NCBI GenBank assembly: GCA_016933575.1
Contig: JAFGAR010000064.1
Coordinates: 64,001 to 128,000, forward strand
Origin: Candidatus Thorarchaeota archaeon
GTDB taxonomy: Archaea; Asgardarchaeota; Thorarchaeia; Thorarchaeales; Thorarchaeaceae
Length of the DNA stretch: 64,000 bases
Reading direction: 5' to 3'
Shown here: piece by piece, positions 1 through 64,000 of the stretch
How the letters are laid out: each line of letters begins with the position of its first letter
How positions within the stretch are numbered: the stretch's first letter is position 1
Position numbers and translations under genes: made by a program
Notes under the pieces: generated by a model
The model's input: the letters and a program-made list of their open reading frames with translations, nothing else
The model's database searches: none
Told to the model about the DNA's origin: nothing

Positions 1-1800
1 CCAGATGCTATCGTTCAACCAATGACCCCTGAAGAGATTCGTTCACTCTATAAATTCGCAAATGCGGAAAAAATCCCTCTGGTTCCTAGAGGCGCAGGCA
101 CTTCTGGCTATGGTGGTGCAATACCACGAAAAGGAGGCGTTGTTGTTGATATGCGCCGTATGGATAATATTGTAACAGTTGATGAGAAGAATCTGACCGT
201 TGTTGTAGAACCCGGTATCTGCTGGTCCAATCTTCAACTAGAACTCAATCGACTTGGTCTCGACCTACGCTGCTATCCCTCATCTGCCCTCTCCGCCACA
301 GTTGGAGGCTGGGTAGCCCAAGGAGGCGATGGGATAGGTAGTTTGAAGTATGGGACTATCAACAAGAACTGTGTTGAATTTGAAGTAGTTCTTCCAAATG
401 AGAAGATAATTCGTACAAGTGATACAGATCTCTTTTGCGATACAGAGGGTATCCTTGGTATACTGACAAAGGTAACCCTAAAGATTAAGCCCTTGACCAG
501 GATCAAAGCCTTTGTCTCTAGCTTTCCAGAGAATTACCTAATGAATCTCGCAATCGAGAAGATTCTAGAAGACGGTCCACTCCCTTTCACAATAAAATTT
601 GAAGAATCTAAATACACAGACTTGAAGAAGTCTGTCTGGGAGGAGGACTGGAAATTCCCGTATCCTGTTCATCACTGTACTATTATGGTCGTCTACGAAG
701 GTGATGAAGAAGAGATCGAGACCGGTGCTGAAGTGGTTCGCCAAGTCACAGAGGCTCACAAAGGAGTCCTATATGATGACCATGTAGGCGAGCACGAGTG
801 GCATGAGCGATTCTACCCAATGAGAATCAAGAAGGCCGGACCTACCCTTGTAGTTGGACAAGCATTTGCACCACTCGAAAACTTAGGTGCTATCTTTGAT
901 GACTTCCAGTTTGAACAGGCATCTGCGAAGGCAGGTATTGATGGTTATGTCAATTCTAAGAACGCAGTCACAATGATGGGATATTTTCTCGAAGATGAAC
1001 GTCGTTCTTTCTATATGCTATCATGGTCTCAGAGCTTTGTCATTTTCAAAATTGCGCAACGTCACGGTGGACATCCACATTCAACTGGTATATGGTTCGC
1101 TAATTATGCACATATTTACTTCGGCAAACAGAGATTAGCTCGAATCCGAGCAGCGAAGCTGAAGTGGGATCAAAAAGAGATTTCGAATCCTGGTAAAATC
1201 TTTGCATATTGGCTTCCCTTCATGTTACGTGTGGGCAAGTACTTCATGTGGATTGGTTTCGATTTGCTACGGAATGGTTTTGGCAGGATTGCACCAATTC
1301 TTCTGAAATGGCTTCAGAATGTACCACCACTGAAGTGGTTATTACGGTGGGGTCGCGCTCACAGTCCTTGGCCGATTCAATACGGACTCGGGTGTTGTAT
1401 GGCTGATGGCGCAGCCGCAGTAGCATCACGATGGGATATAGAGAGATTCGGGATGCTCCCTCTCTTTGGACCCCGGCAGACGGATGTCCTTTGGATCTCA
1501 GGATCCCTTACAAAGAAGATGGCACCACGACTTCGTCGAATCTATGAACAGATGCCAGAGCCAAAGTATGTCATATCCTATGGCCAATGTGCAGCATCTG
1601 GTGGAATGTTTTTCGATGGATATTCTTTAATCGCTCCTGCTGATACGGTCGTGCCAGTGGACGTCTATATCCCCGGCTGTCCTCCCAAACCTGCTGACTT
1701 TGTGAGAGCTCACTTGATTTTACAGAACAAGATACGCGCTGGGACTACACACTGGCAAAAACGGTACGAGAATCAGGATTCGATGGGGTTGATTCAATAA
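1..1800 (+). CDS. nuoB: Fusion protein: FAD-binding oxidoreductase (GlcD/D-lactate dehydrogenase, VAO/PCMH family) + C-terminal NuoB-like [4Fe-4S] subunit; 5'-truncated by window edge
   Basis: Frame is open from base 1 (PDAIVQPMTPEE, typical FAD_binding_4 start). FAD motifs PRGAGTSGYGG, VEPG, YPSS..ATVGG and EGILGILT; FAD-oxidase C-terminal motif KWDQKEISNPGK. Then NuoB motifs WGRAHSPWP, GLGCC, PRQTD, IYEQMPEPKYVISYGQCAASGG and VDVYIPGCPP. Confidence 0.9.
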   Translation, partial: PDAIVQPMTPEEIRSLYKFANAEKIPLVPRGAGTSGYGGAIPRKGGVVVDMRRMDNIVTVDEKNLTVVVEPGICWSNLQLELNRLGLDLRCYPSSALSATVGGWVAQGGDGIGSLKYGTINKNCVEFEVVLPNEKIIRTSDTDLFCDTEGILGILTKVTLKIKPLTRIKAFVSSFPENYLMNLAIEKILEDGPLPFTIKFEESKYTDLKKSVWEEDWKFPYPVHHCTIMVVYEGDEEEIETGAEVVRQVTEAHKGVLYDDHVGEHEWHERFYPMRIKKAGPTLVVGQAFAPLENLGAIFDDFQFEQASAKAGIDGYVNSKNAVTMMGYFLEDERRSFYMLSWSQSFVIFKIAQRHGGHPHSTGIWFANYAHIYFGKQRLARIRAAKLKWDQKEISNPGKIFAYWLPFMLRVGKYFMWIGFDLLRNGFGRIAPILLKWLQNVPPLKWLLRWGRAHSPWPIQYGLGCCMADGAAAVASRWDIERFGMLPLFGPRQTDVLWISGSLTKKMAPRLRRIYEQMPEPKYVISYGQCAASGGMFFDGYSLIAPADTVVPVDVYIPGCPPKPADFVRAHLILQNKIRAGTTHWQKRYENQDSMGLIQ

Positions 1801-2318
1801 TGGCACTACGCGAAGATAGCGAACCCTATTGCTTAGCTTGGGTTGGTTTCCTCTTGATGGGTGCATATTATGCCAATTTCGGATACCAACTATGGACCAA
1901 TCCTGTTGCAGTATCTGCTTTCATCAACAACTCTCCCTCAATGCTAATCCTCCTTGGATTGCCTCCACTAATGGTGTTCCTGTTTACAGGGTACTTGCGA
2001 CCTTCTCGTGGAAAAGCAAAGATGAGCATGCTAGGTCCCTCTGTCATTGCAGGATTGTTCTTCGTGATTATATCATATCAGGTTGGATCAACGACTACTA
2101 TCCTCGGAGATCTGATAGTGTTTTCAGCATGGGGTATTGGAAGTGCTTTGTTGACAGCTGGAGGATTTTCAATTATGGCTTCTTTGGAGAAGAACACATC
2201 TCCTGGAATTATGGATATTAGTTCACTTCATTATGGTCCTGTAAAAGAAACGCCTGCACCTACTGAGGAGTCAGTACCTCAAGGCTCCGATGTAAAGCCA
2301 GCGGAATCGGCACAATAA
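1800..2318 (+). CDS. Hypothetical membrane protein (~4 TM), translationally coupled to the FAD-NuoB fusion
   Basis: TAATG stop/start overlap at 1798-1802; four hydrophobic segments and a Pro/Glu-rich tail. Confidence 0.75.
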   Translation: MALREDSEPYCLAWVGFLLMGAYYANFGYQLWTNPVAVSAFINNSPSMLILLGLPPLMVFLFTGYLRPSRGKAKMSMLGPSVIAGLFFVIISYQVGSTTTILGDLIVFSAWGIGSALLTAGGFSIMASLEKNTSPGIMDISSLHYGPVKETPAPTEESVPQGSDVKPAESAQ

Positions 2319-2321
2319 TTC

Positions 2322-2696
2322 CTAGTCTGTTTCTGGAAGCCATGCGAGAGCCGCAAAGGCCAGCAATAATCCACAGGCCATCCAGAAAAAGAGTAGAGCT
2401 CCCATTAGACCTTCTGGAAAGAGCGTTATGATAAGGAATCCATGGACACCACCTATGATTCCTGACAAAGTTGTCAGACTGACACGACCCGGTCTCGATT
2501 TGGTCCTTGCAAGAGCAAAAGTTGAGCATACGGTTACTATGCCACTCAGGAACAGAACTAGTTTAATCGCTATGTCTGAGATAGTAGCTGTTAGAATTAT
2601 CCAGAAGTATACTCCAAGGAGTCCCATCCCAATAAGAAGGACCAAGTAATAGAAAAATGTGCCACGGATGAATGACAACCAATTCGACCTCTTCAT
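2322..2696 (-). CDS. Hypothetical membrane protein (4 TM)
   Basis: 124-aa ORF with four hydrophobic helices, convergent with the previous gene. Confidence 0.7.
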   Translation of the reverse strand: MKRSNWLSFIRGTFFYYLVLLIGMGLLGVYFWIILTATISDIAIKLVLFLSGIVTVCSTFALARTKSRPGRVSLTTLSGIIGGVHGFLIITLFPEGLMGALLFFWMACGLLLAFAALAWLPETD

Positions 2697-2979
2697 TTGT
2701 TACTACGAGAAAGTCGAAGTGTTGTGCTGTATATTTAACTCCTTTGAGTGATGTTTGTTTGGGCGAATGGTTTTTAACATGCATTCAGAATGCGCCTGCT
2801 TAAGTTCGAAAGTACGGAACGTGACCATAAATGGTGATGTGCTGTGCAAGCCAGGATCAAAGATGCGGAGCTTAGAGAATGAAACATTTGTGCACTGAAA
2901 CCGCAAGAGATAGATATTGCAGACAAGAAGTCATTTTCCACAACTCACCTGGCGCTGAGTTTTCACTCTAGGAGGTCTA

Positions 2980-3432
2980 TTGATTACGATGAGGCTTTTC
3001 ATCGATTTCTTCCCGGTGCTTGTCTGGGCAGTATTAGTTATTGTCCTGATTCTCGGAATGTTAGTTGGATCTTGGGTATTGAGGCCTCATGTTCTCCAGA
3101 ATAGTGAAAAGACATCGAGCTACGAATGCGGTGAAGAACCAATAGGCCCCGCAAGAATTGCCTATCCCTACAACTATCTTGTCTATACTATCCTGTTTGT
3201 TGTTGTTGATGTGCTTGGCGCATTTCTGTGGTTACTTGCTGCATCCTCTTTTCGATTGAGCCCGACAATCGTTTGGCAAGTCCTTGTATTTGTGCTGATT
3301 CTTATGGGTGGTCTCGGCTTTGCCATGAAGATGCTTCCCCAGACTTTCCTCAGTGGAAAAGAAACTCTAGCACTATATCGCGAAGCTAAGGCTGCAAAGG
3401 AAAAACAAGAGCTTGAAGCAGGAGGTCACTGA
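2980..3432 (+). CDS. nuoA: Complex I-like subunit A (NuoA)
   Basis: KTSSYECGEEP loop, ILFVVVDV, 3 TM; GGAGG SD at 2971. Confidence 0.93.
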   Translation: MITMRLFIDFFPVLVWAVLVIVLILGMLVGSWVLRPHVLQNSEKTSSYECGEEPIGPARIAYPYNYLVYTILFVVVDVLGAFLWLLAASSFRLSPTIVWQVLVFVLILMGGLGFAMKMLPQTFLSGKETLALYREAKAAKEKQELEAGGH

Positions 3433-3436
3433 AGAG

Positions 3437-4081
3437 ATGCAACTCGATATATGGTTTGAAGAGGCTGAGTTCATTGTAATTGCTGCCATTGTCATTTTTC
3501 TTGCATACCTTGCACTGGAACATCGTGACATTGTCTACGCGGCATTCTTTTTTGGCTTCATGGCCTCTTTTGTTGCTGGTTTCTTTCTATTGCTTGAAGC
3601 ACCTTTCATTGCAGGTATGCAGATCGCTGTATACACTGGAGGGATTAGTGCATTGATAATCTTCGCAGTGCTTCTTCTACCCCGAGCCCAAGACTCTTCC
3701 TTGGAGGTCTTCGCTTCGCCTAGAAGAAGGAATGCTGGATTGGTACTATCAGCGATGGTTGGCTCATTGTCAGCAGCCCTAGCCCTCGTTTTTCCATGGT
3801 ACGAAACTTTCTCATCAGTGACTCCGCCACTTGAGAACAATCTTGAACTTCTCTCAAAATGGCTCTGGTCTGATCATGGTATCTATGTTCAGATGATTGC
3901 TCTCATCCTTCTCACAGCAATTGTTGGATCTATTGCTATTTTGAAGATGGAGAAAGCAGAACGTCTCACACCTATAGTAAGTGATTTTGGTGTTGAGTCA
4001 GTTCCTGAACCAATTGATGACGAAGCATCTGATATTGAAGATGAATCCCCGCAGAATGGGACTGAGGAGGTTGATACATAA
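3437..4081 (+). CDS. nuoJ: Complex I-like subunit J (NuoJ)
   Basis: LLEAPFIAGMQIAVYTGGISALIIFA motif; start moved to ATG 3437. Confidence 0.92.
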   Translation: MQLDIWFEEAEFIVIAAIVIFLAYLALEHRDIVYAAFFFGFMASFVAGFFLLLEAPFIAGMQIAVYTGGISALIIFAVLLLPRAQDSSLEVFASPRRRNAGLVLSAMVGSLSAALALVFPWYETFSSVTPPLENNLELLSKWLWSDHGIYVQMIALILLTAIVGSIAILKMEKAERLTPIVSDFGVESVPEPIDDEASDIEDESPQNGTEEVDT

Positions 4082-4401
4082 TGGTCCCCCTCTCCTGGTA
4101 TCTGGTGGTGGCGTTCATTCTCATAGGTCTCGGAATCTATGGAATGATGGTCAAGCGAAATCTCATACGTATTCTAATTGGAGCTGAAATCCTTGGTAAT
4201 GGAGTCAACATTGCCCTAGTTGCTGTTTCAATCTACAGCCCTGTCTTCACATTTACGGGACAGGGTTTACTCATGCTGGTGATCTCTGTGGCAGCAGCTC
4301 ACACAGCTCTTGCGATGGTTCTGATGCTTATTTACAATCAACGATACAAATCAGTTGACCTTGGTAGACCATTCAAACTGGAGGATGATAGCAATGCCTG
4401 A
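4081..4401 (+). CDS. nuoK: Complex I-like subunit K (NuoK)
   Basis: GIYGMMVKRNLIRILIGAEILGNG, GQG, 3 TM; the second conserved Glu (AAAE) is His here (AAAH). Confidence 0.93.
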   Translation: MVPLSWYLVVAFILIGLGIYGMMVKRNLIRILIGAEILGNGVNIALVAVSIYSPVFTFTGQGLLMLVISVAAAHTALAMVLMLIYNQRYKSVDLGRPFKLEDDSNA

Positions 4402-4903
4402 TGCATCGTCACTGGGTCGTGCAATCATCAATAAGCTGCCTGAGGTCGAGTCTAAACCACTTCAGGGAAATAAGATCGAGCTCCTGGTCCCTCATGAGAA
4501 AATTCGAGATGTGGTATCACTTATTGACGAATTGGTTCCCGATGCCTTACCCGAATCTGCATTTGGCATTGATCTTGAGGATGACAAATACGAAGTAGTC
4601 TACATATTTTGGTCTCATGAATCAACGATGCTCTGTCAGTTACGAGTTTCACTTGTAGGGGAGAAACCATCAATTCAGACTGTTAGCGACATATTTCCTG
4701 GGTTGGAATGGCATGAGCGTGAAACTAGTGAGATGTTCGGTATCACCTTTGAGAACCATCCTGACATGAGACCTCTCCTGCTGCCTGATGATTTGGTTGG
4801 AAAATATCCCATGAGAAAACGATTCAAGACCGATCGAAGTCGCCTTGAAGAAACTGGCCTTTCAACCCCTAGTCCTAGACCTGAACGTGGAGGTGGCGAA
4901 TGA
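4394..4903 (+). CDS. nuoC: Complex I-like subunit C (NuoC)
   Basis: WHERETSEMFGITFENHPDMRPLLLP...YPMRK signature. Confidence 0.93.
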   Translation: MPDASSLGRAIINKLPEVESKPLQGNKIELLVPHEKIRDVVSLIDELVPDALPESAFGIDLEDDKYEVVYIFWSHESTMLCQLRVSLVGEKPSIQTVSDIFPGLEWHERETSEMFGITFENHPDMRPLLLPDDLVGKYPMRKRFKTDRSRLEETGLSTPSPRPERGGGE

Positions 4904-6040
4904 ATGTGTCCAGATATCCTTGATGAAACCAGTGAGATCTGGTTTGGTCCTCAACATGTCAGTGCTCATGGGTGGGCTACAAAACTGAAACTTGTTGGAG
5001 ACTACATTGTCGAGTGTGACCCGAATGCTGGATATTTCCATCGTTCGGCTGAAAAATGTCTAGAGTTCCGTAATTTCAGGCAAGGTTCAATGGTATGTGA
5101 ACGTATCTGCATGATGGAAGCATTCGTTGCAGAATATCCCTATGTGGCTGCAGTCGAGAAGATTGTTGATCTTGAGGTCCCAGAACGCGCGAAAATCATG
5201 CGTACTATCATGATTGAGATGAATCGGATTCATTCTCTTCAGTTTTGGTGGGGTCAATTTGCAGGGGAGTTAGGTCTCTTTGCGATGCTGCTTTGGCCCT
5301 GGGTTGATAGAGAATATACACTTGATGCTTTTGAGGAACTGACTGGGTCTCGTCATACTGTATCCTATGTCACACCTGGCGGGGTTAAGTATGATTTCAC
5401 TCCCAAGTTCTTGGAAAAATTTGAAATTGCACTCTCTAGAGTGGAAGAACGAATCCCGATCTTCAAGGACATGTTTCTTGGTAGCCCTACGTTCAGGTTA
5501 CGTACCGAGGGAGTAGGTCAGTACACTGCAAAACAAGGTCTCAAGTGGGGCTTGAGTGGTCCTAATATCAAAGCTTGTGGTATTCCAATGGACCTCCGTA
5601 AGGATGACCCTGACTCGAATCTTGCATATGATATGATTGATTGGGAAGTACCCATTACAATAAACGAGAATCATCCTGGTGAATGCGATGCATTTGACAG
5701 ACTAGTTCAGCGATTCAAAGAAATTGAGACTTCAGTTGGTATTATCAGAAAGCTCTTACCTCTTGTCCCTGAAGGTCCAATCATTGACCCCAAGGCTCGA
5801 GCCAAAGTCAATCGTCTACCTGAAGGAGAGGGTTATGGTAGGATTGAGGGTACTCGTGGAATCACAACCGTTTGGTTGAAGACATTCGATAAGGCTCAGA
5901 CTCCATATAGAGCCAAAATACGTGGTCCTTGCTTCGCATCATATTATGCATTGAAGCATATTGTGCCAGGTGCTCGTTTTGCGGACTTTCCAGCGATATT
6001 TGGAAGCTTGGATCCTTATCCCGGGTGGTGGGACAGATAG
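4904..6040 (+). CDS. nuoD: Complex I-like subunit D (NuoD), without NiFe ligands
   Basis: FGPQHVSAHG, GYFHRSAEK, EMNRIHS, PGGV, PYRAKIRGP, C-terminal GSLDPYPGWWDR; no CxxC pairs. Confidence 0.93.
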   Translation: MCPDILDETSEIWFGPQHVSAHGWATKLKLVGDYIVECDPNAGYFHRSAEKCLEFRNFRQGSMVCERICMMEAFVAEYPYVAAVEKIVDLEVPERAKIMRTIMIEMNRIHSLQFWWGQFAGELGLFAMLLWPWVDREYTLDAFEELTGSRHTVSYVTPGGVKYDFTPKFLEKFEIALSRVEERIPIFKDMFLGSPTFRLRTEGVGQYTAKQGLKWGLSGPNIKACGIPMDLRKDDPDSNLAYDMIDWEVPITINENHPGECDAFDRLVQRFKEIETSVGIIRKLLPLVPEGPIIDPKARAKVNRLPEGEGYGRIEGTRGITTVWLKTFDKAQTPYRAKIRGPCFASYYALKHIVPGARFADFPAIFGSLDPYPGWWDR

Positions 6041-6053
6041 GAGGTGCGATGAG

Positions 6054-7199
6054 ATGCAGTTCGATTTCATAACTTGGCTTGACGGGCTTTATAATTGGTT
6101 CATCGGTCTCTTGATCTGGTTTTGGAATGTCATTGAATGGTTCTTCTTTTGGATCATTGATCTTATCAATGGAGTATGGGCCATAGTAATAATCCCTGAG
6201 AATTTCATGTTTCTATTCCGTTCTATTATATTCCCTGGACTCATCTTCATCGTGCTTGCACTCATTTTCAGTATCTGGTTCATCCGGAAGACATGGGCAC
6301 GAATTCAGGATAGACGTGGACCGACACATATGGGCAAGTATGGTGGTCTACAATTGTTTGCGGATGCAATCAAACTCATGGCTAAGGAAACAATAATTCC
6401 CGACAAGGCAAGACGTTGGGCTTATAGGATTCTACCTTCGTTACTCCTCTTAATTGTACTACTTCCCTTCGCATTCATACCCTGGGATCCAATATGGAAT
6501 ATTCTTGGAAATCCTGCCTTTCCCGACCTTTCTGTGAGCCTAGTGCTAGTCTTTGCATTTCTCACTGCAGTGCCTGTACTCTCACTACTAATCGGTTGGG
6601 TCTCAGGTTCCAAGTATTCTCTGATTGGAGGATTTCGAGCTGCAAATAACCAATTTGCCTCCGAGATACCCATGGTCATTTCTTCTATTGGTCCTGCAAT
6701 GCTTGCTGGTTCTCTGAGTCTCTTCGGAATTGTTCAAGCGCAGACCAGCATCTGGTACATTGTTCTTCTCCCAATCAACTTTACCACCTTCATGGTTGCT
6801 GCAATTGCCTCTGTAGGAACGTTTCCCTTTGATGCTCCCGTTGCAGACTCCGAGATTATCTTCGGGTGGCGAACAGAGCTATCGGGCATCTACTTCACGT
6901 TGGTCTATTTTGCTGAGTTTGCCGAACAAATGCTTTACTCAGCCTTAATGGTTGTACTCTTCTTTGGTGGTTTTAATGGACTTCCATTCTTACCAGGAAT
7001 TGTCAATTTCCTAATCAAGTGGCTTGTCGTATTATTCATCTTTGTAGTTGTGACATCTTCCTTCTATAGAATCAGACAGGACCAGATAGTGCACCTTTGT
7101 TGGAAATACTTACTGCCACTTTCAATACTTAATGTAGTTCTTGTCATGTTTGCAGTTGTCTACATACCAGGACTACTTCCGCTTGTGATAGGAGGATAA
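6054..7199 (+). CDS. nuoH: Complex I-like subunit H (NuoH) with Trp-rich N-terminal extension
   Basis: RKTWARIQDRRGP, GLQLFADAIKLMAKE, SKYSLIGGFRA, PFDAPVADSEI; GAGGTG SD before ATG 6054. Confidence 0.94.
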   Translation: MQFDFITWLDGLYNWFIGLLIWFWNVIEWFFFWIIDLINGVWAIVIIPENFMFLFRSIIFPGLIFIVLALIFSIWFIRKTWARIQDRRGPTHMGKYGGLQLFADAIKLMAKETIIPDKARRWAYRILPSLLLLIVLLPFAFIPWDPIWNILGNPAFPDLSVSLVLVFAFLTAVPVLSLLIGWVSGSKYSLIGGFRAANNQFASEIPMVISSIGPAMLAGSLSLFGIVQAQTSIWYIVLLPINFTTFMVAAIASVGTFPFDAPVADSEIIFGWRTELSGIYFTLVYFAEFAEQMLYSALMVVLFFGGFNGLPFLPGIVNFLIKWLVVLFIFVVVTSSFYRIRQDQIVHLCWKYLLPLSILNVVLVMFAVVYIPGLLPLVIGG

Positions 7200-7203
7200 T
7201 GCG

Positions 7204-7635
7204 ATGGGTTTCCTAAGTAATCTTGGTGAAATATTTCAAATCCTGAAACACGTCTTTCGTCAAACATTCAAAAGACCATTCACTTACTTCTATCCATTTG
7301 AAGACAGACCTTATCCTGAGAGAACCCGTGGCAGACACATCCACATTCGTGAGAACTGTACTGCATGTGCTCAGTGTGTGAGAGCATGTCCTGTTGCAGC
7401 AATTCGTATTGACAAGGAAGATAGAAAGTTCGAGAAGGATGCAGCTCTCTATTTTGATTATACGCGTTGCATTTTCTGCGGAGATTGCGTCAGTGCCTGT
7501 CGATTCGATGCACTTTTCCATACGAAAATCGTGGACCTCTCGGAGGGTGACCGTGATGACCTTATCTATGGCCCTGATAAGATAACAAAACTCGATAGAG
7601 ACCCTCTTGAGTGGCGTGGAAGGAGGTTCAGGTAG
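7204..7635 (+). CDS. nuoI: Complex I-like subunit I (NuoI), 2x[4Fe-4S]
   Basis: TYFYPFE..PERTRGRH; CTACAQCVRACP and RCIFCGDCVSAC. Confidence 0.94.
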   Translation: MGFLSNLGEIFQILKHVFRQTFKRPFTYFYPFEDRPYPERTRGRHIHIRENCTACAQCVRACPVAAIRIDKEDRKFEKDAALYFDYTRCIFCGDCVSACRFDALFHTKIVDLSEGDRDDLIYGPDKITKLDRDPLEWRGRRFR

Positions 7636-9134
7636 TGTTGTTTGGAATTCCCTTCATGGCACTATCACTCGCCGTGATGTTCATCGGAGGTCTCTTCATC
7701 TACCTGTTCAAGGCTAGCATTGGCGATGCAGCTGGTAGAATTGCAGTTGCTGTGTCTCTTGTAGGAACCATCCTGATGATTCCTCCATTCTACGAGCTCA
7801 TGATGTTTGGCTCATCCGTTGAAACAGCAGTATGGTCAAATCTACTTGAGCCATTTGGGCTGTACTTGGATCCAATTGCATTTCCAATCACTTTTGCTGT
7901 AGTAGTTCTTGGATTTCTATCAGTTGTCTATGCGGTGGGTTATACCAAACATACTGAGAACAAACCTACTTTTTTCGCAAATCAATTGTTCTTCATAATG
8001 GGAATGACATGGGTAACTCTTGCGACTAATATGATCGAGTTCTTTATAGCTTGGGAGCTTATGTTGGTGCCAAGCTACTTCCTGATTCTGTTCTGGGGTT
8101 TCCCTGAAACCAGAAAACGTACTGCTCTGAAATTCTGGTTGTACACACAATCTGGAGCTGTCTGTATCCTGATAGGCTTTGGACTTCTCTATGCTCAGGG
8201 TGGTTCATTTGTTCTGGCAAATATTGTTGCTAATGGTGACCTCATCTTCAAGGTCATTTTCATACTTCTAGCTGCTGGATTCCTTGTGAAAATGGCAGTT
8301 TTCCCAATCCACTGGTGGTTACCACCAGTTCATGCTGAGGCTCCAACTCCAATCTCAGTCCTATTGTCTGGTGCTATGATTGAAACCGGCGCCTATGCTC
8401 TGGTACGATTCGGTACCCTGACCCTTTACGATGCAGCGATATCGCTCTCAATCTGGGTAGCTGCACTCGGTGTTATCACGATGTTCTATGGCGGTTTCAT
8501 GGCACTAGCTCAGGTGGACATCAAGAGACTCCTTGCTTACTCCTCCGTTTCACAGATGGGGTACGTACTATTTGCTCTCGGTTCTGTTACAATCATAGGT
8601 GTTTCAGGTGGAATGTTCCATCTCATCAATCATGCTTTCTCAAAGGGTCTGCTGTTTATGACCGCTGGAGCTGTTATTCATCAGACCGGACTTCGTGATA
8701 TTAAGAAGATGGGAGGTCTCTCAAATAAGATGCCTATCACCGCCTTCGCAGCTGCCATCGGAATGATGAGCATTGCCGGTAGTCCTCCGCTCTCCGGATT
8801 CGCTTCGGAGTGGATGATGTTCCTCGGGGGATTTAATCGTGCTATAATTACCGATCCATTTACCCATATTGTCCTAGGAACTAACTTACCATTTCTGATT
8901 TTAGCAATTTTAGCTGTTTCCAGCTCTATCCTCAGCGCAGCATACATGCTTCGTTTCTTCTGGCGAGTCTTCCTTGGGCCTCATCCCGAAGAGCTCGAAG
9001 ATGTTAAGGAAAGTCCAAGATCCATGACCATTCCGATGATCATCCTTGGTGTCCTCATTGTAATCTTTGGAATATTCCCGAGCTTGGCACTAGATGTCAT
9101 TGTCCCGGCGTTTTCGAGTGCACTTGGTCCGTGA
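7635..9134 (+). CDS. nuoM: Additional NuoM-like antiporter subunit (second M-type / MrpD-related proton-translocating subunit)
   Basis: FFIAWELM, VKMAVFPIHWWLP..HAEAPTP, DIKRLLAYSSVSQMGY, NHAFSKGLLF, GFASE (NuoM-type TM12 Glu); GTG start at 7635 overlaps the nuoI stop. Confidence 0.85.
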   Translation: MLFGIPFMALSLAVMFIGGLFIYLFKASIGDAAGRIAVAVSLVGTILMIPPFYELMMFGSSVETAVWSNLLEPFGLYLDPIAFPITFAVVVLGFLSVVYAVGYTKHTENKPTFFANQLFFIMGMTWVTLATNMIEFFIAWELMLVPSYFLILFWGFPETRKRTALKFWLYTQSGAVCILIGFGLLYAQGGSFVLANIVANGDLIFKVIFILLAAGFLVKMAVFPIHWWLPPVHAEAPTPISVLLSGAMIETGAYALVRFGTLTLYDAAISLSIWVAALGVITMFYGGFMALAQVDIKRLLAYSSVSQMGYVLFALGSVTIIGVSGGMFHLINHAFSKGLLFMTAGAVIHQTGLRDIKKMGGLSNKMPITAFAAAIGMMSIAGSPPLSGFASEWMMFLGGFNRAIITDPFTHIVLGTNLPFLILAILAVSSSILSAAYMLRFFWRVFLGPHPEELEDVKESPRSMTIPMIILGVLIVIFGIFPSLALDVIVPAFSSALGP

Positions 9135-9144
9135 GGTGAATCAA

Positions 9145-11397
9145 ATGCTCTTTGGTCTACCAGAATATCTAATCATCGTCATTCCACTTGCAGGTTCCTT
9201 ATTTGTCCCAATAATTGGGAGGTATAGTACTCGTGCTAGAGACTGGACTCCTGCATTGTTGATGGGCATCTCTATGATTCTATGCTGGTCTCTCATACCT
9301 GACATTGGATCAGTCCCTAAGACCTGGAATTGGATCAACATTCCTGGACTTGTGATTCCCTTTAGTATGCTTCTTGACTCACTGTCCGTCATCATGGGTG
9401 TACTTGCTAGCACGCTCTGTTTTCTCATATACGTGTACAGCACCGAGTACATGGCACACGAGGGAGATAGAGACCGCTTCTTCTTCCTGATGCTTGCCTT
9501 CGGGGGTGGTATGCTTACCCTGGTCCTCTCAAACAACCTCCTGATTGCGTTTATTGGATGGGAGATCATGGGATTTTGTAGTTACGGACTCATTGGTTTC
9601 TGGAATGACAAGCGCAATCCTCCAGAGGTAGACCCAACTGGCTATGAGTCAAGTAATCCGTTGCTGCAGTTCAAGACCGAGGGCGAGTACAATACTCATT
9701 GCGGAACAAAGGCTTTCGTGGTAACAAGAATTGGTGACGCACTGATGCTGGGCGGCATCCTGCTTCTATTTACATTCACAGGGTCATTTCTCTTTCAAGA
9801 CACATCAATTGGAAGTCAGGCTGTTGAAGGTATTGCAGAACATGGCGGCTGGATAACTGCCCTAGCTGGTGTGGGTCTTCTGTTGCCCACGCTTTTGTTA
9901 ATCTTTGCTGGCGCGATTGGAAAGTCAGGTCAATTCCCTCTGCAGGTATGGCTCCCCGAAGCCATGAGTGGTCCGACTGCGGTTTCTGCTTTGATTCATG
10001 CTGCAACCATGGTCAAAGCAGGAGTCTATATCACTGCAAGATTTCTCTTGACAATCGTATCTGCTACAGAGACAAGCGGACACTCTTCATCTGCTATTGG
10101 GATGTTTCCGCTACAGATAGGCTTCCCTGATGCGTTCACCTTCTTTGCCATAGTTGCAATCGTTGGTGCTCTCACCGCATTCATTACTGGTACAATGGGA
10201 ATGGTCTCAAATGAACTGAAGCAGGTGTTGGCATTCTCAACTCTTAGCCAACTAGGCTATATGATGCTTGCAATAGGTACTGCTGGCATGTTGACGCATT
10301 ATGATGTTGCTTATCTGAGTAGCGTCATGCATGTCGTCAGTCATGGTGCATTCAAAGCGTTGCTGTTTCTCTCATCTGGTGGGATTATCCACGCGTTACA
10401 TACCAAGTATATGAGTAAGATGGGCGGGTTGAAGAAGTATATGCCCAAGACCTTTGCGCTTATGTGGATTGGAGTGCTAGCGTTGTCAGGAATTCCTCCA
10501 TTCTCAGGTTTCTGGTCAAAAGACTCAATCATAGAGCATGTATATGCACTTGGTGTTGAAACGCCTCTGGGAATTTTCCTGTTCATTCTTGCTATCGCAG
10601 CTGCGGCTTGTACAATCTTCTATAGCATTCGACTCATGGGAATGGTCTTCTATGGCCCATCAGAGTTTGACGAACATGACCAAGAGGAGGAATCAATCAG
10701 TAGCCATAATGACAAAGAGGAATCCGAAGAATCTCATGACGAACATCGCGGGGTACCCTCTGATCCAGGTCCAGCTATGATGATTCCGCTCTACATTCTA
10801 GCAGCATTCACTATCATTGCCTTCATAATCTATCCAATGATACAGAATATTGTCCTCCAGACTAATAGGGACTTGTTTATCATATTTCTTGAGGATATGG
10901 TAGCTGCGAAATTTGGTCCAGAAGGTTTAGTTCCCTTCACACTCACCATTGGAGCACTTGCTCTTGGTGGGATTCCAGCCTATTGGATTTACATTAAAAA
11001 CCAAGATACTCCAAACTCAATCATTCCAGAGAATGGAATTCTTAGGAAGTTGCACAACTTCTTGAAGCACCGCTGGTATATCAATGAGGGATACTATTGG
11101 TTTGTCAACAAGTTCCTCAGATTTGCTGATCTCTGGCGCAGGGAGATTGATGAGCCTATAATTGATGGCATTGACTTCAAGTCTGCAGCCACAGCCCAGG
11201 TACTTGCGACTAAGATTCGATGGTTTGATGATAATGTTGTGGATGGTTTTGCTGAGGCCGTGTCAACAAAGAGTGTTGAAGCTTCTGAGGTTGGACTTGA
11301 GTCTCAGACAGGAAAGATCAATGACTACGTCGGAGTGGTGATTTTCGGAGTAGGTCTCCTGATCATCATTGGACTTCTATCATTGGGGGTGCTCTAA
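9145..11397 (+). CDS. nuoL: Complex I-like subunit L (NuoL) with elongated lateral helix
   Basis: FIGWEIMGFCSYGLIGFW, KAFVVTRIGD, GKSGQFPLQVWLPEAMSGPTAVSALIHAATMVKAG, GFWSKD, terminal QTG..DY + TM; GAGGTGA SD before ATG 9145. Confidence 0.95.
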   Translation: MLFGLPEYLIIVIPLAGSLFVPIIGRYSTRARDWTPALLMGISMILCWSLIPDIGSVPKTWNWINIPGLVIPFSMLLDSLSVIMGVLASTLCFLIYVYSTEYMAHEGDRDRFFFLMLAFGGGMLTLVLSNNLLIAFIGWEIMGFCSYGLIGFWNDKRNPPEVDPTGYESSNPLLQFKTEGEYNTHCGTKAFVVTRIGDALMLGGILLLFTFTGSFLFQDTSIGSQAVEGIAEHGGWITALAGVGLLLPTLLLIFAGAIGKSGQFPLQVWLPEAMSGPTAVSALIHAATMVKAGVYITARFLLTIVSATETSGHSSSAIGMFPLQIGFPDAFTFFAIVAIVGALTAFITGTMGMVSNELKQVLAFSTLSQLGYMMLAIGTAGMLTHYDVAYLSSVMHVVSHGAFKALLFLSSGGIIHALHTKYMSKMGGLKKYMPKTFALMWIGVLALSGIPPFSGFWSKDSIIEHVYALGVETPLGIFLFILAIAAAACTIFYSIRLMGMVFYGPSEFDEHDQEEESISSHNDKEESEESHDEHRGVPSDPGPAMMIPLYILAAFTIIAFIIYPMIQNIVLQTNRDLFIIFLEDMVAAKFGPEGLVPFTLTIGALALGGIPAYWIYIKNQDTPNSIIPENGILRKLHNFLKHRWYINEGYYWFVNKFLRFADLWRREIDEPIIDGIDFKSAATAQVLATKIRWFDDNVVDGFAEAVSTKSVEASEVGLESQTGKINDYVGVVIFGVGLLIIIGLLSLGVL

Positions 11398-12978
11398 TTG
11401 CAGGTAGACTCTACAACTTTGATAACAAGTATTCCAATGAATATCCTCGTCCTCATACTTGTCATTCCTCTAGTTGGTGCGGTCCTTGCATACATCGCAG
11501 GCAGCAAGGGTGCACGTGCAATCACACTCCTGATTACGACACTCGAACTAGGCTTAGCCCTTCTACTCATTCTAGGTACTCCTTCAGTTGGTCCAGATCC
11601 TGGTGGAATGAGTTACACATGGATCTATACGATTGCGAGACTTGGAACCACTGTTGATTCTCCTGTCTTTCAAATCATTCTTGGTGTTGATGGAATCTCA
11701 GTAGTAATGATCCTCCTCTCCAATCTCGTCGTATGGATTGCAGCAATTGCATCAAATCATATCAAGAACGCAGAAGGTGTATACTACTCCTTATTCCTGC
11801 TCCTGCAGACAGGCCTCCTTGGAGTTTTTGTATCTCTTGATCTCATTGGATTCTTCATCTTTTGGGAACTTGTCCTTGTACCAATGTTTTTCATCATTGG
11901 CAGATGGGGCGAAGATGGAAGCAGACACGCGGCTATCAAGTTCTTCATCTATACTCATCTTGGTTCTGCAGTAATGCTCGTTGGATTCTTCTACATCTAT
12001 TTCATGTCTTATCAGTTCAATATTCTTGGATATCCAACTGCAGTCCCAACATTCAGCATGGTTGCGCTTCGGAACATCGGACTTGACCCAACCATTCAGA
12101 TAGGTTTTGCTCTTGCCATATTCATGGGTGCAGGCGTGAAACTTCCAGTATTTCCATTACATAACTGGTTGCCATGGGCTCACGTAAAGGCACCAACTCC
12201 TGGTTCAGTTATCCTCGCTGGAATTCTTCTGAAGATGGGTGGGTATGCATTCATCAGACTCGGACTTTGGATGGTCCCAGAAGCAATGGCTAGACTTGCC
12301 ATTCCCTTTGCCTTTGTGGCTGTCTTCACATGTATCTACGCTGCATTTACCGCACTTGCTCAGACTGATATGAAGAGCCTTGTAGCTTATACGTCTATCA
12401 ACCACATGTCATGGGTCCTACTTGGCGTTGCTGCGTATGCGGCTGCCTACAATTCTCCAGATGCAGCTATTCGAGCTGCTGCGAACTTGGCTATCCAAGG
12501 TTCTATATTCATGATGTTCTCACACGGCACCATAATCTCTGTCATGTTCATTGTAGCTGGGCAGCTCAAATATAGTGTAGGTACTCGTGAGATTCCCGAA
12601 GTTAAGGGATTGATGACACAGGCTCCTAAACTCTCAGCGATTATGATCATTGCTACCTTGGCAGCTTTCGGTCTTCCTGGATTTAGTGGATTCATAGCAG
12701 AGGCACTGGTCATCTTTGGAGCCATTGTCATTCATCCGTGGACCGCATTCATCGCGTTTGGCATTTTCTTGACAGTAGGCTACATGCTCTGGATGTTAAA
12801 TCGAATTGTCTTTAGTGATATTGACCCCGAAAAAAGCGTGAATGAAGCCGCACGAAGCGATCTCATTGCTCCAATCCTCATGTTAATTCCTGTGATTCTG
12901 CTTGGGATTTGGCCTGATCTGATATTGAATCTCGTTCAACCAGTTGTTGAACTGATGCTGAGCGGAGGTTTACCATAA
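11398..12978 (+). CDS. nuoM: Complex I-like subunit M (NuoM)
   Basis: FFIFWELVLVPMFFIIGRWG, KLPVFPLHNWLPWAHVKAPTPGSVILAGILLKMGGY, PGFSGFIAE. Confidence 0.95.
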   Translation: MQVDSTTLITSIPMNILVLILVIPLVGAVLAYIAGSKGARAITLLITTLELGLALLLILGTPSVGPDPGGMSYTWIYTIARLGTTVDSPVFQIILGVDGISVVMILLSNLVVWIAAIASNHIKNAEGVYYSLFLLLQTGLLGVFVSLDLIGFFIFWELVLVPMFFIIGRWGEDGSRHAAIKFFIYTHLGSAVMLVGFFYIYFMSYQFNILGYPTAVPTFSMVALRNIGLDPTIQIGFALAIFMGAGVKLPVFPLHNWLPWAHVKAPTPGSVILAGILLKMGGYAFIRLGLWMVPEAMARLAIPFAFVAVFTCIYAAFTALAQTDMKSLVAYTSINHMSWVLLGVAAYAAAYNSPDAAIRAAANLAIQGSIFMMFSHGTIISVMFIVAGQLKYSVGTREIPEVKGLMTQAPKLSAIMIIATLAAFGLPGFSGFIAEALVIFGAIVIHPWTAFIAFGIFLTVGYMLWMLNRIVFSDIDPEKSVNEAARSDLIAPILMLIPVILLGIWPDLILNLVQPVVELMLSGGLP

Positions 12979-14483
12979 TGCTGCAATTAGACATCTTGCT
13001 TGACAGCCTAAGGGCTTTATTAGCCCCTCTAAGAGACCTATTGCTCGCAATTGTACCAGCTGAATGGATCATGTCCCTTCCTGCTATTACTCTGGTAGTC
13101 TTTGGATTACTTGCCCTAATGGTCGGACTTCGATATAATCCATTAGTCATAAGCTTCATCGGTGTCATTCTTGCAACATTTGAGATGCTTCTGTTCGATC
13201 CCAGTGCTATGAGTGGCTATTCGTTTGGAACATTATTCATTCGCGATGCTTTCACCGATTTCTTCATCTACATTGTTCTTATCGTTGCTTTCCTAGTCTT
13301 GCTCTCTTCCACTCTTTGGGGGGGTGACAAAGGGACCTACAATTTCCTACTTCTCCTCTCTTTTGCAGGAGCTCTCTGGGTAATTATGGCGACAGATCTT
13401 GTAGCTCTATTTCTTGCCTGGGAACTGATGTCCACGCCAACTTATGTTCTCGTTGCTCTTAGTCCAAGACGGGAATCTGTAGATGGCGCTACAAAATACT
13501 TCGTTATGGGCTTGCTTGCAACAAACCTCATGCTACTTGGCATTGCTCTGACTATTGGTGTTACTGGAACCACTGACCTTCACACCATTGGAGTGTTCAT
13601 TAATAGCCTATGGGCTTCACCAGCTGGTAGTGAACCAGCGGTCTACACAATGCTTCTTGCAATGGTCTTGTTTATTGTTTCATTCGGATTCAAGGTCGGT
13701 ATATTTCCTGGATGGCAATGGGTTCCTGATGCATATGCAAGTGCTGATGGTAGTGTCACTGCTTATCTTGCAGGAGGTTCTAAAAAGACAGGAGTGAGTG
13801 CCCTTCTACGAATCTTGATGGTTGCATTCTTTGTTGCTAGGACTGAGTGGACTCTATTAATAGCTGGTGTAGCAATCCTAACAATGATCATTGGTAATCT
13901 ATTAGCTCTCGCTCAGAAGGATATCATGAGGATGTTAGCGTATTCCAGCATTGCGATGATGGGTTATCTCTTCATTGGTATCGCCGCAGCTAACGAATTG
14001 GGCATGGCTGCAGCTAGTTTTCATGCATTCACTCATGCAATAATGAAGACAGCTGCCTTCATCCTTGTGTGGATGCTATCTTTAAGACTCACGAAGAGAA
14101 TAACCTATGATGACCTCGCGGGATTGAACAAGCGAGCACCCATTGCAGCAGCTATGTTTGCCATACTGATGCTCTCTCTTGCAGGACTTCCTGTAGGTGT
14201 AGGGTTCTGGTCAAAATTAGTACTCTTCCAGAGTGCAATCCTCGCAGACATGTGGTGGTTGGCTTTGATAGGTCTCTTGAACTCAGTCTTCTCCTTGGGC
14301 TATTATTTACGAATACTGAAATATACTTACATGATTGAACCTGTTGATGACTCGAAATTAAATCTACCAAGAGTACCCCTATTTGCAGTAGGCATTTGTG
14401 TAGCTATTGTTCTCTTGCTGTTGGTATTTCCAAACCTTGTCCTTGATTATGCCTTTCAAGCGGCATTGACCTTCTTCCCATAG
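12978..14483 (+). CDS. nuoN: Complex I-like subunit N (NuoN)
   Basis: LAWELMS, ATKYFVMG, FKVGIFPGWQWVPDAY, GNLLALAQKDIMRMLAYSSI, GFWSK. Confidence 0.95.
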   Translation: MLQLDILLDSLRALLAPLRDLLLAIVPAEWIMSLPAITLVVFGLLALMVGLRYNPLVISFIGVILATFEMLLFDPSAMSGYSFGTLFIRDAFTDFFIYIVLIVAFLVLLSSTLWGGDKGTYNFLLLLSFAGALWVIMATDLVALFLAWELMSTPTYVLVALSPRRESVDGATKYFVMGLLATNLMLLGIALTIGVTGTTDLHTIGVFINSLWASPAGSEPAVYTMLLAMVLFIVSFGFKVGIFPGWQWVPDAYASADGSVTAYLAGGSKKTGVSALLRILMVAFFVARTEWTLLIAGVAILTMIIGNLLALAQKDIMRMLAYSSIAMMGYLFIGIAAANELGMAAASFHAFTHAIMKTAAFILVWMLSLRLTKRITYDDLAGLNKRAPIAAAMFAILMLSLAGLPVGVGFWSKLVLFQSAILADMWWLALIGLLNSVFSLGYYLRILKYTYMIEPVDDSKLNLPRVPLFAVGICVAIVLLLLVFPNLVLDYAFQAALTFFP

Positions 14484-14535
14484 AAATAGGTAGCAAGTAA
14501 ATTATCATAGAAGGATGCAACTCAATGCTTTAAAT

Positions 14536-15087
14536 TCAAATCTCTGAATCTCTCTCCCTTTCCTGCAATATAGCCAGTTTGGTACATTCTTCGAATAGCT
14601 TATTGATATTGTGTCCTGTGCGTGCTGATGTTTCAAAATAACGGACACTCAACCATTTCCTGAGCATTTCACCAGCCTCTCGAGGAACAAGTCTGTCAGC
14701 TCTATCAACTTTATTTGCAACTAATGCAATAACAGCTTCTGGGCAGACAGATCGGAAACTGTTGTACCATTCATTCACATTGAGATAGGTATCCGGTCTT
14801 GTAACATCATAAACAATGAATGCCATTGATGATCCAGTCATGTATCTTTGCCGAAGGTCTTTATACGTGGGTTGTCCTGCTAGATCCCACAAGACTACTT
14901 GCGTCTGAAAATGTTCTCCATCAATTTCAATATTTACAATCTTAACTGCTATACTAGTACCAATTGTAGCCTTATACTGCTCACCAAATCTGTTCTCCGT
15001 GTATCGCATTATACAGCTGGTCTTGCCAACTGCTCCATCTCCTAATGCCACCATCTTGAGAACATATTGCGGACCTTCATCAGTCAA
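14536..15087 (-). CDS. Rab/Ras-like small GTPase (eukaryotic signature protein)
   Basis: G1 GDGAVGKT, G2 YKATIG, G3 WDLAGQ, G4 NKVD, G5 ETSAR; no C-terminal Cys prenylation motif. Confidence 0.93.
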   Translation of the reverse strand: MTDEGPQYVLKMVALGDGAVGKTSCIMRYTENRFGEQYKATIGTSIAVKIVNIEIDGEHFQTQVVLWDLAGQPTYKDLRQRYMTGSSMAFIVYDVTRPDTYLNVNEWYNSFRSVCPEAVIALVANKVDRADRLVPREAGEMLRKWLSVRYFETSARTGHNINKLFEECTKLAILQERERDSEI

Positions 15088-15168
15088 GATAGTTACATCC
15101 TATTGCACTGCTCCGTTTAATAATCTGAGATTTAACCATTCTGGCAAAAATCGATACTTTGATTTCAT

Positions 15169-17139
15169 CTAGCACCCATGGGGCAACAATACAATGAATC
15201 TAGAACCCTTTGAATGATCACCCTTTACTCGATTCTCAATACGAATACTCCCACGATAATTGTCAATGATCTGCTTAACAAGGGTAAGCCCCACTCCTGA
15301 GATTCGTCGAATATGGTCACTCATTCCAGTGAACAGTCGCTCTTTGGTATGGTCATCAATTCCATCTCCCCAATCGAGGAATTCCATTTTCAGAAACTCG
15401 CCATCATTGATAACTTCTGTATTGACCTCTATGTACACATCCTTTGATGCTGTAAATTTTACAGCATTATGAAGAAGATTATAGAAGACGTCCTGAAGGA
15501 AGTCGTCAGCCATGATACAATAACTACCTCTCTCGATATTCGTCTTTACAGTGATTGGTCTATTTGGAAAAGACTGTTTAACAGTTTCAATGGCAACAAA
15601 CAACGAGTTTGCTGGGTCTGTCTTCTCAAGAGCAGGAGCAGATTGATTGACTAATGAGAATTTCTTCACATTTGATATCAGAGACACGCTCCGATTCACT
15701 TGCATCAATGCATTTTCAGCCATGATGCGGAGTCTATCTGGTAAGTATTCATCCTCTAATATCAATTCAAGACTTGCCATTATTCCTTGATGCATATTGT
15801 TGAGGTCGTGAGCCATCAGATCTGTTGCCCATTCAGCCCTTGCTAAAGCCTCTTCTCTCTGTTTCTGAGCCTCGATTCTTTCAGTTATATCTAACGAGAA
15901 TCCACCAATAAGCGGTGGTTTGCCATCTCGGAAGATTGGAAATTTATGTGTACGGAATATCTTGATTTTACCATCTCTGTCTCTGACTTCCTGAATTCTA
16001 TCAATTGGTCCCCTTACAAGAACTTTCTGATCCTCTTCAGTTAACATCGCAGCACGATCTTGTCTAAAGAGATCAATATTCTTGAGACCTTCCCAGTCAG
16101 TTCTTGGTGGCATGTTTTTCATATAATGATTTATGAAGACAACTCGGGAGTCATGGTCTTTGATATATACTGGTCCTGGCATATTATCTGCAAAAGCCTT
16201 GAATTGCTCTTGACTATCTTTTAATTGCTCGTCAGTTCTTTTTCGTTCGAGAACAGTCCCGAACATACCAGCAATTGTAGCAAAGACAATTCTATGGTCC
16301 TGTGTTAGAGGTCTCACTTTCCTTGATGCAATATTAATGACTCCAACTAATGAACGATCAGCTCCAATTATTGGCCAAAAAATCAGGGTTTTAATTCCTA
16401 TCGAAATTGCTCGAGACATTCTATCTATGCTCTCAGATGATTTGGTCACATCTTCAACAAAAAGCGGTTCTAGAGTTCGAGCAGTCCTTGCGACAAGATA
16501 CGTCGAATCATCCACGGATACACTATCTGCAATCGATGTGGTATCTAGATTCACTGAGGCTATAAGTTCTAGAGAATTGCTCTCTTCCACGAATAGACGA
16601 ATGGTCCCGACTTCAAAGTCTAGAGTGTCAATAAGTTCTTGAAGGACATCCTTGCAGACCTGGGATAAATTCTCAGTACTTAATGCGGCCTCTGCAATGA
16701 TACTATACGCTTTCCTCTCTTGAGCAATTGTTTTCTTCGACATTTCATCTTTAGTCATATCTGATGCGTAAGCGATAATGTATTTTTTACCAGAAATGTC
16801 CAGAGTATTCGCTGTAATCTCTAATATGACAGTTTCTCCGTCCTTGCTTGTGAAGGAATAACGGTCTTGGTCAACCTGGTGGTGTTTCTCCATTAGATTC
16901 GTGAATCTCTGTAATGCTTCTTCTCTTTGGTCTTCAGCTAGGACACTGGCTAAGTCTGAAACATCTTGACCTATTGCCATATCGTATGGGATTCCAACTT
17001 TATTGCTAAGCCATTTGTTAATGTATTCTATCTTCCTATCTCTTACTATAATGACTCCCTGTGGTGATGCCTCAAAAAACATCTTGAAAATCTCGCACTC
17101 ATCATTACTCTTCAATGCGCGAGTCATTTCATCATACAT
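15169..17139 (-). CDS. Soluble PAS-GAF-PAS sensor histidine kinase
   Basis: H-box MAHDLNN, N-box NLLHNAVKF, DWGDGI, GVGL; PAS (ADNMPGPVYIKD..DITER) and GAF (GVINIAS) segments; no TM. Confidence 0.92.
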   Translation of the reverse strand: MYDEMTRALKSNDECEIFKMFFEASPQGVIIVRDRKIEYINKWLSNKVGIPYDMAIGQDVSDLASVLAEDQREEALQRFTNLMEKHHQVDQDRYSFTSKDGETVILEITANTLDISGKKYIIAYASDMTKDEMSKKTIAQERKAYSIIAEAALSTENLSQVCKDVLQELIDTLDFEVGTIRLFVEESNSLELIASVNLDTTSIADSVSVDDSTYLVARTARTLEPLFVEDVTKSSESIDRMSRAISIGIKTLIFWPIIGADRSLVGVINIASRKVRPLTQDHRIVFATIAGMFGTVLERKRTDEQLKDSQEQFKAFADNMPGPVYIKDHDSRVVFINHYMKNMPPRTDWEGLKNIDLFRQDRAAMLTEEDQKVLVRGPIDRIQEVRDRDGKIKIFRTHKFPIFRDGKPPLIGGFSLDITERIEAQKQREEALARAEWATDLMAHDLNNMHQGIMASLELILEDEYLPDRLRIMAENALMQVNRSVSLISNVKKFSLVNQSAPALEKTDPANSLFVAIETVKQSFPNRPITVKTNIERGSYCIMADDFLQDVFYNLLHNAVKFTASKDVYIEVNTEVINDGEFLKMEFLDWGDGIDDHTKERLFTGMSDHIRRISGVGLTLVKQIIDNYRGSIRIENRVKGDHSKGSRFIVLLPHGC

Positions 17140-17244
17140 GGACTACACCAGCTAATGTTCCTCTAAAATGATTTTGAATGTATTTGCGTTGTAAACCTTT
17201 GTAAATGACAAGGATTATTTTTTACAACTTCCCCTCTCATATAG

Positions 17245-17280
17245 TGTACACTTGTATACATTAATGTCTTTTTATGCACA
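17245..17280 (+). promoter_or_regulatory. Phased TRP-box-like operator (TGTACA-N4-TATACA ... TGCACA) upstream of the trpB2 promoter
   Basis: TGTACA 17245-50, TATACA 17255-60 and TGCACA 17275-80 in 10-bp register, directly before TATA box TTTATAAA (17284-91). Confidence 0.55.
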
Positions 17281-17548
17281 ATCTTTATAAATGAGTCAAA
17301 ACTCGGGGTTTCAACCGTTTCTGAGTGTGGAGACATGATTCGAGTGTGCCTTGGCCAATGGCAAAGGGGCCTTGTCGGGCCCGTTTAGTCATTCCGCCAT
17401 ATATCACATTCAGCACTCCATCTTTGGCTTCTTTTCTATGGAAATCATTGAGATTCCTAGTTCACTCTAGGATACAATCTCTGAAGCACTTGCTACTGAT
17501 TCAGAGGAGATGCTACACAGAGAAACGGTGAGTAGAGGAGTTTGAAAA

Positions 17549-18904
17549 ATGATAAAGACAAGAATCCTACTAGATTGTGAAGAAACACCAACTCACTATG
17601 TCAACATCTTGCCACACTTGGAAACACCCCTTCCACCGCCCTTGGATCCAGGCACTGAGGAACCAATTAGTGCAGACGCCCTGTTGGCTCTCTTTCCGAA
17701 GGAGTGTGTAAAACAAGAAGTGGCAACAGAGAAACGAATTGCTATTCCTGAAGAAGTAAGAGATATCCTGATTCGCTCAGGGCGCCCCACACCTCTTCAG
17801 CGAGCAGTAGGTCTTGAAAGATATCTCAAGACACCCGCTCGTATCTACTTCAAAAGAGAGGATGCTTCACCAACAGGAAGTCATAAGCTCAATACAGCTA
17901 CAGCACAGGCATATTATGCTCAGAAAGAAGGAACTGAGCGACTTGCAACAGAGACTGGAGCTGGACAATGGGGTAGTGCTGTTGCCCTTGCCTGTTCGTA
18001 TTTTGGACTTGAAGCAATGATATACATGGTTCGTATCAGCTACGAGCAGAAACAATATCGTGGTACACTGATGCGTACATATGGGGGAACAGTTGTCCCT
18101 AGTCCGTCAGATAGAACAGCATACGGTCGGAAGGTGAACGCTGATAATCCTGACCATCCAGGTACTTTAGGGATTGCAATTAGCGAGGCTCTAGAAGACA
18201 CGATCAATACAGCAAATACAAAGTACACTCTAGGTTCGGTTCTGAACTTTGTATTGTTACAACAGACTGTAATTGGTCAAGAGGTCAAGGCTCAATTAGC
18301 AGCTGCTGAAGAGACTCCGGATGTATTCATTGGTTGTGTTGGCGGCGGCAGTAATTTCGCGGGAATGACCTATCCATTTCTTGCTGATGACAAGTTTCGA
18401 GAATGTGATTATATTGCTGTTGAACCTACTGCATGTCCATCCTTGACAAAGGGTGAATATCGTTATGATTTCGGTGATACAGCAGGTATGACACCAAAAC
18501 TAAAGATGTATACTCTCGGAGCGGATTTTGTTCCTCCAAAGATACATGCTGGTGGTCTTAGATATCATGGAGTTGCTCCTACTATCAGTGCTCTGGTAGA
18601 GGAGAGTCGCATTAGACCAATAGCATATGACCAGCTGGAAGTACTAAACGCTGGTGTTGTATTTGCTAAGACTGAGGGAGTAATTCCAGCGCCTGAATCT
18701 GCACATGCAATAAAGGCAGCCATTGATATTGCGCTAGAGGCCAAGAAGAAAAAGAAGTCGAAAGTCATCGTATTCAACCTCTCGGGGCATGGTCATTTTG
18801 ATATGGCTGCATATGGAGCTCTTCTTGATGGAACACTCAACGGTGAAGACGTGAGTACAACCACCCAAGTGCAGAGGGAAGCAGTAGCATTCACAGAGAG
18901 ATAG
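17549..18904 (+). CDS. trpB2: Tryptophan synthase beta chain type 2 (TrpB2)
   Basis: [11 protein letters not shown] (PLP Lys), [48 protein letters not shown]. Confidence 0.97.
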
Positions 18905-18912
18905 ATCATTAC

Positions 18913-18945
18913 GCCGTTGGTTTTGCCAGCGGCTCTTTTTTTTTT
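18913..18945 (+). terminator. Hairpin + U-tract terminator after trpB2
   Basis: GCCGTTGG-TTTTG-CCAGCGGC followed by TC and T10. Confidence 0.8.
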
Positions 18946-18980
18946 GAACTGAACAGCCTGATGATCCAACTGTATGTTAT

Positions 18981-20411
18981 CTAATTCGCGGAACGTGTCA
19001 CAGGCTCTATTGTGTTTTCATTTTTTTTTGCAATTTTGATTACATTCACCAGTGCTTTGCTAGCTCTTTGGGGATTGGAATAGAACGGAATACCTGCAGC
19101 CTCAAGAATTTCATAACCCGGTGGTTTATTCTGCTCTGGTGATGAGAGGATACTTACTATTGGTTTTGAGACCTTGCTGGATGCTTGGACTATTTTTTCA
19201 ATTGGAATGCCTCCCCCAATACCCTCTTGATAATTCGGAGCAAAGACAATCATGACAGAATCATAGCGATCATCATTTAGTATAATATCGAATGCTCTTC
19301 CAAAGATGTCTGGATTTGCCCATCCTTGAGCTAGTAGATCCACAGGATTCTTGATAGGTATCTCAATAGGCATGTTGAGTAGAGATTGAATCGATTTTGC
19401 CGCTTCTCTCGAGGGGGGTGGCAGAATAGCACCATCTAGCTCCAGAGTCTGCGCAGCAATCAAGGCAATTCCAAGCGTATGAGTGACAATCGCAACGCTG
19501 TCACCTTTTGGTCTATGAGGACAAACCGAGAGTAGATGTGCTGTGTCGATCATCTCTGACACACCTGCAACCTCAATCGCTCCAGATTGTTTTATTGCAC
19601 CACTATAGATCTCCGAGTTGCCTGCAAGACTTCCAGTATGACTCAACGCAGCATCTCTCGATGCAGGGGTCTTGCCCACCTTGAATACAATTACTGGTTT
19701 CATTGGAGTTGTTTTTGAGATCTCATCTTTCATTTCACGTCCATATTCAGTACCTTCGACAAACAGACAGATAACATCAGTTTGCGAATCATCTCGTAGA
19801 TATCGAATCATATCATGAAAATCGATATTCACTCTATTCCCGACACTGGCGAACTTTGATACTCCAAGTCCTCTATCAGATGCTTGGTACAACATCAGTC
19901 CTGTAACTCCACCACTTTGACTCACCATTGCTACAGAGCCTGCTTTCATGGGAACTGGATGTGGGAAAAAAGTCGCATTGAGATTCAATCTTGGGTTTCC
20001 AGCTCCCAGACAATTCGGACCAATCACTGCAATCCGTGCTTTATCTGCTAGTTCCTTTACCCGTCTCTGATGTTCAACACCCATTCCACCAAGTTCTTTG
20101 AACCCGGCTGAAAAGATGATAGCTCCCCGAACTTTACCTTCTGCACAATCCTCTAAGGCTGATAGCATTTGTTGCGGACCTACCGCAATCATTGCGAGAT
20201 CGACAGGACTCTCAATAGATGTCACGGTTGGATAACATCGAACTCCTTGAATTGAATCCAGTCGGGGATTGACGGGGAAGACATTCTTTTCAAAAGATTT
20301 CAAAGCAAGTAATGTCAATGCTCCAAGTTTGTCAGGTTTATTGGAAGCCCCAATGACAGCTATGGACTGTGGGTTGAAGAGCCTTTCAAGGGATTCATTT
20401 TTCCAGCTCAT
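18981..20411 (-). CDS. acdA: ADP-forming acyl-CoA synthetase alpha subunit (AcdA-like)
   Basis: PQSIAVIGAS, VIGPNCLG, VSQSGG, SVGN, ALSHTGSLAG (phospho-His), NPVDL; no ATP-grasp beta domain. Confidence 0.9.
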   Translation of the reverse strand: MSWKNESLERLFNPQSIAVIGASNKPDKLGALTLLALKSFEKNVFPVNPRLDSIQGVRCYPTVTSIESPVDLAMIAVGPQQMLSALEDCAEGKVRGAIIFSAGFKELGGMGVEHQRRVKELADKARIAVIGPNCLGAGNPRLNLNATFFPHPVPMKAGSVAMVSQSGGVTGLMLYQASDRGLGVSKFASVGNRVNIDFHDMIRYLRDDSQTDVICLFVEGTEYGREMKDEISKTTPMKPVIVFKVGKTPASRDAALSHTGSLAGNSEIYSGAIKQSGAIEVAGVSEMIDTAHLLSVCPHRPKGDSVAIVTHTLGIALIAAQTLELDGAILPPPSREAAKSIQSLLNMPIEIPIKNPVDLLAQGWANPDIFGRAFDIILNDDRYDSVMIVFAPNYQEGIGGGIPIEKIVQASSKVSKPIVSILSSPEQNKPPGYEILEAAGIPFYSNPQRASKALVNVIKIAKKNENTIEPVTRSAN

Positions 20412-20423
20412 TATTCTATCTCC

Positions 20424-21329
20424 TCAGCTGTATTTTTTGAGAAGTGTCTTTATTGTCTTAAGAATAAATTCGGATACTTCTTCTCTCGCTTTCTCGTAGC
20501 TCTCCATCTTAATAATTGGAATCTCATTTTCTAGAGCCCGATTGACCAGATAATCTTGGATTAGTCTTGTTGAATTAAATTCCTGCTCCCTGATTTCCTT
20601 GTCTGATGTGACAGTTCTTAGTTTTCCAGAAGCGTGTTTTTCAAAGAACATTGCTCTATGTGTATTAACGCTCGGATTAACGAGTACCTCAAGTATTCCA
20701 TCACTTAGTGAATTCAAAGATCCTGGTTGAATATGAACACCCTCAACAACGACCTGAGTTCCTTCACTCAGAACTCGTTGAATGAGGTCATCAATGAAGG
20801 GTTTCATCAGGTCTATTTGAGCTAGGTATCCTCTGACCACAGGATGGAGATATTGGTCACCCAGTTGTTTGTATCTGTATGCTTGATATGTATGACAAAA
20901 GATCTCTGGAGCTTGCTTTTCTTGATAGACTCCGCGAACCAATTGTCGAACTGTATCAGTACTAATGAATCGGGTAGCTGTAAGGTCTTGAATCAATTCA
21001 ATCGCTAAGAGTGATTTTCCTGTGGCTGAAGCACCTTCCAATACGAGGACCAATGGTGGTATTGATTCATCCTCCCCCCTTAGTTGTTCATACTGCATTA
21101 GTAAATCGTAATTCTGTTTTACTGAATCAGGATAGTTGGAAAGTGAACTTCTTATCGACTCTATTAGTTGATTTTCAGTCAACGTTTCAGAATTTGCAGG
21201 GTCAGGCATGGTTGATGAGATGATATCCGATATCTCATGAAGATCTAGACCACTGAGCCTAAGTTTTCCCCTCTGAATTGAAATTGGATATGGTATTGAA
21301 TTGTCTTGGAATCTTAGTTTCATCTTCAT
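20424..21329 (-). CDS. 2-phosphoglycerate kinase-like P-loop kinase
   Basis: LEGASATGKS, ISTDTVRQ, HTYQAY, VVEGVHI, IQDYL resemble the archaeal 2PGK family. Confidence 0.75.
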   Translation of the reverse strand: MKMKLRFQDNSIPYPISIQRGKLRLSGLDLHEISDIISSTMPDPANSETLTENQLIESIRSSLSNYPDSVKQNYDLLMQYEQLRGEDESIPPLVLVLEGASATGKSLLAIELIQDLTATRFISTDTVRQLVRGVYQEKQAPEIFCHTYQAYRYKQLGDQYLHPVVRGYLAQIDLMKPFIDDLIQRVLSEGTQVVVEGVHIQPGSLNSLSDGILEVLVNPSVNTHRAMFFEKHASGKLRTVTSDKEIREQEFNSTRLIQDYLVNRALENEIPIIKMESYEKAREEVSEFILKTIKTLLKKYS

Positions 21330-21361
21330 AACCTAGCAGATAATCCATTGTCTGTTCCAAC

Positions 21362-21901
21362 TCAAAAGGACTTCCGTGAGCAATATCCTCTTGCTTCTCT
21401 ACCCTTTGTTCCTTCCAATGTTCTGGTTGTTACTGGGCGAGTCTTGCTCTTTCTTTGTCTACCCATGAATGGTCTGCTCATGTCTATGGAATCCATTGAT
21501 GTTTCTATTTCTTCATCGGATGGAGTAATTCTTCCCCTCCTTCCTTTCGAAAGAATCATACATTCATCATGCATACTAATGAATCCCTCCGATAGAACGT
21601 ATGAGTGATCCGGTTCAACAAGTTCGATGTCATCATTCCAAAGAGTTAGTTTGATTCTTGCAGTAGAATCTCCGACTATACACTCACAGATTTTATACTC
21701 CGTACCTGTTGATTTTGATCTTACAATCCTAATGAGGCTTTTCTCAATGACTTTGAAAAGAATATTGATACATGTCATTCGTGGTTCTAGATGAACAATC
21801 TCGGTTGAGTTAAATGAACTAGCAGGATTTGAATTATCTGTAATATGAGTCATGATAAGGTGCGCATCCAAAGATGTGTCCATTCTCACACTAAAGAACA
21901 C
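21362..21901 (-). CDS. Single OB-fold ssDNA-binding protein (SSB/RPA-like) with basic tail; true start may be downstream
   Basis: INILFKVIEK, ECIVGDSTARIKLTLWND, Arg/Lys-rich C-terminus. Confidence 0.8.
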   Translation of the reverse strand: MFFSVRMDTSLDAHLIMTHITDNSNPASSFNSTEIVHLEPRMTCINILFKVIEKSLIRIVRSKSTGTEYKICECIVGDSTARIKLTLWNDDIELVEPDHSYVLSEGFISMHDECMILSKGRRGRITPSDEEIETSMDSIDMSRPFMGRQRKSKTRPVTTRTLEGTKGREARGYCSRKSF

Positions 21902-21913
21902 CTATCTAGTTAC

Positions 21914-23011
21914 TCAACTATGAATCTCTCTCAATGCTTGTTTGAGCATATCTAATCCCTTGACAAGTTCTTCGTGTTCTCCACCGAAACCAATTCGTAG
22001 ATGTCCATCCAGCTCCATATGAGACCCCGGAACAGTGAATGTACGGTATTTAGTTACGAGCAATTGACATAACTCATCCGTACTACCTCTTCTTCTGAGT
22101 CTGGGAGCTCCAACGACGCCACTCTTTGGTTCAATCCATTCTAACCAATCTTGATTATCCATCCACTCTTTTAGAACGACAAAATTTGCCATCATAGCCT
22201 CTCTTCTCTCTTTGAGCAGAGTCTCTCTCTTTTCTAAAACTGCCTTAGCAATAGCCTCTCCTATTGAAGAATTGCAGATTGTCACTTGTTCACGAACAGC
22301 TCTTACTGCCTGTATTATTGGAGTGTCCGCAACCACCCATCCAATACGGATGCCTGGAAGTCCCCATGTCTTTGACATGCTGGTCAGGCTGATAGCATTA
22401 GAACTCATTGTTGCAGCTAAGGGTGGTGGTGTTTCGAACATCATTTCACGATAGGTTTCATCCACCATAAGATATGCCCCAACATCTTCTGCAATCTCAA
22501 TAGCTTCTTTCAATTCCTTCTCTGTTATCACAGATCCTGTTGGATTATTGGGGTGAGTAAGTGTAATGAGTTTTGTATTAGGTCTGACGAGTCTACGTAA
22601 CTCATCCATATCTGGTCTGAAGTCATTATCCCATTTCAATTTGAACAGTGAAAGATTTCTATTTAGAGACCTTGGAATCTGGTATAATGAGGGATAGGTC
22701 GGATGTTCGACAATAATGTGGTCATTCGGTCCCACTAGGTGGCCTATCACTGAGAAATTGCCTTCGCTTGCCCCTGTAGTCACTGCAACATTTTCGAAGT
22801 CTAAGCTCCTGTAGCCCTTTGCAATCTCTGCTCTAAGTTCTGGATTTCCTAGGTGGTAACCGTATCTCAGCTCAATCTCGTTAAGGTCAATACCCAAGTC
22901 TTTGACTGAGAGATATTTCATTCCACTCTCACCGATATCGTAGTCGACCTCAAACTGATACTTGTCAAACCATATCTCCAAAGGCATTCGTTCGAAGACC
23001 AAAAATGTCAC
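21914..23011 (-). CDS. PLP-dependent aminotransferase class I/II
   Basis: DIGES, TTGASEG, HPNNPTG, VDETY, SMSKTWGLPGIRIGW; start estimated at GTG 23011. Confidence 0.92.
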   Translation of the reverse strand: MTFLVFERMPLEIWFDKYQFEVDYDIGESGMKYLSVKDLGIDLNEIELRYGYHLGNPELRAEIAKGYRSLDFENVAVTTGASEGNFSVIGHLVGPNDHIIVEHPTYPSLYQIPRSLNRNLSLFKLKWDNDFRPDMDELRRLVRPNTKLITLTHPNNPTGSVITEKELKEAIEIAEDVGAYLMVDETYREMMFETPPPLAATMSSNAISLTSMSKTWGLPGIRIGWVVADTPIIQAVRAVREQVTICNSSIGEAIAKAVLEKRETLLKERREAMMANFVVLKEWMDNQDWLEWIEPKSGVVGAPRLRRRGSTDELCQLLVTKYRTFTVPGSHMELDGHLRIGFGGEHEELVKGLDMLKQALREIHS

Positions 23012-23143
23012 CAGCCTCTGTTTTAACCAACGATAATATATAGATTCGCGAATGTTCATATTTGCTAAGTAATAGCAATCCATACTATTGATAAGGTGCG
23101 GAAGCAGATACCATACATACTAATCAATAATGAGGAATCATCT

Positions 23144-23557
23144 ATGACTCTACGAATTCTAATCGTGGATGACGAACCCGCAATCCACGAGGTTATGGAG
23201 GCATATTTGAGGAAGTTTCTAGATGATTTTGAGTTGATCTCGGCTGCAAACGGGTTTGAAGCAGTTTTGCGTGCAAAGGACTGTATGAAAAAGGGACGCA
23301 CTCCAGATTTTGTTCTTATGGATATGAAGATGCCTGAAATGAACGGTTTCGAATGTACAAAGACTCTAACAGAACTTGGTATTTCTAATATCCATCTGTT
23401 AACAGCCTATTTTGATGGAGAATCGTTGAAACAAGCAGCAGAAGTGGGTGCAAAGGGTGTCCTGAAAAAGAGTGATGGATTCGCATCAGTAGCCAAGAAA
23501 GTCGCTGAATTACTGCGTGGTTCCAAGGAACCTACTCCACAACCTAGTTCTGTATAA
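23144..23557 (+). CDS. Stand-alone response regulator receiver (CheY-like)
   Basis: ILIVDDE, LMDMKMPEMNG, LLTA, LKK. Confidence 0.93.
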   Translation: MTLRILIVDDEPAIHEVMEAYLRKFLDDFELISAANGFEAVLRAKDCMKKGRTPDFVLMDMKMPEMNGFECTKTLTELGISNIHLLTAYFDGESLKQAAEVGAKGVLKKSDGFASVAKKVAELLRGSKEPTPQPSSV

Positions 23558-23577
23558 ATCATCAAAACCCTTTTCAA

Positions 23578-25221
23578 TTGAGACTTATAGAATTGCACTC
23601 CAATCTATTCCTGCTGGAGATGAAATTGAAAATGCGTCGCTCACCATCAAAGATTCTATTCTTTGGTATCATGACGGTATTTATCGTGGCTTTGCTTGGT
23701 AGTTATACGGTAACTACTACAACTGCACAACTACCGTCTTTTCCTGATGACTTTTTGCATGATGATACACTCTATGTGTATACTGCCTTGGATGGCGAAA
23801 ATGTCCTTGAAGCTAATTCACAATCTGCACCAATCGTACTCAATACAGAGAGTCCTATGTTGCTGACTCTGCAAATAAACGTGTCAAGTACACATGACCT
23901 GAATATGAGTGGTACGATTGTATTTTACTATCAGGGGATACCAATCTTCCCGATAGTGATAGTCGAACCCGGAACAAATTCTTCATGGATTTGGGTGCCT
24001 CATGATGTGGCCATACCTGTTGTAGAGGCTTACATCGACTTCAGCTCAATTCTAAATTATGGTCCATTGCAACTCATCACGGGCATTATCCAGGCTGCGA
24101 TCGATTTCAATTATTATGTTGAGGGAGATGCAACTCTTCACACACTCCAAAGTGACTCGTTTTATTTTAGCATTCCTGCCACACCGACCTCTGTATTCAC
24201 ATCTGTAACGGGTATCAGTGCATCCATTGCAACCGTTGGAGCTGTTGTTGGTGTAGGAAATGGCTTCATGAGTCTCTTTGAAGGTCTAAAAACTGCTTAC
24301 AAACTCAGAGGAATTCACAAGAAAGCCTCTGAGATTAGATCACTGCCAAATCTCACTGTTATTGGTGCATTGCCCCTCCTCTTCTCTATGCTTGCAGGAA
24401 TGATGAAAATTGGAAAGAAGAAAGATGTGAAGATAGAAGAATCCCGAGAGGATGGAAGTGTAAGCGAGTATATAATCCGGCAGAGACTACGCGAAGTAGC
24501 GCCTGATGCATGGCCAGTTGATAAGTGTCCAAAGTGTAAGAAAGATTGGAATAAAAAATTGGACATGTGTAAGAAATGTAATTTCACACAGACAGATGCA
24601 CGTGAATACTATTCTGATTTACTTGTTTCAAAAGTTCCTAGTGCCTTAAAGGTCATGGGGAAGAAGAAATCATCTGATATCCGAACCTTGGCAAAGAAGA
24701 CCAAATCTACAGACTATAACGCTGGAGTTATTGCAGCCGCAATGGTTGACACTGGGGTGACTGAGATAGTAAAAGTTGGTACTCCATTCAGATCCTTTGT
24801 CATGAATATTGCAGGTCTAGCTTTCCTCGTTGTCACATGGCAACAACTCCTTGGTGACAGTGCAAGTACCTTCCAGACAACAATTACAATTGTCGGAGCG
24901 GCAATGTCCCTTGGAGTAATAATTGCACTCTATGTGAGTCGCAAGACGCAAATTCAGAAATTCCAGAGTGACATGGATGCAGGTAAGAAATGGATGCCAA
25001 CAGAGGAAGAAGCGAAAGCAGAAGCAGTCGCTGAAGAATCGCAATCAGAATCCTCTGAAGAATCAGAATCTGCCTCTGGAGAGGATATTCGTGACTCAGC
25101 TCCTGATGATGCAAGGTCTCCTGAAAGTTCAATAGAAGAAGAACCTGAACATGAAACTGTGTCTCATTCAGATGAAGTCGATGAGAATCTGGACTCATTT
25201 GAAGAAGATGGTGAAGATTGA
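23578..25221 (+). CDS. Membrane protein with signal peptide, extracellular domain, Zn ribbon, possible wHTH and acidic tail (start probably ATG 23620 or 23632)
   Basis: N-terminal hydrophobic signal, TM segments, CPKC-x10-CKKC, Glu/Ser-rich C-terminus. Confidence 0.8.
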   Translation: MRLIELHSNLFLLEMKLKMRRSPSKILFFGIMTVFIVALLGSYTVTTTTAQLPSFPDDFLHDDTLYVYTALDGENVLEANSQSAPIVLNTESPMLLTLQINVSSTHDLNMSGTIVFYYQGIPIFPIVIVEPGTNSSWIWVPHDVAIPVVEAYIDFSSILNYGPLQLITGIIQAAIDFNYYVEGDATLHTLQSDSFYFSIPATPTSVFTSVTGISASIATVGAVVGVGNGFMSLFEGLKTAYKLRGIHKKASEIRSLPNLTVIGALPLLFSMLAGMMKIGKKKDVKIEESREDGSVSEYIIRQRLREVAPDAWPVDKCPKCKKDWNKKLDMCKKCNFTQTDAREYYSDLLVSKVPSALKVMGKKKSSDIRTLAKKTKSTDYNAGVIAAAMVDTGVTEIVKVGTPFRSFVMNIAGLAFLVVTWQQLLGDSASTFQTTITIVGAAMSLGVIIALYVSRKTQIQKFQSDMDAGKKWMPTEEEAKAEAVAEESQSESSEESESASGEDIRDSAPDDARSPESSIEEEPEHETVSHSDEVDENLDSFEEDGED

Positions 25222-25225
25222 ACAT

Positions 25226-25279
25226 AAAAAAAAGGTGAGCTGGGTGGTATGAAAACCACCCTCTTCCACCTTTAATTTT
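25226..25279. terminator. Bidirectional hairpin terminator between convergent genes
   Basis: A-tract, AAAGGTG/GGGTGGT...ACCACCC/CACCTTT inverted repeat, then T-rich sequence. Confidence 0.7.
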
Positions 25280-25295
25280 CATCTAAATCGATAGT

Positions 25296-28200
25296 CTAAT
25301 CACTGCTAGTTTTTGTATCTTCTTCAGAGTCGTCTTTTGATTCGTCAAGACTCTCAACATCTTCTGTTGGAGATTCGGGGATGGAATCGATAGACTCTTT
25401 CACAAATGGTTCTGATTCTGCTTTGATAGTTGGATTTGAAGCACGATCGATGACTTGTACTATCTTTGATGAGATGAACGGTATCACAACCAAGAAAGCT
25501 ATTGGCATGAGTACAATCACACCTAGCTCGTAACTCTGAAGGAAGTCCATGGTTGTAACTGCTGCAGCACCAACTACTACAAGAAACATTAGGAACTTGA
25601 TTCTGATTGATGAACTGAATCTACTTACCAACGTATCTCTTTCATCCTGAATGATGCTTGTTGGAGTATCTGCATCTTTCATCTTCTCAATCCTCTTCAA
25701 TCCCTTACTTACCTCTCTATAGAGATTTACCACAACTACCAAGATTGAAGAAAGATATGCCGTAAAGATTGTCGTCATGATTGTTGGTATAGAAATCTCA
25801 CCTATCGTGAATGCTTGATCTATCATGTAAGCCTTAAACCAATCAATCTCTGTACCATAAGTCAGTATCATAACTATGACAACAGGAACGAAGAATAGAT
25901 GTCCAAGACCGGCTATCATGCGTTTCTTACTGAGCGCACCTGTTACCATGACTGCAGATACAGCATCTCTATAGAGCCAGAGTCCGTAGAGCAGAACAGA
26001 TGCACCAAGCAACGCAACAGTTAGAATCAATGCACCACCATAGTCTCCAACTGCATAAAGTTGAGTCGATACGATAAACCCTGCTATACTTGCTAATATG
26101 ATTAAGATATAGAGTCTATCCATTCGTTTGACTGCTCTCTTCAGTTCTTCTTTGCTGGAGTATGTTCTCCTGAGCGTAGGTGCTAGTCTGAAGTAAATGA
26201 ACATACCCAACAGACTTACAATAAATGAAATTCCTGTAAAGGTGAATATGGTTGGAGTATCCATGACCCCGATCTCAGGTTCTGCAACAGATAGATAGAA
26301 CGAGGTTGCCATCTCTTTAGATTGAACAAATTGACCTTCAACTTCTATCGAAATATTCTTCGTCCCGTATCCTTCAGTTATCGGAAGATGCTCGATGAAG
26401 AGTATATAGAGCCCCATCTGATCTGATTCTTCAGCTATCATCGTTGGCATGCCCATTGTTGTAACAAAGACATCCAACCCTGGAACTGGATTGCCATATG
26501 CATCGACTATTGTGATGCCAATCAGGAGCGATTCTCCTTGAGAGGGTTGCTCTGGATTGAAGTCCACAAAGAATTCCAATACACCCAGAATGGTGATATT
26601 TCCGCTGATTGCGTTTCCACTCTTGATATCTTCGTGACTGACAGAAACCGAGTAGCCATATTCACCGGGTGCCCATCCAGTTGTTGACATGTTGACTGCG
26701 TATACACCTTGGCCAATCTCCATCAAATTGTACGAGAGGGCCTTCACAAAGAATTGAACAGTTGCCCCTGATACCGGCCGTCCAATCCAATCTTCAAGTG
26801 TCAATTCAAGACGTGTTCTCTCACCCTGCAGAATTGTCCACCCTTCTGATGAGGTTATCGAGGCAGAAGCTGCAGCATCAGAATATGCTCGTATCTTGAA
26901 GGTTCCAGACCAAGGATTAGCAAATGTTGCATTGACATAGATTGTAAAGTTATTCTCGCCCATTAGGAAATCCGCTTGAACCGTCAGGGCATAGTCAGGA
27001 TCACCTGTTGTATCAATCTGAGTGTATAGAGTTCCATTGATATCGATCGTGACACTCGTTCCAATGAATACAGGTCCGTACTTGTCCTTCACAAAGATGT
27101 TAATAGTAAACCATGAGCCGCCTTCGACTCTGGTTTCATAGAACACATTAGGTTGAAGATTGCCATAGACATCAAAACTAATCTCTGTGGCAGGAGGTCC
27201 AATAACATCCGGCTTATTCACACTGAGTTCGAAAGTCTGGTTACCAATTCCAAGGCTTATTGTATGAAGGAACCTGTAGCTGCCGGGACTTGTCGGACTC
27301 TCAATCATACCATATACCTGTGGACCACTCCTTAATGTGACATCAGCTCCGGCAATCACATGACCATATGCATCTGAGATATTGAACCACGCTCCAACAA
27401 CCGAATCCTGTTGGACGATAGCTGGGAAATCTGTTGAAATCACCAAGTTCTCTGTTAACACTTGTACTGTGAAGACTTTCCCTCTGACGCCTTCAGCTAA
27501 TGCATAGGCATGATTTGCTCTACCCACAGCAATATGATTTCCTGCTTCAAGTTGAACCTCAGGAATTTCCAAGATATGTGCTTGACCTGATACTATCGTT
27601 CCCAAAACAACACTATCAATGGAAATAGTCACAGTAGCATCATCTACAACCCCACCAAGATTATCAAAGATTATTGCGCGGAATGATGTATTTACTCCCT
27701 GTTGGACTATGTCTGGGACTTGCAAATCAACATGCAAATTACTTCTCACAACAAGTGCATTTTCATATGAATGGTGGAATAAGTGATAGAATCCATTGTC
27801 TACAGTAATCGTCAAATTGATTGTACCTATTGGCCAAGTCACGTCAGTCAACGCTGAGTATTTGCCTTCAGCTGCCCAGTAATAGAACCCGAAGGTATTA
27901 TCCCCAGCTCCCTCAGGTGTCATGTAGTGAGCTGTCATATAGATACTTGCGTCATCTACGATATCTCCATGGATATCCAATACAGTGACATTCACAGAGA
28001 AACTCTCTCCCTGAACTAAATCTGTTGAGGAATATGACAGTGATACGTCAAGAAGATAACTACTATCGAGATTTCTGACTGCTCCAAGAATCATACTATT
28101 GATTGAAGCGAATGGATATGCAGCAATCTCCGCTCCAGGAACTACATCAATATTTCCAATGACCAGAGGATTACGCACCTCGCCCACCTTGACAGTCCAC

Positions 28201-30974
28201 TCCACAACTCCGTGGAGCGAGACTGATGTAAGTAGCTCATCCTGATCCGTAAAAAGTAGAAACTCTTCATTAGTATCTCCATCAAAATCAGTGACTACTG
28301 CACTGAGTGGCGTAGCCCCTGTAACCTGTATTGACCAATGCGTTGTTAATGATGTTTCAGCACTAACTAATTGAAGTTCTCCAGAGCTAAGCAGGACCAT
28401 TAGTTCATCGGTTTCACTACCCATTGCATCATGTGGAAATATGTAAGTAATGTCTTCATGAGGAATTGCATAATATTGGGTATCATTCATATTAGTCGTC
28501 GTCTGATCGAACACGAGTATACGTCCTGTTGGATCCGATCCATTCCAGTAATTAATAGCAGCAACGAATTCTTCTTCGCCTGTCAGCGCATTATATCTAC
28601 TCCAGATTCCAGGAGTATCTTGGTCTGAATACGCGCTGAGGTCAACATCAAGTGACCTAATGAATGACAGGTCATCAGCATTATGGAGATCAATAGCTGA
28701 ACTTGATCGAAGAATCGCAATATACCCATCGCCTGTACTGGCATCATTGATTACTGAAAAACCCCGAATTCCAACACTGCCAGCAATAGGCACTTGTGAC
28801 CAGCTTGTGTCTGAATCCATTTTAATTATCGAATATGGCGATGTATCTGATACGAGAAGCAATTCTTGGTTTCCATCACCGTCATCATCAATTACTCCTA
28901 GATAATTGAAACTCTTGTATGGGTAGGGACTGATTCCTTCATTAATTAGAGAGAGTGTAGATCCATGATATGCATGATATCCCAGGAATGAGCCACTCTT
29001 GTAGTAGTAGTCGAGTACAATGATATCTGCAACATTATCCCCATCTAGCATTGCAGTATAGACCTCGAAGTACTCCCATCTAGTTCCTCCGTTGACAATG
29101 GTCACATTATCAAGAACTGCACCAGAGCTTGAATACTGGGTGAGCGTTAAATCTTCGACACTTCTCTCTCTCTCAATTGTATAAATTACAGTCTGTCCGT
29201 CAGAAAGATTTCCGATATCTGATTGATGAGCTCTGTACGTTACATAGTCAGTATCACTCTTGTCTACTTGCCATACAAAATTACCCATAACATTGAAACT
29301 TAACGGATGTGTTGTGTTGCCCATATTGATTGTATTCAGATATGTGTCTTGGAATTCGAAGTAGTATTCATAGAGGCCAGTTACAAGATTTCCAATGAAC
29401 GCGTAGTATAGTCCTTCAGAATGGGAAGAATACATCTCGTCTTGTGGTTGAATCCAAGGACCCGCACCACCGACTCTCATGAAAATGTCTGCATGCTCAA
29501 TATCTGATGTTTCATTGACTTGTATTTGAATTGTCACGTAATCATCAAGAATTGTAGGGTGGCTTGGTTCCATCGGTAGTTGAGCCAGATCTGGAGGTGT
29601 GGAATCGCTCAGGAGTAAATAAACATCTCCCAGTACTCTACAGATGACATCGACCCTTGAATCTCCATTAGTATCAATTGTATCAATCTGGTATGAATTA
29701 GCTACATTACGCACATCAATCAGATATTCAGTATAGGCAAGATTACCATCATTACCACGGACTATTCCAAGACCACCATCGGTCGTACCAATAGCAAGAT
29801 CATCAAGTCCATCTGCATCCATTGGACCTACATCTTGTTTTTTATCACCGGGAATATAGATTCCAGATACTTCTCTTATTGGGAAACCCATATTTCCATT
29901 TCTGAAATAAGCTGTTTCTTGATCCCGACTGACAATGACTAGGTCCTCTTGGGTGTCAAGGTTAAAATCGCCAGTTTGTATTGACCTGTATGAACTATAG
30001 AGTAAATCCACATTTTGCGTATATGAAACTCCAAGAGTTGGACCCGAATAGACAACAATATCTCCATTCGATTCTATTGTGGCAATTTCATCGAGGCCGC
30101 TTCCCCATTGAAATGTCACCATATCTTGGATGCTATATGAAAGTAGAATTGATTGAAGCTGAGACCCATCAGCTGCGACCAAGGTCAAATTTCTCTGTCC
30201 ACTGGTACCTGCTGTATTCGCAAGAGCTATTGAATCCTCAGTGAGGCTAGCAAACTTACCAATTGCCAAACCATAACTATAATCCAAGAGAAATGAACCA
30301 ATTGTTGCATTGTTGTGTAGATCAAAAGTCAGAAAGTTATCATTGTTATTTGTATTCTTTATCACGGCGTCTGGATATTCATCACCACTAAAGTTGCCGA
30401 AACCGACCACTGATGCATAAAATGGTACGGGATATTTTGATACGACTCCATCATCTAAATCGACAACCAGAATGTAATACTGAGGATTGACATAATTACG
30501 AATCATAAATTCTGAATCGCCATCGTTATCGACATCGCATGCAATGATACCTGATCCCGACCAAGTGTTTCCTGCTGGAATTGATATATCCAAAGAGAAG
30601 TCATTTGCGATATCTACAAAATAGAGTTTATCCTCATCATCGATGACATATGCAAAACCCTGATGGCTTTGAACAGTTCCGACTGCAATTGGAATACTCG
30701 AAGAACCCGGCAATGTGTAATGATAAAGAGATTGTGCCGGTAGGAATCCATCACTATCATATAAACTTAGGTCTGTTGAAGATGGACCTAGATTTATCAT
30801 AATTGGCATTAGAAGCATGAATGAAATGAATGCTATCGTAATCAATCTAAAAATCCTCAAATCTGTGCTATGCATTTGCTTTGATTTGGGACGGTAACTA
30901 CTCTCTTTTCTGATTGCAGAATTAACACTCATTTTAGATGCATCCCTCTCTTTCTTGATGGTGGCATAGTTCAC
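25296..30974 (-). CDS. Large cell-surface protein: FG-GAP/VCBS beta-propeller repeats, Ig-like repeats, C-terminal multi-pass (~7 TM) domain
   Basis: DxDxDG loops (DVDNDGDSE, GDFNLDTQED, DADGLDD, DTNGDSRVD, DDDGDGNQE, DFDGDTNEE); repeated D..G..V.(D/G)A.V Ig-like motifs; N-terminal hydrophobic signal; seven hydrophobic segments near the C-terminus. Confidence 0.88.
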   Translation of the reverse strand: MNYATIKKERDASKMSVNSAIRKESSYRPKSKQMHSTDLRIFRLITIAFISFMLLMPIMINLGPSSTDLSLYDSDGFLPAQSLYHYTLPGSSSIPIAVGTVQSHQGFAYVIDDEDKLYFVDIANDFSLDISIPAGNTWSGSGIIACDVDNDGDSEFMIRNYVNPQYYILVVDLDDGVVSKYPVPFYASVVGFGNFSGDEYPDAVIKNTNNNDNFLTFDLHNNATIGSFLLDYSYGLAIGKFASLTEDSIALANTAGTSGQRNLTLVAADGSQLQSILLSYSIQDMVTFQWGSGLDEIATIESNGDIVVYSGPTLGVSYTQNVDLLYSSYRSIQTGDFNLDTQEDLVIVSRDQETAYFRNGNMGFPIREVSGIYIPGDKKQDVGPMDADGLDDLAIGTTDGGLGIVRGNDGNLAYTEYLIDVRNVANSYQIDTIDTNGDSRVDVICRVLGDVYLLLSDSTPPDLAQLPMEPSHPTILDDYVTIQIQVNETSDIEHADIFMRVGGAGPWIQPQDEMYSSHSEGLYYAFIGNLVTGLYEYYFEFQDTYLNTINMGNTTHPLSFNVMGNFVWQVDKSDTDYVTYRAHQSDIGNLSDGQTVIYTIERERSVEDLTLTQYSSSGAVLDNVTIVNGGTRWEYFEVYTAMLDGDNVADIIVLDYYYKSGSFLGYHAYHGSTLSLINEGISPYPYKSFNYLGVIDDDGDGNQELLLVSDTSPYSIIKMDSDTSWSQVPIAGSVGIRGFSVINDASTGDGYIAILRSSSAIDLHNADDLSFIRSLDVDLSAYSDQDTPGIWSRYNALTGEEEFVAAINYWNGSDPTGRILVFDQTTTNMNDTQYYAIPHEDITYIFPHDAMGSETDELMVLLSSGELQLVSAETSLTTHWSIQVTGATPLSAVVTDFDGDTNEEFLLFTDQDELLTSVSLHGVVEWTVKVGEVRNPLVIGNIDVVPGAEIAAYPFASINSMILGAVRNLDSSYLLDVSLSYSSTDLVQGESFSVNVTVLDIHGDIVDDASIYMTAHYMTPEGAGDNTFGFYYWAAEGKYSALTDVTWPIGTINLTITVDNGFYHLFHHSYENALVVRSNLHVDLQVPDIVQQGVNTSFRAIIFDNLGGVVDDATVTISIDSVVLGTIVSGQAHILEIPEVQLEAGNHIAVGRANHAYALAEGVRGKVFTVQVLTENLVISTDFPAIVQQDSVVGAWFNISDAYGHVIAGADVTLRSGPQVYGMIESPTSPGSYRFLHTISLGIGNQTFELSVNKPDVIGPPATEISFDVYGNLQPNVFYETRVEGGSWFTINIFVKDKYGPVFIGTSVTIDINGTLYTQIDTTGDPDYALTVQADFLMGENNFTIYVNATFANPWSGTFKIRAYSDAAASASITSSEGWTILQGERTRLELTLEDWIGRPVSGATVQFFVKALSYNLMEIGQGVYAVNMSTTGWAPGEYGYSVSVSHEDIKSGNAISGNITILGVLEFFVDFNPEQPSQGESLLIGITIVDAYGNPVPGLDVFVTTMGMPTMIAEESDQMGLYILFIEHLPITEGYGTKNISIEVEGQFVQSKEMATSFYLSVAEPEIGVMDTPTIFTFTGISFIVSLLGMFIYFRLAPTLRRTYSSKEELKRAVKRMDRLYILIILASIAGFIVSTQLYAVGDYGGALILTVALLGASVLLYGLWLYRDAVSAVMVTGALSKKRMIAGLGHLFFVPVVIVMILTYGTEIDWFKAYMIDQAFTIGEISIPTIMTTIFTAYLSSILVVVVNLYREVSKGLKRIEKMKDADTPTSIIQDERDTLVSRFSSSIRIKFLMFLVVVGAAAVTTMDFLQSYELGVIVLMPIAFLVVIPFISSKIVQVIDRASNPTIKAESEPFVKESIDSIPESPTEDVESLDESKDDSEEDTKTSSD

Positions 30975-31156
30975 TCAATTCCTCAGTAAGAACCTTACAG
31001 TGTACCATTCTAATGTGAATCGAGTGATTTCTCAAAGCACCACTCAGAAACTTTTGATTTTTTTCCTTTTATCGATTCTGTGCGTTTCTATGTTGATACC
31101 GATATGCTAAATATGATGATGTCCGGAAGAAAAATCAGTAATTGGAGAGTAGTTTC

Positions 31157-32518
31157 ATGGTTGAACATATCGCAATTATTGGCTGTGGTGCTGCTGGTGC
31201 AACAGCAGCCATGCAGGCTCGAAAATTCGATCGGAATGTCCAGATAACACTCTATAACAGTGAGAAGTATTCCCAATACTCTCGTTGTGGTCTGCCATAC
31301 ACAATATCAGGAAAAGTCAAAGCCTTTGATGATCTGGTTCTGATGCCAGCTGAGAACTGGGAGAGTCTGAATATATACGCAAAACTCGGGATTACTGTTA
31401 CTGATATTGATCACAGTAATCATGAACTCTCCTTTGGTGGAGTTGGTGGTGAAGGCAAACAGGAATATGATGCTCTCATCTTCGCAACTGGGGCTAAAAA
31501 TGCAGATCCTCCAATTACCGGACTGGAAAAGAAACGTGTGTACGGTCTAAGAACACTTGATGATGCAAAAGCGTTGGCAGAAGAGGCAAAGAAATCCAAG
31601 AATGCGGTCATCATCGGAGGTGGTCTAGTTGGGATGGAGGCCGCGGAAGCATTTCATGAACGAGGACTACATGTCACAGTTGTAGAGTTCTTGCCACACG
31701 TTCTCTTGGCAATGGTTGATCCAGACATGGCTCAGATTATTGAAGACCACTGTACAGAACATGGCCTTACGATATTGAATAACACTGCAGCCCAAGAGAT
31801 CAAGGGCAAAGATACTCCCACAGGTGTCATCGTGAAGAGTAGAGAATCTGGTGAAATATCAGAGATACCTGCAGATTTTGTAGTTGTTGCTACTGGTGTC
31901 CGTCCAGTCACTGAATTAGCTGAGAAGATTGGAGTGGAAATTGGACCAACTCGTGGAATCAAGACCGATGATAGAATGATGACGAACTTACAAGATGTCT
32001 ATGCAGTAGGTGATTGTGCAGAGAATTTCGAGTACATCACAAAGACTCCATTTACAGGTGGTTTAGGAACAATAGCTGTCCGGCAAGCTCGTGTTGCAGG
32101 AATAAATGCAGCAGGTGGGGATGCCAAGTTCCCCGGAATTGTAGGTGCAAAGGTGACCAAGATTTTTGATCTTGAGATTGCAAGTACCGGCCTTACTGAA
32201 GACCTAGCTCAACGATTCAATGTGCCTATCGTTAAAGGCTCTATTAAGGGGAGCACCAAACCTCCATACTATGTTGGCGGCAAGGACTTGAAGTTAAAGA
32301 CCTTCTTCAACAAAGAAACTGGCAAGCTCGTTGGTGGTCAACTGGTTGGGCTTGAGGATGCAGCAATGCGACTTAATGTGTTGACTCTAGGTATTCAGCA
32401 GGATATCAATGCGGTTGAATTATTCGACTTTGAGAATTGCTATGCTCCTGCAGTCTGCGATACTTGGGATCCATTGGTTCAATCTGCAGATGCTGCACGC
32501 AAGCGGTTGAAGTTGTAA
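31157..32518 (+). CDS. CoA-disulfide reductase / NADH oxidase family flavoprotein
   Basis: IGCGAAG, YSRCGLPY (single redox Cys), ATGA, IGGGLVG, YAVGDCAE, YAPA..TWDP. Confidence 0.92.
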   Translation: MVEHIAIIGCGAAGATAAMQARKFDRNVQITLYNSEKYSQYSRCGLPYTISGKVKAFDDLVLMPAENWESLNIYAKLGITVTDIDHSNHELSFGGVGGEGKQEYDALIFATGAKNADPPITGLEKKRVYGLRTLDDAKALAEEAKKSKNAVIIGGGLVGMEAAEAFHERGLHVTVVEFLPHVLLAMVDPDMAQIIEDHCTEHGLTILNNTAAQEIKGKDTPTGVIVKSRESGEISEIPADFVVVATGVRPVTELAEKIGVEIGPTRGIKTDDRMMTNLQDVYAVGDCAENFEYITKTPFTGGLGTIAVRQARVAGINAAGGDAKFPGIVGAKVTKIFDLEIASTGLTEDLAQRFNVPIVKGSIKGSTKPPYYVGGKDLKLKTFFNKETGKLVGGQLVGLEDAAMRLNVLTLGIQQDINAVELFDFENCYAPAVCDTWDPLVQSADAARKRLKL

Positions 32519-32531
32519 TTATAAAATAGTC

Positions 32532-33026
32532 CTAGGTCCCTCTGATGATTTTGATATTATTGAGAGCAAATTGAAAAGAACTGACTTGTGTCGGGGAACT
32601 TGCAACCAATATAACATTCTCAAGACCACACCCATCCTTCGAATGCTCATAGACAGCTTTCACTAGTTCCTCTGCAATTTCCCAGCTCGGAACCCGCGCA
32701 ACTTCCAGAGCCATAGTATAGAATCCAACACTTGCAACATTTGCCTCTTCAGCATCAGATAATGCATTCTTTGCGGTTTGATAGACGACCTTCCTTCTAT
32801 CTGGATCAAGAATCGAAACACTTGGCCAATGACGGATAATTTCTGCATTAGTAGACTCCTTTATAGTGATTCCAAAACCCCCAATAGTGCCACCAGCTCC
32901 AATAACTCCCGAGGGCGATATCCCAACTGGGATCTCTTTAGCTTTTACTACTAGACCTATGTCACTATCATTATGTGGTCCAAGCCGGACAGATACTGAA
33001 ATTCCTCCGATAACGTGATGATCCAA
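32532..33026 (-). CDS. Degenerate macrodomain-like protein
   Basis: C-terminal half (NALSDAEEANVASVGFYTM..EIAEELVKAV..LENVILVA) parallels the macrodomain fold; GDIT, NAAN and GGG motifs absent. Confidence 0.6.
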   Translation of the reverse strand: MDHHVIGGISVSVRLGPHNDSDIGLVVKAKEIPVGISPSGVIGAGGTIGGFGITIKESTNAEIIRHWPSVSILDPDRRKVVYQTAKNALSDAEEANVASVGFYTMALEVARVPSWEIAEELVKAVYEHSKDGCGLENVILVASSPTQVSSFQFALNNIKIIRGT

Positions 33027-33031
33027 GGTGC

Positions 33032-33559
33032 CTACCCCTCAATTTCGTCGAGTGCTTGACTGAAGCAATCACACACGTACTTGTTAAGGCCAACAAGTGT
33101 TATTTCCTTTACTGAATGTGGTTCTTGCGCATAGTGTGCAACTCCAGTCAATATTGCTTTTGCAGACTCTTGTTCTGTTAATCCTCCCACGCCTGCTCCA
33201 ATCGCAGGAAATGCTACTGAGTGCAGATTATGATCTGAGGCGATATTCAGAGCATTCTGGACTGATGAAAGAACTTTCCAATAGGTGGCTTTTCCTCCTG
33301 GCGGCATACCTGCGCAGTGTATCACATATTTAGCTGGTAATGAGCCTCCTGTTGTCATCACCGCCTCACCCGGCCTTATTGGACCCAGTGACATGGCCTC
33401 AGTTTCTATCTCAGTTCCCCCCTTTGCCTTAATTGCCCCTGCAACACCAGATCCCATCCAAAGATCTGAATTTGCAGCATTAGCAATTGCATCGACAGCT
33501 AGATTGGTAATGTCTCCAATATAGATCTGAATGATAACACCACCAATGCTTCTCCTCAC
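33032..33559 (-). CDS. Macrodomain protein (ADP-ribose binding/hydrolase, MacroD-type)
   Basis: GDIT, DAIANAANS, MGSGVAGAI, GEAVMTTGGSLPAKYVIH, SVAFPAIGAGVGG. Confidence 0.94.
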   Translation of the reverse strand: MRRSIGGVIIQIYIGDITNLAVDAIANAANSDLWMGSGVAGAIKAKGGTEIETEAMSLGPIRPGEAVMTTGGSLPAKYVIHCAGMPPGGKATYWKVLSSVQNALNIASDHNLHSVAFPAIGAGVGGLTEQESAKAILTGVAHYAQEPHSVKEITLVGLNKYVCDCFSQALDEIEG

Positions 33560-33653
33560 AACACTCTCTCCTAATAGAAGCTAATTACAGTTGTAAACAA
33601 ATTCGTAAAAAGTTGTTGTCCCAAACTTTTTGAAGGGTAATAGGTGTTGAGAA

Positions 33654-34244
33654 GTGGCGAGTAACCTGAATGATGTCAATGATGAAGAGATGCTTTCATT
33701 AATTGAACGCTTTGGCGAACCGCATCGGCTTCATTTCTCTGCAAATTTCCTCAGATTTGAATGCGACTTGGTCAAATTAAGTAGAGAAAAGGGTAGACTT
33801 CATGATGTGACCTGTTTCATACGACAAAAGGACAACCGATATGTTGTGATACAGAAACATCAGTACGCTAGAACTGGAATTTATCGCGCTCCCTCAGGTG
33901 GCAGACATTTCGGAGAGAGTATTGAAGAAGCAGCTCATCGAGAGATGTATGAGGAGACTGGTCTCACAATCAGATTGGTTCATTTGGTTCTTGATGTTAG
34001 TCTTGATGTGGTGTGTAATGACGAGGTTATTCCTTGGCGTTCTTTCGTCTTTCTTGCAGAGCCCACAGGTGGTGATATGAAACCCATCGATGTTCGTGAG
34101 ATATTCGACGTTTCTGTTATGACCCGTGATCAACTTTTAACAGATGTCGATAGATTGATGCAAGAGTCAGGATGGGGCGGTTTTGCTTATCGTGCCTTTC
34201 TGACAAGAGAGTTCTTTAAACAACTCGACATTTTGTATATTTGA
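33654..34244 (+). CDS. Nudix hydrolase
   Basis: Nudix box GGRHFGESIEEAAHREMYEETGL. Confidence 0.9.
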   Translation: MASNLNDVNDEEMLSLIERFGEPHRLHFSANFLRFECDLVKLSREKGRLHDVTCFIRQKDNRYVVIQKHQYARTGIYRAPSGGRHFGESIEEAAHREMYEETGLTIRLVHLVLDVSLDVVCNDEVIPWRSFVFLAEPTGGDMKPIDVREIFDVSVMTRDQLLTDVDRLMQESGWGGFAYRAFLTREFFKQLDILYI

Positions 34245-34621
34245 GTCAGTGTTACTCAGTTCCATATTTCAGTAATCAATCCACACTATAGAGCAGAGTT
34301 AGATTGGCAATCTGAGTTTTTTCGAAGATGACATTAACTCAACATTTACTCCCTACCCCACGATCATGCCAAGACATACCTGCTCTTTCATTTTTCATTA
34401 TAATGAATCATAATACTATTTGTTAAGAGGACTCTCTATCCGGAATGTATATTAGCTCCTAATGTTAGCCAATAGCTCCAAGATGGCAATATATTTCCCG
34501 AAAGGCTTAAACAGCCTTGAGGCAATTGCCATTATATCCAATCTAATTCCAAATTCAGTCGCAACTGAAGGAGTTTCGGAAGGCTTCTTGCCTTTCTAGA
34601 ACTTCCAATGGAGGAAGCTAA

Positions 34622-36484
34622 GTGGAAAGAAATCAACTACTCGCGATTGTTGTGATTGTAGTTGTCGTAGCGGGCGCAGGAGTCGCCTTTGTCTTCATGC
34701 AGCAGCCAGGAAGGCCGCCAGAGAATACTCTGATATGGGAGACAATTGGTAATCCTGACTATATGGACCCTCACGTCAACTATGAGAGCTTCGGTTCGTG
34801 GGTACAATTCAACATATATGAAACGCTATACACATATCCGTGGGATAGCGCTGTAACCGATCCATCGGTTCCATTACTGGCTGCATCAGCACCAGTATTA
34901 TCAGCCGATGGTAAGAACTATACTATTACTCTTCGACAAGGCATCACCTTCCATGACGGCACACCATTCAATGCTAGCTGTGTCAAATGGAATATGGAGC
35001 GTGCGATGAAGATTTTCTACCCAGATGGTCCAGTCTGGATGGTTGCTGAACCACTCGTTGGTGGTGGTGCAGTTGAGGCAGCCGCTTTTGGCGACGGTCC
35101 AACATCTGCAGCATTCAAGGCAGCATTCGACAACTGGGTTGAGAATTCCAGTGCCATCATTGTCATGGACACGTACGTGATTAGATTCCGTCTTGCTGAT
35201 CCTTACCCGGCCTTTATCGCTGCAATTACCTATGAGGTAGGCGCAATGATAAGCCCAACCTACGCTATTGCTCACGCAAGTGATGCAGCTTGGGCAACCT
35301 GGGATGCATATGGTGTTGATTACGGCGAGTATGAGAATCCAATGACTACTCAGACTTGCGGTACTGGCCCATACATGCTTACCAATTGGGTACCCGATCA
35401 GTACATTGAATTAACTCTGTACGAAGACTACTGGAGAACCTCTACCAGCACTGGTGCAGGCTCACTCGAAAAGGTCTTCATTCGAACCAATGAAGATGTC
35501 AACGGCAGGTCATTGAACCTGAGAGCTGGTACAACTGATGCTTGTTACTGGCCAACCACAAACGCTCTAGATATCTGGAGCAATGTAACCGACGATTCCA
35601 CCGATCCAAACATCTTTGTCTCAACTGGTGGTTATAGCTACACTGTAACATTCTTTGGATTCAACATGGGAATCATCAACATGACCACTGGCGCAGTTCT
35701 TGATGAGAAGGTTAGTCCCTTCCAGTGGCTGAACTTCAGGCGCGCAGCATCATGGGCTATGGACTATGAAGCGTTCCTGTCAGCAGCTGTCAATGGATTT
35801 GGTGTCCAGGGTAAGGGATGCATACCCATCGGAATGTTCGGTCATAATGGAAGCGCATACAACTGGGAATACAATCTTACTGCAGCAGTAGAAGAATGGA
35901 ACCTTGCAATGGCTGATCCTAATTTCGTTGATTCACTCAATGAGTTGGACAACCATCTAGTTCTCTACTACAACTCCGGTAACACCGTGAGAGAGCAGGG
36001 CTGTCTATTGCTAGCTGATGGTCTCAATGCAATGTGGGGTGATGACGATGCTGACGACACTGGTCTGGATGCAGCAATGACTGTCACAACCCAGGCACTC
36101 GAATGGTCCAACTATCTAGATGCCATTCGTGAGAAGAGGATGGCAATCTTCTTCGTCGGTTGGGCACCTGACTATGCAGACCCAGACAACTATGTCTATC
36201 CATTCGCATACCACTACGGTACATACGCTCAGAGAATCTCCTACAACGATACTGACGTTAACACCTGGTACGAGGAAGCTAAGATCGAGACTGATGAAAC
36301 CGCTCGAAAGCACTTGTACAACTTGATTCAGGAGAAGCTCGCTGAAGATGCACCCTATCTGTGGATGTACCAAGCTACCGAGTTCAGAACTTGGAGAGCC
36401 TGGCTACACGGTGATGGTTTGGTCTACAACCCAATGCACCAAGCTTACTTCTACCACATGTACAAGACATACCCAACCACATAG
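34622..36484 (+). CDS. oppA: Oligopeptide/dipeptide ABC transporter substrate-binding protein (family 5)
   Basis: N-terminal anchor, MDPH, IYETLY, LRQGITFHDGTPFNA, GTGPY, GWAPDYADPDNY; GGAGG SD. Confidence 0.93.
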   Translation: MERNQLLAIVVIVVVVAGAGVAFVFMQQPGRPPENTLIWETIGNPDYMDPHVNYESFGSWVQFNIYETLYTYPWDSAVTDPSVPLLAASAPVLSADGKNYTITLRQGITFHDGTPFNASCVKWNMERAMKIFYPDGPVWMVAEPLVGGGAVEAAAFGDGPTSAAFKAAFDNWVENSSAIIVMDTYVIRFRLADPYPAFIAAITYEVGAMISPTYAIAHASDAAWATWDAYGVDYGEYENPMTTQTCGTGPYMLTNWVPDQYIELTLYEDYWRTSTSTGAGSLEKVFIRTNEDVNGRSLNLRAGTTDACYWPTTNALDIWSNVTDDSTDPNIFVSTGGYSYTVTFFGFNMGIINMTTGAVLDEKVSPFQWLNFRRAASWAMDYEAFLSAAVNGFGVQGKGCIPIGMFGHNGSAYNWEYNLTAAVEEWNLAMADPNFVDSLNELDNHLVLYYNSGNTVREQGCLLLADGLNAMWGDDDADDTGLDAAMTVTTQALEWSNYLDAIREKRMAIFFVGWAPDYADPDNYVYPFAYHYGTYAQRISYNDTDVNTWYEEAKIETDETARKHLYNLIQEKLAEDAPYLWMYQATEFRTWRAWLHGDGLVYNPMHQAYFYHMYKTYPTT

Positions 36485-36514
36485 GTTAGGTCCGGTAGTT
36501 AGTAACTACAACTA

Positions 36515-36554
36515 GATGCAGAGGCTTCGGCCTCTGTCATCCTTTTCTTTTTTC
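36515..36554 (+). terminator. cUUCGg-tetraloop hairpin + U-tract terminator after the substrate-binding protein gene
   Basis: CAGAGGC-TTCG-GCCTCTG, then CCTTTTCTTTTTT. Confidence 0.85.
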
Positions 36555-36737
36555 AAACTTCACTTTCCTGAGTGATTACTATTCAAACTCAATTACTCAA
36601 CAAGGGAGTAGAACTCTGTTATTGCCCTGATATGATAGTTAAAAAAGTCAGTATCAATTTGTGATTAGAATAATTTTGCTTAGTGGCGAATCATTATATT
36701 ATCCAAAAAACAAACATAATCGATAGTTGGTGAAAAA

Positions 36738-37643
36738 ATGAAGGACCTATCATCCATAACTGCTACAGAGTTATTCACTAAGTGGTGGGATGAACGCTGG
36801 ATTCGTGGAATAGTTCTCATGTTGATTCCTATTGGCATAATTGACACTGTGTTTACTATTAGCATTGCACAGCTCTATGGAATTGAAGCTGAGTTCAATC
36901 CCATTACCCGGTTCTTTCTTTCCTCATCATTCTGGTTCTTATGGCCAATTCTTAACATAAGTGGTTTCATGTTCTTCTGTATGATGGCCGGGTCATATTA
37001 CTTGCATTCTAGACTAAAACTAGGTGGCCCCGATACATCTTGGATTTCAGTAATTATCGCATTGCGCGTTGCTATGGTTGGCTATAATGTCACATTCTAC
37101 TACCTACCCTTTGTCATTACGGTGTACCCTCCATTTTGGGCTGCCTTCATCAGCTTTGTAATGACATTCTTCCTAATGAACAACCTTCTAAAACGCCAAA
37201 ATGATATTAGTTGGGAACAAACAAAATACACAATCACCAGTAAATACATCAACTATCGAGATTCAAAATTGATCTCTTCTGCTGGAATCCCTGAACAAGA
37301 TAAGGAAGATACAAGCTCCATCAAGGAAGATCTCAAGAAAGAGGTTCTTTCTGGCATACCGAAAAAGAATCAACCTCTATGGAAAAATCCTTGGGTAAAA
37401 CGAGTTGTATATCTTAGCAGTGCAGCCTTTTCGTTTGTATTAATGGGGATGGCGATTGAATTCATTAGCAACATTTCAGGATTATCAACATGGAACGACC
37501 AACGTGGTGCCTATTTTGTACTTAATGAGATAACAGGCCCTCCTGTTATGGCCTCTTTTATTGCGATATTGTTCTTCATGGGGCTATCATTATTCTTTAT
37601 TCTTAGAGCATTTTCTACTACTCAAGAAATTGACCTTGATTAA
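36738..37643 (+). CDS. Membrane protein: DUF5658-like N-terminal part + C-terminal 'LNEVTGP' module
   Basis: IIDTVFT...EAEFNPI motif; last ~90 aa homologous to 37773-38051 and to the C-terminus of 60143-61576. Confidence 0.8.
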   Translation: MKDLSSITATELFTKWWDERWIRGIVLMLIPIGIIDTVFTISIAQLYGIEAEFNPITRFFLSSSFWFLWPILNISGFMFFCMMAGSYYLHSRLKLGGPDTSWISVIIALRVAMVGYNVTFYYLPFVITVYPPFWAAFISFVMTFFLMNNLLKRQNDISWEQTKYTITSKYINYRDSKLISSAGIPEQDKEDTSSIKEDLKKEVLSGIPKKNQPLWKNPWVKRVVYLSSAAFSFVLMGMAIEFISNISGLSTWNDQRGAYFVLNEITGPPVMASFIAILFFMGLSLFFILRAFSTTQEIDLD

Positions 37644-37772
37644 ACAGGAAATGGCCAACACCTACGAAGTAAGTTTTTCTACGCATATAGTAGTATTATT
37701 AACTGAATCATTAAGAGTCATTCAAACGTGAGTATATCACTCTTTGAGTGCAAATCGAAGTGATGATTGATT

Positions 37773-38051
37773 ATGTCACATGACGCAAAACCTTGGTATA
37801 AGAATATCTGGCTACAAAGAATCTTCTATATTACATGTGCTATATTATCCTTGCCAGCGATGAGCTTTGCTATTCAATTAACATCCGATGCCACCGGTTT
37901 ATCGAACTTTAATTATGGTGTTTTCATCTTAAATGAGGTAACAGGTCCAATTGTCATGCTCAATTTTATTTTCATTCTCTTCTTCATTGGTCTGTGTATG
38001 GTATTCATCTTCAAGGCATTCAGTATACAAGAAGACTTGCCTATCGATTGA
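37773..38051 (+). CDS. Small 2-TM membrane protein, stand-alone 'LNEVTGP' module
   Basis: Clear paralogy with two other ORFs in the window. Confidence 0.85.
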   Translation: MSHDAKPWYKNIWLQRIFYITCAILSLPAMSFAIQLTSDATGLSNFNYGVFILNEVTGPIVMLNFIFILFFIGLCMVFIFKAFSIQEDLPID

Positions 38052-38114
38052 AAAATACTCAATCTTCAAGAACAGGAATTATCATCTCTCTAACTGATAC
38101 AGAGAGCGATTTCT

Positions 38115-38147
38115 AAAAAAAGCTGGGTAGCTCGAAAAGGAGCTACC
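38115..38147 (-). terminator. Hairpin + U-tract terminator of the minus-strand carbamoyltransferase
   Basis: GGTAGCTC-GAAAAG-GAGCTACC overlapping the stop codon; A7 tract (T7 on minus strand). Confidence 0.65.
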
Positions 38148-39189
38148 TCATTGTTAGAGCCATTACTGCTTTTTGAGCATGTAATCGATTTTCAGCTTGA
38201 TCAAAAGCAATGGATTGTGGTCCGTCAATGACTGAGTTTGATACTTCGAATCCGCGGTCGCATGGGAGACAGTGCATATAGGCTGCCTTCGGTCCTGCAA
38301 TCTTCATCATATCATCATCACAGATCCAGTGTTTGTTCTTATCAAACACAACCTGTGATTTCTCTAGCTCTGGCTTACTATTGAACGGTGGAATGAACTC
38401 CTTACATGTCCAAGCCTTAGGATAGACTACATGTGCACCTTCAAAGGCTTCCTCCATGTCATTCACAATCTCGAAACTCGATTCGTTCTCTTCTGAGAAG
38501 ACTCTGCACTGATCAAGGATTTTATCATCAAGCTCCATTCCCTTTGGATGCGCAAGAACAGTTTCACAGCCCATCTTCGTAGCTGCTATTATTGCGCTCT
38601 GAGGAACAGCAAGAGGCTTGTGAACTGATGGTGAATATGCCCATGACATAACAAATTTGACACCTTTGAAAGTGCCAAACTTTTCCTTAATGGTCATGAT
38701 ATCAGCAAGTCCTTGACATGGATGGTAGATGTCATCCTCCATGTTAATTACAGGGATATGACTCCAGTGAGCAAAATTCCGTATAACCTCATTTGCTCGA
38801 CCATAGATCCATCCAACAGGATCGCCATAACATCGAATAGCAATCCCGTGTCCCATTCTAGCAAGAACTCGTGCTACATCAGACACACGTTCCGTGGAAT
38901 AGGCTTTCTCATCTCCTTCAAGTGCTGGAGCATATATCTTGCCGGGGTCAAGAAAATGTGCATGACCACCGAGCTGTGTCATTCCAGCCTCGAATGAGTT
39001 GCGAGTTCGAAGACTCTGGTTGTAGAAGATCATGAACAGCGTTTTTGCATCGAGAAGCTTATGAGGTTCACCAGTGGCAAACTTCCGTTTGAGGTCAAGT
39101 GCGACCTCAAGGAGGGTTTCGATTTCCTCCTTTGAGTAATCAAGCAGAGTTATGAAATCTCTGCCACGAAAACTTTCTGTTTTAACCAT
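38143..39189 (-). CDS. Ornithine carbamoyltransferase-superfamily transcarbamylase (YgeW/knotted-type-like)
   Basis: SLRTRNSF, HPCQGLAD, SWAYSPSVHKPLAVPQS, MHCLP, QAENRLH. Confidence 0.88.
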   Translation of the reverse strand: MVKTESFRGRDFITLLDYSKEEIETLLEVALDLKRKFATGEPHKLLDAKTLFMIFYNQSLRTRNSFEAGMTQLGGHAHFLDPGKIYAPALEGDEKAYSTERVSDVARVLARMGHGIAIRCYGDPVGWIYGRANEVIRNFAHWSHIPVINMEDDIYHPCQGLADIMTIKEKFGTFKGVKFVMSWAYSPSVHKPLAVPQSAIIAATKMGCETVLAHPKGMELDDKILDQCRVFSEENESSFEIVNDMEEAFEGAHVVYPKAWTCKEFIPPFNSKPELEKSQVVFDKNKHWICDDDMMKIAGPKAAYMHCLPCDRGFEVSNSVIDGPQSIAFDQAENRLHAQKAVMALTMR

Positions 39190-39559
39190 AGTTGGTCACG
39201 ACCTCTAATGTGAAGGTGGGCATTACAGAAAAAGGTTACTTATTGTGAATAATTAGTCGGTCCAATTCTGTGTCTCGATTTTTCATTTGAGATCAATTAC
39301 AATTGTACTCGACCAACAGGATTCATATTGAGTCTATTCCCTTCATCCACTGTCGGATTATCGAAGTGGCTTCTGATGATATCCGGGTCATATTTTGGCA
39401 TTCTCTCACCCTCAAAGTTTTCTTATGATGGATGAAGTTACACAAAAAGAGTTTGGTCAACTTTTCTTACCAAGATAGTTTTGTCATTCTGTTCCTCCTA
39501 ATGCTTAAGAGCCACGGTGTATACAGTAATGGAATACGATTAGTAGGGAAGGAGAGATC

Positions 39560-42163
39560 TTGAAGAGGAAGATCATTAACCTTGGTCTATCATGCATAGG
39601 CCCAATCGCCCTTGTTGTCTTGTTGACTATGCCAATTGGTCCTCTAGCCGGAGGTCTTGGCATACTACAGCCTTGGGGTGGAATCTTTGATGTCGGAAGA
39701 GGTATCCAACACTCAGGTGTTGAGCTAGTGTCACTTCCTGATACAATATCCGGTGCGGATGTTATCATAGATGAATGGGGTATACCTCATATCTACGGTG
39801 ATACAGTAGAGGATGCATTCCTAGCATTGGGATATATGCATGCGCGAGACCGACTTTTCCAGATTGTCATGCAGACATATTTGGCATCTGGGAGAATTTG
39901 TGAAGTAGTCGGTGGTGCAAGTTATTACGTTGACACTGACAAGTTTCACCGTTCAATAGGACTTGCGAAATCTGCCGAAAATACCTATCAGTGGTATCTA
40001 GACAATGCTGCTACAAATGAGGATGTCAACTACACGCTACGCTGCGTATATGCACATGTAGCTGGAATGAATGCTTTTATTGATTCAATGACCATGGAAA
40101 ATACGCCAATCGAGTTCAAGATTCTCGGGTTCACTCCTCAACATTTCACTCCTGTTGACTCATTCATTTGGGCCAAATACATGACCTGGGGTCTATCAGG
40201 AGGAGTTCGTGATCTGCGTAATGAATTCATTCGAAGCAGTCTTGATAATGATTCGATGTACGGTGAACTCTTTCCAGAGTTTTATCCAAACACAATTCCT
40301 GTTATTCCAGAACAATATAATCTGAGTCTATCTGACTATGTAGATGCTCCTGGAGGTTATCCTGTAATGACAGTACCACCGCCAAGTGCTCTGATTCATG
40401 ATGAACCCACTAATCTGATTTCGCTTGATCAGATTGAAGATGTTCTAGAGATGGTCTCTGACATAATCAATATCTTCGGTGATGTAGAATTTGTTGGAAG
40501 TAACAGTTGGGCTGCAAATGGAAGCAAGACTGCTACTGGTCATGCTATGTTGGCGAACGATCCCCATTTGTCTCTGCAGGCTCCATCTCTCTGGTATGAA
40601 GTTCACATTGTGGTCTTGGATGTAGATGAACCACTCAACGTACAAGGTGGAAGTCTCCCAGGTACGCCTGGTATTCTTATCGGTCATACACAACACATCA
40701 CATGGGGGATGACGAATGTCGGAGCTGATGTTCTTGATATCTTCGTAGAGGAACTAAATCCTTCAGACTCAACGCAATACCGATACAATGGAGAATGGCA
40801 AGATTTCACTATTCGAGAGGAAATCATTCATGTAAAGGGTGGAGCTGATATACCGTATGAGGTCTATTGGTCAGTTCATGGGCCCTGCATTGACTCGGTG
40901 ACTAGTACCTATGAATCTGATACAGTTGAATCCTATCCCAACCTGGCAATGAATTGGACAGGCCTCAGTATTACGCATGAAGTTTTAACATTGGGTCTCC
41001 TTAATCGCGCAAATAATCTAACTGACTACTACGATGCTATGTATTGGTGGGATTCGCCTCCACACAATTTCATCTATGCTGATGATGCTGGAAACATTGC
41101 TATTACAGTCGCAGGCAGATTCCCAATTCGGCAAGGCTATTCAGGTAATTTCCCAGTGACAGCTCTAAATGACTCAATAGGAATGATAAGCAATATCCCG
41201 TATGCCTTCAATCCTCGCTCTGTGAATCCATCGCAATGCTTCCTTCAGTCTGCAAATCAAAAATCGATTGACCCAACTTCCTATTCTTACACGATACTTG
41301 GTGCACAGAGTCCTGATTATAGAGCTGAAAGGATTCATACAGTGCTCGAGAGCGCAAGTGGTATTACGGTAGAAGATATGATGCAACTGCAGGCGGATAT
41401 TGTTGATCTCACCGCTGAGAAGATATTGCCATTCGTTATTGATGCTTGGAATGCTGATGGAGACTCAAACGCAACAATTGAAGACATCATAGATTTACTT
41501 GATGCGTGGGATTATGAGATGGATACTGATACCGCTAGTCCAACAATCTGGGTGTACCTTCTTGAAGCAGTGAGATATGAGATATTCGATGAAGTTCGTT
41601 CTGTAGGTCTCTCTGCATCTGTTGTGCAGATACCGGTTCTCGAATGGGTAATCACAGAGCCTATTCCATACTATATTGATGACCATACCACTACAGGGAC
41701 AACTGAGACCATGAATGAAATTCTAGTCAGAGCCTTACATACAGCTGTGGATGAATTGTTTACCTTAGGGGAAGATGAGAGTGATTGGATGTATGGTCTA
41801 TATCACATTATAAAAATCGATCATCTAGCAGGACTAACATACATTGGCGGTGACGCACATAGGGGTAGCGGTTACACGGTGAATGTGGGACCCGGATGGG
41901 TTGTACAGCACGGGCCTTCTAGGAGAATGGTGGTAAGTTACATTTCAACACCCGAATATTATATTGTCTATCCTGGAGGTCAGAGTCAGGTCATGTTTAG
42001 TGATCATTGGGATGATCTCTTCATCCTGTGGTACACTTTTGATGAAACTTCCCAACATTATGGATACACACTGGAATACAACTATCTTACAGCTGATGCC
42101 TTCACTGCTGCAGATGATGGTACAATGATTGAATACTCTATACTAATTCGACCAAGGAGTTGA
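39560..42163 (+). CDS. Penicillin acylase family Ntn hydrolase, membrane anchored
   Basis: DEWGIPHIY, GYMHARDRLFQ, GSNSW (Ser nucleophile), LANDPHL, WGMTN, PGGQS. Confidence 0.94.
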   Translation: MKRKIINLGLSCIGPIALVVLLTMPIGPLAGGLGILQPWGGIFDVGRGIQHSGVELVSLPDTISGADVIIDEWGIPHIYGDTVEDAFLALGYMHARDRLFQIVMQTYLASGRICEVVGGASYYVDTDKFHRSIGLAKSAENTYQWYLDNAATNEDVNYTLRCVYAHVAGMNAFIDSMTMENTPIEFKILGFTPQHFTPVDSFIWAKYMTWGLSGGVRDLRNEFIRSSLDNDSMYGELFPEFYPNTIPVIPEQYNLSLSDYVDAPGGYPVMTVPPPSALIHDEPTNLISLDQIEDVLEMVSDIINIFGDVEFVGSNSWAANGSKTATGHAMLANDPHLSLQAPSLWYEVHIVVLDVDEPLNVQGGSLPGTPGILIGHTQHITWGMTNVGADVLDIFVEELNPSDSTQYRYNGEWQDFTIREEIIHVKGGADIPYEVYWSVHGPCIDSVTSTYESDTVESYPNLAMNWTGLSITHEVLTLGLLNRANNLTDYYDAMYWWDSPPHNFIYADDAGNIAITVAGRFPIRQGYSGNFPVTALNDSIGMISNIPYAFNPRSVNPSQCFLQSANQKSIDPTSYSYTILGAQSPDYRAERIHTVLESASGITVEDMMQLQADIVDLTAEKILPFVIDAWNADGDSNATIEDIIDLLDAWDYEMDTDTASPTIWVYLLEAVRYEIFDEVRSVGLSASVVQIPVLEWVITEPIPYYIDDHTTTGTTETMNEILVRALHTAVDELFTLGEDESDWMYGLYHIIKIDHLAGLTYIGGDAHRGSGYTVNVGPGWVVQHGPSRRMVVSYISTPEYYIVYPGGQSQVMFSDHWDDLFILWYTFDETSQHYGYTLEYNYLTADAFTAADDGTMIEYSILIRPRS

Positions 42164-42167
42164 TTAA

Positions 42168-42581
42168 ATGAAAAAGATTGATGAAGTATTTCCAGATATT
42201 GGTATTGCCCCAGCTTTGATAGTCACTATTGTAATTTCAGCAGCTCTTCAGTTGAGTGGTTCCTGGACTGCAATGTTTGTCGCTGGAGTTCTTGGATCAT
42301 TATTTGTGAGACGCCACCGGAAGGCATTCTTAGTAGGTTTCTTGGGCGTTTTTATTGGGTGGTCGATTCTCTTTACATATGTGATTCTGACAGCTCAGGC
42401 TTTAGTTATTGCAGATTTTTTCCTTAGTCAACTTGGTCTTAGCGGATTAGGATGGTTGGTCATTGTCATCAGCTGCCTTATTGGTGGTCTTCTTGGAGGA
42501 TTTGGAGCACTCCTTGGAAGGTCTGTTGTAGAACTTGTGGATGGTCTTATCCCGCAAGAGCGTGAAAAGGAAGTAGAGTAG
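42168..42581 (+). CDS. Hypothetical membrane protein (Gly-rich TMs)
   Basis: Hydrophobic 137-aa ORF 4 bp downstream of the acylase. Confidence 0.75.
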   Translation: MKKIDEVFPDIGIAPALIVTIVISAALQLSGSWTAMFVAGVLGSLFVRRHRKAFLVGFLGVFIGWSILFTYVILTAQALVIADFFLSQLGLSGLGWLVIVISCLIGGLLGGFGALLGRSVVELVDGLIPQEREKEVE

Positions 42582-42602
42582 TTCAAGGAAAGCTATAGCT
42601 GT

Positions 42603-43187
42603 TCAAGCTATGGCTTTCTGTCTCCATTTTTTTAGATAGAGCGTAGATCCAATTAGAATTACTAGTATACTCAGAAATCCAATCATCAATAGTATTGGAA
42701 TATAATCATATGAGTCACTAACACTCCCTGTGAGTTTCATCATGTATATAGAATCGTTATAAAAGATTAGATACCATCTCCCCTCAGTCGGTATTCGAAA
42801 TGACCATTGCAATTCCGATACATCCAGTCTTGAATAGGCTGCAGAGAATTCTTGATCTTCCTGAAACAGAAAGTAGTTCGATTCATTCATGATGTAGAAA
42901 TGAATATCTTCCTGAGTCCAGTCATCGTATTTCTGTTCATCGCCTGGATACAGACTTCCATCACTTGATACTTGAAATTGACCTGAAACAATATCTCCCT
43001 CGTGACAATTAATAGGAATCATCTCCCATGAAAAAGCATCGATTATGAGTTCATACTCGCTCTGCAATTGATTTGTGTATGAAATGGTATGACTTGTCGA
43101 ACATCCAGTAGGAATGATTGTTAATAGTATGATTAGAATCAAACATTCATACTGCTTGATCTCTTGTCTATTGTGAAAGGTCATCAT
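42603..43187 (-). CDS. Single-pass membrane protein with GOLD/emp24-like beta-sandwich ectodomain
   Basis: Signal peptide; GDIVSGQFQV..DIHFYIMNE..FRIPTEGRWYLIFYN; C-terminal TM and short basic tail. Confidence 0.65.
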   Translation of the reverse strand: MMTFHNRQEIKQYECLILIILLTIIPTGCSTSHTISYTNQLQSEYELIIDAFSWEMIPINCHEGDIVSGQFQVSSDGSLYPGDEQKYDDWTQEDIHFYIMNESNYFLFQEDQEFSAAYSRLDVSELQWSFRIPTEGRWYLIFYNDSIYMMKLTGSVSDSYDYIPILLMIGFLSILVILIGSTLYLKKWRQKAIA

Positions 43188-43383
43188 CTATACCAACTAG
43201 GTTTCAGTTGATAGTATCACGCATCGATTAGTGTTCTATTCTTTCAATAGACAAGTCGTTAATGTATATAAGGATGGTCTAAACATTCTCAACAGGAACT
43301 GCTGAAGCTCTCTTCTGTTCATTCCATAGGGAAGGTCTTTTATCTCTCACCTTCAAAGCTATACATGCAAATCGAAATGATAG

Positions 43384-44577
43384 GTGGAAATAATGCATCG
43401 AGAGCTTGCCAAAGGCGTCTATTACATTGGTGTTGATGATCACCACACTGAGTTATTTGAGAATCTCTGGAAACTCCCTTACGGAGTATCATACAATAGC
43501 TATCTGATCGTTGATGAAAAAATAGCTCTGATTGAGACCGTCAAAAGTCCTTGGGCTGATGAATGGCTTGATAATATTCGCGAGATTGTGGATCCCTCAA
43601 AGATTGATTATATCATTCTGAATCATATGGAGCCTGATCATACAAGTGCTCTTCCAGACATTGCCAAGTTAGCTCCCAATGCAACGCTTGTATATACGCC
43701 AAGAGCCTCTGATATGAGAAAATCATTCTATGATGTTGATCTCAAAGAGAAGACAGCAGAAGATCTCGAAGAAATCTCACTCGGAACAAAGACACTCAAG
43801 TTTGTTCATGTTCCCTTTGTCCATTGGCCTGAGACCATGGCTACCTGGCTTGCTGAGGATGGAATCTTATTCAGCTGTGATGCCTTTGGGGCCTTTGGTG
43901 CTTTGAATGGCAAGCACTTTGATGATGAAGCAAATCTGGAATTAGTGGAGAAAGAGAGTCGGAGGTATGTTTCAGCTATCATCACTTCCTATTTTAAATT
44001 CGTTCAAAATGCTATCAAGAAAGTGAAGGAACTTGGAATCAACATTAAGATAATAGCTCCAAGTCATGGTATCATCTATAGAACTAATCCGATGTGGGTA
44101 GTTAACAAATATGATGAATGGAGCAGTCCTGAACTTGAAATGAATTGTACAATAGTGTATGGCACTATGTATGGATACACTCATCGTCTCGCTATGAAGC
44201 TTAAGAAGGAATTACTCGATTTAGGAGTGGATGTAACAGTTCACAATGTTTCGTATAGTGAGATGAGTAAGGTCATTACAGACACGGTTCGAACAGGAGT
44301 CATAGTGATTGGTTCACCGACTTATGATGCATTTCCATTTCCAAAGATTTGGGCTTATGTCAACGAGCTGCAGGGTAAACGATTTGCGCCTCGTCCGGTA
44401 GGTCTCTTCGGAACATTCGGATGGGGCGGCGGTGGCGTCAAGAAGCTCCAGAGGATGATTGAAGAGATGAAATGTGAAATTCTTGAACCCGTGATCCAAG
44501 TAAGAGGAATGCCCTCAGAGGAAGAGAACGAATCCATCAAGCAACTTGCAAAGGCAATTGCGCAAAAGTTACACTGA
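43384..44577 (+). CDS. fprA: Flavodiiron protein (FprA, O2/NO reductase)
   Basis: GVSYNSYLI, NHMEPDH, HWPE, FSCDAFG, APSHG, flavodoxin domain YGTMYGYT..GSPTY. Confidence 0.96.
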   Translation: MEIMHRELAKGVYYIGVDDHHTELFENLWKLPYGVSYNSYLIVDEKIALIETVKSPWADEWLDNIREIVDPSKIDYIILNHMEPDHTSALPDIAKLAPNATLVYTPRASDMRKSFYDVDLKEKTAEDLEEISLGTKTLKFVHVPFVHWPETMATWLAEDGILFSCDAFGAFGALNGKHFDDEANLELVEKESRRYVSAIITSYFKFVQNAIKKVKELGINIKIIAPSHGIIYRTNPMWVVNKYDEWSSPELEMNCTIVYGTMYGYTHRLAMKLKKELLDLGVDVTVHNVSYSEMSKVITDTVRTGVIVIGSPTYDAFPFPKIWAYVNELQGKRFAPRPVGLFGTFGWGGGGVKKLQRMIEEMKCEILEPVIQVRGMPSEEENESIKQLAKAIAQKLH

Positions 44578-44720
44578 TTTGGCTCAAAGTTGTAGGACCG
44601 GAATAGAGTTAGTCTTGTCTAAGAACACTCTTATTAATATAAAACACTCCGTCTTCACACTATCGCAATAGCGAAAACGAATGCTGGACAATCAATTCCA
44701 GCGCGAGAGAGTTGAATACG

Positions 44721-45302
44721 ATGAAACTAAAGGGAACACAGACGGAGAAGAACCTATTGACATCTTTTGCAGGTGAATCTCAGGCAAGAAATCGATATCA
44801 GAGATATGCTAAGGCTGCAAAAGCAGAAGGTTACGAGTACATCGCAAAAGTGTTCGAGGAAACTGCCAATGAGGAATTCGAGCATGCATCAAGATTCTTC
44901 AAATTCATGGATGCAGGTGAATGTACACCTGAGATTAAAGTCGAATGGAGTTTCCCAACTGGTCATATCGGAACTACTGAAGAAAATCTACGTGCAGCTG
45001 CTGCTGGCGAAAAATTCGAGTTTTCAGAAATGTATCCTGGATATGCTGACATTGCTGAAAAGGAAGGATTCAGCAAGATTGCAAATGCATGGAGAATGAT
45101 TGCACACGCAGAGACTTGGCATCATGAGAGATACTTGGAGCTTGCAGAACGAATTGCTGATGGATCCATTCTCAAGAAGAAAGAGAAGATCAAATGGCGT
45201 TGTTCTAATTGCGGGTATATTCATGAAGGTGACCATCCTCCCGAGAAATGTCCCGCATGCGATCACCCAAAGGGATACTTCTACCCTCATGTATTCCAGT
45301 AA
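44721..45302 (+). CDS. rbr: Rubrerythrin
   Basis: FAGESQARNRY, EEFEHA, GEKFE..MYP, ETWHHERY, rubredoxin CSNCGY..CPACDHP. Confidence 0.97.
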   Translation: MKLKGTQTEKNLLTSFAGESQARNRYQRYAKAAKAEGYEYIAKVFEETANEEFEHASRFFKFMDAGECTPEIKVEWSFPTGHIGTTEENLRAAAAGEKFEFSEMYPGYADIAEKEGFSKIANAWRMIAHAETWHHERYLELAERIADGSILKKKEKIKWRCSNCGYIHEGDHPPEKCPACDHPKGYFYPHVFQ

Positions 45303-45319
45303 TAATAAGATGTTATAGA

Positions 45320-45356
45320 GACCCTGTTCCTTATCGCAGGGTCATTCTTTTTCTTT
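45320..45356 (+). terminator. Hairpin + U-tract terminator after rubrerythrin
   Basis: GACCCTG-N10-CAGGGTC, then ATTCTTTTTCTTT. Confidence 0.7.
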
Positions 45357-45575
45357 ATGTCAGGAACTATTGCGTTATTTGTGGAATCCTGTTCTTTTTT
45401 TTGGAAAATCTTTGCGTACACCCATAGCCAGTTATTAAGCAGTAATTGCAATACAATTGGTTTTAGTTTATTCCATGAACTAAAGCCTTATATCCCACAC
45501 CAAAGTTTCGGCCATTTGCTGTAGCAGCAGACTGGCCAATTTTGTGGCTCGTGTACCGCGGGTGGTTGTTCCACC

Positions 45576-46601
45576 ATGAAACTGAGAGATTATATTATTC
45601 GGAGGCTCCTGTTAGCTATCCCAGTAGTAATCGGTGTCTTAGCTATAACCTTCGTTCTTTCTTATATTGTTGGTAATCCAATCACTCTTTATACCACAGA
45701 ACGAACAAGACCCGAGGCTCTAGCTGGTATCATAGCTGAACACGGGCTGGACAGACCTATCTACATCCAATTCTTCTACTATTTACGAGATTTAATACTA
45801 GGCGACTGGGGTTATTCTCGAACTGCGAGAATGGATGTGACAGAAGCAATTTCTTGGAAGCTTCCAGCAACCATTGAGCTTGCTCTTGTAGCAATGATCT
45901 TTGCTGTAATTGTTGGAATTCCTCTTGGAATTGTTTCCGCAACGAAAAAAGACAAAGCACCAGATCATATCACAAGAATAGTAGCACTAGCTGGTGTCAG
46001 TATGCCCATTTTCTGGTTCGCACTGATCCTCAAGTATCTCTTCTTTTATCAGTTCTTTACTTGGGGTCTACCCTATCTTCCAGAAGGTGGTCGGTATTCC
46101 TATGAGTACATACCATATACACCAATTACGAATTTCGTACTAGTCGATTCTATTATCACACTCAATCCTGTCTTACTCTTCGATGCAGCAATACATTTGA
46201 TATTACCGGGTTTTGCCCTAGGATATCTGACCTTGGCCATCATTACAAGAATGATGCGTTCAAGTATGCTGGAAGTGTTGAAGGAGGATTACATAACTCT
46301 GGCAAGATCCAAAGGTCTTCGTGAGCGAGTAGTTATCTATAAGCACGCACTTCGCAATGCAATGATTCCCACTGTAACAGTAATTGGTCTTGCATTCGGT
46401 GGTCTGATGACTGGAGCAGTTCTGACAGAGACTATCTTTAGCTGGCCTGGTCTTGGTAGATGGTCAACTCGTGCGATATTGACCTCAGATATACCAAGTA
46501 TCAATGCATTCACTCTACTGGTAGCATTCATCTTCGTGGGTGCCAACCTAATAGTGGACTTAATCTACGGGACATTGGATCCAAGGATTCGGTACGGATA
46601 G
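45576..46601 (+). CDS. oppB: Peptide ABC transporter permease (OppB/DppB)
   Basis: YIIRRLL, GLDRP, LPATIELA, DYITLARSKGL..HALRNA, DPRIRY. Confidence 0.95.
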   Translation: MKLRDYIIRRLLLAIPVVIGVLAITFVLSYIVGNPITLYTTERTRPEALAGIIAEHGLDRPIYIQFFYYLRDLILGDWGYSRTARMDVTEAISWKLPATIELALVAMIFAVIVGIPLGIVSATKKDKAPDHITRIVALAGVSMPIFWFALILKYLFFYQFFTWGLPYLPEGGRYSYEYIPYTPITNFVLVDSIITLNPVLLFDAAIHLILPGFALGYLTLAIITRMMRSSMLEVLKEDYITLARSKGLRERVVIYKHALRNAMIPTVTVIGLAFGGLMTGAVLTETIFSWPGLGRWSTRAILTSDIPSINAFTLLVAFIFVGANLIVDLIYGTLDPRIRYG

Positions 46602-46615
46602 GAGGCTGAAAGAAA

Positions 46616-47911
46616 ATGACACAAACAGATACATGGAGTGCCGCAATTTCTGGTTCTATTGAGCAAGAGGAAACACCACAATCAATTAACGCGCTCTGTG
46701 TTGTACAGATTATTGTTGCTCTCATCGGAATGTTAACAGGAGTTCTTGCTTTTACGAATTCCTTCATTCTATATACTGCTGAATCTATCCCATTGGTTGG
46801 AGCTCTGGGATCCATGATGGTAACAGCACTACCAATGGTCATTATAGGCTTATTACTCATCCGAATTGGTCTAGATGCGCGAAAGCTGGAAACCTATGCA
46901 TTCTCATGGATTATCTATGGCAATGCAATAATGATACTTCTAACCTTCATGGCTGGAGGAGTCTTCCTCTACTCAGGGATAGCAAATGTCGCTGTTGTGG
47001 CGATGCTCTTTATCCCTCAGGTAAAAGAGTACTGGTGGGATCTTTTCAGGGAAGATATGGGCCCTCGAGCAAAAGAGACAAGGTACATGTTTTACCTAAT
47101 CCGAAGAAGTCCTCTAGTGATTGCTGGAATTGCTATTATCGTATTCTATGTCTTTCTAGCTTTAGCAGCTCCATGGATTACTCCTTATGGTCCAACTGAA
47201 CGCAACTGGTATGAAACACTACAACCTCCCAGTGCAACACATCTTTGGGGCACTGACCAGAATGGCGGTGATGTTTTCAGTATGGTAATTTGGGCTACGC
47301 AGATAGATCTTAAGATCGCAATTTCTGTTGTTGCTGTAGCACTTATCATGGGATCATTAGTCGGTGCAGCAGCTGGTTACTTTGGAGGCGCTGTTGACGA
47401 AGTCGTAATGAGAATTACCGACGTCTTCTTTGCCTTCCCGGGTCTTATCTTGGCTATGGCAATTGTAGCTGCACTTGGTCAGAGAAACCTTGACAACATC
47501 AGTATTGCTCTGATGTTAGTGTGGTGGCCAACCTATGCTCGACTTGTAAGAGGCCAAGTCCTTATCGAACGAGAGAAGCTTTACGTCGAAGCTGCACGAT
47601 CTGTTGGAGCTTCAGATGTGAGAATTCTAATATTCCACATTCTACCTAATACAATCCAACCAGTAATTGTACAAGCAACTCTGGATATGGGTGGTGTTCT
47701 GCTAACTGCAGCTGGTCTGAGCTTCATCGGATTCGGAGCCGAAGCCGGAACCGCGGAATGGGGCTGGATGATATCTCAGGGTCAGAACCACTTCATGAAC
47801 TACTGGGTGACATTCTTCCCTGGAATGGCAATTCTCATGTGCGCACTCTCATTCAATCTTGTTGGTGATGGAGTTCGTGACATTCTAGATCCCAAGCTGC
47901 GGAGGCGCTAG
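46616..47911 (+). CDS. oppC: Peptide ABC transporter permease (OppC/DppC) with extra N-terminal ~4-TM domain
   Basis: HLWGTDQNGGD, MRITDVFFAFP, YVEAARSVGAS, LSFIGFG, GDGVRDILDPK. Confidence 0.94.
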   Translation: MTQTDTWSAAISGSIEQEETPQSINALCVVQIIVALIGMLTGVLAFTNSFILYTAESIPLVGALGSMMVTALPMVIIGLLLIRIGLDARKLETYAFSWIIYGNAIMILLTFMAGGVFLYSGIANVAVVAMLFIPQVKEYWWDLFREDMGPRAKETRYMFYLIRRSPLVIAGIAIIVFYVFLALAAPWITPYGPTERNWYETLQPPSATHLWGTDQNGGDVFSMVIWATQIDLKIAISVVAVALIMGSLVGAAAGYFGGAVDEVVMRITDVFFAFPGLILAMAIVAALGQRNLDNISIALMLVWWPTYARLVRGQVLIEREKLYVEAARSVGASDVRILIFHILPNTIQPVIVQATLDMGGVLLTAAGLSFIGFGAEAGTAEWGWMISQGQNHFMNYWVTFFPGMAILMCALSFNLVGDGVRDILDPKLRRR

Positions 47912-47927
47912 ATTAGGAGTTGATATC

Positions 47928-49142
47928 ATGGCCATAGACGAAACTTCACAGAGTACAGAAAAATCTGAGACTGCTCTTCAACTAGATCCTACAATCGTAC
48001 TGGATGTTCGTGATCTTAAAACGAACTTCTATACATATGAAGGAGTTGTGAAGGCCTTGGATGGAGTTACAGTTCAACTACGAACTGGAGACACTCTTGC
48101 GTTAGTAGGTGAAACTGGGTGTGGCAAGAGTGTAACTGCAAAGTCAATCATGCGGCTCGTCGACTCCCCCGGAAGAATTGAAGCTGGACAGGTTATCTTT
48201 CAGGACATTGAACCTGATGGTGAACATGTCTTCAAGGATCTTCTGAAAGTCTCCGAAGCTGAGATGAGGGAGATTCGTGGTAATAAAATCTCTATTGTCT
48301 TTCAAGACCCTGCAACCTATCCGAATCCCGTATTCAAGATAGGTGACCAGATTGCTGAAGTCATTGCTCTTCATCAAGACCTATCTCTGGAGATTCTCCA
48401 GGACAAGATAGAGTCAATGGAGGAAGCGTTGAAACATGCTGATGGTCCTACTGCTGACGATATCTCAATCCGTCTTGAAGAACTCCGAGAGCAACTCAGC
48501 TCTCCTCCAAAACCAACAGACTCAGAAACAAAGAAAGCAGCCAAACGTAAGGCAATTGAGATGCTTAATCTCGTCCGAATGCCTTCTGCAGCTGAGATTG
48601 CCAACCAGTATCCTCATGAACTATCTGGTGGAATGCGCCAGAGAGCTCTGATTGCTATGTCGTTATCATGTAATCCACGGATTCTGATAGCCGATGAAGC
48701 AACGACAGCATTAGATGTAACAGTTCAAGCACAGGTGCTCAAGCTGCTTAATGAACTCAAATCAGAACTCGATGCATCTATCATCATCATTACTCATGAC
48801 CTTGGTGTTGTTGCTGAAACGTGCACTCAGGTGGCAGTAATGTACGCAGGTGTGGTTGTCGAATACACCAATACTGAGGAGTTGTTTTCTGATCCGATAC
48901 ATCCCTATACTTCAGGTCTTCTTGATGCAATTCCCAAGCTTACTGTGAAAGTGGAGAAACTGTCGCAGATTATGGGCACTGTACCTAATCTGATTAATCC
49001 ACCAACTGGATGCAGGTTCCATCCACGATGTGAGTTTGCTACAGAACAATGTAAGCAACAGAGACCTCCACGAGAGGAAATGAAACCTGGTCATTGGGTT
49101 GAATGTTGGCATCCTCAGGGTTCAATGCTACGGAGGAAATGA
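47928..49142 (+). CDS. oppD: Peptide ABC transporter ATP-binding protein (OppD/DppD)
   Basis: [39 protein letters not shown]. Confidence 0.95.
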   Translation: MAIDETSQSTEKSETALQLDPTIVLDVRDLKTNFYTYEGVVKALDGVTVQLRTGDTLALVGETGCGKSVTAKSIMRLVDSPGRIEAGQVIFQDIEPDGEHVFKDLLKVSEAEMREIRGNKISIVFQDPATYPNPVFKIGDQIAEVIALHQDLSLEILQDKIESMEEALKHADGPTADDISIRLEELREQLSSPPKPTDSETKKAAKRKAIEMLNLVRMPSAAEIANQYPHELSGGMRQRALIAMSLSCNPRILIADEATTALDVTVQAQVLKLLNELKSELDASIIIITHDLGVVAETCTQVAVMYAGVVVEYTNTEELFSDPIHPYTSGLLDAIPKLTVKVEKLSQIMGTVPNLINPPTGCRFHPRCEFATEQCKQQRPPREEMKPGHWVECWHPQGSMLRRK

Positions 49143-49145
49143 ATT

Positions 49146-50186
49146 ATGTCGTATGGAGTACACGGTGATAAACTAATAGAAGTCAAGAACCTGAAGAAAT
49201 TCTTTCCTCTAAGTGGTGGAGTGTTTAGAAAGGTTCTCGGTTATGTGAGAGCTGTTGACGATATCTCTTTTGATATCTTTAAGGGTGAAACACTTGGTCT
49301 TGTTGGCGAATCCGGTTGTGGAAAGACCACAGCTGGTAGAACAATTCTAAGGTTGATTCCTGCGACAGCGGGTGAGATTCTCTTTGAAGGAGAAGACATT
49401 GTTAAGATGAAGCGAGGAGATCTAAAAGATCTCCGACGTAACATGAGTATTGTCTTCCAAGATCCCATGGCATCTCTTGATCCTCGTTTGACTATCAAGA
49501 ATGCTGTTGGTGAACCTCTTCTTGTGAACGGAATTGCGCGTGGTCACAGACTGCGTAATATGGTACTCGAGCTTCTTGAGAAAGTTGGTCTGAATGAGGA
49601 TCACCTGAATAGATTCCCTCACGAGTTCTCAGGAGGTCAAAGACAAAGAATCTGCATAGCGCGAGCTCTTGCTTTGAGACCAAAATTCATTGTAATGGAT
49701 GAACCAACATCCAGCACTGATGTCTCAGTTCAAGCTCAGACATTGAATCTTATGAAGGACCTACAGAAGGAGTTCGACCTTACTTATCTCTTCATCAGCC
49801 ATAATCTCAGTGTAGTAAAACACATGTCTGATAGAGTGGCTGTGATGTATTTGGGTAAGATTGTCGAAATGACTCCCAAGGATATCTTCAAGCAAGCTAT
49901 GCATCCATACTCTGCTGCACTAGTATCAGCAGTTCCTGTTCCAGATCCATCTCTGAGAGGACGTGCCGAGGTTCTAGCAGGGGAAGTACCAAGTCCTATC
50001 AACCCACCAAGCGGTTGTCGATTCCATCCTCGATGTAGGTTTGCTACAGAACGATGTAGTGAAGAAATTCCAGAGCTTCGCGATATGGGTGATGGTCACC
50101 TTGTGGCATGTCACTATGCTGGAGAGCTAGATCTTGGACATATTGAGGAATTAATTCCTGAAAGTGGAACAACTGTTCAAGTGTAG
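49146..50186 (+). CDS. oppF: Peptide ABC transporter ATP-binding protein (OppF/DppF)
   Basis: [39 protein letters not shown]. Confidence 0.95.
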
Positions 50187-50269
50187 TAATAAAATGAAAG
50201 ATGTGAGCGTACCTTACGAATACCTGATAAGGACACGCTCTCATCATGTATTTCGGAGGAAATGACAAG

Positions 50270-50485
50270 TTGTCTTTTGATGATGAACGAATTGAAGACG
50301 AGGAAATTCAGCAAGCAGTTGATTGGCGTCACTATGGCGATCATGATCAATCTACTTCACCGGATCTTGAGGGTAAGGATATACTAGCAATATTCATCGC
50401 ATCAATTCAAACAATTTTTCTCCCACTTGTCATCTTGGCTATCTTCATGTTTGTAATTGGAATTCTCTTTGGCACCTTTTTCTAG
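50270..50485 (+). CDS. Small hypothetical membrane protein
   Basis: GGAGG SD before TTG 50270; acidic N-terminus and hydrophobic C-terminus. Confidence 0.6.
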   Translation: MSFDDERIEDEEIQQAVDWRHYGDHDQSTSPDLEGKDILAIFIASIQTIFLPLVILAIFMFVIGILFGTFF

Positions 50486-50499
50486 CGAGGTAGCGAAAC

Positions 50500-50838
50500 T
50501 TGCTTATCAAAGATATCGAACGTGGCTTACTCATAGCTACAGGTCTACTTATTTTGGATCTAGTTATTGGATTCATTATCAATATAATCAATCCACTCAT
50601 TCTTGCTTCTTCAACAGCAGGTGGGATAGCATTCCTCGAAGTTGGTATTGCCTTAATTGTAGGCGGCTGTTTAATGGCTAGACAACCCTTGGATAATAAG
50701 GATCGCTACACTGACAGTGGAGAAGATACACCTGCATGGAGAATGGCAAAACTCGGCAGAGTTATTCTAGTTACTGGAGCAATCCTCTTCCTATACACTG
50801 CAATAATTGCTCTTGCAGGACTCTACTCAATATTCTAG
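50500..50838 (+). CDS. Hypothetical membrane protein (3 TM)
   Basis: GAGG SD; three hydrophobic segments. Confidence 0.7.
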   Translation: MLIKDIERGLLIATGLLILDLVIGFIINIINPLILASSTAGGIAFLEVGIALIVGGCLMARQPLDNKDRYTDSGEDTPAWRMAKLGRVILVTGAILFLYTAIIALAGLYSIF

Positions 50839-50846
50839 AGTGGAAT

Positions 50847-51614
50847 CTAGAGTTTCAATCCCTCTTCCTTCTTCCTTGTTTTCAGGAACAAATGCTTTAG
50901 AGTATATGCCCCTCCAATGAGGATAACTGGTCCGAGAACAAAGAAGACCATCAATGCAACAGGCATCGAAACAGTTGAGATTGGAACGAATAAGTATGTA
51001 TAGGCGAATCCTATGAACAATGTGAATGTATAAGCCAATACTGGAAATATCTCTTCTCCCCAAGGAGCAAGGCAAAGTGAAATGATTCCTATGATCATTA
51101 ATTTCTTTATCCATTTCTGGATTGATCTTTGAGATATTCTGGCATATGCTAGGTCTCCAATAGTTAGTGTTTCGCAATTTTGTTCCACTTGCCACTCGAA
51201 CAATTGATTTGAAACCTCTAACTCTCCTGGCCCTCGAATAACGAAGACTGATAGGATTAGGAGGACCAGAGACGTACCTATTAATTGGTAGCTCTGGAAG
51301 AGAATATAAACGAGGATAACAGGAATTAGCCCAAGAGCAACGCCTAGAATCAATGTTCCGGTCATTGTCCGATTCATCATGAAATTTCTGAATCCTTCAG
51401 ATGCCTTCAGATAGTCTCCATAGACGACATTCTTCATTATCCACCGATGTGACTCACAGTTCGTGTATTGCTTCTTACCAGAGGTGTCTGGTTCACCAAG
51501 ACGATTAACCAAGGGTATAATGAATTCATTGACTGAAACTGATTGTCTATACCAATAATAGGCTACTAACAAAGATAGAGCCCCAAGGAGGATAAGACCC
51601 ACTGTCATGAACAC
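50847..51614 (-). CDS. Hypothetical membrane protein
   Basis: 255-aa ORF with several TM segments. Confidence 0.75.
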   Translation of the reverse strand: MFMTVGLILLGALSLLVAYYWYRQSVSVNEFIIPLVNRLGEPDTSGKKQYTNCESHRWIMKNVVYGDYLKASEGFRNFMMNRTMTGTLILGVALGLIPVILVYILFQSYQLIGTSLVLLILSVFVIRGPGELEVSNQLFEWQVEQNCETLTIGDLAYARISQRSIQKWIKKLMIIGIISLCLAPWGEEIFPVLAYTFTLFIGFAYTYLFVPISTVSMPVALMVFFVLGPVILIGGAYTLKHLFLKTRKKEEGLKL

Positions 51615-51621
51615 CTAGAGG

Positions 51622-52449
51622 TCACCCTTTCATTTTTCTCTCAAGTACACCTAACCAGATGTCAACTAATAATCCTAAGTATGGTTCATCATTAGGAGTT
51701 ACACGTGAACCAACTAATAGATATACATCACCTAGCATCTTTGTTGGTTTTCTCTTACCAACCTTGAGTGTGACATCCTCGCCTGGTAATCTCACCAGAA
51801 AACCATGTTCATAGAATACTCTTGCTTGGTCAGAAAAATCATAGTCAAGATTCCCAATCGGTTCAGGATGCGTTATTAGTTCCGCTCGGTTCAAAAGTAC
51901 GTCAATGTAAAGAGATTCAAAAGCATAATTAGGAATTAGTCGTCTAGTATCAGGAAGTCCCCACTTTCTCATTGTCAGTTGACTTTGTTCAATGAACCCC
52001 GAAAAGTCTCCACCTTCTCCTTCTATCATAAGTCTTACGCAATCATCAAATGAAACTACAACATTGTTTGGCTGAACTTCCCATCTTTTGATACCCTTTG
52101 GATTGCTTATCTTTTCCGAGCTCTGATCCCAAGTGCAAAGCGGAATTGTTGACATCGCAAGCATCTTCTCAGGTTCCCAGATCTTACGCTCCATCATTTT
52201 CCATAATCTATCATTGACGACAAAGAGTGAGACCGAAACTGGTAGTAGTGCATTTACATTCTTCTTCAGAAAATCATCAATACCTCCAATAACGATCAGC
52301 TGGTCTATAATATTCTCTAATTGTTCATTGGAAATTATGACCTCATCATTGTTATCTAGAGCTACAGATTGCTTGTCTGTCAACCTAAAATCTATGTCAA
52401 ATTCATCTACTAGTTTTCGATATGCTTTTGCAGGATGTTCCGTTCTCAT
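51622..52449 (-). CDS. Hypothetical soluble protein
   Basis: 275-aa ORF, co-oriented and 7 bp from the next gene; no motif recognised. Confidence 0.75.
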   Translation of the reverse strand: MRTEHPAKAYRKLVDEFDIDFRLTDKQSVALDNNDEVIISNEQLENIIDQLIVIGGIDDFLKKNVNALLPVSVSLFVVNDRLWKMMERKIWEPEKMLAMSTIPLCTWDQSSEKISNPKGIKRWEVQPNNVVVSFDDCVRLMIEGEGGDFSGFIEQSQLTMRKWGLPDTRRLIPNYAFESLYIDVLLNRAELITHPEPIGNLDYDFSDQARVFYEHGFLVRLPGEDVTLKVGKRKPTKMLGDVYLLVGSRVTPNDEPYLGLLVDIWLGVLERKMKG

Positions 52450-52555
52450 TGCTTGTTCGTGTCACATAGAAGCTTAGAAAACAGTTTCGTTCAGGTCAAT
52501 TCCTAATTCATTCGGTTTCTTTCGATAGACCTAAAACCAATATAATGCTCATGAA

Positions 52556-53602
52556 TTGTCTGTGAGTAAAATGAACAAACTTTACGGACGTGACCTTATC
52601 ACAACACAGGATTGGAGTGTTGATGAGATTGAACAAGCTCTTAAGCTTGCTTTCGAATTCAAGGCTAATCGTTACGACCATCCTATGAACAATTGTCTAG
52701 ATCGTCGTACATTCTTCATGTTCTTCTATAATCCCTCTGTTCGAACTCGACAGTCCTTTGAAGCTGCAGCTACTGAACTTGGAGGACATGCCCAGTTCCT
52801 CGAGCCAAAATCAATGCGACTGAAATCATCAAAATCTGCTGGAGAGACTATAGAAGACGCAGCTCAGGTCATGAGTCGCTATGCTGTCGGAATTGGAATT
52901 CGAATTCTCGAAACTGCCATCGACTATTATGGTCAAGGCGATGAGTTACTCCGTCAGTATGCAGCCAATGCGAGTATCCCAATCGTCAGTATGGCTCATG
53001 ATAAATTCCACCCATTCCAAGGATTAGCTGATGTGATGGGATACAGACAACATGCTGGCAAGAATCTCAAAAGAAAGAAGATTCTTCAGGTGTGGGGAAA
53101 AGGAGCTCTTGTAAGGTCTTGGTGCAGTGTGCAGGAGAGTATCCTCATCAATTCTAGATTAGGAATGGATGTTACGCTTGCTTATCCAAAGGGTTATGAT
53201 CTTGATCCTCAAGTGATGAAATGGTGCAAAGAGAATGCTGAGGCAGCAGACAGCACATTCGAAATAGTTCATGATTTGGAGGAGGGTTACAAAGATGCGG
53301 ATATTGTGTACTCAAGGAACTGGATGACATCGAATTTCTATGATGATATGGCGAAGCATGGTGTTGATGAAGCAAAGAAGAATGAGATAGAGATCGCTGC
53401 TAAATATGATGATTGGATCACAACCAAAGATTGGATGTCAAGAACCAATGATGCATTCTTTACGCATTGTGGACCTGTTGACCGGAATGCAGAAGTCACG
53501 GATGAAGTCTGTGATGGACCGCGGTCAATCGTTTATGATGTAGCAGAAGCTCGTCTCCACGTACAAAAGGCTGTAATGGCACTTACAATGGGAAAACAAT
53601 AA
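52556..53602 (+). CDS. Second OTC-superfamily transcarbamylase (AOTCase-like carbamoyl-phosphate site, atypical acceptor site)
   Basis: FYNPSVRTRQSF, HPFQGLAD, THCGP, VAEARLHVQKA. Confidence 0.85.
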   Translation: MSVSKMNKLYGRDLITTQDWSVDEIEQALKLAFEFKANRYDHPMNNCLDRRTFFMFFYNPSVRTRQSFEAAATELGGHAQFLEPKSMRLKSSKSAGETIEDAAQVMSRYAVGIGIRILETAIDYYGQGDELLRQYAANASIPIVSMAHDKFHPFQGLADVMGYRQHAGKNLKRKKILQVWGKGALVRSWCSVQESILINSRLGMDVTLAYPKGYDLDPQVMKWCKENAEAADSTFEIVHDLEEGYKDADIVYSRNWMTSNFYDDMAKHGVDEAKKNEIEIAAKYDDWITTKDWMSRTNDAFFTHCGPVDRNAEVTDEVCDGPRSIVYDVAEARLHVQKAVMALTMGKQ

Positions 53603-53607
53603 TTTTT

Positions 53608-53627
53608 GAAAGGGCTTCGGCCCTTTC
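53608..53627. terminator. cUUCGg hairpin, probable terminator
   Basis: GAAAGGGC-TTCG-GCCCTTTC immediately after the stop codon; weak U-tract. Confidence 0.6.
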
Positions 53628-53838
53628 TATTAGCCTTTCCAGTTCATTCTACTCAATTCTTTATTCAAACAAATTGTTTAAGCAAGACGTATATATCAGA
53701 GCTATATATTATACATTATCGAGCCGGGAGAAATCCAATCGCAACTATTGGATATGTAACTCTGAGAGAGAAGCTACATAGTTCAATTACTAGACTTGGT
53801 ATGGGAATGCTCATGTGGGCGCAATCTGCGCTCACACC

Positions 53839-54924
53839 TTATTCTTCAGATATTTCGCTCCATCGATGACATCTAATCCAGTGGTCTGGTTCAACTTCTC
53901 TATCTTCTGGCACTTGTTCCTTACAGATATCAATTGCATATTGACAACGTGGATGAAATGGGCAACCTGTTGGTAAACATGCCAAGTCTGGCGGATCGCC
54001 AGGAATCCCTCGAAGGCGTGGTCTTTTGCCTGCTTTCATTTGCATCATTGCTATCGTTGGAAATGATGACATCAATCCCATGGTGTATGGATGTCGAGGA
54101 TTGTGAAACATCTGAACTGCAGGTCCCGACTCTAGAATCTTTCCGCCATACATTACAGCTACGCGATCTGCTAGTTCTGCAATGACTCCTGCATCATGAC
54201 TGATTAAGAGAAGAGAAACGTCGAACTCTTCTTTTATCATTCTCAGAACGTTCAGTATCTGTCGCTGCATTGTGACATCTAAGGCTGAAGTTGGTTCATC
54301 TGCTATCACCATGTATGGTCCAGCTATCAGTGCCATAGCTATCAGAATTCGTTGGCTCTCTCCACCACTGAAGCAGCCTGGATCTAAGACAAACCTGATT
54401 CCTGCATCAGCAAGTTGAACGATTCCAAGATATTCAAGAACTTTCTTTTTGAGTTCGATAAGCCGTATGTCTTCCTCATGGACTTCTATTGGCTCTGCAG
54501 TCTGATGACCTATGCTATGTTGTGGATTCAATGCATGTCCAAGTCCTTGAGGTATCATACTTATTTCCCTACCACGAATCTTGACGAGTTCCTCTTGTGG
54601 AAGTCTTGTTAGTTCTTTTCCCCTGAATGTTATTTTACCACGAATCCCCGGTCTATCAATCTCCCCATCAAGACCCTTATCGAATGCTTTTCTGAGATTT
54701 GGATCATTTGAAGCACCAGCTGCAAATCTAGCAACTTTTTCAAAAAGTCCAATGATTGAAAGTGCCATACTAGTCTTTCCCGATCCACTCTCTCCTAAAA
54801 GACCCAGGCACTCGCCTTCCTTGACTGTCAATGATACATCATCTACAGCCCGAATAAGGCCTTTATTCGATGGATAGTATGCCTTCAGATTTTCAATGAT
54901 GAGTATCGGATCACCCTTAGTCAT
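53839..54924 (-). CDS. Orphan OppD-like ABC ATPase
   Basis: GESGSGKT, FSGGESQR, IADEPTS, ISHD, GCPFHPRC. Confidence 0.9.
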   Translation of the reverse strand: MTKGDPILIIENLKAYYPSNKGLIRAVDDVSLTVKEGECLGLLGESGSGKTSMALSIIGLFEKVARFAAGASNDPNLRKAFDKGLDGEIDRPGIRGKITFRGKELTRLPQEELVKIRGREISMIPQGLGHALNPQHSIGHQTAEPIEVHEEDIRLIELKKKVLEYLGIVQLADAGIRFVLDPGCFSGGESQRILIAMALIAGPYMVIADEPTSALDVTMQRQILNVLRMIKEEFDVSLLLISHDAGVIAELADRVAVMYGGKILESGPAVQMFHNPRHPYTMGLMSSFPTIAMMQMKAGKRPRLRGIPGDPPDLACLPTGCPFHPRCQYAIDICKEQVPEDREVEPDHWIRCHRWSEISEE

Positions 54925-55151
54925 TAAAGCACCAGTGGCGGCGGTGGTTTTTCAGTTAATAAACAGTATCAAAGGAGCATTATAGGGATACCTTACAGAT
55001 ATTCTTAAACGGTGTTCTGTTTGACTAAGAAATAACGTAAAGACATCTCCTATGTCGGAGTAGGTCATACAACCTATCCTATTAGATTAATCCACGAACG
55101 CCTTGATGAAGGCTCTAATTGACAAGGAGTTGTAATCGAGGCGTTTTAACC

Positions 55152-56288
55152 ATGGCACAAAATCGAGTATCTTGGGTTGATATTGCTAAAGCATTAGCTT
55201 TGATACTTGTTATTGCTGTTCATTCTATACCTCGAAATTTCTATTCTAGCATATTAACTGGTTTTGTAATGCCAGCATTCTTCATTCTTTATGGTGTCAC
55301 TCATAATGCAGACAAACACCGTGAGAATCTCACCGGTTATATTTACAACAGATTCCGTTCATTGATGATACCCTATGTTATTCTTTCCTTTGTCATGATT
55401 CTTATGTATACATTACTTTATCCCCAGATTGATTTTGGATTTACGCCCCTAGATACCTTGTTTTGGTTCTTCTATGGAAATGGTCCAATGGGTCGAATTT
55501 CTCACCTCTGGTTTCTCAGAACCATGTTTTTTGCTATCATTCTATTCTCTTTAGTTGACAAGTATCTTAACAATAAGCCTGAAATTTTGCGTTTCCCATT
55601 GATATTGGGTCTACCAGCAATTGGTGTATTTCTCAAGACTGCAACAGGGGTTGAACTAGTACCTTGGGGACTGGATGCTGTACTGATCTCGCTATCCTTC
55701 ATTATGATTGGTAATGAAATTCGCAAATTCGCTCATACATCGCCATGGACAGTAGATCCCATATTTGATGGGATTACAGTATTTCTGTCTCTGATTTTCT
55801 TCCTACTTCTCTCGATATCCAATGGATTTGTCAATATTGGTGAGAGTCTCTATGGTTTGTCGATATACACCTATTTACTGACGGGACTTCTTGGAACTTA
55901 TTGTTTAGGAATCATCTCATATCATCTGAGTAATCGAAGTTCTTTGCTTACAAAAGTTGCTCAAAGATGGAATCGATTTGGACAAGAGATTTACGAGCTT
56001 CATCCTCTCATAATAGAAGCTAACTATCAGTTTCTTGGAGGTCTTGTAGTCTTGAATGTTATAACCTACTACCCGGGTATACTCCTCTTTCTTGTCAATT
56101 TCTTTGCTGCTATGGTGGTCACATACTTTGCGTCTTCGAGAATCATATCAAAATCATCAATTCTTCGTCTTGCGTTTCTTGGTTGGAGTAGCACAAAACA
56201 TGTACCTACTAAGATAGAAGAGATTCCAACACAATCCATCTTAGAAGAACGGCAGGAGATTCTTGAAGAAAACGCTATATTAGAGTGA
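55152..56288 (+). CDS. Acyltransferase-3 family membrane O-acyltransferase
   Basis: RVSWVDIAKALALILVIAVH, FVMPAFFILYG, RFRSLMIPY, HLWFL, IYELH; start estimated at ATG 55152. Confidence 0.9.
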   Translation: MAQNRVSWVDIAKALALILVIAVHSIPRNFYSSILTGFVMPAFFILYGVTHNADKHRENLTGYIYNRFRSLMIPYVILSFVMILMYTLLYPQIDFGFTPLDTLFWFFYGNGPMGRISHLWFLRTMFFAIILFSLVDKYLNNKPEILRFPLILGLPAIGVFLKTATGVELVPWGLDAVLISLSFIMIGNEIRKFAHTSPWTVDPIFDGITVFLSLIFFLLLSISNGFVNIGESLYGLSIYTYLLTGLLGTYCLGIISYHLSNRSSLLTKVAQRWNRFGQEIYELHPLIIEANYQFLGGLVVLNVITYYPGILLFLVNFFAAMVVTYFASSRIISKSSILRLAFLGWSSTKHVPTKIEEIPTQSILEERQEILEENAILE

Positions 56289-56351
56289 AATGTGCCCTTG
56301 CCAAATTATTATTTAGTGGTTTGATTATCGAAAATGGAGGATTGACGAGGT

Positions 56352-57536
56352 ATGAAATCCGCAGTCTATTTCACTGACCGACAAGCCCGTTCTGACTTCA
56401 ACATGCTTGATAAGATTGAAATTGTTTTCAATAAACTCGGTCTTAAGAAAGCAATCAAAAAGAATTCTAAAGTGATGATCAAGACCCATTTTGGAGCCTG
56501 GGGTAACACGAACTATTTGCGCCCTGCCTATGTTCGTAAGGTTGTAGACTTGGTTAAGGCTCTTGGTGGGAATCCATATGTTGTTGAAACGTGTGGACTT
56601 GGGTATGGATCTGGCGGTGCATACGGAGGTCGAACAACTGCGCCAGAGTATCTCAGTATGGCTGCATTGAATGGATTTACTGAAGGTTCTCTCGGAGCTC
56701 CAATTCTCATGGCTGATGGATACTGGGGCAATGATGTACATCGAGTCAAGATAAAAGGTGAACATGTCAAACATGTTGATGTTGCAGCCGCTGGTTTAGA
56801 TGCTGACGTGATCATAGTTCTGACTCATGCAAAAGGTCATGGTTTGAGTGGTCTTGGAGGAACGATAAAGAACCTGGGAATCGGTCTCGTTGGCAAAAGT
56901 GGAAAGGCTGCCATGCATTTTGATGGTAAGGTTACAATTGATCCAGAGAAATGTCTCGGTCCAGATTGCTCCCTCTGTCTCAAGGTCTGTCCTGTCCGTT
57001 GCATTACAATGGAAGAAAAAGCAGTAATTGACTTGAACGCATGTATCGTATGTGGGCACTGCACTGGTGTCTGTTTACGAGATGCAAAAGCGAAAGCCAT
57101 CTCAACAAAATGGCGAACCCCCAAAGATCAAGCAGTCCGATTTGTAGAGAACGCACTTGGTGTGATTGAACTTATCGGGAGGGACCGTTTCTATTATCTC
57201 AACCTAGCAATAGACATCTCTGATAAATGTGATTGCTGGAATGTTGGAGCTCCGCTACTTGTCCATGATATAGGAATCTTTGGCTCCCGTGACCCTCTCG
57301 CTTTGGACCAAGCTACACTCGATGCGATTAACGAATCCAAACCTAATCTTGAATCTGAGGCTAAAGATGTCCATGAAGGTGATTGTATCTTTGCTATTGC
57401 TCATAATCAGAAAGATCCAAAGACTGGAGAACTACTTGACTTTGCTAAAATCCAACTAGAGCATGCAAAGAAAATGGGACTGGGAAGTCGTGATTATGAC
57501 CTTGTGACTCTCACTAAGAAACCTCCGAAAAGGTAG
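56352..57536 (+). CDS. DUF362-type Fe-S protein with ferredoxin insert
   Basis: IKTHFG, GGNPY, IMADG-like motif, THAKGHG..GGTIKNLGIG, CSLCLKVCP / CIVCGHCTGVC, CDC, DPLALDQA. Confidence 0.88.
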   Translation: MKSAVYFTDRQARSDFNMLDKIEIVFNKLGLKKAIKKNSKVMIKTHFGAWGNTNYLRPAYVRKVVDLVKALGGNPYVVETCGLGYGSGGAYGGRTTAPEYLSMAALNGFTEGSLGAPILMADGYWGNDVHRVKIKGEHVKHVDVAAAGLDADVIIVLTHAKGHGLSGLGGTIKNLGIGLVGKSGKAAMHFDGKVTIDPEKCLGPDCSLCLKVCPVRCITMEEKAVIDLNACIVCGHCTGVCLRDAKAKAISTKWRTPKDQAVRFVENALGVIELIGRDRFYYLNLAIDISDKCDCWNVGAPLLVHDIGIFGSRDPLALDQATLDAINESKPNLESEAKDVHEGDCIFAIAHNQKDPKTGELLDFAKIQLEHAKKMGLGSRDYDLVTLTKKPPKR

Positions 57537-57593
57537 AGCTAGTATGAGACTTCACTGTGAAGATTAATATCTAAGACTATATCGTTGCGTAGC

Positions 57594-58118
57594 ATGACAA
57601 ATCAGTCGTTTAGAGAGGAACTCATCCAAGCTCATTTAAAGATGAGAGCACATCTATATCGCATTATAGAAGGATTGACACAGGAGATACTTCTGAAAGA
57701 GATTTCAGACGAAGCCAGCTATCCCCATATGTTATCACTCATCTGGCATATCGGTGGTGCGGAGACCTACTGGTTTCACCGAGCAGGTCATGACATTGGA
57801 CCAAAATTTCAGATTGAGAAGTATGAAGATATTCAGAAGAATCTTCATGCAAATACTGAAGGTATCAGGCGAGTTGTTAGAGGGTGCGATGATGACCAGA
57901 TACAAATCATCTCTCCAACAGAAGATGGTGGACCCAGTGTAGCTTGGTGTGTTTTGAGAACCTACCAACATGGTCTGTATCATACTGCTCAGATCTCTAA
58001 GATTCGCCATATAATTGAAGAAATACCTCCATTGCGCACTGATGAAGACACTTGGAGTACTGGAGTAGATGCAGTCATTGAAATAATAAAGAAGTTCTCT
58101 CCTGCACCTCGCGAATAA
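57594..58118 (+). CDS. DinB/YfiT-family protein
   Basis: LIWHIGGAETYW and HGLYHTAQI His motifs. Confidence 0.85.
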   Translation: MTNQSFREELIQAHLKMRAHLYRIIEGLTQEILLKEISDEASYPHMLSLIWHIGGAETYWFHRAGHDIGPKFQIEKYEDIQKNLHANTEGIRRVVRGCDDDQIQIISPTEDGGPSVAWCVLRTYQHGLYHTAQISKIRHIIEEIPPLRTDEDTWSTGVDAVIEIIKKFSPAPRE

Positions 58119-58133
58119 TAGTTACACAGATTC

Positions 58134-58511
58134 CTAAGATTCATACTTTTTGATTTTTTTACGCAAAGTATAGGATCGGTACGTTCTGATTGGTGCCCAA
58201 ATAGTTAGTGGAGCAATCATGATGATTAGAATGAATGCCATCCAAAATCCATTCTGATAGATTGGATTCATGTAGAACAGCACCAAGAACGGAAGTAGTG
58301 TTGTTGAAAAAATTACAAAAAAGATTGAACTAACCAGAAAATCGTTAAAATGTGCAGCATCGTAACATCCACTTGAGCACCACATTCCCCTTCGAAATAT
58401 ATCGTTTTTCCAATCTTCCCCCTCAAGAGATCCACACCATCTGCACCTTACTGCTTTCTTTGGGTCCACTGTGACCAACAAACTGACCCTCCTTTGAACG
58501 ATTAGTGGCAA
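58134..58511 (-). CDS. Small membrane protein with N-terminal Cys4 zinc finger
   Basis: CRWC..WCSSGC followed by 2 TM. Confidence 0.65.
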   Translation of the reverse strand: MPLIVQRRVSLLVTVDPKKAVRCRWCGSLEGEDWKNDIFRRGMWCSSGCYDAAHFNDFLVSSIFFVIFSTTLLPFLVLFYMNPIYQNGFWMAFILIIMIAPLTIWAPIRTYRSYTLRKKIKKYES

Positions 58512-58604
58512 TAACCGAAGAGATGGAATCCAACAACTCGTATGAATGAAGATTTTTGAACTTTGTTAGTGTTCATTGTATCTATTCAAATCAGCGAGAG
58601 TTAC

Positions 58605-58886
58605 TCATCCAGAAGCCTTCTTTATTCCGTTCCATGTGTATTTTGCTGCAAAACATCCTATACACATACACACCAACGAGATGAGTGCAAGTGTGGCAGT
58701 CCATGCAAAACTAGAGTATGCACCAAATGTAATCGCCATTAGAAAAAGAATGGGTCCATTGATACAAGTGCAAATTGTCACACAACAACTCAAAGCTAAT
58801 GTCAACAGGGTTCCAAAACTATCATCCTTTGGACCTGGGCTTGGTGGTGGTGGAGACTTGGGAATTTCAATTTCAGCCAAAACCAT
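58605..58886 (-). CDS. Small Pro-rich / Cys-rich membrane protein
   Basis: GGAGGG SD before ATG 58886; PKSPPPPSPGP, SCCVTICTC, CMCIGC. Confidence 0.6.
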   Translation of the reverse strand: MVLAEIEIPKSPPPPSPGPKDDSFGTLLTLALSCCVTICTCINGPILFLMAITFGAYSSFAWTATLALISLVCMCIGCFAAKYTWNGIKKASG

Positions 58887-58960
58887 ACCCCTCCAATATC
58901 GGTGACTTTCAATCCGCAAATCTAGATTTAAATTCTTAGGGTTTTTGTACAGATTTTATC

Positions 58961-60085
58961 CTACCATTTTGGCAGTTCTTCATATCTATGGCACATCACA
59001 AAATGCCCATCCTCAACCTCTCGGTATTCAGGTTTCTTCTCACGACAGACATCCTGAGCGAACTCGCATCTATCTTTGAATGGACATCCAATGATGATTT
59101 CAGCAAGATCTGGAGGTTTCCCGGGAATCCCTCTGATCCTTAATCCCTTTTCCTTTACCTTTCTGATGACCTCCATGGAGGGATTACTCATAATGAAAGC
59201 CCTTGTAAATGGATGCCCCGGTGATGTCATGATAGTTGCAGTACTACCAAACTCAACGATGTGTCCTGCTGTCATTACCGCGACCTTATCGCATGTCTGA
59301 GATATTGTGCCCTGATTATTGCTTATCATTAGCATTGACAAGTCCATTTCTTCTCTAGCTATTTGGATGGCTTCAAGAATTCGCAACTGAATAGCCATAT
59401 CTACTGCAGTAGTAGGTTCGTCTGCGATGAATAGAGCTGGATCTGGGACCAGAGCCATAGCAATTAGTACTCGCTGATCTTCACCTACACTGAATTGACG
59501 TGGTTTCATACCTTTTCGAATATCAACATCTCCCAACTCAATGAGGTCAAGAGTTTGAAGTACTTTCTTCATGACACGAATCTCATTCAGTGTATTATCT
59601 TCATCATGAGCATAGAGACTCTCCGCAGTCTGCTCCTCAATAGTAGAATACGGATTCAGTGATTTAGTTGATCCCTGCGGCACGTAGGTGATCTCAGCAC
59701 CTCTTATCTCTCTATACTCCTTTTCATCAAGAGTAAGCAGATCCTTCCCTTTGAACCAGATGTGCCCCTCCACTCCTGGAAGGTCTTCGCCTATATCCTT
59801 CGAGGTAAGCCCTTTTTTGTTTGCCTCATCTCGTAGTTTCCATAGCCGTTTGTTCTCTTCATTTGCAGCAGTTGAGGCGAAGTATCGTGAGAGATTATCA
59901 AAGATGCCTAGAATTGCGAGAGCAACAGTTGTCTTGCCTGCTCCTGACTCTCCGAAAAGACCAACTGATTCTCCCTTTCGAACTTCAAAACTGATATCAT
60001 TCACTGCTCGAATGAGACCCTTCTTTGATGTATAGAATGCCTTGAGTCCTTCAACTTTGAGTACTACATCATCATCAACGGTCAT
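58961..60085 (-). CDS. Orphan OppD-like ABC ATPase with degenerate signature and H-switch
   Basis: GESGAGKT, FSVGEDQR, IADEPTT, ISNN, GCPFKDRC. Confidence 0.88.
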   Translation of the reverse strand: MTVDDDVVLKVEGLKAFYTSKKGLIRAVNDISFEVRKGESVGLFGESGAGKTTVALAILGIFDNLSRYFASTAANEENKRLWKLRDEANKKGLTSKDIGEDLPGVEGHIWFKGKDLLTLDEKEYREIRGAEITYVPQGSTKSLNPYSTIEEQTAESLYAHDEDNTLNEIRVMKKVLQTLDLIELGDVDIRKGMKPRQFSVGEDQRVLIAMALVPDPALFIADEPTTAVDMAIQLRILEAIQIAREEMDLSMLMISNNQGTISQTCDKVAVMTAGHIVEFGSTATIMTSPGHPFTRAFIMSNPSMEVIRKVKEKGLRIRGIPGKPPDLAEIIIGCPFKDRCEFAQDVCREKKPEYREVEDGHFVMCHRYEELPKW

Positions 60086-60142
60086 AATTTTTCAATAGAG
60101 GTTTCATTGAAATACTCTATGGCTAGCGCATCAATGCTACTT

Positions 60143-61576
60143 TCAAATTGGTATTTCATCATCATCAATTGTGAAGGCCTTGTAAATGAAAGCCATACAG
60201 AGACCTATGAAAAAGATGATGATCATTATGTTTATCATCACTCCAGGTCCTGTCACATCATTTAGAATAAAGTACGGTTGGTTGATTCCCCATTGGGTCA
60301 AACCTGTAAGGAAACTGACAATCTCGATAGATGCCATCATAACTATCATGGACATTACTGAACCGAATAGACAGACCACTCTCTTAGTCCATACATGTTT
60401 GTACCAAGGCTTTCCTTTCAATCCCACTCGTTTCTCAGCTTCATACCAAAGTATTCCCCCTGTAAAGGAAACTGTCAAGTTCAAGAGATAGAACGGTATA
60501 TAGTACAGTACATTAGGAAACCCAAATTCAATTGCAAAATTCGGAATTTCATGATAGTAGACTGCTTCATGCGATGCTGCCCAATACACAAGAGACATCC
60601 AAAAAATCTGAAATAGAAGGATATGATATGAGGCTCTACCGACCCTCTGAACAAACCTCTGTACAGAACTTGTTGCTTTTTGCGGAATAGACATCATGGC
60701 CGCGAGAAAGAGTAACGCTGCATAGCCATAGAATAAGAGGGTATAATCGCCTCGAAAGATTACATCGATGAGTGAGAATGAGTCACCAACTATTCCTGGA
60801 ATTGACGAAAAGAAATGAGTCGTATAATCAGTCATGAATATCAGAGAGATTGGTACGTAGATACCCATGAACCAATTCCGCTTGTCAAACAGATTATACC
60901 CTTTCGAGAACCAGAGTCCCAAACCTATTGCAGGCAAAAAGAATAGAACAATTTGACGTATGATCGATACAAGAAATCCTTCAAGTTGACTCTCGAAAGG
61001 AAGCGGGAAAACAAAATGCATCAATAATTGTAGACTCAGCTCACTCAAAAAGCATAGAATTATGGTAATCTTGGGATATTTTGTGAATGACCAATAGACT
61101 AGTGGGAATACTAGAATCGAGCTGAATAGAAGAAAGATGAACCAGTTTCCAGGCCCCCAGAACGGAAGATATAGCAGGAGTAAAAATACACTGGTGTCTA
61201 GATATCCGAAATATAATCCGATAAGAATTGATGCCATATATAGAATAAGGAATGGAAAGACATAACGTACAATCTTGCGTTTGAAATATTCTTTTGTGTA
61301 GAGGTCTTTTAGGTCTGGAGAAGCAGTGTATTTGAATGAATACGCCATATTAAATCCCATTACTATAAGAAAGAATGGTATGGACAATCTCTCCCAGAAG
61401 AGACTACCAAGATATCCTTTGATCTCCCAAGTCAAGCTATGGTCCATTACGACAAAGGCAATAGCAACAGCTTTGAGAACATCAAGCTGAAAATAGTACG
61501 GTCTCTTACCACCATCTTCTTGTTCTCGTTCTTCTTCTATTTCTTCTGGCGATGTTTTCTCGTAAATCTCTGCCAA
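60143..61576 (-). CDS. Acyltransferase-3 family protein fused to C-terminal 'LNEVTGP' module
   Basis: FQLDVLKAVAIAFVVMDH, SIPFFLIVMG, RKIVRYVFP, PGNWF, GRASYHILLFQ; last ~90 aa homologous to 37773-38051. Confidence 0.88.
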   Translation of the reverse strand: MAEIYEKTSPEEIEEEREQEDGGKRPYYFQLDVLKAVAIAFVVMDHSLTWEIKGYLGSLFWERLSIPFFLIVMGFNMAYSFKYTASPDLKDLYTKEYFKRKIVRYVFPFLILYMASILIGLYFGYLDTSVFLLLLYLPFWGPGNWFIFLLFSSILVFPLVYWSFTKYPKITIILCFLSELSLQLLMHFVFPLPFESQLEGFLVSIIRQIVLFFLPAIGLGLWFSKGYNLFDKRNWFMGIYVPISLIFMTDYTTHFFSSIPGIVGDSFSLIDVIFRGDYTLLFYGYAALLFLAAMMSIPQKATSSVQRFVQRVGRASYHILLFQIFWMSLVYWAASHEAVYYHEIPNFAIEFGFPNVLYYIPFYLLNLTVSFTGGILWYEAEKRVGLKGKPWYKHVWTKRVVCLFGSVMSMIVMMASIEIVSFLTGLTQWGINQPYFILNDVTGPGVMINIMIIIFFIGLCMAFIYKAFTIDDDEIPI

Positions 61577-61726
61577 TGTCTTTCAATCGCGTAATGTCAA
61601 GTGAACCAAATATACCAATTGACCCGAGCATTCGATGACCAATGTATTGCAGATGATGTTACATGTCCGGCACATCCTTAAGGCAGATGTAACGGTTTCA
61701 AAGGCTAATATCTGAGGTTCCACCAC

Positions 61727-62947
61727 ATGGCATTTCTGAATAGATCAGTTGCATCAGTTTACATTGCATATGCCTTACAATCCACTGCGCAAGCCATCAG
61801 TTGGCAATTTGTGACCTATTTTGTCAAACATGAATTAAACACCCTTTCATTCATCCAACAATCCGCAGCATTTGCTGTTCCAGCGCTCGTAATCATGATT
61901 ATGACGAATGTTTGGGGTTCTCTCTCAGATAGAATGAAGAAACGTAAGATGTTCATGGTCATTGGTTTTCTTGGTTATGCTGCAACATTCTTCTTCTACG
62001 CATTTGTTCAAGATATATTCCAATATTTACTTGTCGCGATTATTGGAGCCCTACTTTCTTCGGCTACACTTCCCATGGGACAAGCTCATCTCACAATTAA
62101 TGCAATCAATAAAGGAGAGCGGCTTGGTTACTTTGTTGCAGCTCAATCTGCTGGGTGGTTCTTTGGAGCTCTATTCAGTGGAGCTTTCTATGATATCATT
62201 GGAATGAGAGCACTTTTCATTGTTGCTGCATTATTATCTTTAGGTGCCACAGGTAGCTCTGCAGCTTTAATTCGTGATATTCCCTTCAAGGATATTGATA
62301 TCACCATTGAACGTAGTTTTGGAGAGCTGTTAAGAAAACCTGGGATGAGTAGACTCACCATAGCGGTAGCCCTTAGTCAAATTGGAATGAATGCAATCTC
62401 TGCATTCCTTGCGATAATGATAGTTGATGAACTTGGTGGGGGCGATCCTTCTTTCTTGGTATTTGTGGGTTTAGCTAATTCAGGAGCAACACTCATCGCT
62501 GTTCTCTTAACCGGTCAATTGGGGAAGATTGTGGATAAGAGTGGACCAATTAAGGTCCTTATTGTGGCATATGTTTCATACACACTCTTTGCGTTTCTGT
62601 TTGGAATTGTTACAGATCCAATTATTGCAGCTATTATGTGGGCATTACCCATCTACCCACTATCAGCTGTTGCTACATCAACATTAGCTGCTAAAATCTC
62701 CGGAGAAGACGAGAGAGGCAGAGCGATGTCTCTTATCTACGCAGCACAAAACGCAGGGGGATGGATTGGGCCTCTAGTGGGCGGGTTCTTTGCAGAATAT
62801 GTCTTTCTTACCGTTCAACCAATATCATTCTTGAATATGCTCTTCAATATAGTCGCGCTATTACTAGCAATCTCACTTTTCAGAAATGCTTCACTAAGAG
62901 AACAATCGCATGAAAGTATCTCTGAGATCCAAGACGGGCAATATTGA
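61727..62947 (+). CDS. MFS transporter
   Basis: 12 TM; WGSLSDRMKKRK, GKIVDKSGP, ERGRAMS. Confidence 0.93.
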   Translation: MAFLNRSVASVYIAYALQSTAQAISWQFVTYFVKHELNTLSFIQQSAAFAVPALVIMIMTNVWGSLSDRMKKRKMFMVIGFLGYAATFFFYAFVQDIFQYLLVAIIGALLSSATLPMGQAHLTINAINKGERLGYFVAAQSAGWFFGALFSGAFYDIIGMRALFIVAALLSLGATGSSAALIRDIPFKDIDITIERSFGELLRKPGMSRLTIAVALSQIGMNAISAFLAIMIVDELGGGDPSFLVFVGLANSGATLIAVLLTGQLGKIVDKSGPIKVLIVAYVSYTLFAFLFGIVTDPIIAAIMWALPIYPLSAVATSTLAAKISGEDERGRAMSLIYAAQNAGGWIGPLVGGFFAEYVFLTVQPISFLNMLFNIVALLLAISLFRNASLREQSHESISEIQDGQY

Positions 62948-62973
62948 AATGAAAACATCATACCTCATTGTGC

Positions 62974-63819
62974 ATGCCAGATGGATGTACTGCTATAGCT
63001 AAAATCATTGGTAATCGTTCCATTCTTGCGAAAAATCGAGATCTCATCTGGACCGATTTCTGTGATACGGTTGTCTTTGAAAATGATGTCTTTATTGTGA
63101 CCGGCGTTGATACAAGTAACGCACAGATCTGCGGAGCGTCATTTGGAATGAACCGGTGGGGTCTTGTAGCATGCAATACTACCGTGTTAGTCACCCAAGA
63201 TACTGCATATGATATTCTACTTGAACGTGTATTGCGCGAATCTAAGACAATCGATGAAGCTTTTAATTTAGTACGGGCAGATTTGAATCATGGATCAAGA
63301 TATCAATGGTGCAATTTCATTCTTGCTTCTCCGCAGGGCGTCGGAGCCATTGAGATTGGTGATGGTGTGGCAGTCCTAGAGCAGGACTATATCATGATTG
63401 CCCGAACAAACCACCACCTTCTCTTACCAACCGCTGATATACTTCGACATGCTTCACCAGCAGAGCGTGAAGCGGGAGGTCCTCTTGCTACGAGTCAAAA
63501 TCGAAGACAAGAAGCCTTCAAGCTGCTACAAGAAGCAAAATCGACCAGTGACTTTATGCAGATTCTGAGTACGCATCACAAGGGTCGTGGGTTTGATTCT
63601 ATCTGCCGACATCGTCCAGATAATCCGCACACAGAACCATATCTTGGAGAGACTGTCTACAGCTATATTGCTGAGGTTTCTTATTTTGAACCTGAGAGAA
63701 TGGAATTTAGAATTAACGTTGCACCAGGGAATCCGTGTAGTAGCACCTATAAAGAATATCTCATTGATTTCAATGCCTCACCTCAAGAGAAAGAGAATAT
63801 CGTTCTTGATTTTCCATGA
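62974..63819 (+). CDS. Cys-nucleophile Ntn hydrolase (peptidase C45/C69 / acyltransferase-like)
   Basis: GCTA near the N-terminus, LAKNRD, GMNRWG, RTNH, ICRH. Confidence 0.8.
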   Translation: MPDGCTAIAKIIGNRSILAKNRDLIWTDFCDTVVFENDVFIVTGVDTSNAQICGASFGMNRWGLVACNTTVLVTQDTAYDILLERVLRESKTIDEAFNLVRADLNHGSRYQWCNFILASPQGVGAIEIGDGVAVLEQDYIMIARTNHHLLLPTADILRHASPAEREAGGPLATSQNRRQEAFKLLQEAKSTSDFMQILSTHHKGRGFDSICRHRPDNPHTEPYLGETVYSYIAEVSYFEPERMEFRINVAPGNPCSSTYKEYLIDFNASPQEKENIVLDFP

Positions 63820-63885
63820 TAACTTCTCCTGAATCGTTGCATATATGTGGGTGAAACAAGAGGTTCAATGCATAGAGGTGATACT

Positions 63886-64000
63886 GTGGATTTTGAGAAG
63901 TTCAGAGAAATTCTCCAAGGCTATTCGGTAACAACTGCAACTCCATTTAGTACTGACCTCACACAGATCGATACAAATGGCCTTTCGGAAAACATCGATT
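63886..64000 (+). CDS. DapA/DHDPS-family class I aldolase, N-terminal fragment (3'-truncated by window edge)
   Basis: GAGGTGA SD, then GTG: MDFEKFREILQGYSVTTATPFSTDLTQIDTNGLSENID (G...TPF...ID..L pattern). Confidence 0.7.
   Translation, partial: MDFEKFREILQGYSVTTATPFSTDLTQIDTNGLSENID

Follow-up and report, generated by a model that had tools for sequence, protein, structure and literature searches.

A VAO-fold flavoprotein fused to the NuoB of a head-less '2M'-type complex I-like pump in Thorarchaeota

In Methanosarcina a complex I homologue reduces a prenylated carrier which an HdrD enzyme re-oxidises: the chain runs from Fpo through methanophenazine to HdrDE, with FpoF and F420H2 as the input and HdrD anchored by the cytochrome b HdrE. 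The '2M' complex I, reportedly described by Chadwick et al. in 2018 from Nitrospira and other bacteria, carries an additional NuoM-like subunit, keeps NuoC and NuoD as distinct proteins and has an extended lateral helix in NuoL. An Fpo-like complex working with HdrD, with or without GlcD, has been proposed for Methanomassiliicoccales and Ca. Methanomethylicia (10.1101/2022.08.18.504445; PMC6421429). There, complex I homologues of 11 subunits that lack NuoEFG and FpoF have ferredoxin as the presumed donor and, in the 'Fpo-HdrD-GlcD' version, a GlcD-type flavoprotein and an HdrD-like CCG protein as presumed docking partners. The MBS of Pyrococcus furiosus (PMC7684303) is also head-less and ferredoxin-dependent, and its NuoD homologue lacks the quinone Tyr but still has one or two of the former NiFe Cys. 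Finally, Dld-HdrD gene pairs, each a VAO-fold flavoprotein with an HdrD-like protein and present in many paralogous copies per Asgard genome, have been reported in Sif- and Jordarchaeia (PMC9723677), and the same two-part module is found in bacterial FAD-FeS-CCG fusions of ~1000 aa (YdiJ/Dld-II architecture). Unlike the case described here, none of these pairs and fusions is attached to a subunit of complex I.

The window, a stretch of 64,000 nucleotides from a Candidatus Thorarchaeota archaeon, carries the genes of a complex I-like ion pump, head-less and of '2M' type, made up of NuoA, C, D, H, I, J, K, L, M and N, another M-like subunit and a pair of small membrane proteins. Pfam places nuoA-J-K-C-D-H-I and four antiporter-like genes (M2-L-M-N) within positions 1–14483 and finds no nuoB anywhere from nuoA to nuoN, bearing out the original prediction on both counts. 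The NuoB of the pump forms the C-terminal end of a 646-aa protein whose first 470 residues make up a whole VAO-fold flavoprotein: over positions 1–1800 a single frame matches FAD_binding_4 (E 6e-38), FAD-oxidase_C and Oxidored_q6/NuoB (E 1e-24) in Pfam. This fusion had been placed about 1.2 kb upstream of the operon; the distance from its stop to nuoA is 1.18 kb, but the gap is occupied by two conserved small four-TM membrane-protein genes, orf172 and orf124. Sequence retrieved from beyond the window puts the start of the fusion gene 140 nt ahead, at C38:63860 of this genome (G000), completing the N-terminus with 47 further residues and revealing an HdrD-like gene as its divergently transcribed neighbour. 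The features are as follows.

1–1275, + strand: flavoprotein part of the fusion with VAO/GlcD fold, its C-terminal tail amphipathic (Pfam FAD_binding_4, FAD-oxidase_C); residues 48–472 lie in the window, residues 1–47 upstream at C38:63860–64000
1276–1800, + strand: NuoB part of the fusion, residues about 473–646 (PDB match, NCBIfam NuoB)
1384–1410, 1582–1605 and 1672–1692, + strand: N2 ligand motifs of the fused NuoB, GCCM, GQCAASGG and PGCPP, respectively
1800–2318, + strand: orf172, small membrane protein with ~4 TM helices by hydropathy; start overlaps the fusion stop (TAATG)
2322–2696, − strand: orf124, small 4-TM membrane protein by hydropathy; position kept in related loci
2980–3432, + strand: nuoA (Pfam Oxidored_q4)
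3413–4081, + strand: nuoJ (Pfam Oxidored_q3)
4081–4401, + strand: nuoK (Pfam Oxidored_q2)
4355–4903, + strand: nuoC (Pfam Complex1_30kDa)
4904–6040, + strand: nuoD, divergent (Pfam, NCBIfam NuoD, PDB match, clade alignment)
5961–7199, + strand: nuoH (Pfam NADHdh, NCBIfam NuoH); likely start ATG at 6054
7204–7635, + strand: nuoI, two [4Fe-4S] motifs (Pfam Fer4 families)
7611–9134, + strand: M2, extra antiporter-like subunit (Pfam Proton_antipo_M, NCBIfam NDH_I_M above cut-off, alignment)
9094–11397, + strand: nuoL, 767 aa (Pfam Proton_antipo_M, NCBIfam)
11398–12978, + strand: nuoM (Pfam Proton_antipo_M, NCBIfam, alignment)
12978–14483, + strand: nuoN (Pfam Proton_antipo_M, NCBIfam, alignment)

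The fusion is not an artefact, nor is it unique to this assembly. The same 646-aa single frame, free of stops and 74–87% identical, recurs in about 50 species genomes and in no fewer than 45 protein clusters drawn from independent assemblies, and every one of these genomes belongs to genera g1–g12 of one family, the only genera carrying this nuo operon. NuoD of the window type has the same distribution, being found in 60 of the 86 family genomes and in none of the 15 genomes of g13–g16. Fusion and nuoD share contig and strand in at least 41 genomes, lying 3.0–3.7 kb apart in 36 of these, with the fusion upstream. The position of orf172, which has no Pfam or NCBIfam match, is kept in 27 of 29 related loci. 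A sister clade has the same B-less, four-antiporter operon, but with a free NuoB elsewhere.

The fused NuoB forms the C-terminal third of the protein and is its most conserved part (82–94% identity, against 73–93% for the whole). It scores above the NCBIfam NuoB cut-off, finds its best PDB match in Thermus thermophilus Nqo6 (149 bits, compared with 105 for MbsJ and 96 for MbhJ) and holds the tandem CC plus two more Cys. Modelled alone, the domain gives a poor fold (pLDDT 30–58). The amphipathic tail of the flavoprotein leads directly into the retained NuoB N-terminal helix (PPLKWLLRWGR), which we take, from the T. thermophilus structure, to lie at the membrane surface near the mouth of the quinone tunnel. 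Genome-wide there are five further Oxidored_q6 matches, of which the sole NuoB-sized one, on contig C57, is 43% identical. It has a CxxC and serves as small subunit in a true group-4 [NiFe]-hydrogenase module whose large subunit retains both Cys pairs (RICGIC...DPCFSC), and it was therefore rejected as a free NuoB of the pump. The genome search thus yielded no other complex-I-type NuoB and no free-standing nuoB congruent with the operon. This, together with the co-distribution with NuoD and the contig linkage, supports the fused NuoB as a subunit of this operon and the only candidate for its N2 subunit. At 85.5% completeness the genome gave no match to NuoF (PF01512), and FrhB/FpoF-like matches are confined to other contigs, none adjoining the nuo operon; the locus was correctly read as having no NuoEFG, FpoF or NiFe site.

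The four antiporter subunits were also correctly recognized but are not new, being already known as '2M' complex I (PMC12342949, citing Chadwick 2018). The three traits named above for the bacterial complexes recur in this pump. Here the lateral helix (11074–11313) contains two D..(I/V)(I/V)DG units 26 residues apart, and all four antiporter-like subunits carry the TM5 Glu and TM7 Lys in alignments; these residues and the NuoL repeat are present in the sister clade too. Compared with the bacterial complexes, the present one is archaeal (Asgard), has its extra subunit encoded ahead of nuoL with the TM8 Lys replaced by Glu (GAA at 8382–8384), and has an operon without nuoB, the NuoB being fused to a flavoenzyme.

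The first ~470 residues of the fusion form a complete VAO/GlcD fold (model pLDDT about 90), with Foldseek matches to mouse LDHD (TM 0.83), LctD and AGPS. LctD, part of the lactate/Etf confurcating enzyme, is the closest match in sequence. Neither this domain nor the rest of its subfamily has the His/His/Glu metal site with which dehydrogenases of LDHD/LctD type bind 2-hydroxyacids, so that the substrates originally suggested (lactate, glycolate or 2-hydroxyglutarate) are doubtful and the label 'D-lactate dehydrogenase' is unproven. Loss of this canonical triad might suit a domain with an accessory or assembly role and no electron exchange with the pump, the fusion simply anchoring a peripheral dehydrogenase to a membrane complex; genomes of genus g14, moreover, keep flavoprotein and HdrD-like genes while the pump is absent, suggesting that the module can work alone. 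We find a pure scaffold very doubtful, however, given that FAD-binding and subfamily motifs are invariant across 72 sequences, that the single frame is kept in so many species and that the subfamily has been independently fused to two other electron-transfer partners. These are an HdrD-like domain, in Firmicutes proteins of about 1000 aa, and an NrfD-type membrane subunit, in a Hydrothermarchaeota operon where cytochromes c, an HdrD-like gene and a UbiE-type methyltransferase lie nearby.

Across the clade the HdrD-like gene is divergent and adjacent to the fusion, or 2–5 kb off, and in g14 it is co-directional with the flavoprotein gene. Its product contains two CCG domains, both complete, and eight cluster Cys, and these do not vary among 71 homologues. 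In a complex model its ferredoxin domain docks on the FAD domain with a score of 0.67 (best of three controls 0.00), a mark that 58 of 80 solved complexes attain, as against 2 of 110 mismatched pairs, counts that hold only roughly here since our own alignments were used for the model. Runs agree in at least 98% of contacts, with a partner pLDDT of at least 75. The modelled interface joins HdrD-like residues 13–88, containing the eight cluster Cys, to FAD loops 79–81 and 142–147 and takes in the subfamily motif ERFYPMR (318–330). Foldseek matches for the complex are to flavoproteins alone or Ldh-EtfAB, and we know of no solved complex like this pair. The model and gene linkage suggest that the flavoprotein binds the HdrD-like protein, with its two [4Fe-4S] clusters and two CCG domains, in a putative FAD to Fe-S to CCG-cluster redox module of 'Dld/GlcD-HdrD' type. 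The placement of the two-cluster domain on the FAD-binding loops argues that FAD would talk to the HdrD-like clusters and not directly to N2; contacts of the HdrD-like protein with the NuoB domain were not reported in the model.

This bears on whether the module is a direct input in the role of NuoEFG or FpoF, with FAD (and perhaps the HdrD-like clusters) within tunnelling distance of N2 or the NuoI clusters. An organic substrate oxidised at FAD would then feed N2 and a membrane carrier or, running backwards via NuoI, ferredoxin at the cost of the ion gradient. The covalent joining of the N2 subunit itself to the flavoprotein is in keeping with such wiring, as are the lack of other encoded input modules, the nearness to LctD, which solves the same thermodynamic problem differently, and the extra pump, which fits the reverse electron transport proposed for bacterial 2M complexes (PMC12342949). 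We nevertheless think it unlikely: the modelled ferredoxin domain fills the FAD-loop face, the junction lies at the membrane surface and not atop NuoI where NuoG or FpoF dock, the 2-hydroxyacid metal site is missing, and an acceptor would still be required in a pocket without the quinone Tyr. Of the original idea of a flavin-coupled complex, the flavoprotein joined to NuoB stands; the HdrD-like partner was not then known, and the model argues against direct FAD-to-N2 wiring.

Conversely, the module could be an output, making the whole an energy-converting ferredoxin:disulfide (or other soluble acceptor) oxidoreductase in which electrons pass from ferredoxin through NuoI and N2 to the CCG clusters or FAD and reduce a terminal acceptor. 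The parts are those of the proposed 'Fpo-HdrD-GlcD complex' (10.1101/2022.08.18.504445; PMC6421429), the CCG domains are complete, Dld/HdrD pairs are numerous in Thor genomes as in Sif- and Jordarchaeia (PMC9723677), and we infer that the step down from ferredoxin to the disulfide level would be big enough for an extra pump. Even so, this appears improbable, since the coupling chemistry lies in the NuoB/D/H pocket in all solved relatives (complex I, MBH, MBS; PMC7684303) and electrons skipping it would not obviously drive pumping. Nor is CoM/CoB metabolism shown here, or HdrD-like contact with NuoB reported.

The pocket itself is altered. NuoD keeps the GPQHVSAHG loop (4946–4972), ends in DPYPGWWDR and retains one of the four NiFe Cys, but in the clade alignment has ERICMME in place of DRLDY (5099–5119), so that the quinone-binding Tyr and Asp are gone. 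It scores 314 bits on NCBIfam NuoD, below the cut-off of 360, and its best PDB match is MbsL (6u8y_L, 205 bits over the full length, versus about 180 for complex I). The MbsL match, the loss of the quinone Tyr and the first NiFe Cys retained as in MbsL, and the failure to find a quinone head-group pathway would agree with MBS-like chemistry, where polysulfide or some other substance that is not a quinone would be reduced in the pocket, at or close to N2, and the module would simply be co-localised or handle the product. This too we rate as quite improbable. MBS catalysis needs a shortened loop leaving one Fe without a Cys ligand (PMC7684303), whereas the fused NuoB has the complex-I tandem CC and matches Nqo6 better than MbsJ. 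Furthermore, MBS combines a three-Cys proximal cluster with an Mrp-type arm and two pumps (PMC7684303), as against a NuoA/J/K/L/M/N-type arm, four pumps and both of the loop His that MbsL is without. The missing Tyr and Asp and the nearest solved match, the sulfur-reducing MbsL, also count against a carrier.

The likeliest arrangement, to which we give somewhat less than even confidence, is nonetheless that pump and module exchange electrons through a lipophilic prenylated carrier without a direct wire, the module being tethered to NuoB with the HdrD-like protein bound. GlpC, SdhE and HdrD (with HdrE) are CCG proteins working at the membrane-carrier interface. Together with the FAD-NrfD fusion they hint at such a carrier, as does the neighbourhood of a MenA-like aromatic prenyltransferase (TIGR00751 107–137 bits, cut-off 102; only 28 bits with the DGGGP-synthase model). 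This gene, single in each genome, adjoins a polyprenyl synthase and a GGR-family reductase and is on the fusion's contig in 34 species genomes (at least 30 relatives), within 5 kb in 24; in g14, MenA-like, HdrD-like and FAD genes form one co-directional row. Against the carrier, MqnA/D, MqnE, MenD and MenB all scored under the cut-off, both here and in relatives that reach 99% completeness, giving no head-group pathway for a known quinone, and the MenA-like gene is off the locus in this genome, on C57 beside the hydrogenase module with a sub-cut-off 74 bits. It also occurs in g13–g15, genera without the pump.

With a carrier, the chain might run as follows. Ferredoxin would reduce N2 via NuoI, and N2 would reduce the carrier in the altered NuoB/D/H pocket, driving ion pumping. 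The FAD/HdrD-like module, which a covalent tether would hold at the foot of the pump close to the membrane, would turn the carrier over at the pocket mouth against a soluble organic or disulfide couple. A reverse run is conceivable, from an organic donor through the carrier to ferredoxin, powered by the ion gradient, as has been proposed for bacterial 2M complexes (PMC12342949). In the Methanosarcina chain reduction and re-oxidation of the carrier fall to two separate enzymes; here there is no HdrE, the HdrD-like protein would sit on the flavoprotein part of the NuoB fusion, and the carrier is a candidate.

The Fpo-like complexes with HdrD, the 'Fpo-HdrD-GlcD' version included, are hypotheses from gene content, whereas covalent fusion to NuoB is direct genetic evidence of association, here in organisms that are not methanogens and whose pump has four antiporter subunits and an altered NuoD pocket. 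No publication describing a flavoenzyme-NuoB fusion was found in the literature searched, and the fusion apparently represents an undescribed way of attaching a redox enzyme to a respiratory pump.

A single reading frame at the start of the window (1-1800) matches FAD_binding_4, FAD-oxidase_C and Oxidored_q6 (NuoB) in Pfam, and the genes past it, to position 14483, encode NuoA, J, K, C, D, H and I together with four Proton_antipo_M proteins. All 11 core subunits (NuoA, B, C, D, H, I, J, K, L, M and N) are matched by both Pfam and NCBIfam, and among them NuoB exists solely as the fused domain. Upstream DNA of the same contig, where the original prediction had pointed for the full N-terminus and for HdrD-type genes, supplied both: the fusion starts 140 nt upstream of the window edge, giving a product of 646 aa, and its upstream neighbour is a divergent gene for an HdrD-like protein. 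The fusion consists of an entire flavoprotein with an amphipathic tail and a NuoB short of about 20 N-terminal residues, with no long linker between them. Two small genes separate it from nuoA, in positions that are kept in related genomes, and two genes of other kinds follow nuoN:

1800-2318, orf172, its ATG overlapping the fusion stop, about four TM helices
2322-2696, orf124, on the strand opposite to the fusion, about four TM helices
14536-17139, minus strand, directly 3' of nuoN, a 183-aa small GTPase of the Ras family and a 656-aa PAS/GAF histidine kinase

Further along the minus strand there is a very long ORF of 1892 aa (25296-30974).

The source genome is metagenome-assembled (3.47 Mb, 85.5% complete, 6.9% contamination). 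An assembly artefact or chimeric ORF can be ruled out, the one-frame fusion being present in about 50 species genomes from many independent assemblies, and a relative assembled as a single contig of 3.16 Mb (G320) has an identical gene order throughout. In one genome (G334:C5:93253-95186) the fusion appears as two adjacent overlapping frames, covering residues 1-435 and 435-645, which reflects either a frameshift error or a genuine split.

The fused NuoB keeps the ligands of cluster N2, namely the tandem CC and two more Cys (GCCM, GQCAASGG, PGCPP), and it is the most conserved stretch of the fusion, at 82-94% identity compared with 73-93% for the whole protein. Among solved structures its best PDB match is T. 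thermophilus Nqo6 (149 bits), followed by MbsJ (105) and MbhJ (96). The absence of nuoB from the operon, with NuoB present only in fused form, had been claimed from the sequence of the window and is borne out by the matches to the A-to-N genes and by a survey of the whole genome. The latter has five further Oxidored_q6 matches, only one of them NuoB-sized, located on another contig in a module with its own A-B-C-D-H-I set:

G000:C57:55328-65911 (locus L009:3328-13911), hydrogenase module A-B-C-D-H-I

The large subunit of this module has all four NiFe Cys (RICGICSATH and DPCFSC), and the module is therefore a true group-4 [NiFe]-hydrogenase. Its proteins are only distantly similar to those of the window (43% identity for B, 30% for D), and its NuoB, the one free-standing copy that might have served as the operon's partner, is ruled out in that role since it belongs to the hydrogenase. 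No antiporter-like gene follows the module, and directly upstream of it are two HgdAB-like 2-hydroxyacyl-CoA dehydratase genes and an activator. As for a conventional electron input, NuoF (PF01512) has no match in the 85.5% complete genome, and no NuoF/NuoE/NuoG or FpoF module was found with the operon, FrhB-like matches being confined to other contigs; the supposed lack of NuoEFG and FpoF in the window thus holds.

The flavoprotein was originally taken to be of GlcD/D-LDH type. This is correct as regards fold: besides the Pfam matches to FAD_binding_4 and FAD-oxidase_C, Foldseek aligns it with mouse LDHD (TM 0.83) and also with LctD and AGPS. It does not extend to the 2-hydroxyacid site, as the His/His/Glu metal site is absent in the alignment to LctD, where DGYVNSKNAV stands in place of H..gdgnlH and GHPHSTG in place of EHGiG. 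The site is missing across the entire FAD subfamily, including the FAD-HdrD-like fusions of about 1000 aa in Firmicutes, and the subfamily has invariant motifs of its own (EW.ERFYPMR.K..GP and DER). The label therefore describes the fold and says nothing of the substrate; the score against the NCBIfam GlcD equivalog is 131, with a cut-off of 568. The Thermincola FAD-HdrD fusion gene is solitary and its neighbourhood offers no hint of a substrate. That the flavoprotein is purely a scaffold seems highly unlikely, its lost metal site having to be weighed with its invariant motifs.

The HdrD-like protein (407 aa) has two 4Fe-4S motifs and two CCG domains (Pfam Fer4_8 and CCG), with Cys columns invariant in 71 homologues. 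It reaches the cut-off of none of the NCBIfam equivalogs, TfrB being the best (169 against 385). An orthologue adjoins the fusion in 18 of 29 related loci and is 2-5 kb away on the same contig in the remaining loci tested. Paralogues are common, at 8-11 per Thor genome, and in the single-contig relative a tandem array of four paralogous flavoprotein/HdrD-like pairs separates the fusion locus from the genes for the MenA-like protein and polyprenyl synthase (L060, G320:C1:1498001-1518000). A complex of the flavoprotein and the HdrD-like protein, which gene linkage would also lead one to expect, was modelled with fusion residues 12-628. The score was 0.67, with 0.00 for the best of three controls; scores this high were obtained for 58 of 80 solved complexes and for 2 of 110 mismatched pairs, counts that hold only roughly because self-made alignments were used. 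Runs agreed in at least 98% of contacts and the HdrD-like protein had a pLDDT of at least 75. The confident contacts link its ferredoxin-like domain (residues 13-88) to the FAD domain, including loops 79-81 and 142-147 and the ERFYPMR motif, and none were reported to the NuoB domain, which in a model of the fusion alone has a pLDDT of 30-58 compared with about 90 for the FAD domain. The model supports, without proving, binding between flavoprotein and HdrD-like protein, and it agrees with the independent evidence of gene fusions. The flavoprotein module might act as a direct input wire to the pump, as its covalent attachment to the N2 subunit would allow; set beside the modelled contacts, all of which are to the FAD domain, we consider this unlikely. 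Direct output to a disulfide-type acceptor, which the CCG domains bring to mind, is a still weaker candidate.

The same FAD subfamily occurs in a second membrane setting. In Hydrothermarchaeota (GCA_046760505.1; L056:4758-11657) an NrfD-type membrane subunit is fused to the flavoprotein, giving a protein of 867 aa whose operon also encodes an NrfC-like protein with four clusters and two multihaem cytochromes c; beside it are an HdrD-like gene and a UbiE-type methyltransferase gene. This is apparently another undescribed route by which the FAD module is joined to a membrane complex.

Among 400 genomes of the phylum the full-length fusion is restricted to the window's own family, where it occurs in genera g1-g12. 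NuoD of the window type is found in 60 of 86 genomes of the family, all in g1-g12, and is absent from all 15 g13-g16 genomes, of which several reach 92-99% completeness. The survey of Asgard genomes that had been suggested thus finds the fusion, in some 50 species genomes, co-distributed with the NuoD of the four-antiporter operon. Fusion and NuoD share a contig and strand in at least 41 species genomes, the distance between them being 3.0-3.7 kb in 36 of those genomes, as in the window.

The closest NuoD sequences outside Thor (48-52% identity) come from a sister clade consisting of another Asgard family (f32, genome G397) and two metagenome contigs. Their gene order is (A divergent)-J-K-C-D-H-I-M2-L-M-N, where M2 is the extra antiporter-like gene, with four antiporter genes and without nuoB. 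In G397 a free NuoB of 186 aa, 67% identical to the fused domain, is encoded away from the operon. The 'orphan' state of nuoB therefore predates the fusion. The same genome also has a second, lone window-type NuoD, 49% identical, with no other nuo genes nearby (L053:8990-10093, G397:C31). In a further Asgard family a distant flavoprotein/HdrD-like pair adjoins a partial nuoN-K-J / nuoA-B cluster (L048, G003:C175:14001-23589) whose NuoB is 58% identical to the fused domain; that genome lacks a window-type NuoD, its best match being 32% identical.

In genus g14 the nuo operon is missing and the flavoprotein, 58% identical, stands unfused immediately downstream of the HdrD-like gene. This flavoprotein is probably not the ancestral form, since its C-terminus (…MKWMLHGFPPLKWLRNR) still aligns with the N-terminal helix of the sister clade's free NuoB and its locus is syntenic with the window on either flank, minus about 17 kb. 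With moderate confidence, and on the basis of a short motif, we regard g14 as a probable secondary truncation of the fusion after loss of the pump. The genes for the Ras-family GTPase and PAS/GAF kinase fall within the absent segment.

The pump itself has four antiporter subunits, as predicted: four Proton_antipo_M proteins are present and each keeps the TM5 Glu and TM7 Lys. The extra one, M2, is a 507-aa protein encoded between nuoI and nuoL (NDH_I_M, 299 bits; cut-off 264), with Glu replacing the TM8 Lys and a TM12 Glu of NuoM type. The lateral helix of NuoL carries two D..(I/V)(I/V)DG units 26 residues apart, with about 80 aa between WY and QTG, and the 26-residue repeat is common to the sister clade. 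The window shares with bacterial '2M' complexes both an extra NuoM-like subunit and a NuoL helix lengthened by about 26 residues. For the bacterial complexes, reverse electron transport to ferredoxin has been proposed (PMC12342949).

NuoD scores below its NCBIfam cut-off and its best solved match is MbsL. It keeps the loop GPQHVSAHG, and in all Thor orthologues ER(I/L/M)CM replaces DRLDY, so that Tyr becomes Met and Asp becomes Cys; in T. thermophilus Nqo4, His38 and Tyr87 are ligands of the quinone head group (PMC7684303). The Cys of ERxCM (5099-5119) occurs only in the Thor clade that bears the fusion; its place is taken by Ser in the sister clade (ERLSM) and by Asp in canonical NuoD. A NiFe site is absent, in agreement with the first reading of the sequence, as the RxCGxC...DPCxxC set is incomplete, with a single Cys kept (ERICMME) and a C-terminus of DPYPGWWDR. 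MBS-like chemistry in the pocket would accord with the match to MbsL. In MBS, however, the proximal cluster is site-differentiated, with a shortened loop and three Cys ligands, and the membrane arm is of Mrp type (PMC7684303), whereas here the CC motif is of complex-I type, Nqo6 outscores MbsJ and the arm is composed of NuoA/J/K/L/M/N. Because the proximal-cluster motif is of complex-I type, the pocket differs from the MBS arrangement, and such chemistry is improbable. The NuoD acceptor pocket is thus maintained yet non-canonical, being neither a hydrogenase site nor the MBS arrangement.

Canonical menaquinone can be discounted as the acceptor, as MqnA/D, MqnE, MenD and MenB have no match above cut-off here or among relatives whose completeness reaches 99%. 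There is, however, a MenA-like aromatic prenyltransferase, one per genome throughout g1-g15, typically scoring 107-137 bits on TIGR00751 (cut-off 102), up to 172 on NF004751 and 28 on the DGGGP-synthase model. It shares a contig with the fusion in 34 species genomes, at a distance of 5 kb or less in 24 of the 34, where the order is nuo <- fusion / HdrD-like -> / <- MenA-like / polyprenyl synthase -> / <- GGR-family reductase. In the window's genome the polyprenyl synthase and GGR-family genes are at the locus, while its only MenA-like gene is on C57 by the hydrogenase module. The gene is not a strict correlate of the pump, being found also in pump-free g13-g15; the conserved feature is that it is linked to the HdrD-like/FAD pair, and in g14 MenA-like, HdrD-like and flavoprotein genes follow one another on a single strand. 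Together with the Hydrothermarchaeota NrfD fusion, this linkage and the g14 row point to, but do not prove, a link between the FAD/HdrD-like module and a prenylated membrane carrier.

Coupling of pump and module through such a carrier is the reading that we rank first, tentatively. Ferredoxin would be the partner at NuoI and a lipophilic carrier would pass between N2 and the CCG clusters; any direction of electron flow is something that we infer. The boldest reading, about which we are more doubtful, is a self-contained, hard-wired miniature respiratory chain, in which a four-pump complex I homologue and a flavin/HdrD-type oxidoreductase on one polypeptide anchor would communicate either through a prenylated carrier of their own or over a direct Fe-S wire.

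The electron-input modules of complex I homologues are interchangeable, NuoEFG, FpoF and ferredoxin adaptors all being in use, and we know of no described case of a substrate-level oxidoreductase from outside the complex being joined covalently to its N2 subunit. Fpo-HdrD(-GlcD) supercomplexes have, to our knowledge, been postulated for about ten years, for methyl-reducing methanogens and on account of Asgard Dld/HdrD pairs, and never shown. Literature on NuoB, FAD, GlcD, Dld and HdrD in Thorarchaeota and Asgard archaea yielded no description of the fusion, and among 5.8 billion proteins the only other longer NuoB forms were intra-complex fusions (NuoBC, NuoBCD, NuoAB and NuoB-ferredoxin); a published survey of fused archaeal proteins records NuoB only as B-C(-D). 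The fusion is a real, conserved and apparently undescribed variant of the complex I family. Fpo-HdrD(-GlcD) complexes have been proposed in methanogens (10.1101/2022.08.18.504445; PMC6421429), and Sif- and Jordarchaeia have a head-less Nuo and many Dld-HdrD pairs (PMC9723677), while novel complex-I-like hydrogenases occur in Heimdallarchaeia and Freyarchaeia.

For the postulated supercomplexes the fusion is a Rosetta stone, providing one defined protein to express, model or pull down. With its four-antiporter arm, altered NuoD pocket and linked MenA-like and polyprenyl genes, the locus extends the '2M' class to archaea and points to a candidate lipid carrier. If the miniature chain exists, it would let a Thor archaeon connect ferredoxin with an organic or disulfide couple while translocating ions; run backwards, it would use the ion gradient and a higher-potential organic donor to make low-potential ferredoxin. 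Such a chain would then offer a membrane-based substitute for flavin-based electron bifurcation among the lineages closest to eukaryotes, where anaerobic energy conservation and the use of membrane carriers bear on metabolic models of eukaryogenesis.

Follow-up and report, generated by a model that had tools for sequence, protein, structure and literature searches.

Does a single archaeal gene attach a flavin dehydrogenase to the NuoB subunit of a complex-I-type ion pump, and what might such an attachment do? The question was raised by a 64,000-nucleotide stretch of a Candidatus Thorarchaeota archaeon genome (hereafter the window), in which a sequence-only reading had placed a fusion of a GlcD-type FAD oxidoreductase and NuoB at positions 1–1800. 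Frame 1 was open from the window edge to a TAA (1798–1800), which agreed with that reading at the 3' end and not at the 5' end, the gene passing the window's 5' edge by 141 nt to an ATG at G000:C38:63860. The product is 646 aa long, with the 599 3' codons falling inside the window. A domain search recovered FAD_binding_4 (130 bits), FAD-oxidase_C (36 bits) and Oxidored_q6/NuoB (87 bits) in a single chain, bearing out the claim of one uninterrupted frame linking an FAD oxidase to an intact NuoB, and the strings quoted in support of it were all present: ISNPGK (1180–1197), DGYVNSKNAV, GHPHSTG, and the cysteines of CC, GQC and PGCPP (Table 1). Public databases label the protein merely as NuoB, and no description of the fusion was found in open-access full texts on Thorarchaeota, Asgard and archaeal NuoB, flavin dehydrogenases and menaquinone. 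Sequence words of the locus were next to absent from two metatranscriptome runs of the source study, an observation with no bearing on expression.

Table 1. Positions of the fusion gene, its domains and motifs, and the neighbouring genes within the window.
Feature	Positions	Strand	Basis or remark
FAD oxidoreductase-NuoB fusion gene	1..1800	+	codons 48-646 and stop; ORF, three Pfam domains in one chain, conserved as a single ORF
FAD-binding domain (PF01565 FAD_binding_4)	1..420	+	motifs PRGAGTSGYGG and TVGGWVAQGGDGIGS; 130 bits, full profile length; fold matches mouse LDHD
Substrate/cap domain (PF02913 FAD-oxidase_C, weak match), ending ISNPGK	550..1200	+	36 bits; end-to-end profile alignment
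R317, equivalent of LDHD Arg347, within subfamily motif EWxERFYPMR	808..810	+	profile alignment
Hairpin DGYVNSKNAV in place of HxGDGNxH of D-lactate dehydrogenases; both metal-binding His missing	940..969	+	
HGGHPHSTG loop, replacing G-E-H-G-I-G of LDHD; Glu ligand missing; H407 aligns with LDHD His443	1063..1089	+	
Aromatic/basic amphipathic tether, residues 447-488	1198..1323	+	predicted single long helix, no transmembrane segment
NuoB (Nqo6/PSST) domain, residues 489-646, opening with N-terminal helix PPLKWLLRWGR	1324..1797	+	
Tandem Cys512-Cys513, N2 motif GCCMAD	1393..1398	+	invariant in 45/45
Cys577 (GQCA), third N2 ligand	1588..1590	+	invariant in 45/45
Cys607 (PGCPP), fourth N2 ligand	1678..1680	+	invariant in 45/45
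172-aa multi-pass membrane protein, no known family	1800..2318	+	ATG overlaps fusion TAA (TAATG)
124-aa membrane protein	2322..2696	-	conserved between fusion unit and nuoA; no Pfam/NCBIfam match
nuoA-J-K-C-D-H-I-M'-L-M-N operon	2980..14483	+	without nuoB and nuoEFG; four antiporter-like subunits

The fusion is real and conserved within one family of Asgard archaea of the Thor type. In the organism's family, 12 of the 16 genera sampled have the fusion as a single intact ORF, and so do 26 of the 36 further genomes in the initial search. In a set of 1.84 billion protein clusters, the fusion formed one 50%-identity cluster, with 44 further full-length fusion clusters of 644–667 aa and 73–93% identity. 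A 93-kb contig, probably from the source run, covered positions 1–3500 with one mismatch and no indel, and the junction was also crossed by a 331-base contig from another study (positions 1259–1589), which differed by 21 substitutions and had no gaps. A chimeric assembly, or a frameshifted adjacent gene pair read through by chance, could also yield such an ORF, and two relatives lend themselves to this explanation, since in G082 the gene changes frame at residue 435 and in G013 it is interrupted. The G013 interruption is, however, a 100-N scaffold gap, and the G082 split goes back to a single-base indel in that assembly, both congeners being intact. The contig from the other study crossed the junction without a gap, homologs were not confined to separate genes (the same 646-aa ORF was found in dozens of independent assemblies), and the tether ranked second among the segments for conservation. 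On these contigs, assemblies and the conserved tether, the probability of an artefact is negligible, and we rejected it as far as sequence data reach.

In the FAD-domain tree the fused forms made up one clade (support 96/94), sister to the unfused P0053/54 pair, whose proteins keep a tail ending PPLKWI that is similar to the fusion junction. The tree indicates an event that happened once; with the P0053/54 proteins branching outside all fusions, it is compatible with either fusion or fission.

The NuoB domain exceeded the cut-offs of three NuoB models (NF005012, 180.7 vs. 116 bits; TIGR01957, 173.2 vs. 142.7 bits; PF01058, 86.7 vs. 27 bits) and matched the PSST/NuoB chains of complex I with Z 12.7–14.9 over 116–148 residues. 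Subunits of complex I, NDH, MBS and MBH gave Z 12.3–14.9, compared to Z ≤7.1 for soluble hydrogenase small subunits. Fold, four N2 cysteines and model scores are common to this domain and to NuoB/Nqo6/PSST (NDUFS7)/NdhK. No other complex-I-type NuoB was identified in the genome, the five other Oxidored_q6 genes being hydrogenase-type, the closest with CxxC. The hyp genes located beside orphan NuoB homologs are probably coincidental. Compared to an ordinary NuoB, the fusion is extended at its N-terminus by a 480-residue flavoprotein plus tether, its gene lies apart from the operon in a separate unit with that of a 172-aa membrane protein, and the Glu of CCxxE is replaced by Asp in 37 of 45 fusions. 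The change to CCMAD pointed out in the sequence-only reading is therefore correct for this genome, while 8 of the 45 family members, as well as the nearest stand-alone NuoBs, have E as the fifth residue of the motif.

The NuoB fold alignment started at residues 477–488, indicating that the flavin domain is joined to the NuoB N-terminal helix. This helix lies on the membrane surface of the Q-module in complex I structures, and the attachment thus supports the proposal that the flavin domain is tethered toward the Q-site. Mean column conservation of the tether was 88%, exceeding that of the FAD domain. Its maximum 19-residue Kyte-Doolittle mean was 1.09 and its hydrophobic moment 0.45–0.55, in line with the amphipathic linker that had been described. 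Structure prediction gave a tether helix with a pLDDT of about 60–79, and where the flavin domain sits with respect to the pump is predicted with low confidence (tether pLDDT about 60). Unfused relatives have either homologous tails or TM tails, and we infer that the tether hugs the membrane surface.

The flavin domain was most similar in fold to mouse LDHD (TM 0.86, rmsd 2.7 Å on the predicted structure, with a pLDDT mostly >90 for the FAD-binding domain). A 40-sequence profile matched mouse LDHD and LctD over the full length (E about 1e-54), and likewise a D-lactate dehydrogenase. With mouse and human LDHD, LctD of Acetobacterium woodii and GlcD, the domain has in common the fold, the FAD-binding motifs and the carboxylate-binding Arg; it differs from them in lacking the Mn/Zn ligands His/His/Glu and in having a C-terminal membrane-surface tail. 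The GlcD equivalog cut-offs were missed (TIGR00387, 131.3 vs. 567.9 bits; NF008408, 87.8 vs. 897 bits). In mouse LDHD the metal (Mn) ligands His398, His405 and Glu442 are each needed for activity (PMC10589216). None of these ligands has a counterpart in the flavin domain in the profile alignment, as there is no His in residues 355–385 and the LDHD Glu falls in a 3-residue insertion that is missing from the domain. This confirmed that the HxGDGNxH and EHGxG motifs are absent. The active site had, however, been called non-canonical as a trait of the fusion, and here only the missing triad held, since its loss is common to the whole subfamily of >900 clusters, including unfused, TM-tailed and FAD-FeS-CCG forms. 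The subfamily occurs widely among anaerobes (Methanosarcinales, Desulfitobacterium and Dehalococcoidia among them), and Asgard genes of this type have been annotated as Dld (PMC9723677). These comparisons show that the flavin domain belongs to a metal-free branch of the D-2-hydroxyacid dehydrogenase fold that is both large and uncharacterised. Stand-alone enzymes are among the members of this large subfamily, to which the metal-free state is ancestral.

The FAD-binding motifs, R317 and the HGGHxH loop were invariant across 45 family members. Arg occupied the R317 position in all 45 fusions and in 36 of 40 subfamily members. Invariance of H402, H405 and H407 was confined to the fusions; at positions 405 and 407, the wider subfamily mostly has Arg and Tyr, respectively (Tyr at the H407 position in 31 of 40). 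The suggestion that the substrate is not classical D-lactate needs qualifying: with the carboxylate-binding Arg equivalent R317 invariant and H407 aligned with the catalytic His443 of LDHD, the substrate may yet be an anionic 2-hydroxyacid-like compound. The idea of a lipid substrate, drawn from alkyl-DHAP synthase, was not sustained. AGPS belongs to the same superfamily and likewise lacks the metal triad, but its fold match was poorer (next among the structural matches at TM about 0.65–0.70, or about 0.68 against the 0.86 of LDHD), its sequence aligned to the profile over the N-terminal half only, and no evidence of an acyl/alkyl-DHAP pocket was found in the flavin domain. The sole lipid link that we found was the neighbourhood of MenA-like and polyprenyl synthase genes, which points to a prenylquinone partner instead. 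In a comparison without alignment, the HxH at 405–407 resembles an AGPS-type loop. A separate protein in the same genome (C5:103048–104673) has a SHQHGVG motif reminiscent of the His-rich loop of AGPS.

Having lost its triad, the flavin domain might also be a structural or assembly domain with no enzymatic function, like the VAO-family GLDH (L-galactono-1,4-lactone dehydrogenase) of plant complex I, an assembly factor that binds the membrane arm on the opposite side of the membrane. A VAO-family flavoprotein on complex I assembly intermediates is known, and PDB 7a24 chain z was among the sequence matches. GLDH is nevertheless distant from the flavin domain (single-sequence E 2e-7; subfamily-profile E 1e-19) and, unlike the fusion, is physically on the complex without a covalent link. 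A purely structural role appears very improbable in view of the FAD motifs, R317 and active-site loop being invariant in 45 family members, of a metal-free state that is ancestral to a subfamily with stand-alone enzymes, and of a dedicated Fe-S partner gene having been kept.

This partner is encoded by a divergent upstream gene of 407 aa (Fer4_8 and two CCG matches) with two [4Fe–4S] motifs and two complete CCG domains, all Cys being invariant, and the gene is adjacent and divergent to the fusion in most relatives. Its best named match was the thiol:fumarate reductase TfrB, below the cut-off (169 vs. 385 bits). The metal-free flavin subfamily is always fused to or encoded beside HdrD/GlpC-like proteins: arrays of CCG and FAD pairs occur in Thor genomes, and natural FAD-FeS-CCG fusions of the same subfamily have 36–39% identity. 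These FAD-FeS-CCG proteins and the "Dld" plus HdrD pairs of anaerobes and Asgard archaea share the motifs EWxERFYPMRxKxxGP, DDER and GGxxYSxG, also lack the triad, and have the same HdrD/GlpC-like partner, fused or adjacent. They differ from the fusion in what follows the flavin C-terminus, a TM tail or their own Fe-S/CCG domain in place of NuoB. Judging from gene order and these natural fusions, we infer that the flavin domain pairs with the CCG protein.

The fusion is located 1.2 kb upstream of the nuo operon, and by gene order the two form separate transcription units, with the opposite-strand 124-aa gene between them. The TAATG overlap suggests that the 172-aa gene is probably translationally coupled to the fusion. 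The 172-aa protein was kept at the same place in 11 relatives (34–63% identity), had no Pfam or NCBIfam match and only Atlas matches <0.9, and is a possible extra subunit. Four sampled genera lacked the fusion, and in the three that were checked, with one genome each, no ortholog of this nuoD was found. Genus g2 kept an unfused FAD and CCG pair, and its checked genome (G028) had no ortholog of this nuoD. In NuoD itself the canonical Tyr for quinone binding is absent (ERICMME), and a standard quinone may therefore not be bound in the pocket. The idea that the pump is a former hydrogenase, with loss of the NiFe site in NuoD coinciding with gain of the flavin domain, was dropped because the Cys ligands are likewise missing from the nearest non-Thor NuoD (51–52% identity).

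A MenA-like gene (TIGR00751, over the cut-off) and a polyprenyl synthase gene were located 1.5–3.5 kb from the fusion in at least seven genomes, and the two genes were also found beside the unfused FAD gene. The syntenic MenA was missing in this genome, whose sole MenA-like gene is on another contig (74 bits, below the cut-off). MenD (TIGR00173) and MqnA/D (PF02621) had no match in this genome, which is 85% complete, and this is hence not evidence of absence. The neighbourhood suggests a putative prenylquinone partner.

The explanation that we favour, with a probability of about 0.5 for the whole of it, is that the gene encodes the NuoB subunit (N2 carrier) of a headless complex-I-like ion pump, and that a membrane-surface flavoprotein/HdrD-like redox module is tethered at the foot of this pump and exchanges electrons with it via a lipophilic carrier. 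A complete FAD dehydrogenase domain would sit at the NuoB N-terminus, joined by an amphipathic helix of roughly 40 residues lying on the membrane surface. With its HdrD-like partner it would form a module running from FAD over Fe-S to the CCG cluster, of a kind that in relatives would act alone at the membrane surface. The fusion would bring this module to the base of the peripheral arm, next to the pocket for the carrier (quinone), where module and pump could swap electrons through a locally shared lipophilic carrier and not through the NuoI entry used by NuoEFG/FpoF. Two directions would be thermodynamically coherent. In the first, the substrate would reduce the carrier and the four-pump complex would run in reverse, making reduced ferredoxin. 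In the second, ferredoxin would reduce the carrier via the pump and the module would re-oxidise the carrier on an acceptor.

An operon without nuoEFG and fpoF, in which the flavoprotein is the sole extra redox protein physically attached, would also fit a direct input module, where the flavin domain and the HdrD-like protein replace NuoEFG/FpoF, oxidise a substrate and pass its electrons over Fe-S clusters to the NuoI–NuoB chain, and from there to the pocket, of a "substrate:carrier" proton pump; the two [4Fe–4S] motifs and CCG clusters of the HdrD-like protein could form the bridge. The attachment is, however, at the membrane-side N-terminal helix of NuoB and not at the NuoI face where known inputs and ferredoxin dock, there is no evident Fe-S path from the flavin to N2, and relatives of the module function without any pump. 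Donors of the 2-hydroxyacid class, at about -190 mV, would moreover provide little driving force to a complex of four pumps whose acceptor is at the menaquinone level, and we regard this arrangement as quite unlikely.

Electrons might instead leave through the module, with ferredoxin entering at NuoI and the tethered module acting as a terminal reductase of a disulfide, a 2-oxoacid, fumarate or similar. The headless Fpo-like complex of Methanomassiliicoccales together with HdrD has been proposed to be a ferredoxin:heterodisulfide oxidoreductase (PMC7374477), and the headless 11-subunit core with an adjacent HdrD-like gene fits this architecture. Both systems have a complex-I-type core of 11 subunits that lacks an input module and is proposed, in Methanomassiliicoccales, to work directly with an HdrD-type CCG protein, but that system has no flavoprotein and no covalent link, its association is hypothetical, and Thorarchaeota are not methanogens. 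Asgard "Dld" plus HdrD pairs have been linked to a CoM/CoB-like disulfide (PMC9723677), the TfrB match of the CCG protein, though below cut-off, points the same way, and a NuoD without the quinone Tyr makes a non-quinone exit conceivable. Set against this are the unproven status of the Methanomassiliicoccales model itself, the burial of N2 with no known route to an external cluster, the fact that flavoproteins of this fold are normally dehydrogenases, and the MenA neighbourhood, which favours a quinone, so that a terminal reductase seems to us unlikely, if conceivable. It is decidedly doubtful that the module is the pump's own catalytic head at an unprecedented site, with N2, or a non-exchanging carrier bound in the altered NuoD pocket, exchanging electrons with the CCG clusters and flavin; the whole would in that case form a self-contained oxidoreductase (ferredoxin:X or X:ferredoxin) independent of a free quinone pool, and a new class of complex-I-type machine. 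On this reading the clade-specific HGGHxH loop could also give the flavin domain a new metal or substrate site.

Complex-I-type pumps swap their input heads, which include NuoEFG, FpoF, ferredoxin docking on NuoI and hydrogenase modules. To our knowledge, no described pump of this type has a redox enzyme covalently attached to NuoB, at the membrane-proximal end beside the carrier pocket. The locus also gives a concrete handle on the unstudied metal-free "Dld-like" flavoprotein subfamily. If electrons do pass between module and pump, ion translocation would be coupled in a new way to an organic substrate being oxidised or reduced, and this coupling would sit in Asgard archaea, which are relevant to models of eukaryote origin and are usually drawn as fermenters.

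The FAD-linked oxidase and NuoB halves, read from the sequence as one uninterrupted frame, were confirmed as such, and every string quoted in the sequence-only reading was found at its place. The full open reading frame encodes 646 aa (P0002), a single chain in which Pfam matched FAD_binding_4 (130 bits), FAD-oxidase_C (36 bits) and Oxidored_q6 (87 bits). NCBIfam NuoB models exceeded their cut-offs on this protein, and the GlcD equivalog model scored 131 bits vs a cut-off of 568. NCBI records name the fusion plain NuoB, and no description of this NuoB fusion was found in the open-access literature on Thorarchaeota, Asgard or archaea.

The gene for a 172-aa membrane protein is probably translationally coupled to the fusion. 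In every relative examined, it and a gene for a 124-aa membrane protein are conserved in the stretch that leads from the fusion to nuoA; both products are candidate extra subunits or anchors. The genes that follow run nuoA-J-K-C-D-H-I-M'-L-M-N, with neither nuoB nor nuoEFG present in the operon. The divergent upstream gene encodes the CCG protein, 407 aa with two [4Fe-4S] motifs and two complete CCG domains, which is HdrD/GlpC/TfrB-like with all named family matches under their cut-offs; farther upstream lie a polyprenyl synthase, a TPR protein, a geranylgeranyl-reductase-family gene and mutS. A Ras-family small GTPase, of a kind typical of Asgard genomes, and a histidine kinase were also observed.

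Positions of the fusion, its neighbours and related loci (window positions unless a contig or locus is named)
Feature	Position	Strand	Remarks
FAD-NuoB fusion, 3' 599 codons	1-1800		Frame 1, open from the window edge through to TAA at 1798-1800; ATG 141 nt upstream of the window, which is G000:C38:64001-128000
172-aa multi-pass membrane protein	1800-2318	+	ATG overlaps fusion stop (TAATG); no known family
124-aa multi-pass membrane protein	2322-2696	-	No known family
Ras-family small GTPase	14536-15087	-	PF00071, E 9e-42; directly after nuoN
PAS/GAF histidine kinase	15169-17139		Next after the GTPase
CCG gene/fusion intergenic region	L002:15660-15859		200 nt, divergent, upstream of the window; several A/T-rich TATA-like elements; palindrome GCACAACGGTGTGC
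MenA-like prenyltransferase gene and second membrane complex, own genome	C57:55300-65600		In the complex: two 405-aa ORFs, MbhJ-like small subunit (GSCNGCDIE), 425-aa NuoD/NiFe-large-subunit-like gene
Separate FAD_binding_4 protein, own genome	G000:C5:103048-104673		564 codons; pattern ...SHFSHMYQNGGSIY... / ...MSHQHGVGLSR...; one in-frame TGA near end
Two-frame fusion in a relative	L122, G082:C5:93253-95186		Two overlapping frames
Closest stand-alone NuoBs	L023:10001-10561; L025:1330-1911		Adjoin hypE/hypC/hypF/hypD; Kelch-repeat proteins on same contigs
P0055, nearest non-Thor unfused flavin relative	L032:3361-6722		40% identity; between UbiD-family decarboxylase and 4HBT thioesterase; CDP-alcohol phosphatidyltransferase beyond the decarboxylase
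CCG+FAD array, Thorarchaeota JBHLRW010000042.1	L034:1-13100		Three CCG + FAD-oxidoreductase pairs (573, 573, 492 aa); small membrane proteins, one weakly DUF2231; then ccmA/B/C/E, mutS

The fusion is real and conserved. Searching 5.8 billion proteins by word index gave 44 additional full-length fusion clusters, 644-667 aa long and mostly of exactly 646 aa, that were 73-93% identical and labelled Thorarchaeota nearly throughout; when 1.84 billion clusters at 50% identity were scanned exhaustively with HMMER, the full-length architecture was confined to one of them. Of the 36 other family genomes first searched, 26 carry the fusion as a single ORF, and five more have parts of it at contig ends or across a scaffold gap. 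In an even sample of the family the fusion was found in 12 of 16 genera. Genus g2 carried an unfused ortholog (58-59% identity), and neither fusion nor ortholog was found in the other three genera of that sample (g4, g6 and g32). An apparent exception, genome G013, was a 100-N scaffold gap. The two-frame copy in genome G082 results from an indel of one base at codon 435, immediately ahead of ISNPGK; its congeners carry an intact fusion, and the split is probably a sequencing error rather than natural, the contig naming suggesting a long-read assembly. Contigs also cover the junction: a 93-kb contig from the probable source run covered positions 1-3500 with one mismatch and no indel, and a 331-base contig from a different study, which aligned to 1259-1589 without gaps but with 21 substitutions, crosses from the tether into NuoB. 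NuoB was the most conserved part in 45 family members (column conservation 92%), followed by the tether (88%), the cap (83%) and the FAD-binding domain (82%), and all parts of the fusion are therefore under constraint. In another protein (P0311, 533 aa), residues 113-211 are 53% identical to the NuoB part and a second stretch also matches; it may be another kind of NuoB fusion.

The NuoB half belongs to the NuoB family and is intact, with C512, C513, C577 and C607 invariant in family members. The model of residues 440-646 matched complex I PSST/NuoB subunits (Z 12.7-14.9) and MBS and MBH subunits (Z 12.3-13.4), with soluble hydrogenase small subunits at Z ≤7.1, and its fold alignment to NuoB-type subunits began at residues 477-488. 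CCMAD is present in place of CCxxE, as had been pointed out, and is a conservative variant, the fifth residue being Asp in 37 and Glu in 8 family members. The closest stand-alone NuoBs (59-67% identity) read CCM[AT]E, with Glu at this position; these are orphan genes outside nuo operons, on contigs that bear no taxon label and were judged Asgard-like from neighbouring genes. Five other Oxidored_q6 genes in the own genome are hydrogenase types, the closest (GSCNGCDIE) lying beside a second NuoD-like gene on contig C57, where the second membrane complex is probably a group-4-hydrogenase or Mrp-type complex. The NuoD of the operon has the sequence ERICMME and the C-terminus DPYPGWWDR; NiFe ligands and the canonical quinone Tyr are both absent from it and from its nearest non-Thor relatives. 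The best match to this NuoD was just 32-35% in g2, g4 and g6 (one genome each; three of the four genera without the fusion) and equivalent to the C57 locus. The invariant cysteines, the NuoB fold, the hydrogenase type of the other Oxidored_q6 genes and the low NuoD match in fusion-less genomes together identify the fusion as the NuoB of this nuo operon.

The full-length model had a pLDDT of 82, mostly >90 in the flavin domain. Its best structural match was mouse LDHD (TM by target 0.86, rmsd 2.7 Å), then LctD (0.80); alkyl-DHAP synthase reached ~0.68, and identification of the flavin half with that enzyme was not supported. A 40-sequence profile of the subfamily aligned over the full length of LDHD, LctD and a further D-lactate dehydrogenase (E ~1e-54). 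In mouse LDHD, His398, His405 and Glu442 are the Mn2+ ligands and Arg347 and His443 bind substrate, each being essential (PMC10589216). R317, the equivalent of Arg347, is invariant in the fusions and present in 36 of 40 subfamily members, and H407 aligns with His443. The hairpin at residues 355-385, site of two LDHD ligand histidines, holds no His here and none conserved in the subfamily, and the Glu442 position falls within a three-residue LDHD insertion missing from the subfamily. The non-canonical active site of the sequence-only reading thus holds in that the metal His/His/Glu set is gone, but it is not peculiar to the fusion: it is common to unfused proteins of 474-532 aa, Thorarchaeal paralogs of 573 aa with hydrophobic C-terminal tails, FAD-FeS-CCG proteins of 870-1030 aa and the FAD-NuoB fusion, which all carry the motifs EWxERFYPMRxKxxGP, DDER and GGxxYSxG. 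The subfamily comprised 923 clusters at E ≤1e-30 (HMMER scan of 50%-identity clusters), hosted by Methanosarcinales, Desulfitobacterium, Carboxydothermus, Dehalococcoidia, Archaeoglobi and others. What sets the fusion clade and its unfused sister apart is His at 405 and 407 (mostly Arg and Tyr in the subfamily), and the fusions additionally have His402, giving an invariant HGGHxH. The flavin half shares the fold of the D-2-hydroxyacid dehydrogenases but fails their defining metal site and equivalog score, and for this reason was not assigned to D-LDH or GlcD. The separate FAD_binding_4 protein on contig C5 carries a SHQHGVG pattern that we take to resemble the His-rich catalytic loop of alkyl-DHAP synthase, and is a possible ether-lipid enzyme in an archaeon. 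The UbiD and 4HBT families, which flank P0055, are often tied to prenylquinone biosynthesis.

The amphipathic linker read from the sequence corresponds to a Trp/Phe/Leu/Arg/Lys-rich tether (residues 447-488), predicted as one long helix with hydrophobic moments of 0.45-0.55; its hydropathy stays too low throughout for a membrane-spanning helix, the highest Kyte-Doolittle mean over 19 residues being 1.09. Unfused and FeS-fused relatives have a homologous stretch after their flavin domain, and the membrane-surface tail is therefore older than the fusion; unfused sister proteins end ...PPLKWI, which is also what the fusion reads where it joins the NuoB N-terminal helix. The tree placed the fused flavin domains in one clade (support 96/94), with the unfused g2 proteins as its sister group (support for the pair 100/100) and the Thorarchaeal 573-aa paralogs nearby; this single clade implies one fusion event, or one fission, pointing to a single origin. 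Synteny in g2 runs mutS ... GGR - polyprenyl synthase - MenA-like - CCG - FAD, with no nuo genes downstream and no ortholog of this nuoD in the genome checked (G028), which argues that the flavin/CCG pair can function without the pump.

The CCG gene was adjacent to the fusion or within ~2 kb in most relatives, and CCG+FAD pairs also form arrays beside cytochrome c maturation genes in Thorarchaeal genomes; an array of the L034 type was not found in the own genome (85% complete). In relatives, the polyprenyl synthase and CCG genes have between them a UbiA-family gene that passes the MenA model TIGR00751 (124 bits, cut-off 102). At least seven genomes have a MenA-like gene at a distance of 1.5-3.5 kb from the fusion, and in G028 one lies next to the unfused gene. 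The own genome lacks the syntenic copy, and in it a weaker MenA-like gene (74 bits, below cut-off) lies on C57, ~6 kb upstream of the second membrane complex; MenD and MqnA/D were not found in this 85% complete genome.

GlpABC, GlcDEF and Dld-type enzymes served as analogues, by which the flavin domain and its HdrD-like partner would form a membrane-surface module that links a soluble substrate to a lipophilic carrier or dithiol by electron transfer. Solved complex I structures place the NuoB N-terminal helix at the membrane surface of the Q-module, and the fusion would attach the module to this helix and hence at that surface. Because of this attachment we favour a tethered, carrier-level partnership of module and pump, at a probability of about 0.5, over a terminal reductase wired to N2, which appears unlikely, and over direct electron input through NuoI, which seems somewhat less likely again. 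The carrier-level partnership could run in two modes, both energetically sensible and neither preferred. In the first, a donor at about -190 mV would reduce a menaquinone-level carrier and the four-pump complex would spend the ion gradient pushing electrons to ferredoxin; in the second, ferredoxin would reduce the carrier via the pump, and the module would re-oxidise it on a higher-potential acceptor.

The closest system-level analogy to the fusion locus is the Fpo-like:HdrD enzyme proposed for Methanomassiliicoccales (PMC7374477). Earlier work describes 'Dld'+HdrD pairs and complex I lacking NuoEFG in other Asgard classes (PMC9723677), and a NuoEFG-less, hydrogenase-like complex I in Heimdallarchaeia (bioRxiv 10.1101/2024.07.04.601786). 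The fusion makes for a new form of complex-I-type pump, in which a redox module is attached at an unprecedented site, and the first of its two modes would suit an organism with the Wood-Ljungdahl pathway as sink.

Follow-up and report, generated by a model that had tools for sequence, protein, structure and literature searches.

Complex I variants with a fourth antiporter-like subunit, referred to as 2M complex I, have been described in Nitrospira, Chloroflexi and others (Chadwick, Hemp, Fischer & Orphan 2018, ISME J 12:2668, as cited in PMC9040806, PMC7117926, PMC7300363 and PMC9038741). According to the account of that work in one of the citing papers, the hallmark of the 2M enzyme is a 26-residue insertion in the lateral helix (HL) of NuoL, paired with the extra pump (PMC9040806, citing Chadwick 2018). 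Archaeal 2M enzymes ('clade 2') have been reported from ammonia-oxidising Nitrososphaerales, Ca. Angelarchaeales and heterotrophic marine Thaumarchaeota, and their duplicated M subunit was proposed to move an extra proton (PMC9038741, PMC7300363). In Complex_I_3 of Ca. Manganitrophaceae the 26-residue HL insertion was tied to extra pumps, and the membrane arm is a mosaic of pump subunits of different origin (PMC9040806). The contact that the helix makes with NuoM has been located in E. coli NuoL to the residues after P564, in the D563-P564-L565-N566 region (PMC3274701).

The four-pump 2M design is already published, archaeal forms included, and the Thorarchaeota locus described here adds a clear further case, from a new lineage. 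Nothing relevant to a Thorarchaeota four-pump enzyme or to its NuoB fusion was found in the literature searched, which does not prove that they are unpublished.

Results

Organization of the operon

The window (the whole stretch of Candidatus Thorarchaeota DNA analysed, 64,000 nucleotides) carries on its + strand an operon of the order A-J-K-C-D-H-I-M'-L-M-N, with a fused nuoB upstream, in which all 11 core subunits (A, B, C, D, H, I, J, K, L, M and N) were detected. Pfam matches identified nuoA (2980-3432), nuoJ (3413-4081), nuoK (4081-4401), nuoC (4355-4903), nuoD (4904-6040), nuoH (5961-7199, the real start probably lying further downstream) and nuoI (7204-7635); this order from nuoA to nuoI (2980-7635) is repeated in about 40 Thorarchaeota loci. 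Then follow four genes for antiporter-like pumps. The first (7611-9134, 507 aa, PF00361 at 1.4e-72) encodes the additional subunit, called here M'. The ATG of nuoL is at 9145 and the gene extends to 11397 (750 aa; TIGR01974, 460 bits against a cut-off of 407.5); PDB matches of its product were NuoL/NdhF, down to 2.9e-79. An alternative start of the nuoL ORF, at 9094, overlaps M' and is missing from relatives. The two remaining genes are nuoM of the canonical type (11398-12978, 526 aa, NDH_I_M 417.5 bits) and nuoN (12978-14483, 501 aa), for which the best NCBIfam model was NDH_I_N with 299.3 bits, below the cut-off of 332.6. On inspection by eye, NuoD seemingly has no quinone-binding Tyr. Among public sequencing runs, none of RNA was listed for positions 7200-11400.

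The only NuoB at the four-pump operon is a copy fused to an FAD-linked oxidase of the GlcD/D-LDH type. The 3' part of the fused gene occupies positions 1-1800 on the + strand (Pfam FAD_binding_4, FAD-oxidase_C and Oxidored_q6); its start lies before the window, and the full gene encodes 646 aa (G000:C38:63861-65800). The NuoB part scored 180.9 bits with NCBIfam NuoB against a cut-off of 116. It sits 1.2 kb upstream of nuoA, and the fused frame is kept in at least 20 of 24 genomes of the same genus, about 9.4 kb upstream of nuoL. The operon contains no gene for the NADH-oxidising module (NuoE, NuoF, NuoG), and PF01512 (NuoF) had no match anywhere in the genome, which is 85.5% complete. Possibly, the electron donor would be the FAD domain fused to NuoB.

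Other identities of the enzyme were considered and rejected. The F420H2 dehydrogenase models scored far too low (FpoL 308 bits against a cut-off of 1050, FpoD 246.5 against 600). Every Mrp model fell far under its cut-off, and MrpE, MrpF and MrpG are missing from the operon. As for a membrane-bound hydrogenase, NuoD was best matched by NuoD models, and the hydrogenase Pfam was marginal (25.4 against 25.8 bits).

The lateral helix of NuoL

The original prediction was that NuoL has 80 residues between WY and QTG, with two DxxxxDG units 26 residues apart. Translation of 11074-11313 (+) in the NuoL frame bore this out: the span is 80 residues long, and the motifs REIDEPIIDG and RWFDDNVVDG are exactly 26 residues apart. 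In the AlphaFold2 model of the nuoL product (modelled alone, pLDDT 88.5) the lateral helix is predicted as one continuous helix of 78 residues (residues 643-720 of 750; 11071-11304), and residues 725-746 (11317-11382) form the predicted TM16, which anchors the strap helix proximally. In alignments, module 1 of the helix (11140-11217, 26 residues starting with REIDEPIIDG) falls on the one module that three-pump NuoL proteins have, in E. coli the D563-P564-L565-N566 region, where the residues by which the E. coli helix contacts NuoM coincide with the module motif. Module 2 (11218-11295, 26 residues starting with RWFDDNVVDG) was assigned to the canonical WFDxxVVDG type by 16-mer module scoring. 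The same genome encodes a three-pump NuoL (contig C212), whose HL was modelled by AlphaFold2 as residues 591-642, that is 52 residues (pLDDT about 89). Judged from the alignments and the two models, the predicted HL of the four-pump NuoL is one 26-residue module longer than that of three-pump relatives. The additional 26 helical residues correspond to about 39 Å, roughly the width of one pump subunit.

The original prediction also described the extra length as a tandem duplication. Among ungapped 10-mer pairs within the span, the two motifs at offset 26 do score best, with a BLOSUM62 score of 26, but this score was reached in 112 of 5000 shuffles; judged from the single NuoL sequence, the motif pair exceeds chance only modestly. 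Over the entire 80-residue stretch, self-similarity at offset 26 was not significant against shuffles, the two 26-mers have 4 of 26 residues in common (15% identity), and no repeat was detected at the DNA level in 11050-11330. The evidence for an extra module comes therefore from comparison with homologues rather than from self-similarity. With so few residues in common and no DNA repeat, duplication is a plausible origin of the module that cannot be demonstrated in the Thorarchaeota lineage. Elsewhere a recent event of this kind can be seen: locus L111 has two 78-nt copies of the unit, 81 nt apart and 83% identical, and near-identical helix units are also present in the NuoL proteins P0137, P0153 and P0192.

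The types of the two modules were compared by the mean best 16-mer score. In 10 of the 11 four-pump helices scored, module 2 scored 24-33 when compared with the single modules of the bacterial clade, whereas archaeal modules gave 8-13; the exception was P0125 (about 13 and 8, respectively). Thorarchaeota module 1 was ambiguous, with 14-17 against the bacterial and 8-12 against the archaeal type, and in the relatives P0130, P0127 and L096 module 1 is of the archaeal type.

Helix length and pump number

Helix length was scored with a strict regular expression in the loci, and additionally by alignment columns in a set of 111 NuoL sequences. The WGFD..ENG span of E. coli NuoL is 51 residues, nine three-pump Asgard loci have 53-55, and two two-pump loci have 27-28 residues, in agreement with the baseline of about 50-55 residues assumed in the original prediction for three pumps. 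In contrast with these values, a span of 80-81 residues with the 26-residue spacing was found in 48 Thorarchaeota-type NuoL ORFs from other genomes. They amount to 46 different sequences; the span has 80 residues in 35 of these and 81 in the other 11. The lengths in the 111-sequence alignment fell into the classes 27-28, 51-57, 79-85 and 105-108 residues, with one sequence at 91.

The gene order M'-L-M-N is kept in about 45 Thorarchaeota loci, in the Heimdall-type locus L059 and in three further loci of the same order (L096, L109 and L110), all with spans of 80-81 residues. Cross-tabulation of the complete loci gave 33 with four pumps and a span of about 81 residues, nine with three pumps and about 54, and two with two pumps and about 28. 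The expected co-occurrence was thus observed throughout, the long helix and the fourth gene being found together in all 33 complete Thorarchaeota-type or related loci scored. Five clusters have a helix longer than their pump genes explain. Two of them are archaeal clusters with only three pump genes and an 81-residue helix (L103 with L, M and N; L111 with M'-L-M); the others are L067 (L plus one pump, 82 residues), L099 (four pumps, 108 residues) and L113, a bacterial A-to-N operon with three pumps and 106 residues. According to the original prediction, close archaeal relatives with three pumps should not have a helix of this length. Such helices were found in the distant L103 and L111 and in none of the close relatives. 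Pump count cannot be read from helix length alone, and genome annotation should not use the latter by itself as a measure of the former.

Ancestry of the fourth pump

Trees were calculated with LG+G4 on all rows and with a mixture model on subsets. That the operon has a fourth antiporter subunit, as the original prediction had stated, is confirmed by the M' gene, which is intact and conserved, with 65-90% identity across about 45 Thorarchaeota loci. M' retains TM5 Glu149, TM7 Lys227, His341 and the M-type TM12 Glu400. The position of the TM8 Lys of NuoM is occupied by Glu258 (nt 8382-8384), and because Glu replaces this central Lys, the channel chemistry of M' probably differs from that of NuoM. 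M' passes the cut-off of the NDH_I_M subfamily model (299.5 bits against 263.8), yet it falls outside the canonical NuoM clade and clusters with M-position subunits of Asgard three-pump clusters. Its scores with the HyfB, MrpD and MrpA models are nearly equal to its NuoM score. A homologue search in a large protein collection was uninformative on distant kin: among the at least 120 matches listed, the named ones were from Thorarchaeota/Promethearchaeota. The nuoM product is placed within the clade of E. coli NuoM, and the nuoN product clusters with NuoN of E. coli and Chloroflexi. M' and M as one clade were rejected by the AU test (p = 7e-51). According to these trees, M' did not arise recently by copying of M, and the '2M' label of the original prediction probably does not apply in the sense of a duplicated NuoM.

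The core of Thorarchaeota-type NuoL joined the NuoL proteins of Asgard two- and three-pump clusters and not those of Chloroflexi 2M loci; the AU test against a single clade of Thorarchaeota-type and Chloroflexi 2M NuoL gave p = 0.010. An independent archaeal origin of the 2M design had been suggested by the original prediction. The trees support independence from the Chloroflexi 2M lineage; archaeal 2M enzymes as such are not new (see above).

Discussion

The observations described above make it probable that Thorarchaeota possess a complex I-like membrane arm with four antiporter-like pumps, strapped together by a NuoL helix of two modules. Counted from the quinone-site end, the likely order of the pumps would be N, M, M', L. 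The amphipathic lateral helix of NuoL would hold them together, with TM16 anchoring its proximal end. It consists of a base of about 28 residues and two 26-residue modules rather than one, the gain in length being roughly the width of one more pump. Each module bears the acidic (D/E)xxxx(D)G contact motif, and module 1 may lie over M', module 2 over the canonical-type NuoM. Since M' retains the ionisable residues expected in a functional proton channel, one more ion would be moved per turnover than by three-pump complex I; run in reverse, the four-pump enzyme would use one ion more. One point against this physical order is that it is not reflected in that of the genes (M'-L-M-N).

How the arm acquired its second module can be read in another way, namely as a graft in which a distal part of Asgard type (L, M' and module 1) would have been combined with a proximal part of canonical type (M, N, module 2 and perhaps TM16) with no tandem duplication inside the gene, the parts having been joined by recombination or recruited stepwise while the helix adapted to the underlying pump. 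This is a possible but tentative reading. It is favoured by the tree positions of the pumps, M' and L being in Asgard-type clades and M and N in clades with their E. coli and Chloroflexi counterparts, by the AU rejection of a single M'+M clade, by the bacterial type of module 2 in nearly all four-pump helices scored together with the archaeal-type module 1 of P0130, P0127 and L096, and by the low identity of the modules and the lack of a DNA repeat. Against it speak the ambiguity of module 1 in Thorarchaeota themselves, the recent duplications of the 26-residue unit seen elsewhere (L111, P0137, P0153 and P0192), and the consideration that likeness between short helix motifs may be convergent, imposed by the partner subunit; the shortness of the segments precludes a recombination test. 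We regard as rather doubtful the extended version in which the graft is combined with a helix acting as a modular ruler (about 28 basal residues and, for every pump crossed, a module of 26-27 residues, the type of the module corresponding to the type of the pump), and in which five ion translocations, or else reverse electron flow, would be coupled by the enzyme to a flavin-level substrate.

The five mismatched clusters, as well as the three-pump complexes of Ca. Manganitrophaceae that bear the insertion (PMC9040806), could suggest that the long helix is a lineage trait independent of pump number, that M' is next to nuoL by coincidence, and that the extra length binds lipid, another subunit or nothing. 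This is improbable, given that the 33 complete loci of the Thor/Heimdall/G025 clade contain no exception, that helix length in the family changes in discrete steps of 26-27 residues, and that a three-pump cluster with a 52-residue helix exists in the same genome. Moreover, the mismatches all go one way: the helix is over-long for the pump genes of the operon and never too short, which fits a helix that needs to be at least long enough. It is still harder to believe that M' docks distally beyond L or acts in a separate Mrp-like module, with the helix extension serving some other contact. The location of the M' gene upstream of nuoL, not between L and M, and the closeness of its HyfB, MrpD and MrpA scores to the NuoM score would agree with such an arrangement, but a pump at the distal end would not call for a longer strap, since the helix extends from L in the proximal direction. 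In addition, in Asgard three-pump clusters the relatives of M' are the subunit encoded beside L, in the M position, and the Mrp subunits E, F and G have no genes in the operon.

If Thorarchaeota indeed use a four-pump arm, an entire Asgard class would carry such an enzyme. Extra pumps alter the number of ions moved per electron pair, and this number sets the energy conserved, or the depth of redox potential that can be reached by reverse electron flow. In Asgard archaea the strap helix appears to scale with pump number in 26-residue steps, the extra pump having apparently been recruited, not duplicated. Two, three and four pumps within one phylum provide a natural series for tests of assembly and of the co-evolution of lateral helix and pump modules.

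Comparison with known systems

The Thorarchaeota enzyme and 2M complex I are alike in having a Nuo cassette, a fourth antiporter-like subunit and an insertion of about 26 residues in the lateral helix of NuoL. In the Chloroflexi 2M loci (L069-L091) the span is 82 residues, with LIDG and VISG motifs 26 residues apart. There, however, the canonical NuoM clade includes both M copies, and the genes run L-M-M-N, whereas the Thorarchaeota M' is outside this clade and precedes nuoL. Apart from these differences, the Thorarchaeota NuoL core is separate from Chloroflexi 2M NuoL in the tree, and NuoB is fused to an FAD oxidase, unlike in the Chloroflexi 2M enzyme. Complex_I_3 differs in being bacterial, in having five pumps and in having MrpD-like subunits in place of NuoL (PMC9040806). 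The 2M enzymes of other archaea share with that of Thorarchaeota the archaeal host and the lack of NuoEFG; their hosts belong to a different phylum. E. coli NuoL (PDB 3RKO) has the same fold (Foldseek E about 1e-25, target-normalised TM-score 0.77-0.85), and it shares the WxxD start of the helix, the xxG end before TM16 and the contact motif at D563-N566. Its lateral helix has one module (51 residues), whereas that of the Thorarchaeota protein has two (80 residues).

Operon and nuoL gene

The genes lie on the forward strand in the order nuoA, J, K, C, D, H, I, M', nuoL, nuoM, nuoN, where M' (7611-9134, 507 aa), located between nuoI and nuoL, codes for an additional antiporter-like subunit. The nuoL reading frame (9094-11397, 767 codons) was assigned by its Pfam domains Proton_antipo_N and Proton_antipo_M, by its TIGR01974 score (460 bits, cut-off 407.5) and by its closest solved structures, NdhF and NuoL (2.9e-79 and below). 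Translation probably starts at the ATG at 9145 to yield a 750 aa protein, because the alignments of relatives begin around residue 14-20 and several relatives have a stop codon in the part overlapping the preceding gene. Between TM14 and TM15 there is an acidic loop rich in Ser, Glu, Asp and His (EFDEHDQEEES..., 10660-10767, approximately residues 506-541 of 750), modelled with very low confidence (pLDDT <50 at residues 521-532) and apparently missing from E. coli NuoL, as judged from the length difference and PDB alignments. Directly 3' of nuoN, on the reverse strand, is a gene for a Ras/Roc-family small GTPase (14536-15087), which is typical for Asgard genomes.

Length of the lateral helix

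The WY to QTG span of the lateral helix (11074-11313, forward strand) comprises 80 residues in translation and contains the two DxxxxDG units, REIDEPIIDG and RWFDDNVVDG, spaced by exactly 26 residues. The baseline of about 50-55 residues for three-pump complex I was borne out: there are 51 residues between the equivalent anchors of E. coli NuoL and 53-55 in Asgard three-pump clusters (n = 9), one of which, a J-K-L-M-N cluster on contig C212, is a second cluster in the same genome. The span is 27-28 residues in two-pump clusters (n = 2) and 80-81 in all Thor-type NuoLs. An alignment of 111 sequences, the nearest NuoL representatives, fell into classes of 27-28, 51-57, 79-85 and 105-108 residues, with one sequence at 91. 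These lengths suggest a base of approximately 28 residues extended in steps of 26-27. Examples of such quantised spans are loci L100, L104 and L099 and proteins P0151, P0153, P0159, P0192, P0227 and P0238. In the 27-28-residue span of both Asgard two-pump clusters the acidic motif is wholly missing.

AlphaFold2, run with the 111-sequence alignment, predicted for this NuoL (pLDDT 88.5) one unbroken helix at residues 643-720 (78 residues) followed by TM16 at 725-746, and for the three-pump NuoL of the same genome a helix at 591-642 (52 residues) with TM16 at 647-667, a difference of exactly 26 residues. At 1.5 Å per residue this corresponds to about 39 Å, close to the width of a single antiporter-like subunit. 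In Foldseek searches the model matched solved NuoL and ND5 chains (E ~1e-28), with an rmsd of about 11 Å where the target had its own helix and TM16, and 4-5 Å for membrane-tip or focus-refined entries. Span lengths, length classes and predicted structure all agree that the NuoL helix is one module longer.

The C212 cluster (L001, G000:C212:34000-53000; 9278-15274, reverse strand) consists of a short NuoJ-like ORF, NuoK, NuoL (668 aa, one-module helix) and two pump subunits only, and no B, C, D, H or I genes were found near it. Among the 24 same-genus genomes searched, only two (G007 and G024) have a similar cluster. Its ownership is uncertain due to the 6.9% contamination of the assembly.

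Helix length and number of pumps

The order M'-L-M-N was found in every Thor-genome locus of sufficient length, in the Heimdall-type contig L059 and the same-order genome L096, as well as in L109 and L110, metagenomic relatives from the representative search. In the loci whose flank extended 1.6 kb or more past the run of pump genes, four pump genes were accompanied by a helix of about 81 residues in 33 loci, three by about 54 in nine and two by about 28 in two. The proposed match between a fourth antiporter and a longer NuoL helix thus holds in these 33 loci, and the M' gene is present and conserved.

Five clusters broke the rule, all in one direction, with a helix longer than the pump genes account for: L103, from the same phylum (pump genes L, M and N), L111 (M'-L-M), L067 (L and one pump, span 82), L099 (four pumps, span 108) and L113, a bacterial A-to-N operon (three pumps, span 106). 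A helix of the same length next to only three pumps, which in close archaeal homologs would have counted against the original prediction, was seen in the distant homologues L103 and L111 (span 81 in both) and in no close relative. A mismatch between helix and pump count was likewise described by Yu et al. in Ca. Manganitrophaceae (PMC9040806). Taken together, the mismatched clusters and Ca. Manganitrophaceae show that a long helix is necessary but not sufficient evidence of an extra pump. The bacterial-looking A-B-C-D-H-I-J-K-L-M-N operon of L113 (5228-15115), with its three-module helix, is followed by F-type ATP synthase genes; the L111 cluster is [NiFe]-hydrogenase-like (genes C, D, H, I, J, K, M', L and M) and directly adjoins A/V-type ATPase genes.

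Origin of the extra pump

M' retains the TM5 Glu (E149), the TM7 Lys (K227), the His (H341) and the TM12 Glu (E400), the last being the residue that sets NuoM apart from NuoL and NuoN. At the position of the central TM8 Lys of NuoM it carries E258 (8382-8384), which is Glu across the whole M' clade. This Glu is kept in the M' proteins of Thor, Heimdall-type and G025 genomes, and the M-position subunit of the three-pump cluster in the source genome retains Lys. M' scores above the NDH_I_M subfamily cut-off, yet nearly equally on the HyfB, MrpD and MrpA models.

In trees of the pump subunits (LG+G4 on 101 rows, LG+C20 on 37 rows) Thor M fell within the canonical NuoM clade, which had strong support and also held E. 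coli NuoM and the two M copies of Chloroflexi; M' fell outside it and joined the subunits that occupy the M position in three-pump clusters of Asgard archaea. Joining M' and M of four-pump archaea in one clade, a constraint group named after the tree was seen, cost 192 log-likelihood units (AU p = 7e-51). The tree placement and this rejection indicate that the extra pump came from an Asgard-type lineage, by recruitment or retention, and did not arise by recent duplication of M.

Origin of the long helix

When the helix columns were left out, NuoL of the Thor type grouped with Asgard two- and three-pump NuoL (SH-aLRT 94-98), and Chloroflexi 2M NuoL with E. coli. A clade of Thor-type and Chloroflexi 2M NuoL was rejected (AU p = 0.010), in line with the suggested separate origin of the archaeal long helix. 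Across the tree built from 111 NuoL cores there are at least 25 switches of helix class, at least 11 of these being forced by well-supported branches alone; such repeated change agrees with the published convergent evolution.

Judging from sequence repeats, tandem duplication is clearly one route to a longer helix. In L111 (7384-7542), one module of a NuoL-like gene has recently been duplicated in tandem and in frame, the two 78-nt copies lying 81 nt apart (83% identity), and near-identical repeated helix units occur in P0137, P0148, P0153 and P0192. For the Thor lineage itself the case is weaker than in L111 and these representatives. Of the tandem duplication originally proposed here, the motif pair 26 residues apart stands, and the 10-residue pair alone stands out within the span (112 of 5000 shuffles reach its score), but the modules have only 4 of 26 residues in common and no DNA repeat was found in the Thor helix region.

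The two modules differ in type. Module 2 (11218-11295) resembles the canonical bacterial-clade WFDxxVVDGxVN module in 10 of the 11 four-pump helices scored (24-33 vs bacterial type, 8-13 vs archaeal single modules; mean best 16-mer), P0125 being the weak case (~13 vs 8). Module 1 (11140-11217) is of archaeal type in the relatives P0130, P0127 and L096, and ambiguous in Thor. The module types match the pumps presumed to lie beneath them: M', which is of Asgard type, beneath module 1 and the canonical M beneath module 2. This match can be read as the grafting of two half-arms, and it can also be read as each module adapting to its own partner.

Electron input

Near the operon NuoB occurs solely as the C-terminal domain of a fusion protein of 646 aa; the N-terminal two thirds of this protein form a FAD-linked oxidase of the GlcD/D-LDH type. 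The fusion is a single frame (window 1-1800; whole gene G000:C38:63861-65800; 11861-13801 in the compared locus L107). At least 20 of the 24 same-genus genomes have such a frame (650-690 aa, 78-87% identity), and in each case it lies some 9.4 kb upstream of nuoL; beyond the genus NuoB is unfused (144-181 aa), and the relative L109 has a separate FAD_binding_4 gene after nuoN. The operon lacks the NADH module, and no NuoF (PF01512) homologue was found in the whole genome (assembly 85.5% complete). The fused FAD oxidase may be the electron-input module. The genome holds six NuoB/hydrogenase small-subunit homologues, four on contig C57 and one on C156.

Inspected by eye, nuoD (4904-6040) codes for ERICMME at the position of the hydrogenase RxCGxC and of the quinone-binding Tyr, and for a C-terminal DPYPGWWDR without CxxC. 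Neither the cysteines of hydrogenases nor the quinone Tyr seem to be present in NuoD, whose substrate pocket may belong to neither the hydrogenase type nor the standard quinone type.

Proposed working and comparison with known systems

In E. coli, the helix meets NuoM at the residues that follow P564 (L565 and N566, beside D563; PMC3274701), and D563-N566 align with the module motif. The simplest reading would be one contact motif for each pump crossed, two in this protein, with TM16 clamping the proximal end. The result would be a four-pump arm, which, by the published argument for 2M enzymes, would move one extra ion per cycle.

The four-pump reading of the operon and its long helix is supported. 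A recent survey of complex I-like enzymes in Asgard archaea makes no mention of a four-pump enzyme in Thor, and our literature search found no paper describing one. Beyond the original prediction, these results suggest that the pump was recruited rather than duplicated and that, in Asgard enzymes with two, three or four pumps, the helix serves as a modular ruler; helix length alone is unreliable for counting pumps. The design itself is already known from other lineages: a four-pump '2M' complex I with a 26-residue helix insertion is attributed to Chadwick et al. 2018, as cited in PMC9040806, and 2M complexes have since been reported from Nitrospira and Chloroflexi and, among archaea, from ammonia-oxidising archaea, Angelarchaeales and marine heterotrophic Thaumarchaeota (PMC9038741, PMC7300363).

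Follow-up and report, generated by a model that had tools for sequence, protein, structure and literature searches.

Transporters and membrane enzymes can carry small accessory membrane subunits, such as KdpF, AcrZ, CydX, and DctQ, the small subunit of TRAP transporters, and we know of no fusions of these subunits to unrelated enzymes. On secreted proteins, the PGF-CTERM (archaeosortase) and PEP-CTERM (exosortase) domains consist of one helix and a basic tail, and in group II ECF transporters one energizing module is shared by several competing S-components. Acyltransferase-3 proteins are built on a 10-helix AT3 core, to which the AT3-SGNH members OafA, OafB, and OatA add C-terminal membrane helix material; in OafB this is one helix (TMH11) bearing a periplasmic SGNH domain (PMC9833829).

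The module described here, a helical hairpin encoded three times in a 64,000-nucleotide stretch of DNA from a Candidatus Thorarchaeota archaeon (GCA_016933575.1, JAFGAR010000064.1:64001-128000; below, the window), can be compared with each of these systems. Like the accessory subunits, it is a short, conserved helical element encoded beside a transporter operon, has no catalytic motif, and presumably works through helix packing; it might bind an Opp permease. Those subunits, however, form separate families, whereas the hairpin has no significant match in Pfam or NCBIfam, and the only trace of DctQ in our searches was one weak structural row in the ESM Atlas. With the PGF-CTERM and PEP-CTERM domains it shares a charged tail, a conserved membrane element at the C-terminus, and a short motif (TGP in the hairpin) that immediately precedes a helix. 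Assignment to these sorting domains was nevertheless rejected, as the hairpin has two helices, an acidic tail, and hosts that are polytopic or, for the free copy, absent, and NCBIfam returned no family at E ≤ 1 for the three bearer proteins of the window. The sorting tag suggested by the first-pass annotation is unsupported as a general role: the same scan was empty, and the tail motif is found on none of the non-module proteins among the 3438 ORFs of the genome that holds the window (G000). The likeness to group II ECF transporters is an analogy of logic, in that different membrane proteins may use one docking surface on an ABC-type machine; the hairpin has no sequence or fold relation to them, and its contact with an ABC machine is hypothetical. 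The acyltransferase fusion of the window shares with AT3-SGNH proteins the 10-helix core and the extra C-terminal membrane helix material, but it adds two helices with both ends predicted to be cytoplasmic and no extracytoplasmic domain, and these two helices also occur as a free protein. Pfam gives no SGNH match in this 477-aa protein, whose extension comprises the two helices and a 9-aa tail.

Three ORFs of the window have in common a segment of ~88 aa, and the homology of the three segments, as the first-pass annotation had asserted, is confirmed far above chance. The three-way alignment has 40-45% identity and 27 invariant columns, and in composition-adjusted BLASTP the free copy matches the C-terminus of the acyltransferase-3 protein with an E of 4e-20 and that of a 301-aa protein, here termed class A, with an E of 9e-24. 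Copy 1 (37374-37643, + strand; alignment, BLASTP, and AF2 model) is fused to class A, with helix 1 at roughly residues 218-256, the loop at 257-266, helix 2 at 267-293, and the tail STTQEIDLD. Copy 2 is a free gene of 92 aa, class B (37773-38051, +; ORF and database match), which begins 129 nt downstream of class A. Copy 3 (60143-60412, -; ORF, alignment, AF2 model, and BLASTP) forms the C-terminus of the acyltransferase-3 protein, with model helices at 395-432 and 443-469 and the tail TIDDDEIPI. Exactly three copies are present in G000 (3.47 Mb, 85.5% complete). The stand-alone copy that had been annotated does exist, but its start is shifted: the ATG at 37773 is the likely start, because a 100%-identical database protein (98% query coverage) has 92 aa, and the TTG at 37767 (94 aa) is the alternative.

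Comparison of the copies shows a self-contained module of ~85 aa, in which two helices that each cross the membrane form a hairpin; it is confined to one Thorarchaeota family. Its order is a basic aromatic cap (PWYK-x-W-x-KR), helix 1, a loop of ~15-20 aa, helix 2, the motif (K/R)AF, and a tail of 9-12 aa that is acidic and ends in a hydrophobic residue. In both AF2 models, those of class A and of the acyltransferase fusion, the module is a long helical hairpin with a block-mean pLDDT of about 85-96. Per copy there are 4.0 K/R residues in the cap before helix 1 versus 0.56 in the interhelix loop, and because of this difference the positive-inside rule predicts that both ends are cytoplasmic and the loop is outside. 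Across the family, R10 and F80 alone are invariant, and G36 and N51 are nearly so. Subtypes are apparent in the loop and tail. Type 1 copies have FWNE-x-S-x-P and the tail TTEGAW, which is the tail in most genera. Type 2 copies, which include all three in the window, have F-x-LNE-x-TGP, a conserved E/Q in helix 1, and, in the subclade of the window, an acidic tail of the form D/E-(I/L/F)P(V/I/L)(D); the helix-1 carboxylate shows no conservation in type 1. Type 3 copies are free hairpins with the tail EEGGW. The consensus quoted in the first-pass annotation, with LNE-x-TGP and an acidic tail, therefore describes the type 2 subclade and not the family, most members of which end in TTEGAW.

No known domain names the module, and this was confirmed at the level of sequence and of fold. 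The sole Pfam match was a subthreshold one to FtsL_2 on the free copy (E of 0.15), and a profile of 28 copies had 0 matches among PDB sequences at E ≤ 1. Foldseek with the class A model returned nothing at E ≤ 0.001; VIA-align in wide mode returned generic helical hairpins, with Z scores up to 8.7 that lie inside the tool's background for helical proteins. Both searches barely covered the N-domain alone. The acyltransferase model had weak HGSNAT-type top neighbors in the fold search and none for the hairpin. In the ESM Atlas, the free copy fell among unnamed or generic two-helix clusters with scores below 0.9, and the search with class A led back to its own Thorarchaeota cluster.

The range of the module was assessed with the 28-sequence profile in 85 other genomes of the same GTDB family and 314 other Asgard genomes. 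It was matched in 72 of the 85, spanning 15 of 16 genera, and the 314 others gave three marginal matches at E about 0.005, none credible. A 3-sequence profile, run exhaustively as an HMM against 1.84 billion representatives, yielded 19 matches, and the same profile detected the module in one genus only; it was too narrow to capture the range seen with 28 sequences. Three architectures emerge. In architecture A, nearly universal in the family, the hairpin follows the class A N-domain. In architecture B, a free hairpin of 89-135 aa lies 9-130 nt downstream of A; it was found in seven genera (the g1 subclade of the window and g15, g18, g21, g22, g23, and g26), class A being directly followed by an orthologue in G001, G003, G009, and G012, with a spacing of 9-51 nt in other genera. 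An unlinked variant, B', is the type 3 free hairpin of five genomes in two genera. Architecture C, the acyltransferase fusion, is present in nine species of g1 and throughout most of g25. When longer proteins were searched for, no fusion partner of the hairpin came to light beyond class A and acyltransferase-3. The free gene is real and under purifying selection, as pN is 0.21-0.35 while pS is saturated at 0.73-0.84. All of this comparative evidence comes from metagenome-assembled genomes of one archaeal family, and it supports the earlier description: the two-helix hairpin has no family name, has been shuffled, and is found both by itself and on two polytopic membrane proteins that are unrelated to each other.

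Class A (36738-37643, +; ORF and AF2) comprises a four-helix domain, two cytoplasmic helices, and the C-terminal hairpin, and its AF2 model has a pLDDT of 85.7 and a pTM of 0.61. The N-terminal domain (36738-37268, +), delimited by alignments and a Pfam scan of relatives, has invariant residues that include D36, T40, E52, N54, G85, Y87, Y88, R92, and R110. Its profile occurs once per genome in 62 of the 85 family genomes, always in an ORF of 285-346 aa, and this single-copy domain has the range of the module plus one match in the sister family. The label DUF5658-like, taken from the first-pass annotation, is plausible for the N-terminal four-helix part only. The class A protein of the window matches 0 Pfam families at E ≤ 10 and none in NCBIfam; weak DUF5658 matches occur in 9 of 22 relatives (best E of 2.7e-4), PF18902 is precomputed on 18 of 92 database relatives, and the ESM feature score is 0.80. 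The literature searched made no mention of DUF5658. The likeness to DUF5658 (PF18902) is a property of the fusion partner and not of the hairpin. The hairpin as a diverged repeat of that domain was rejected, with a profile-profile hhalign probability of 0.9% and just 18 aligned columns. A divergent ABC permease was also considered for the six-helix class A protein and set aside, as neither it nor its 22 relatives match BPD_transp_1 at E ≤ 10, whereas the true OppB and OppC of the window do so with E values of 2e-41 and 6e-33.

The recurring genomic context of the module, at an Opp-type importer locus, is our main new result. The conserved upstream neighbor of class A is a gene for an SBP_bac_5 binding protein with an N-terminal membrane anchor (34622-36484, +; Pfam, NCBIfam, synteny, and hydropathy), and in 18 of the 20 loci compared, which represent 14 genera, class A follows the SBP gene of an Opp-type importer. 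The 20-kb loci of these 20 genomes have a common order: ODP-flavodoxin, U194, U137, a penicillin-amidase-family gene, and one or two N-acetylornithine-carbamoyltransferase-like genes; then B, A, and SBP_bac_5; then oppB, oppC, oppD, oppF, and two small ORFs; and last M255 and U275. The SBP5-A-(B) group is directly divergent from oppB in most loci, and all genes are codirectional in G041. The window holds the same genes rearranged, with the oppB-oppC-oppD-oppF operon (45576-50186, +; Pfam and synteny) separated from SBP5-A-(B). At the far end of the operon lies M255 (50847-51614, -; Pfam, synteny, and hydropathy), a polytopic membrane protein without a family, and M255 and U275 close the opp cluster in most genera. 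In two genomes, G046 and G052 (93% and 95% complete), the class A N-domain is missing and the free hairpin is retained beside oppB. Of the 86 family genomes, G000 included, 70 have the module together with SBP5, 11 have neither, and 5 are discordant, mostly contig-end cases. The double absences include both g24 genomes (97% complete) and G092 (99%). In addition, all five type 3 free hairpins are divergent to an M255 paralogue (loci L119-L123). The module is thus tightly associated with the Opp-type importer locus. In the literature searched, we found nothing useful on Opp systems of Thorarchaeota.

Several other features of this region deserve mention. M255 has about 6-7 predicted helices, and U275 (51622-52449, -) has none; neither has a Pfam or NCBIfam family. 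Small ORFs without a family and with predicted membrane helices lie at 50500-50838 (+, 112 aa), 42168-42581 (+, 137 aa), and 58134-58511 (-, 125 aa); in other genera, too, ORFs sized like the first lie 3' of oppF, and U137 is a repeated neighbor of the amidase gene. Ahead of class A, the SBP5 stop codon is closely followed by a GC hairpin and T-run that resemble a terminator (36518-36555, +; read in the sequence) and could be an intracluster terminator or attenuator. In the G046 locus L106 (G046:C12), SBP5 and class A are missing, and two tandem nucleotidyltransferase-domain genes (289 and 294 aa; 352-2179, -) lie directly 3' of the free hairpin.

Viewed more broadly, positions 34622-63819 of the window form a supercluster of ~30 kb that is conserved across 14 genera (loci L129-L148). 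Its genes are those for SBP5, class A, the free hairpin, oppBCDF, M255/U275, and two N-acetylornithine-carbamoyltransferase-like proteins, together with a penicillin-amidase-family gene, ODP-flavodoxin, rubrerythrin, two orphan OppD-like ATPases, an MFS transporter, and a C45 acyltransferase/hydrolase. It looks like an island for the uptake and processing of peptides or acyl-amino acids. The SBP5 proteins of the G000 subclade are 52-55% identical to those of g25 and about 45% identical to those of most species of their own genus, g1; for M255 the values are 35-44% and 24-31%, respectively. Unlike SBP5 and M255, the acyltransferase tree holds g1 together. One possibility is that the whole locus was replaced or exchanged in a block.

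The 477-aa acyltransferase ORF spans 60143-61576 (-), with its Acyl_transf_3 domain at 60413-61576 (-). The PF01757 match (E of 2.2e-13; 50.4 bits against a cutoff of 31) covers residues 30-371 on profile positions 3-322 of 326, and the AF2 model of the fusion has a pLDDT of 85.4 and a pTM of 0.83. The junction, AEKRVGLKGKPWYKHVWTKR, comes after the tenth core helix and therefore agrees with the cytoplasmic C-terminus of the 10-helix AT3 core (PMC9833829). Orthologues with the module have about 472-502 aa and those without it about 382-399 aa; the hairpin-less ones include proteins of about 60% identity. In the module tree, all acyltransferase hairpins, the A and B copies of the subclade of the window, and a few other type 2 class A copies form one clade with 99% SH-aLRT support. 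In the tree of acyltransferase domains, g25 is sister to g1 and effectively all fused, its sole unfused row being an ORF cut at the locus end; the unfused g1 proteins make up one derived clade of 13 species, plus G013. With g25 as the outgroup, the fusion looks ancestral to the g1 and g25 acyltransferases and lost once or twice within g1, since g25 is fused and the unfused g1 forms are derived.

The state of the acyltransferase hairpin varies with the subtype of class A. A full-length hairpin co-occurs with type 2 class A in 6 of 6 g1 genomes, and with type 1 class A it is absent (12 genomes) or, in G015 and G024, retained with a 13-aa loop deletion and a changed tail; these are related genomes, however, and represent few independent events. 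G018 is the exception, with a type-2-like class A and yet an acyltransferase without the hairpin. In g1 the acyltransferase lies within the same extended cluster, and an orphan OppD-like ATPase always follows it, hairpin or not; in g25 the fusion lies away from the opp cluster. In the window this ATPase (58961-60085, -; Pfam/NCBIfam and motifs) is immediately 3' of the fusion and has a degenerate signature, FSVGE, and an H-loop without His (ISNN). A specific link between the hairpin and this ATPase was rejected, as the adjacency holds regardless of the hairpin and is absent in g25. The second orphan OppD-like ATPase of the window (53839-54924) retains FSGGE and ISHD.

We infer, with less confidence than would make it probable, that the hairpin is a docking or assembly element of a membrane complex around the Opp-type importer, where it would bind a shared membrane partner, with the free copy as a subunit without cargo. 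Its ancestral site is the C-terminus of the single-copy DUF5658-like protein, encoded 3' of the importer SBP gene. Duplication of the 3' end of the class A gene produced the free hairpin gene just downstream, and one hairpin copy was grafted onto the acyltransferase-3. The hairpin might pack through its membrane helices, aided by the conserved loop and tail, on a shared partner from the same supercluster, for which OppB/OppC, the membrane anchor of the SBP, M255, and another hairpin copy are candidates. Such docking would keep both the acyltransferase and the DUF5658-like domain in place at the transporter, and the free copy, as the same subunit lacking cargo, would fill or compete for the same site.

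Several lines of evidence point toward docking. The module is linked to the importer because SBP5-A-(B) lies by oppBCDF, the free hairpin lies by oppB in G046 and G052, and the module and SBP5 are present together. The M255 paralogue next to all five type 3 hairpins provides a second, independent context, and the 99% clade and the tracking of class A subtype by the acyltransferase-hairpin state suggest coupling between the bearers. The linkage of bearers proposed in the first-pass annotation is therefore plausible, as they belong to one conserved supercluster and the hairpin state of the acyltransferase follows the subtype at the other locus, but the "envelope-modification complex" in which they had been placed is unsupported, the context being an Opp/Dpp-type ABC importer, amidases, and carbamoyltransferases, with no glycan or envelope genes. 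Other observations weigh against docking. Synteny, co-loss of adjacent genes, and subtype covariation could stem from common descent or from transfer of the entire locus, because the data come from one family and the SBP5 and M255 of the subclade are closer to g25. The g25 acyltransferase fusion is distant from the opp cluster, and G018 combines a type-2-like class A with a hairpin-less acyltransferase. The terminator-like hairpin after the SBP gene bears on the putative cotranscription of that gene with class A.

The AF2 model of the fusion would also suit packing of the hairpin on its own host, with no need of a shared partner. Under this alternative, the main rival to docking and somewhat less likely than it, the hairpin is a cis-acting add-on that stabilizes the membrane core of its host, shields a lipid-exposed face, or adjusts a pore; the free copy serves class A alone as a detached subunit, and the acyltransferase graft is an unrelated reuse. 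The confident placement of the hairpin in the acyltransferase model agrees with this, as does the position of the free gene, nearly always directly 3' of class A, and acyltransferase-3 proteins of other lineages have extra C-terminal helices as well (PMC9833829). A cis role fits poorly, however, with the free hairpin kept by oppB in two genomes that have no class A, with type 3 copies that adjoin the M255 paralogue far from class A, and with acyltransferase orthologues at about 60% identity that do without the hairpin, and the strong conservation of the loop and C-terminal tail exceeds what a packing helix pair requires.

That conservation raises the further question of whether the tail itself is the functional element. 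The extreme C-terminus, TTEGAW, is among the best-conserved parts across genera, and the tail changes as a block between subtypes, so the hairpin could mainly be an anchor that displays a cytoplasmic linear motif (...EGAW or acidic-ΦPΦ) to a single soluble partner; this might be an ABC ATPase, a degron reader or protease, or an adaptor for trafficking. Two orphan OppD-like ATPases are encoded in the same cluster, one of them right after the acyltransferase fusion. We regard this reading as decidedly improbable: the adjacency of acyltransferase and ATPase is independent of the hairpin and is lost in g25, the confinement of the motif to module proteins in G000 means that it is not a general signal, and the outside loop and both helices are conserved as well as the tail. 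A pore or ring, in which the hairpin would oligomerize like an ATP synthase c-subunit or a viroporin and conduct ions or small solutes alone, is extremely improbable, for although c-subunit hairpins (9itm_H, TM of 0.66 on the target; 4v1f, Z of 7.7) are among the best small structural matches and type 2 copies have the helix-1 E/Q, the comparison with the c-subunit is a generic hairpin superposition within the stated background Z range of the tool and without a Pfam match, the carboxylate is not conserved in type 1, and fusion to large polytopic proteins suits a ring poorly.

Returning to docking at the importer, the link between class A and the Opp-type importer provides a first functional handle on the DUF5658-like protein and flags a conserved 30-kb island, putatively for peptides or acyl-amino acids, in Thorarchaeota. 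Mobile interaction modules embedded in the membrane are rarely recognized because short hydrophobic domains escape family databases, and here three architectures, two or three subtypes, and a conserved partner set make the question testable in an Asgard lineage. If the hairpin acts in cis only, it would be an ordinary lineage-specific extension. In its strongest form, which we think unlikely, the docking reading would make the hairpin a "membrane dockerin," a portable two-helix tag that plugs the DUF5658-like protein and the acyltransferase-3 into one complex centered on the ABC importer, with matching subtypes deciding what docks and the cargo-free copy setting occupancy. Were this so, the import of substrates and their chemical processing, such as acylation or deacylation, would take place at one membrane machine.
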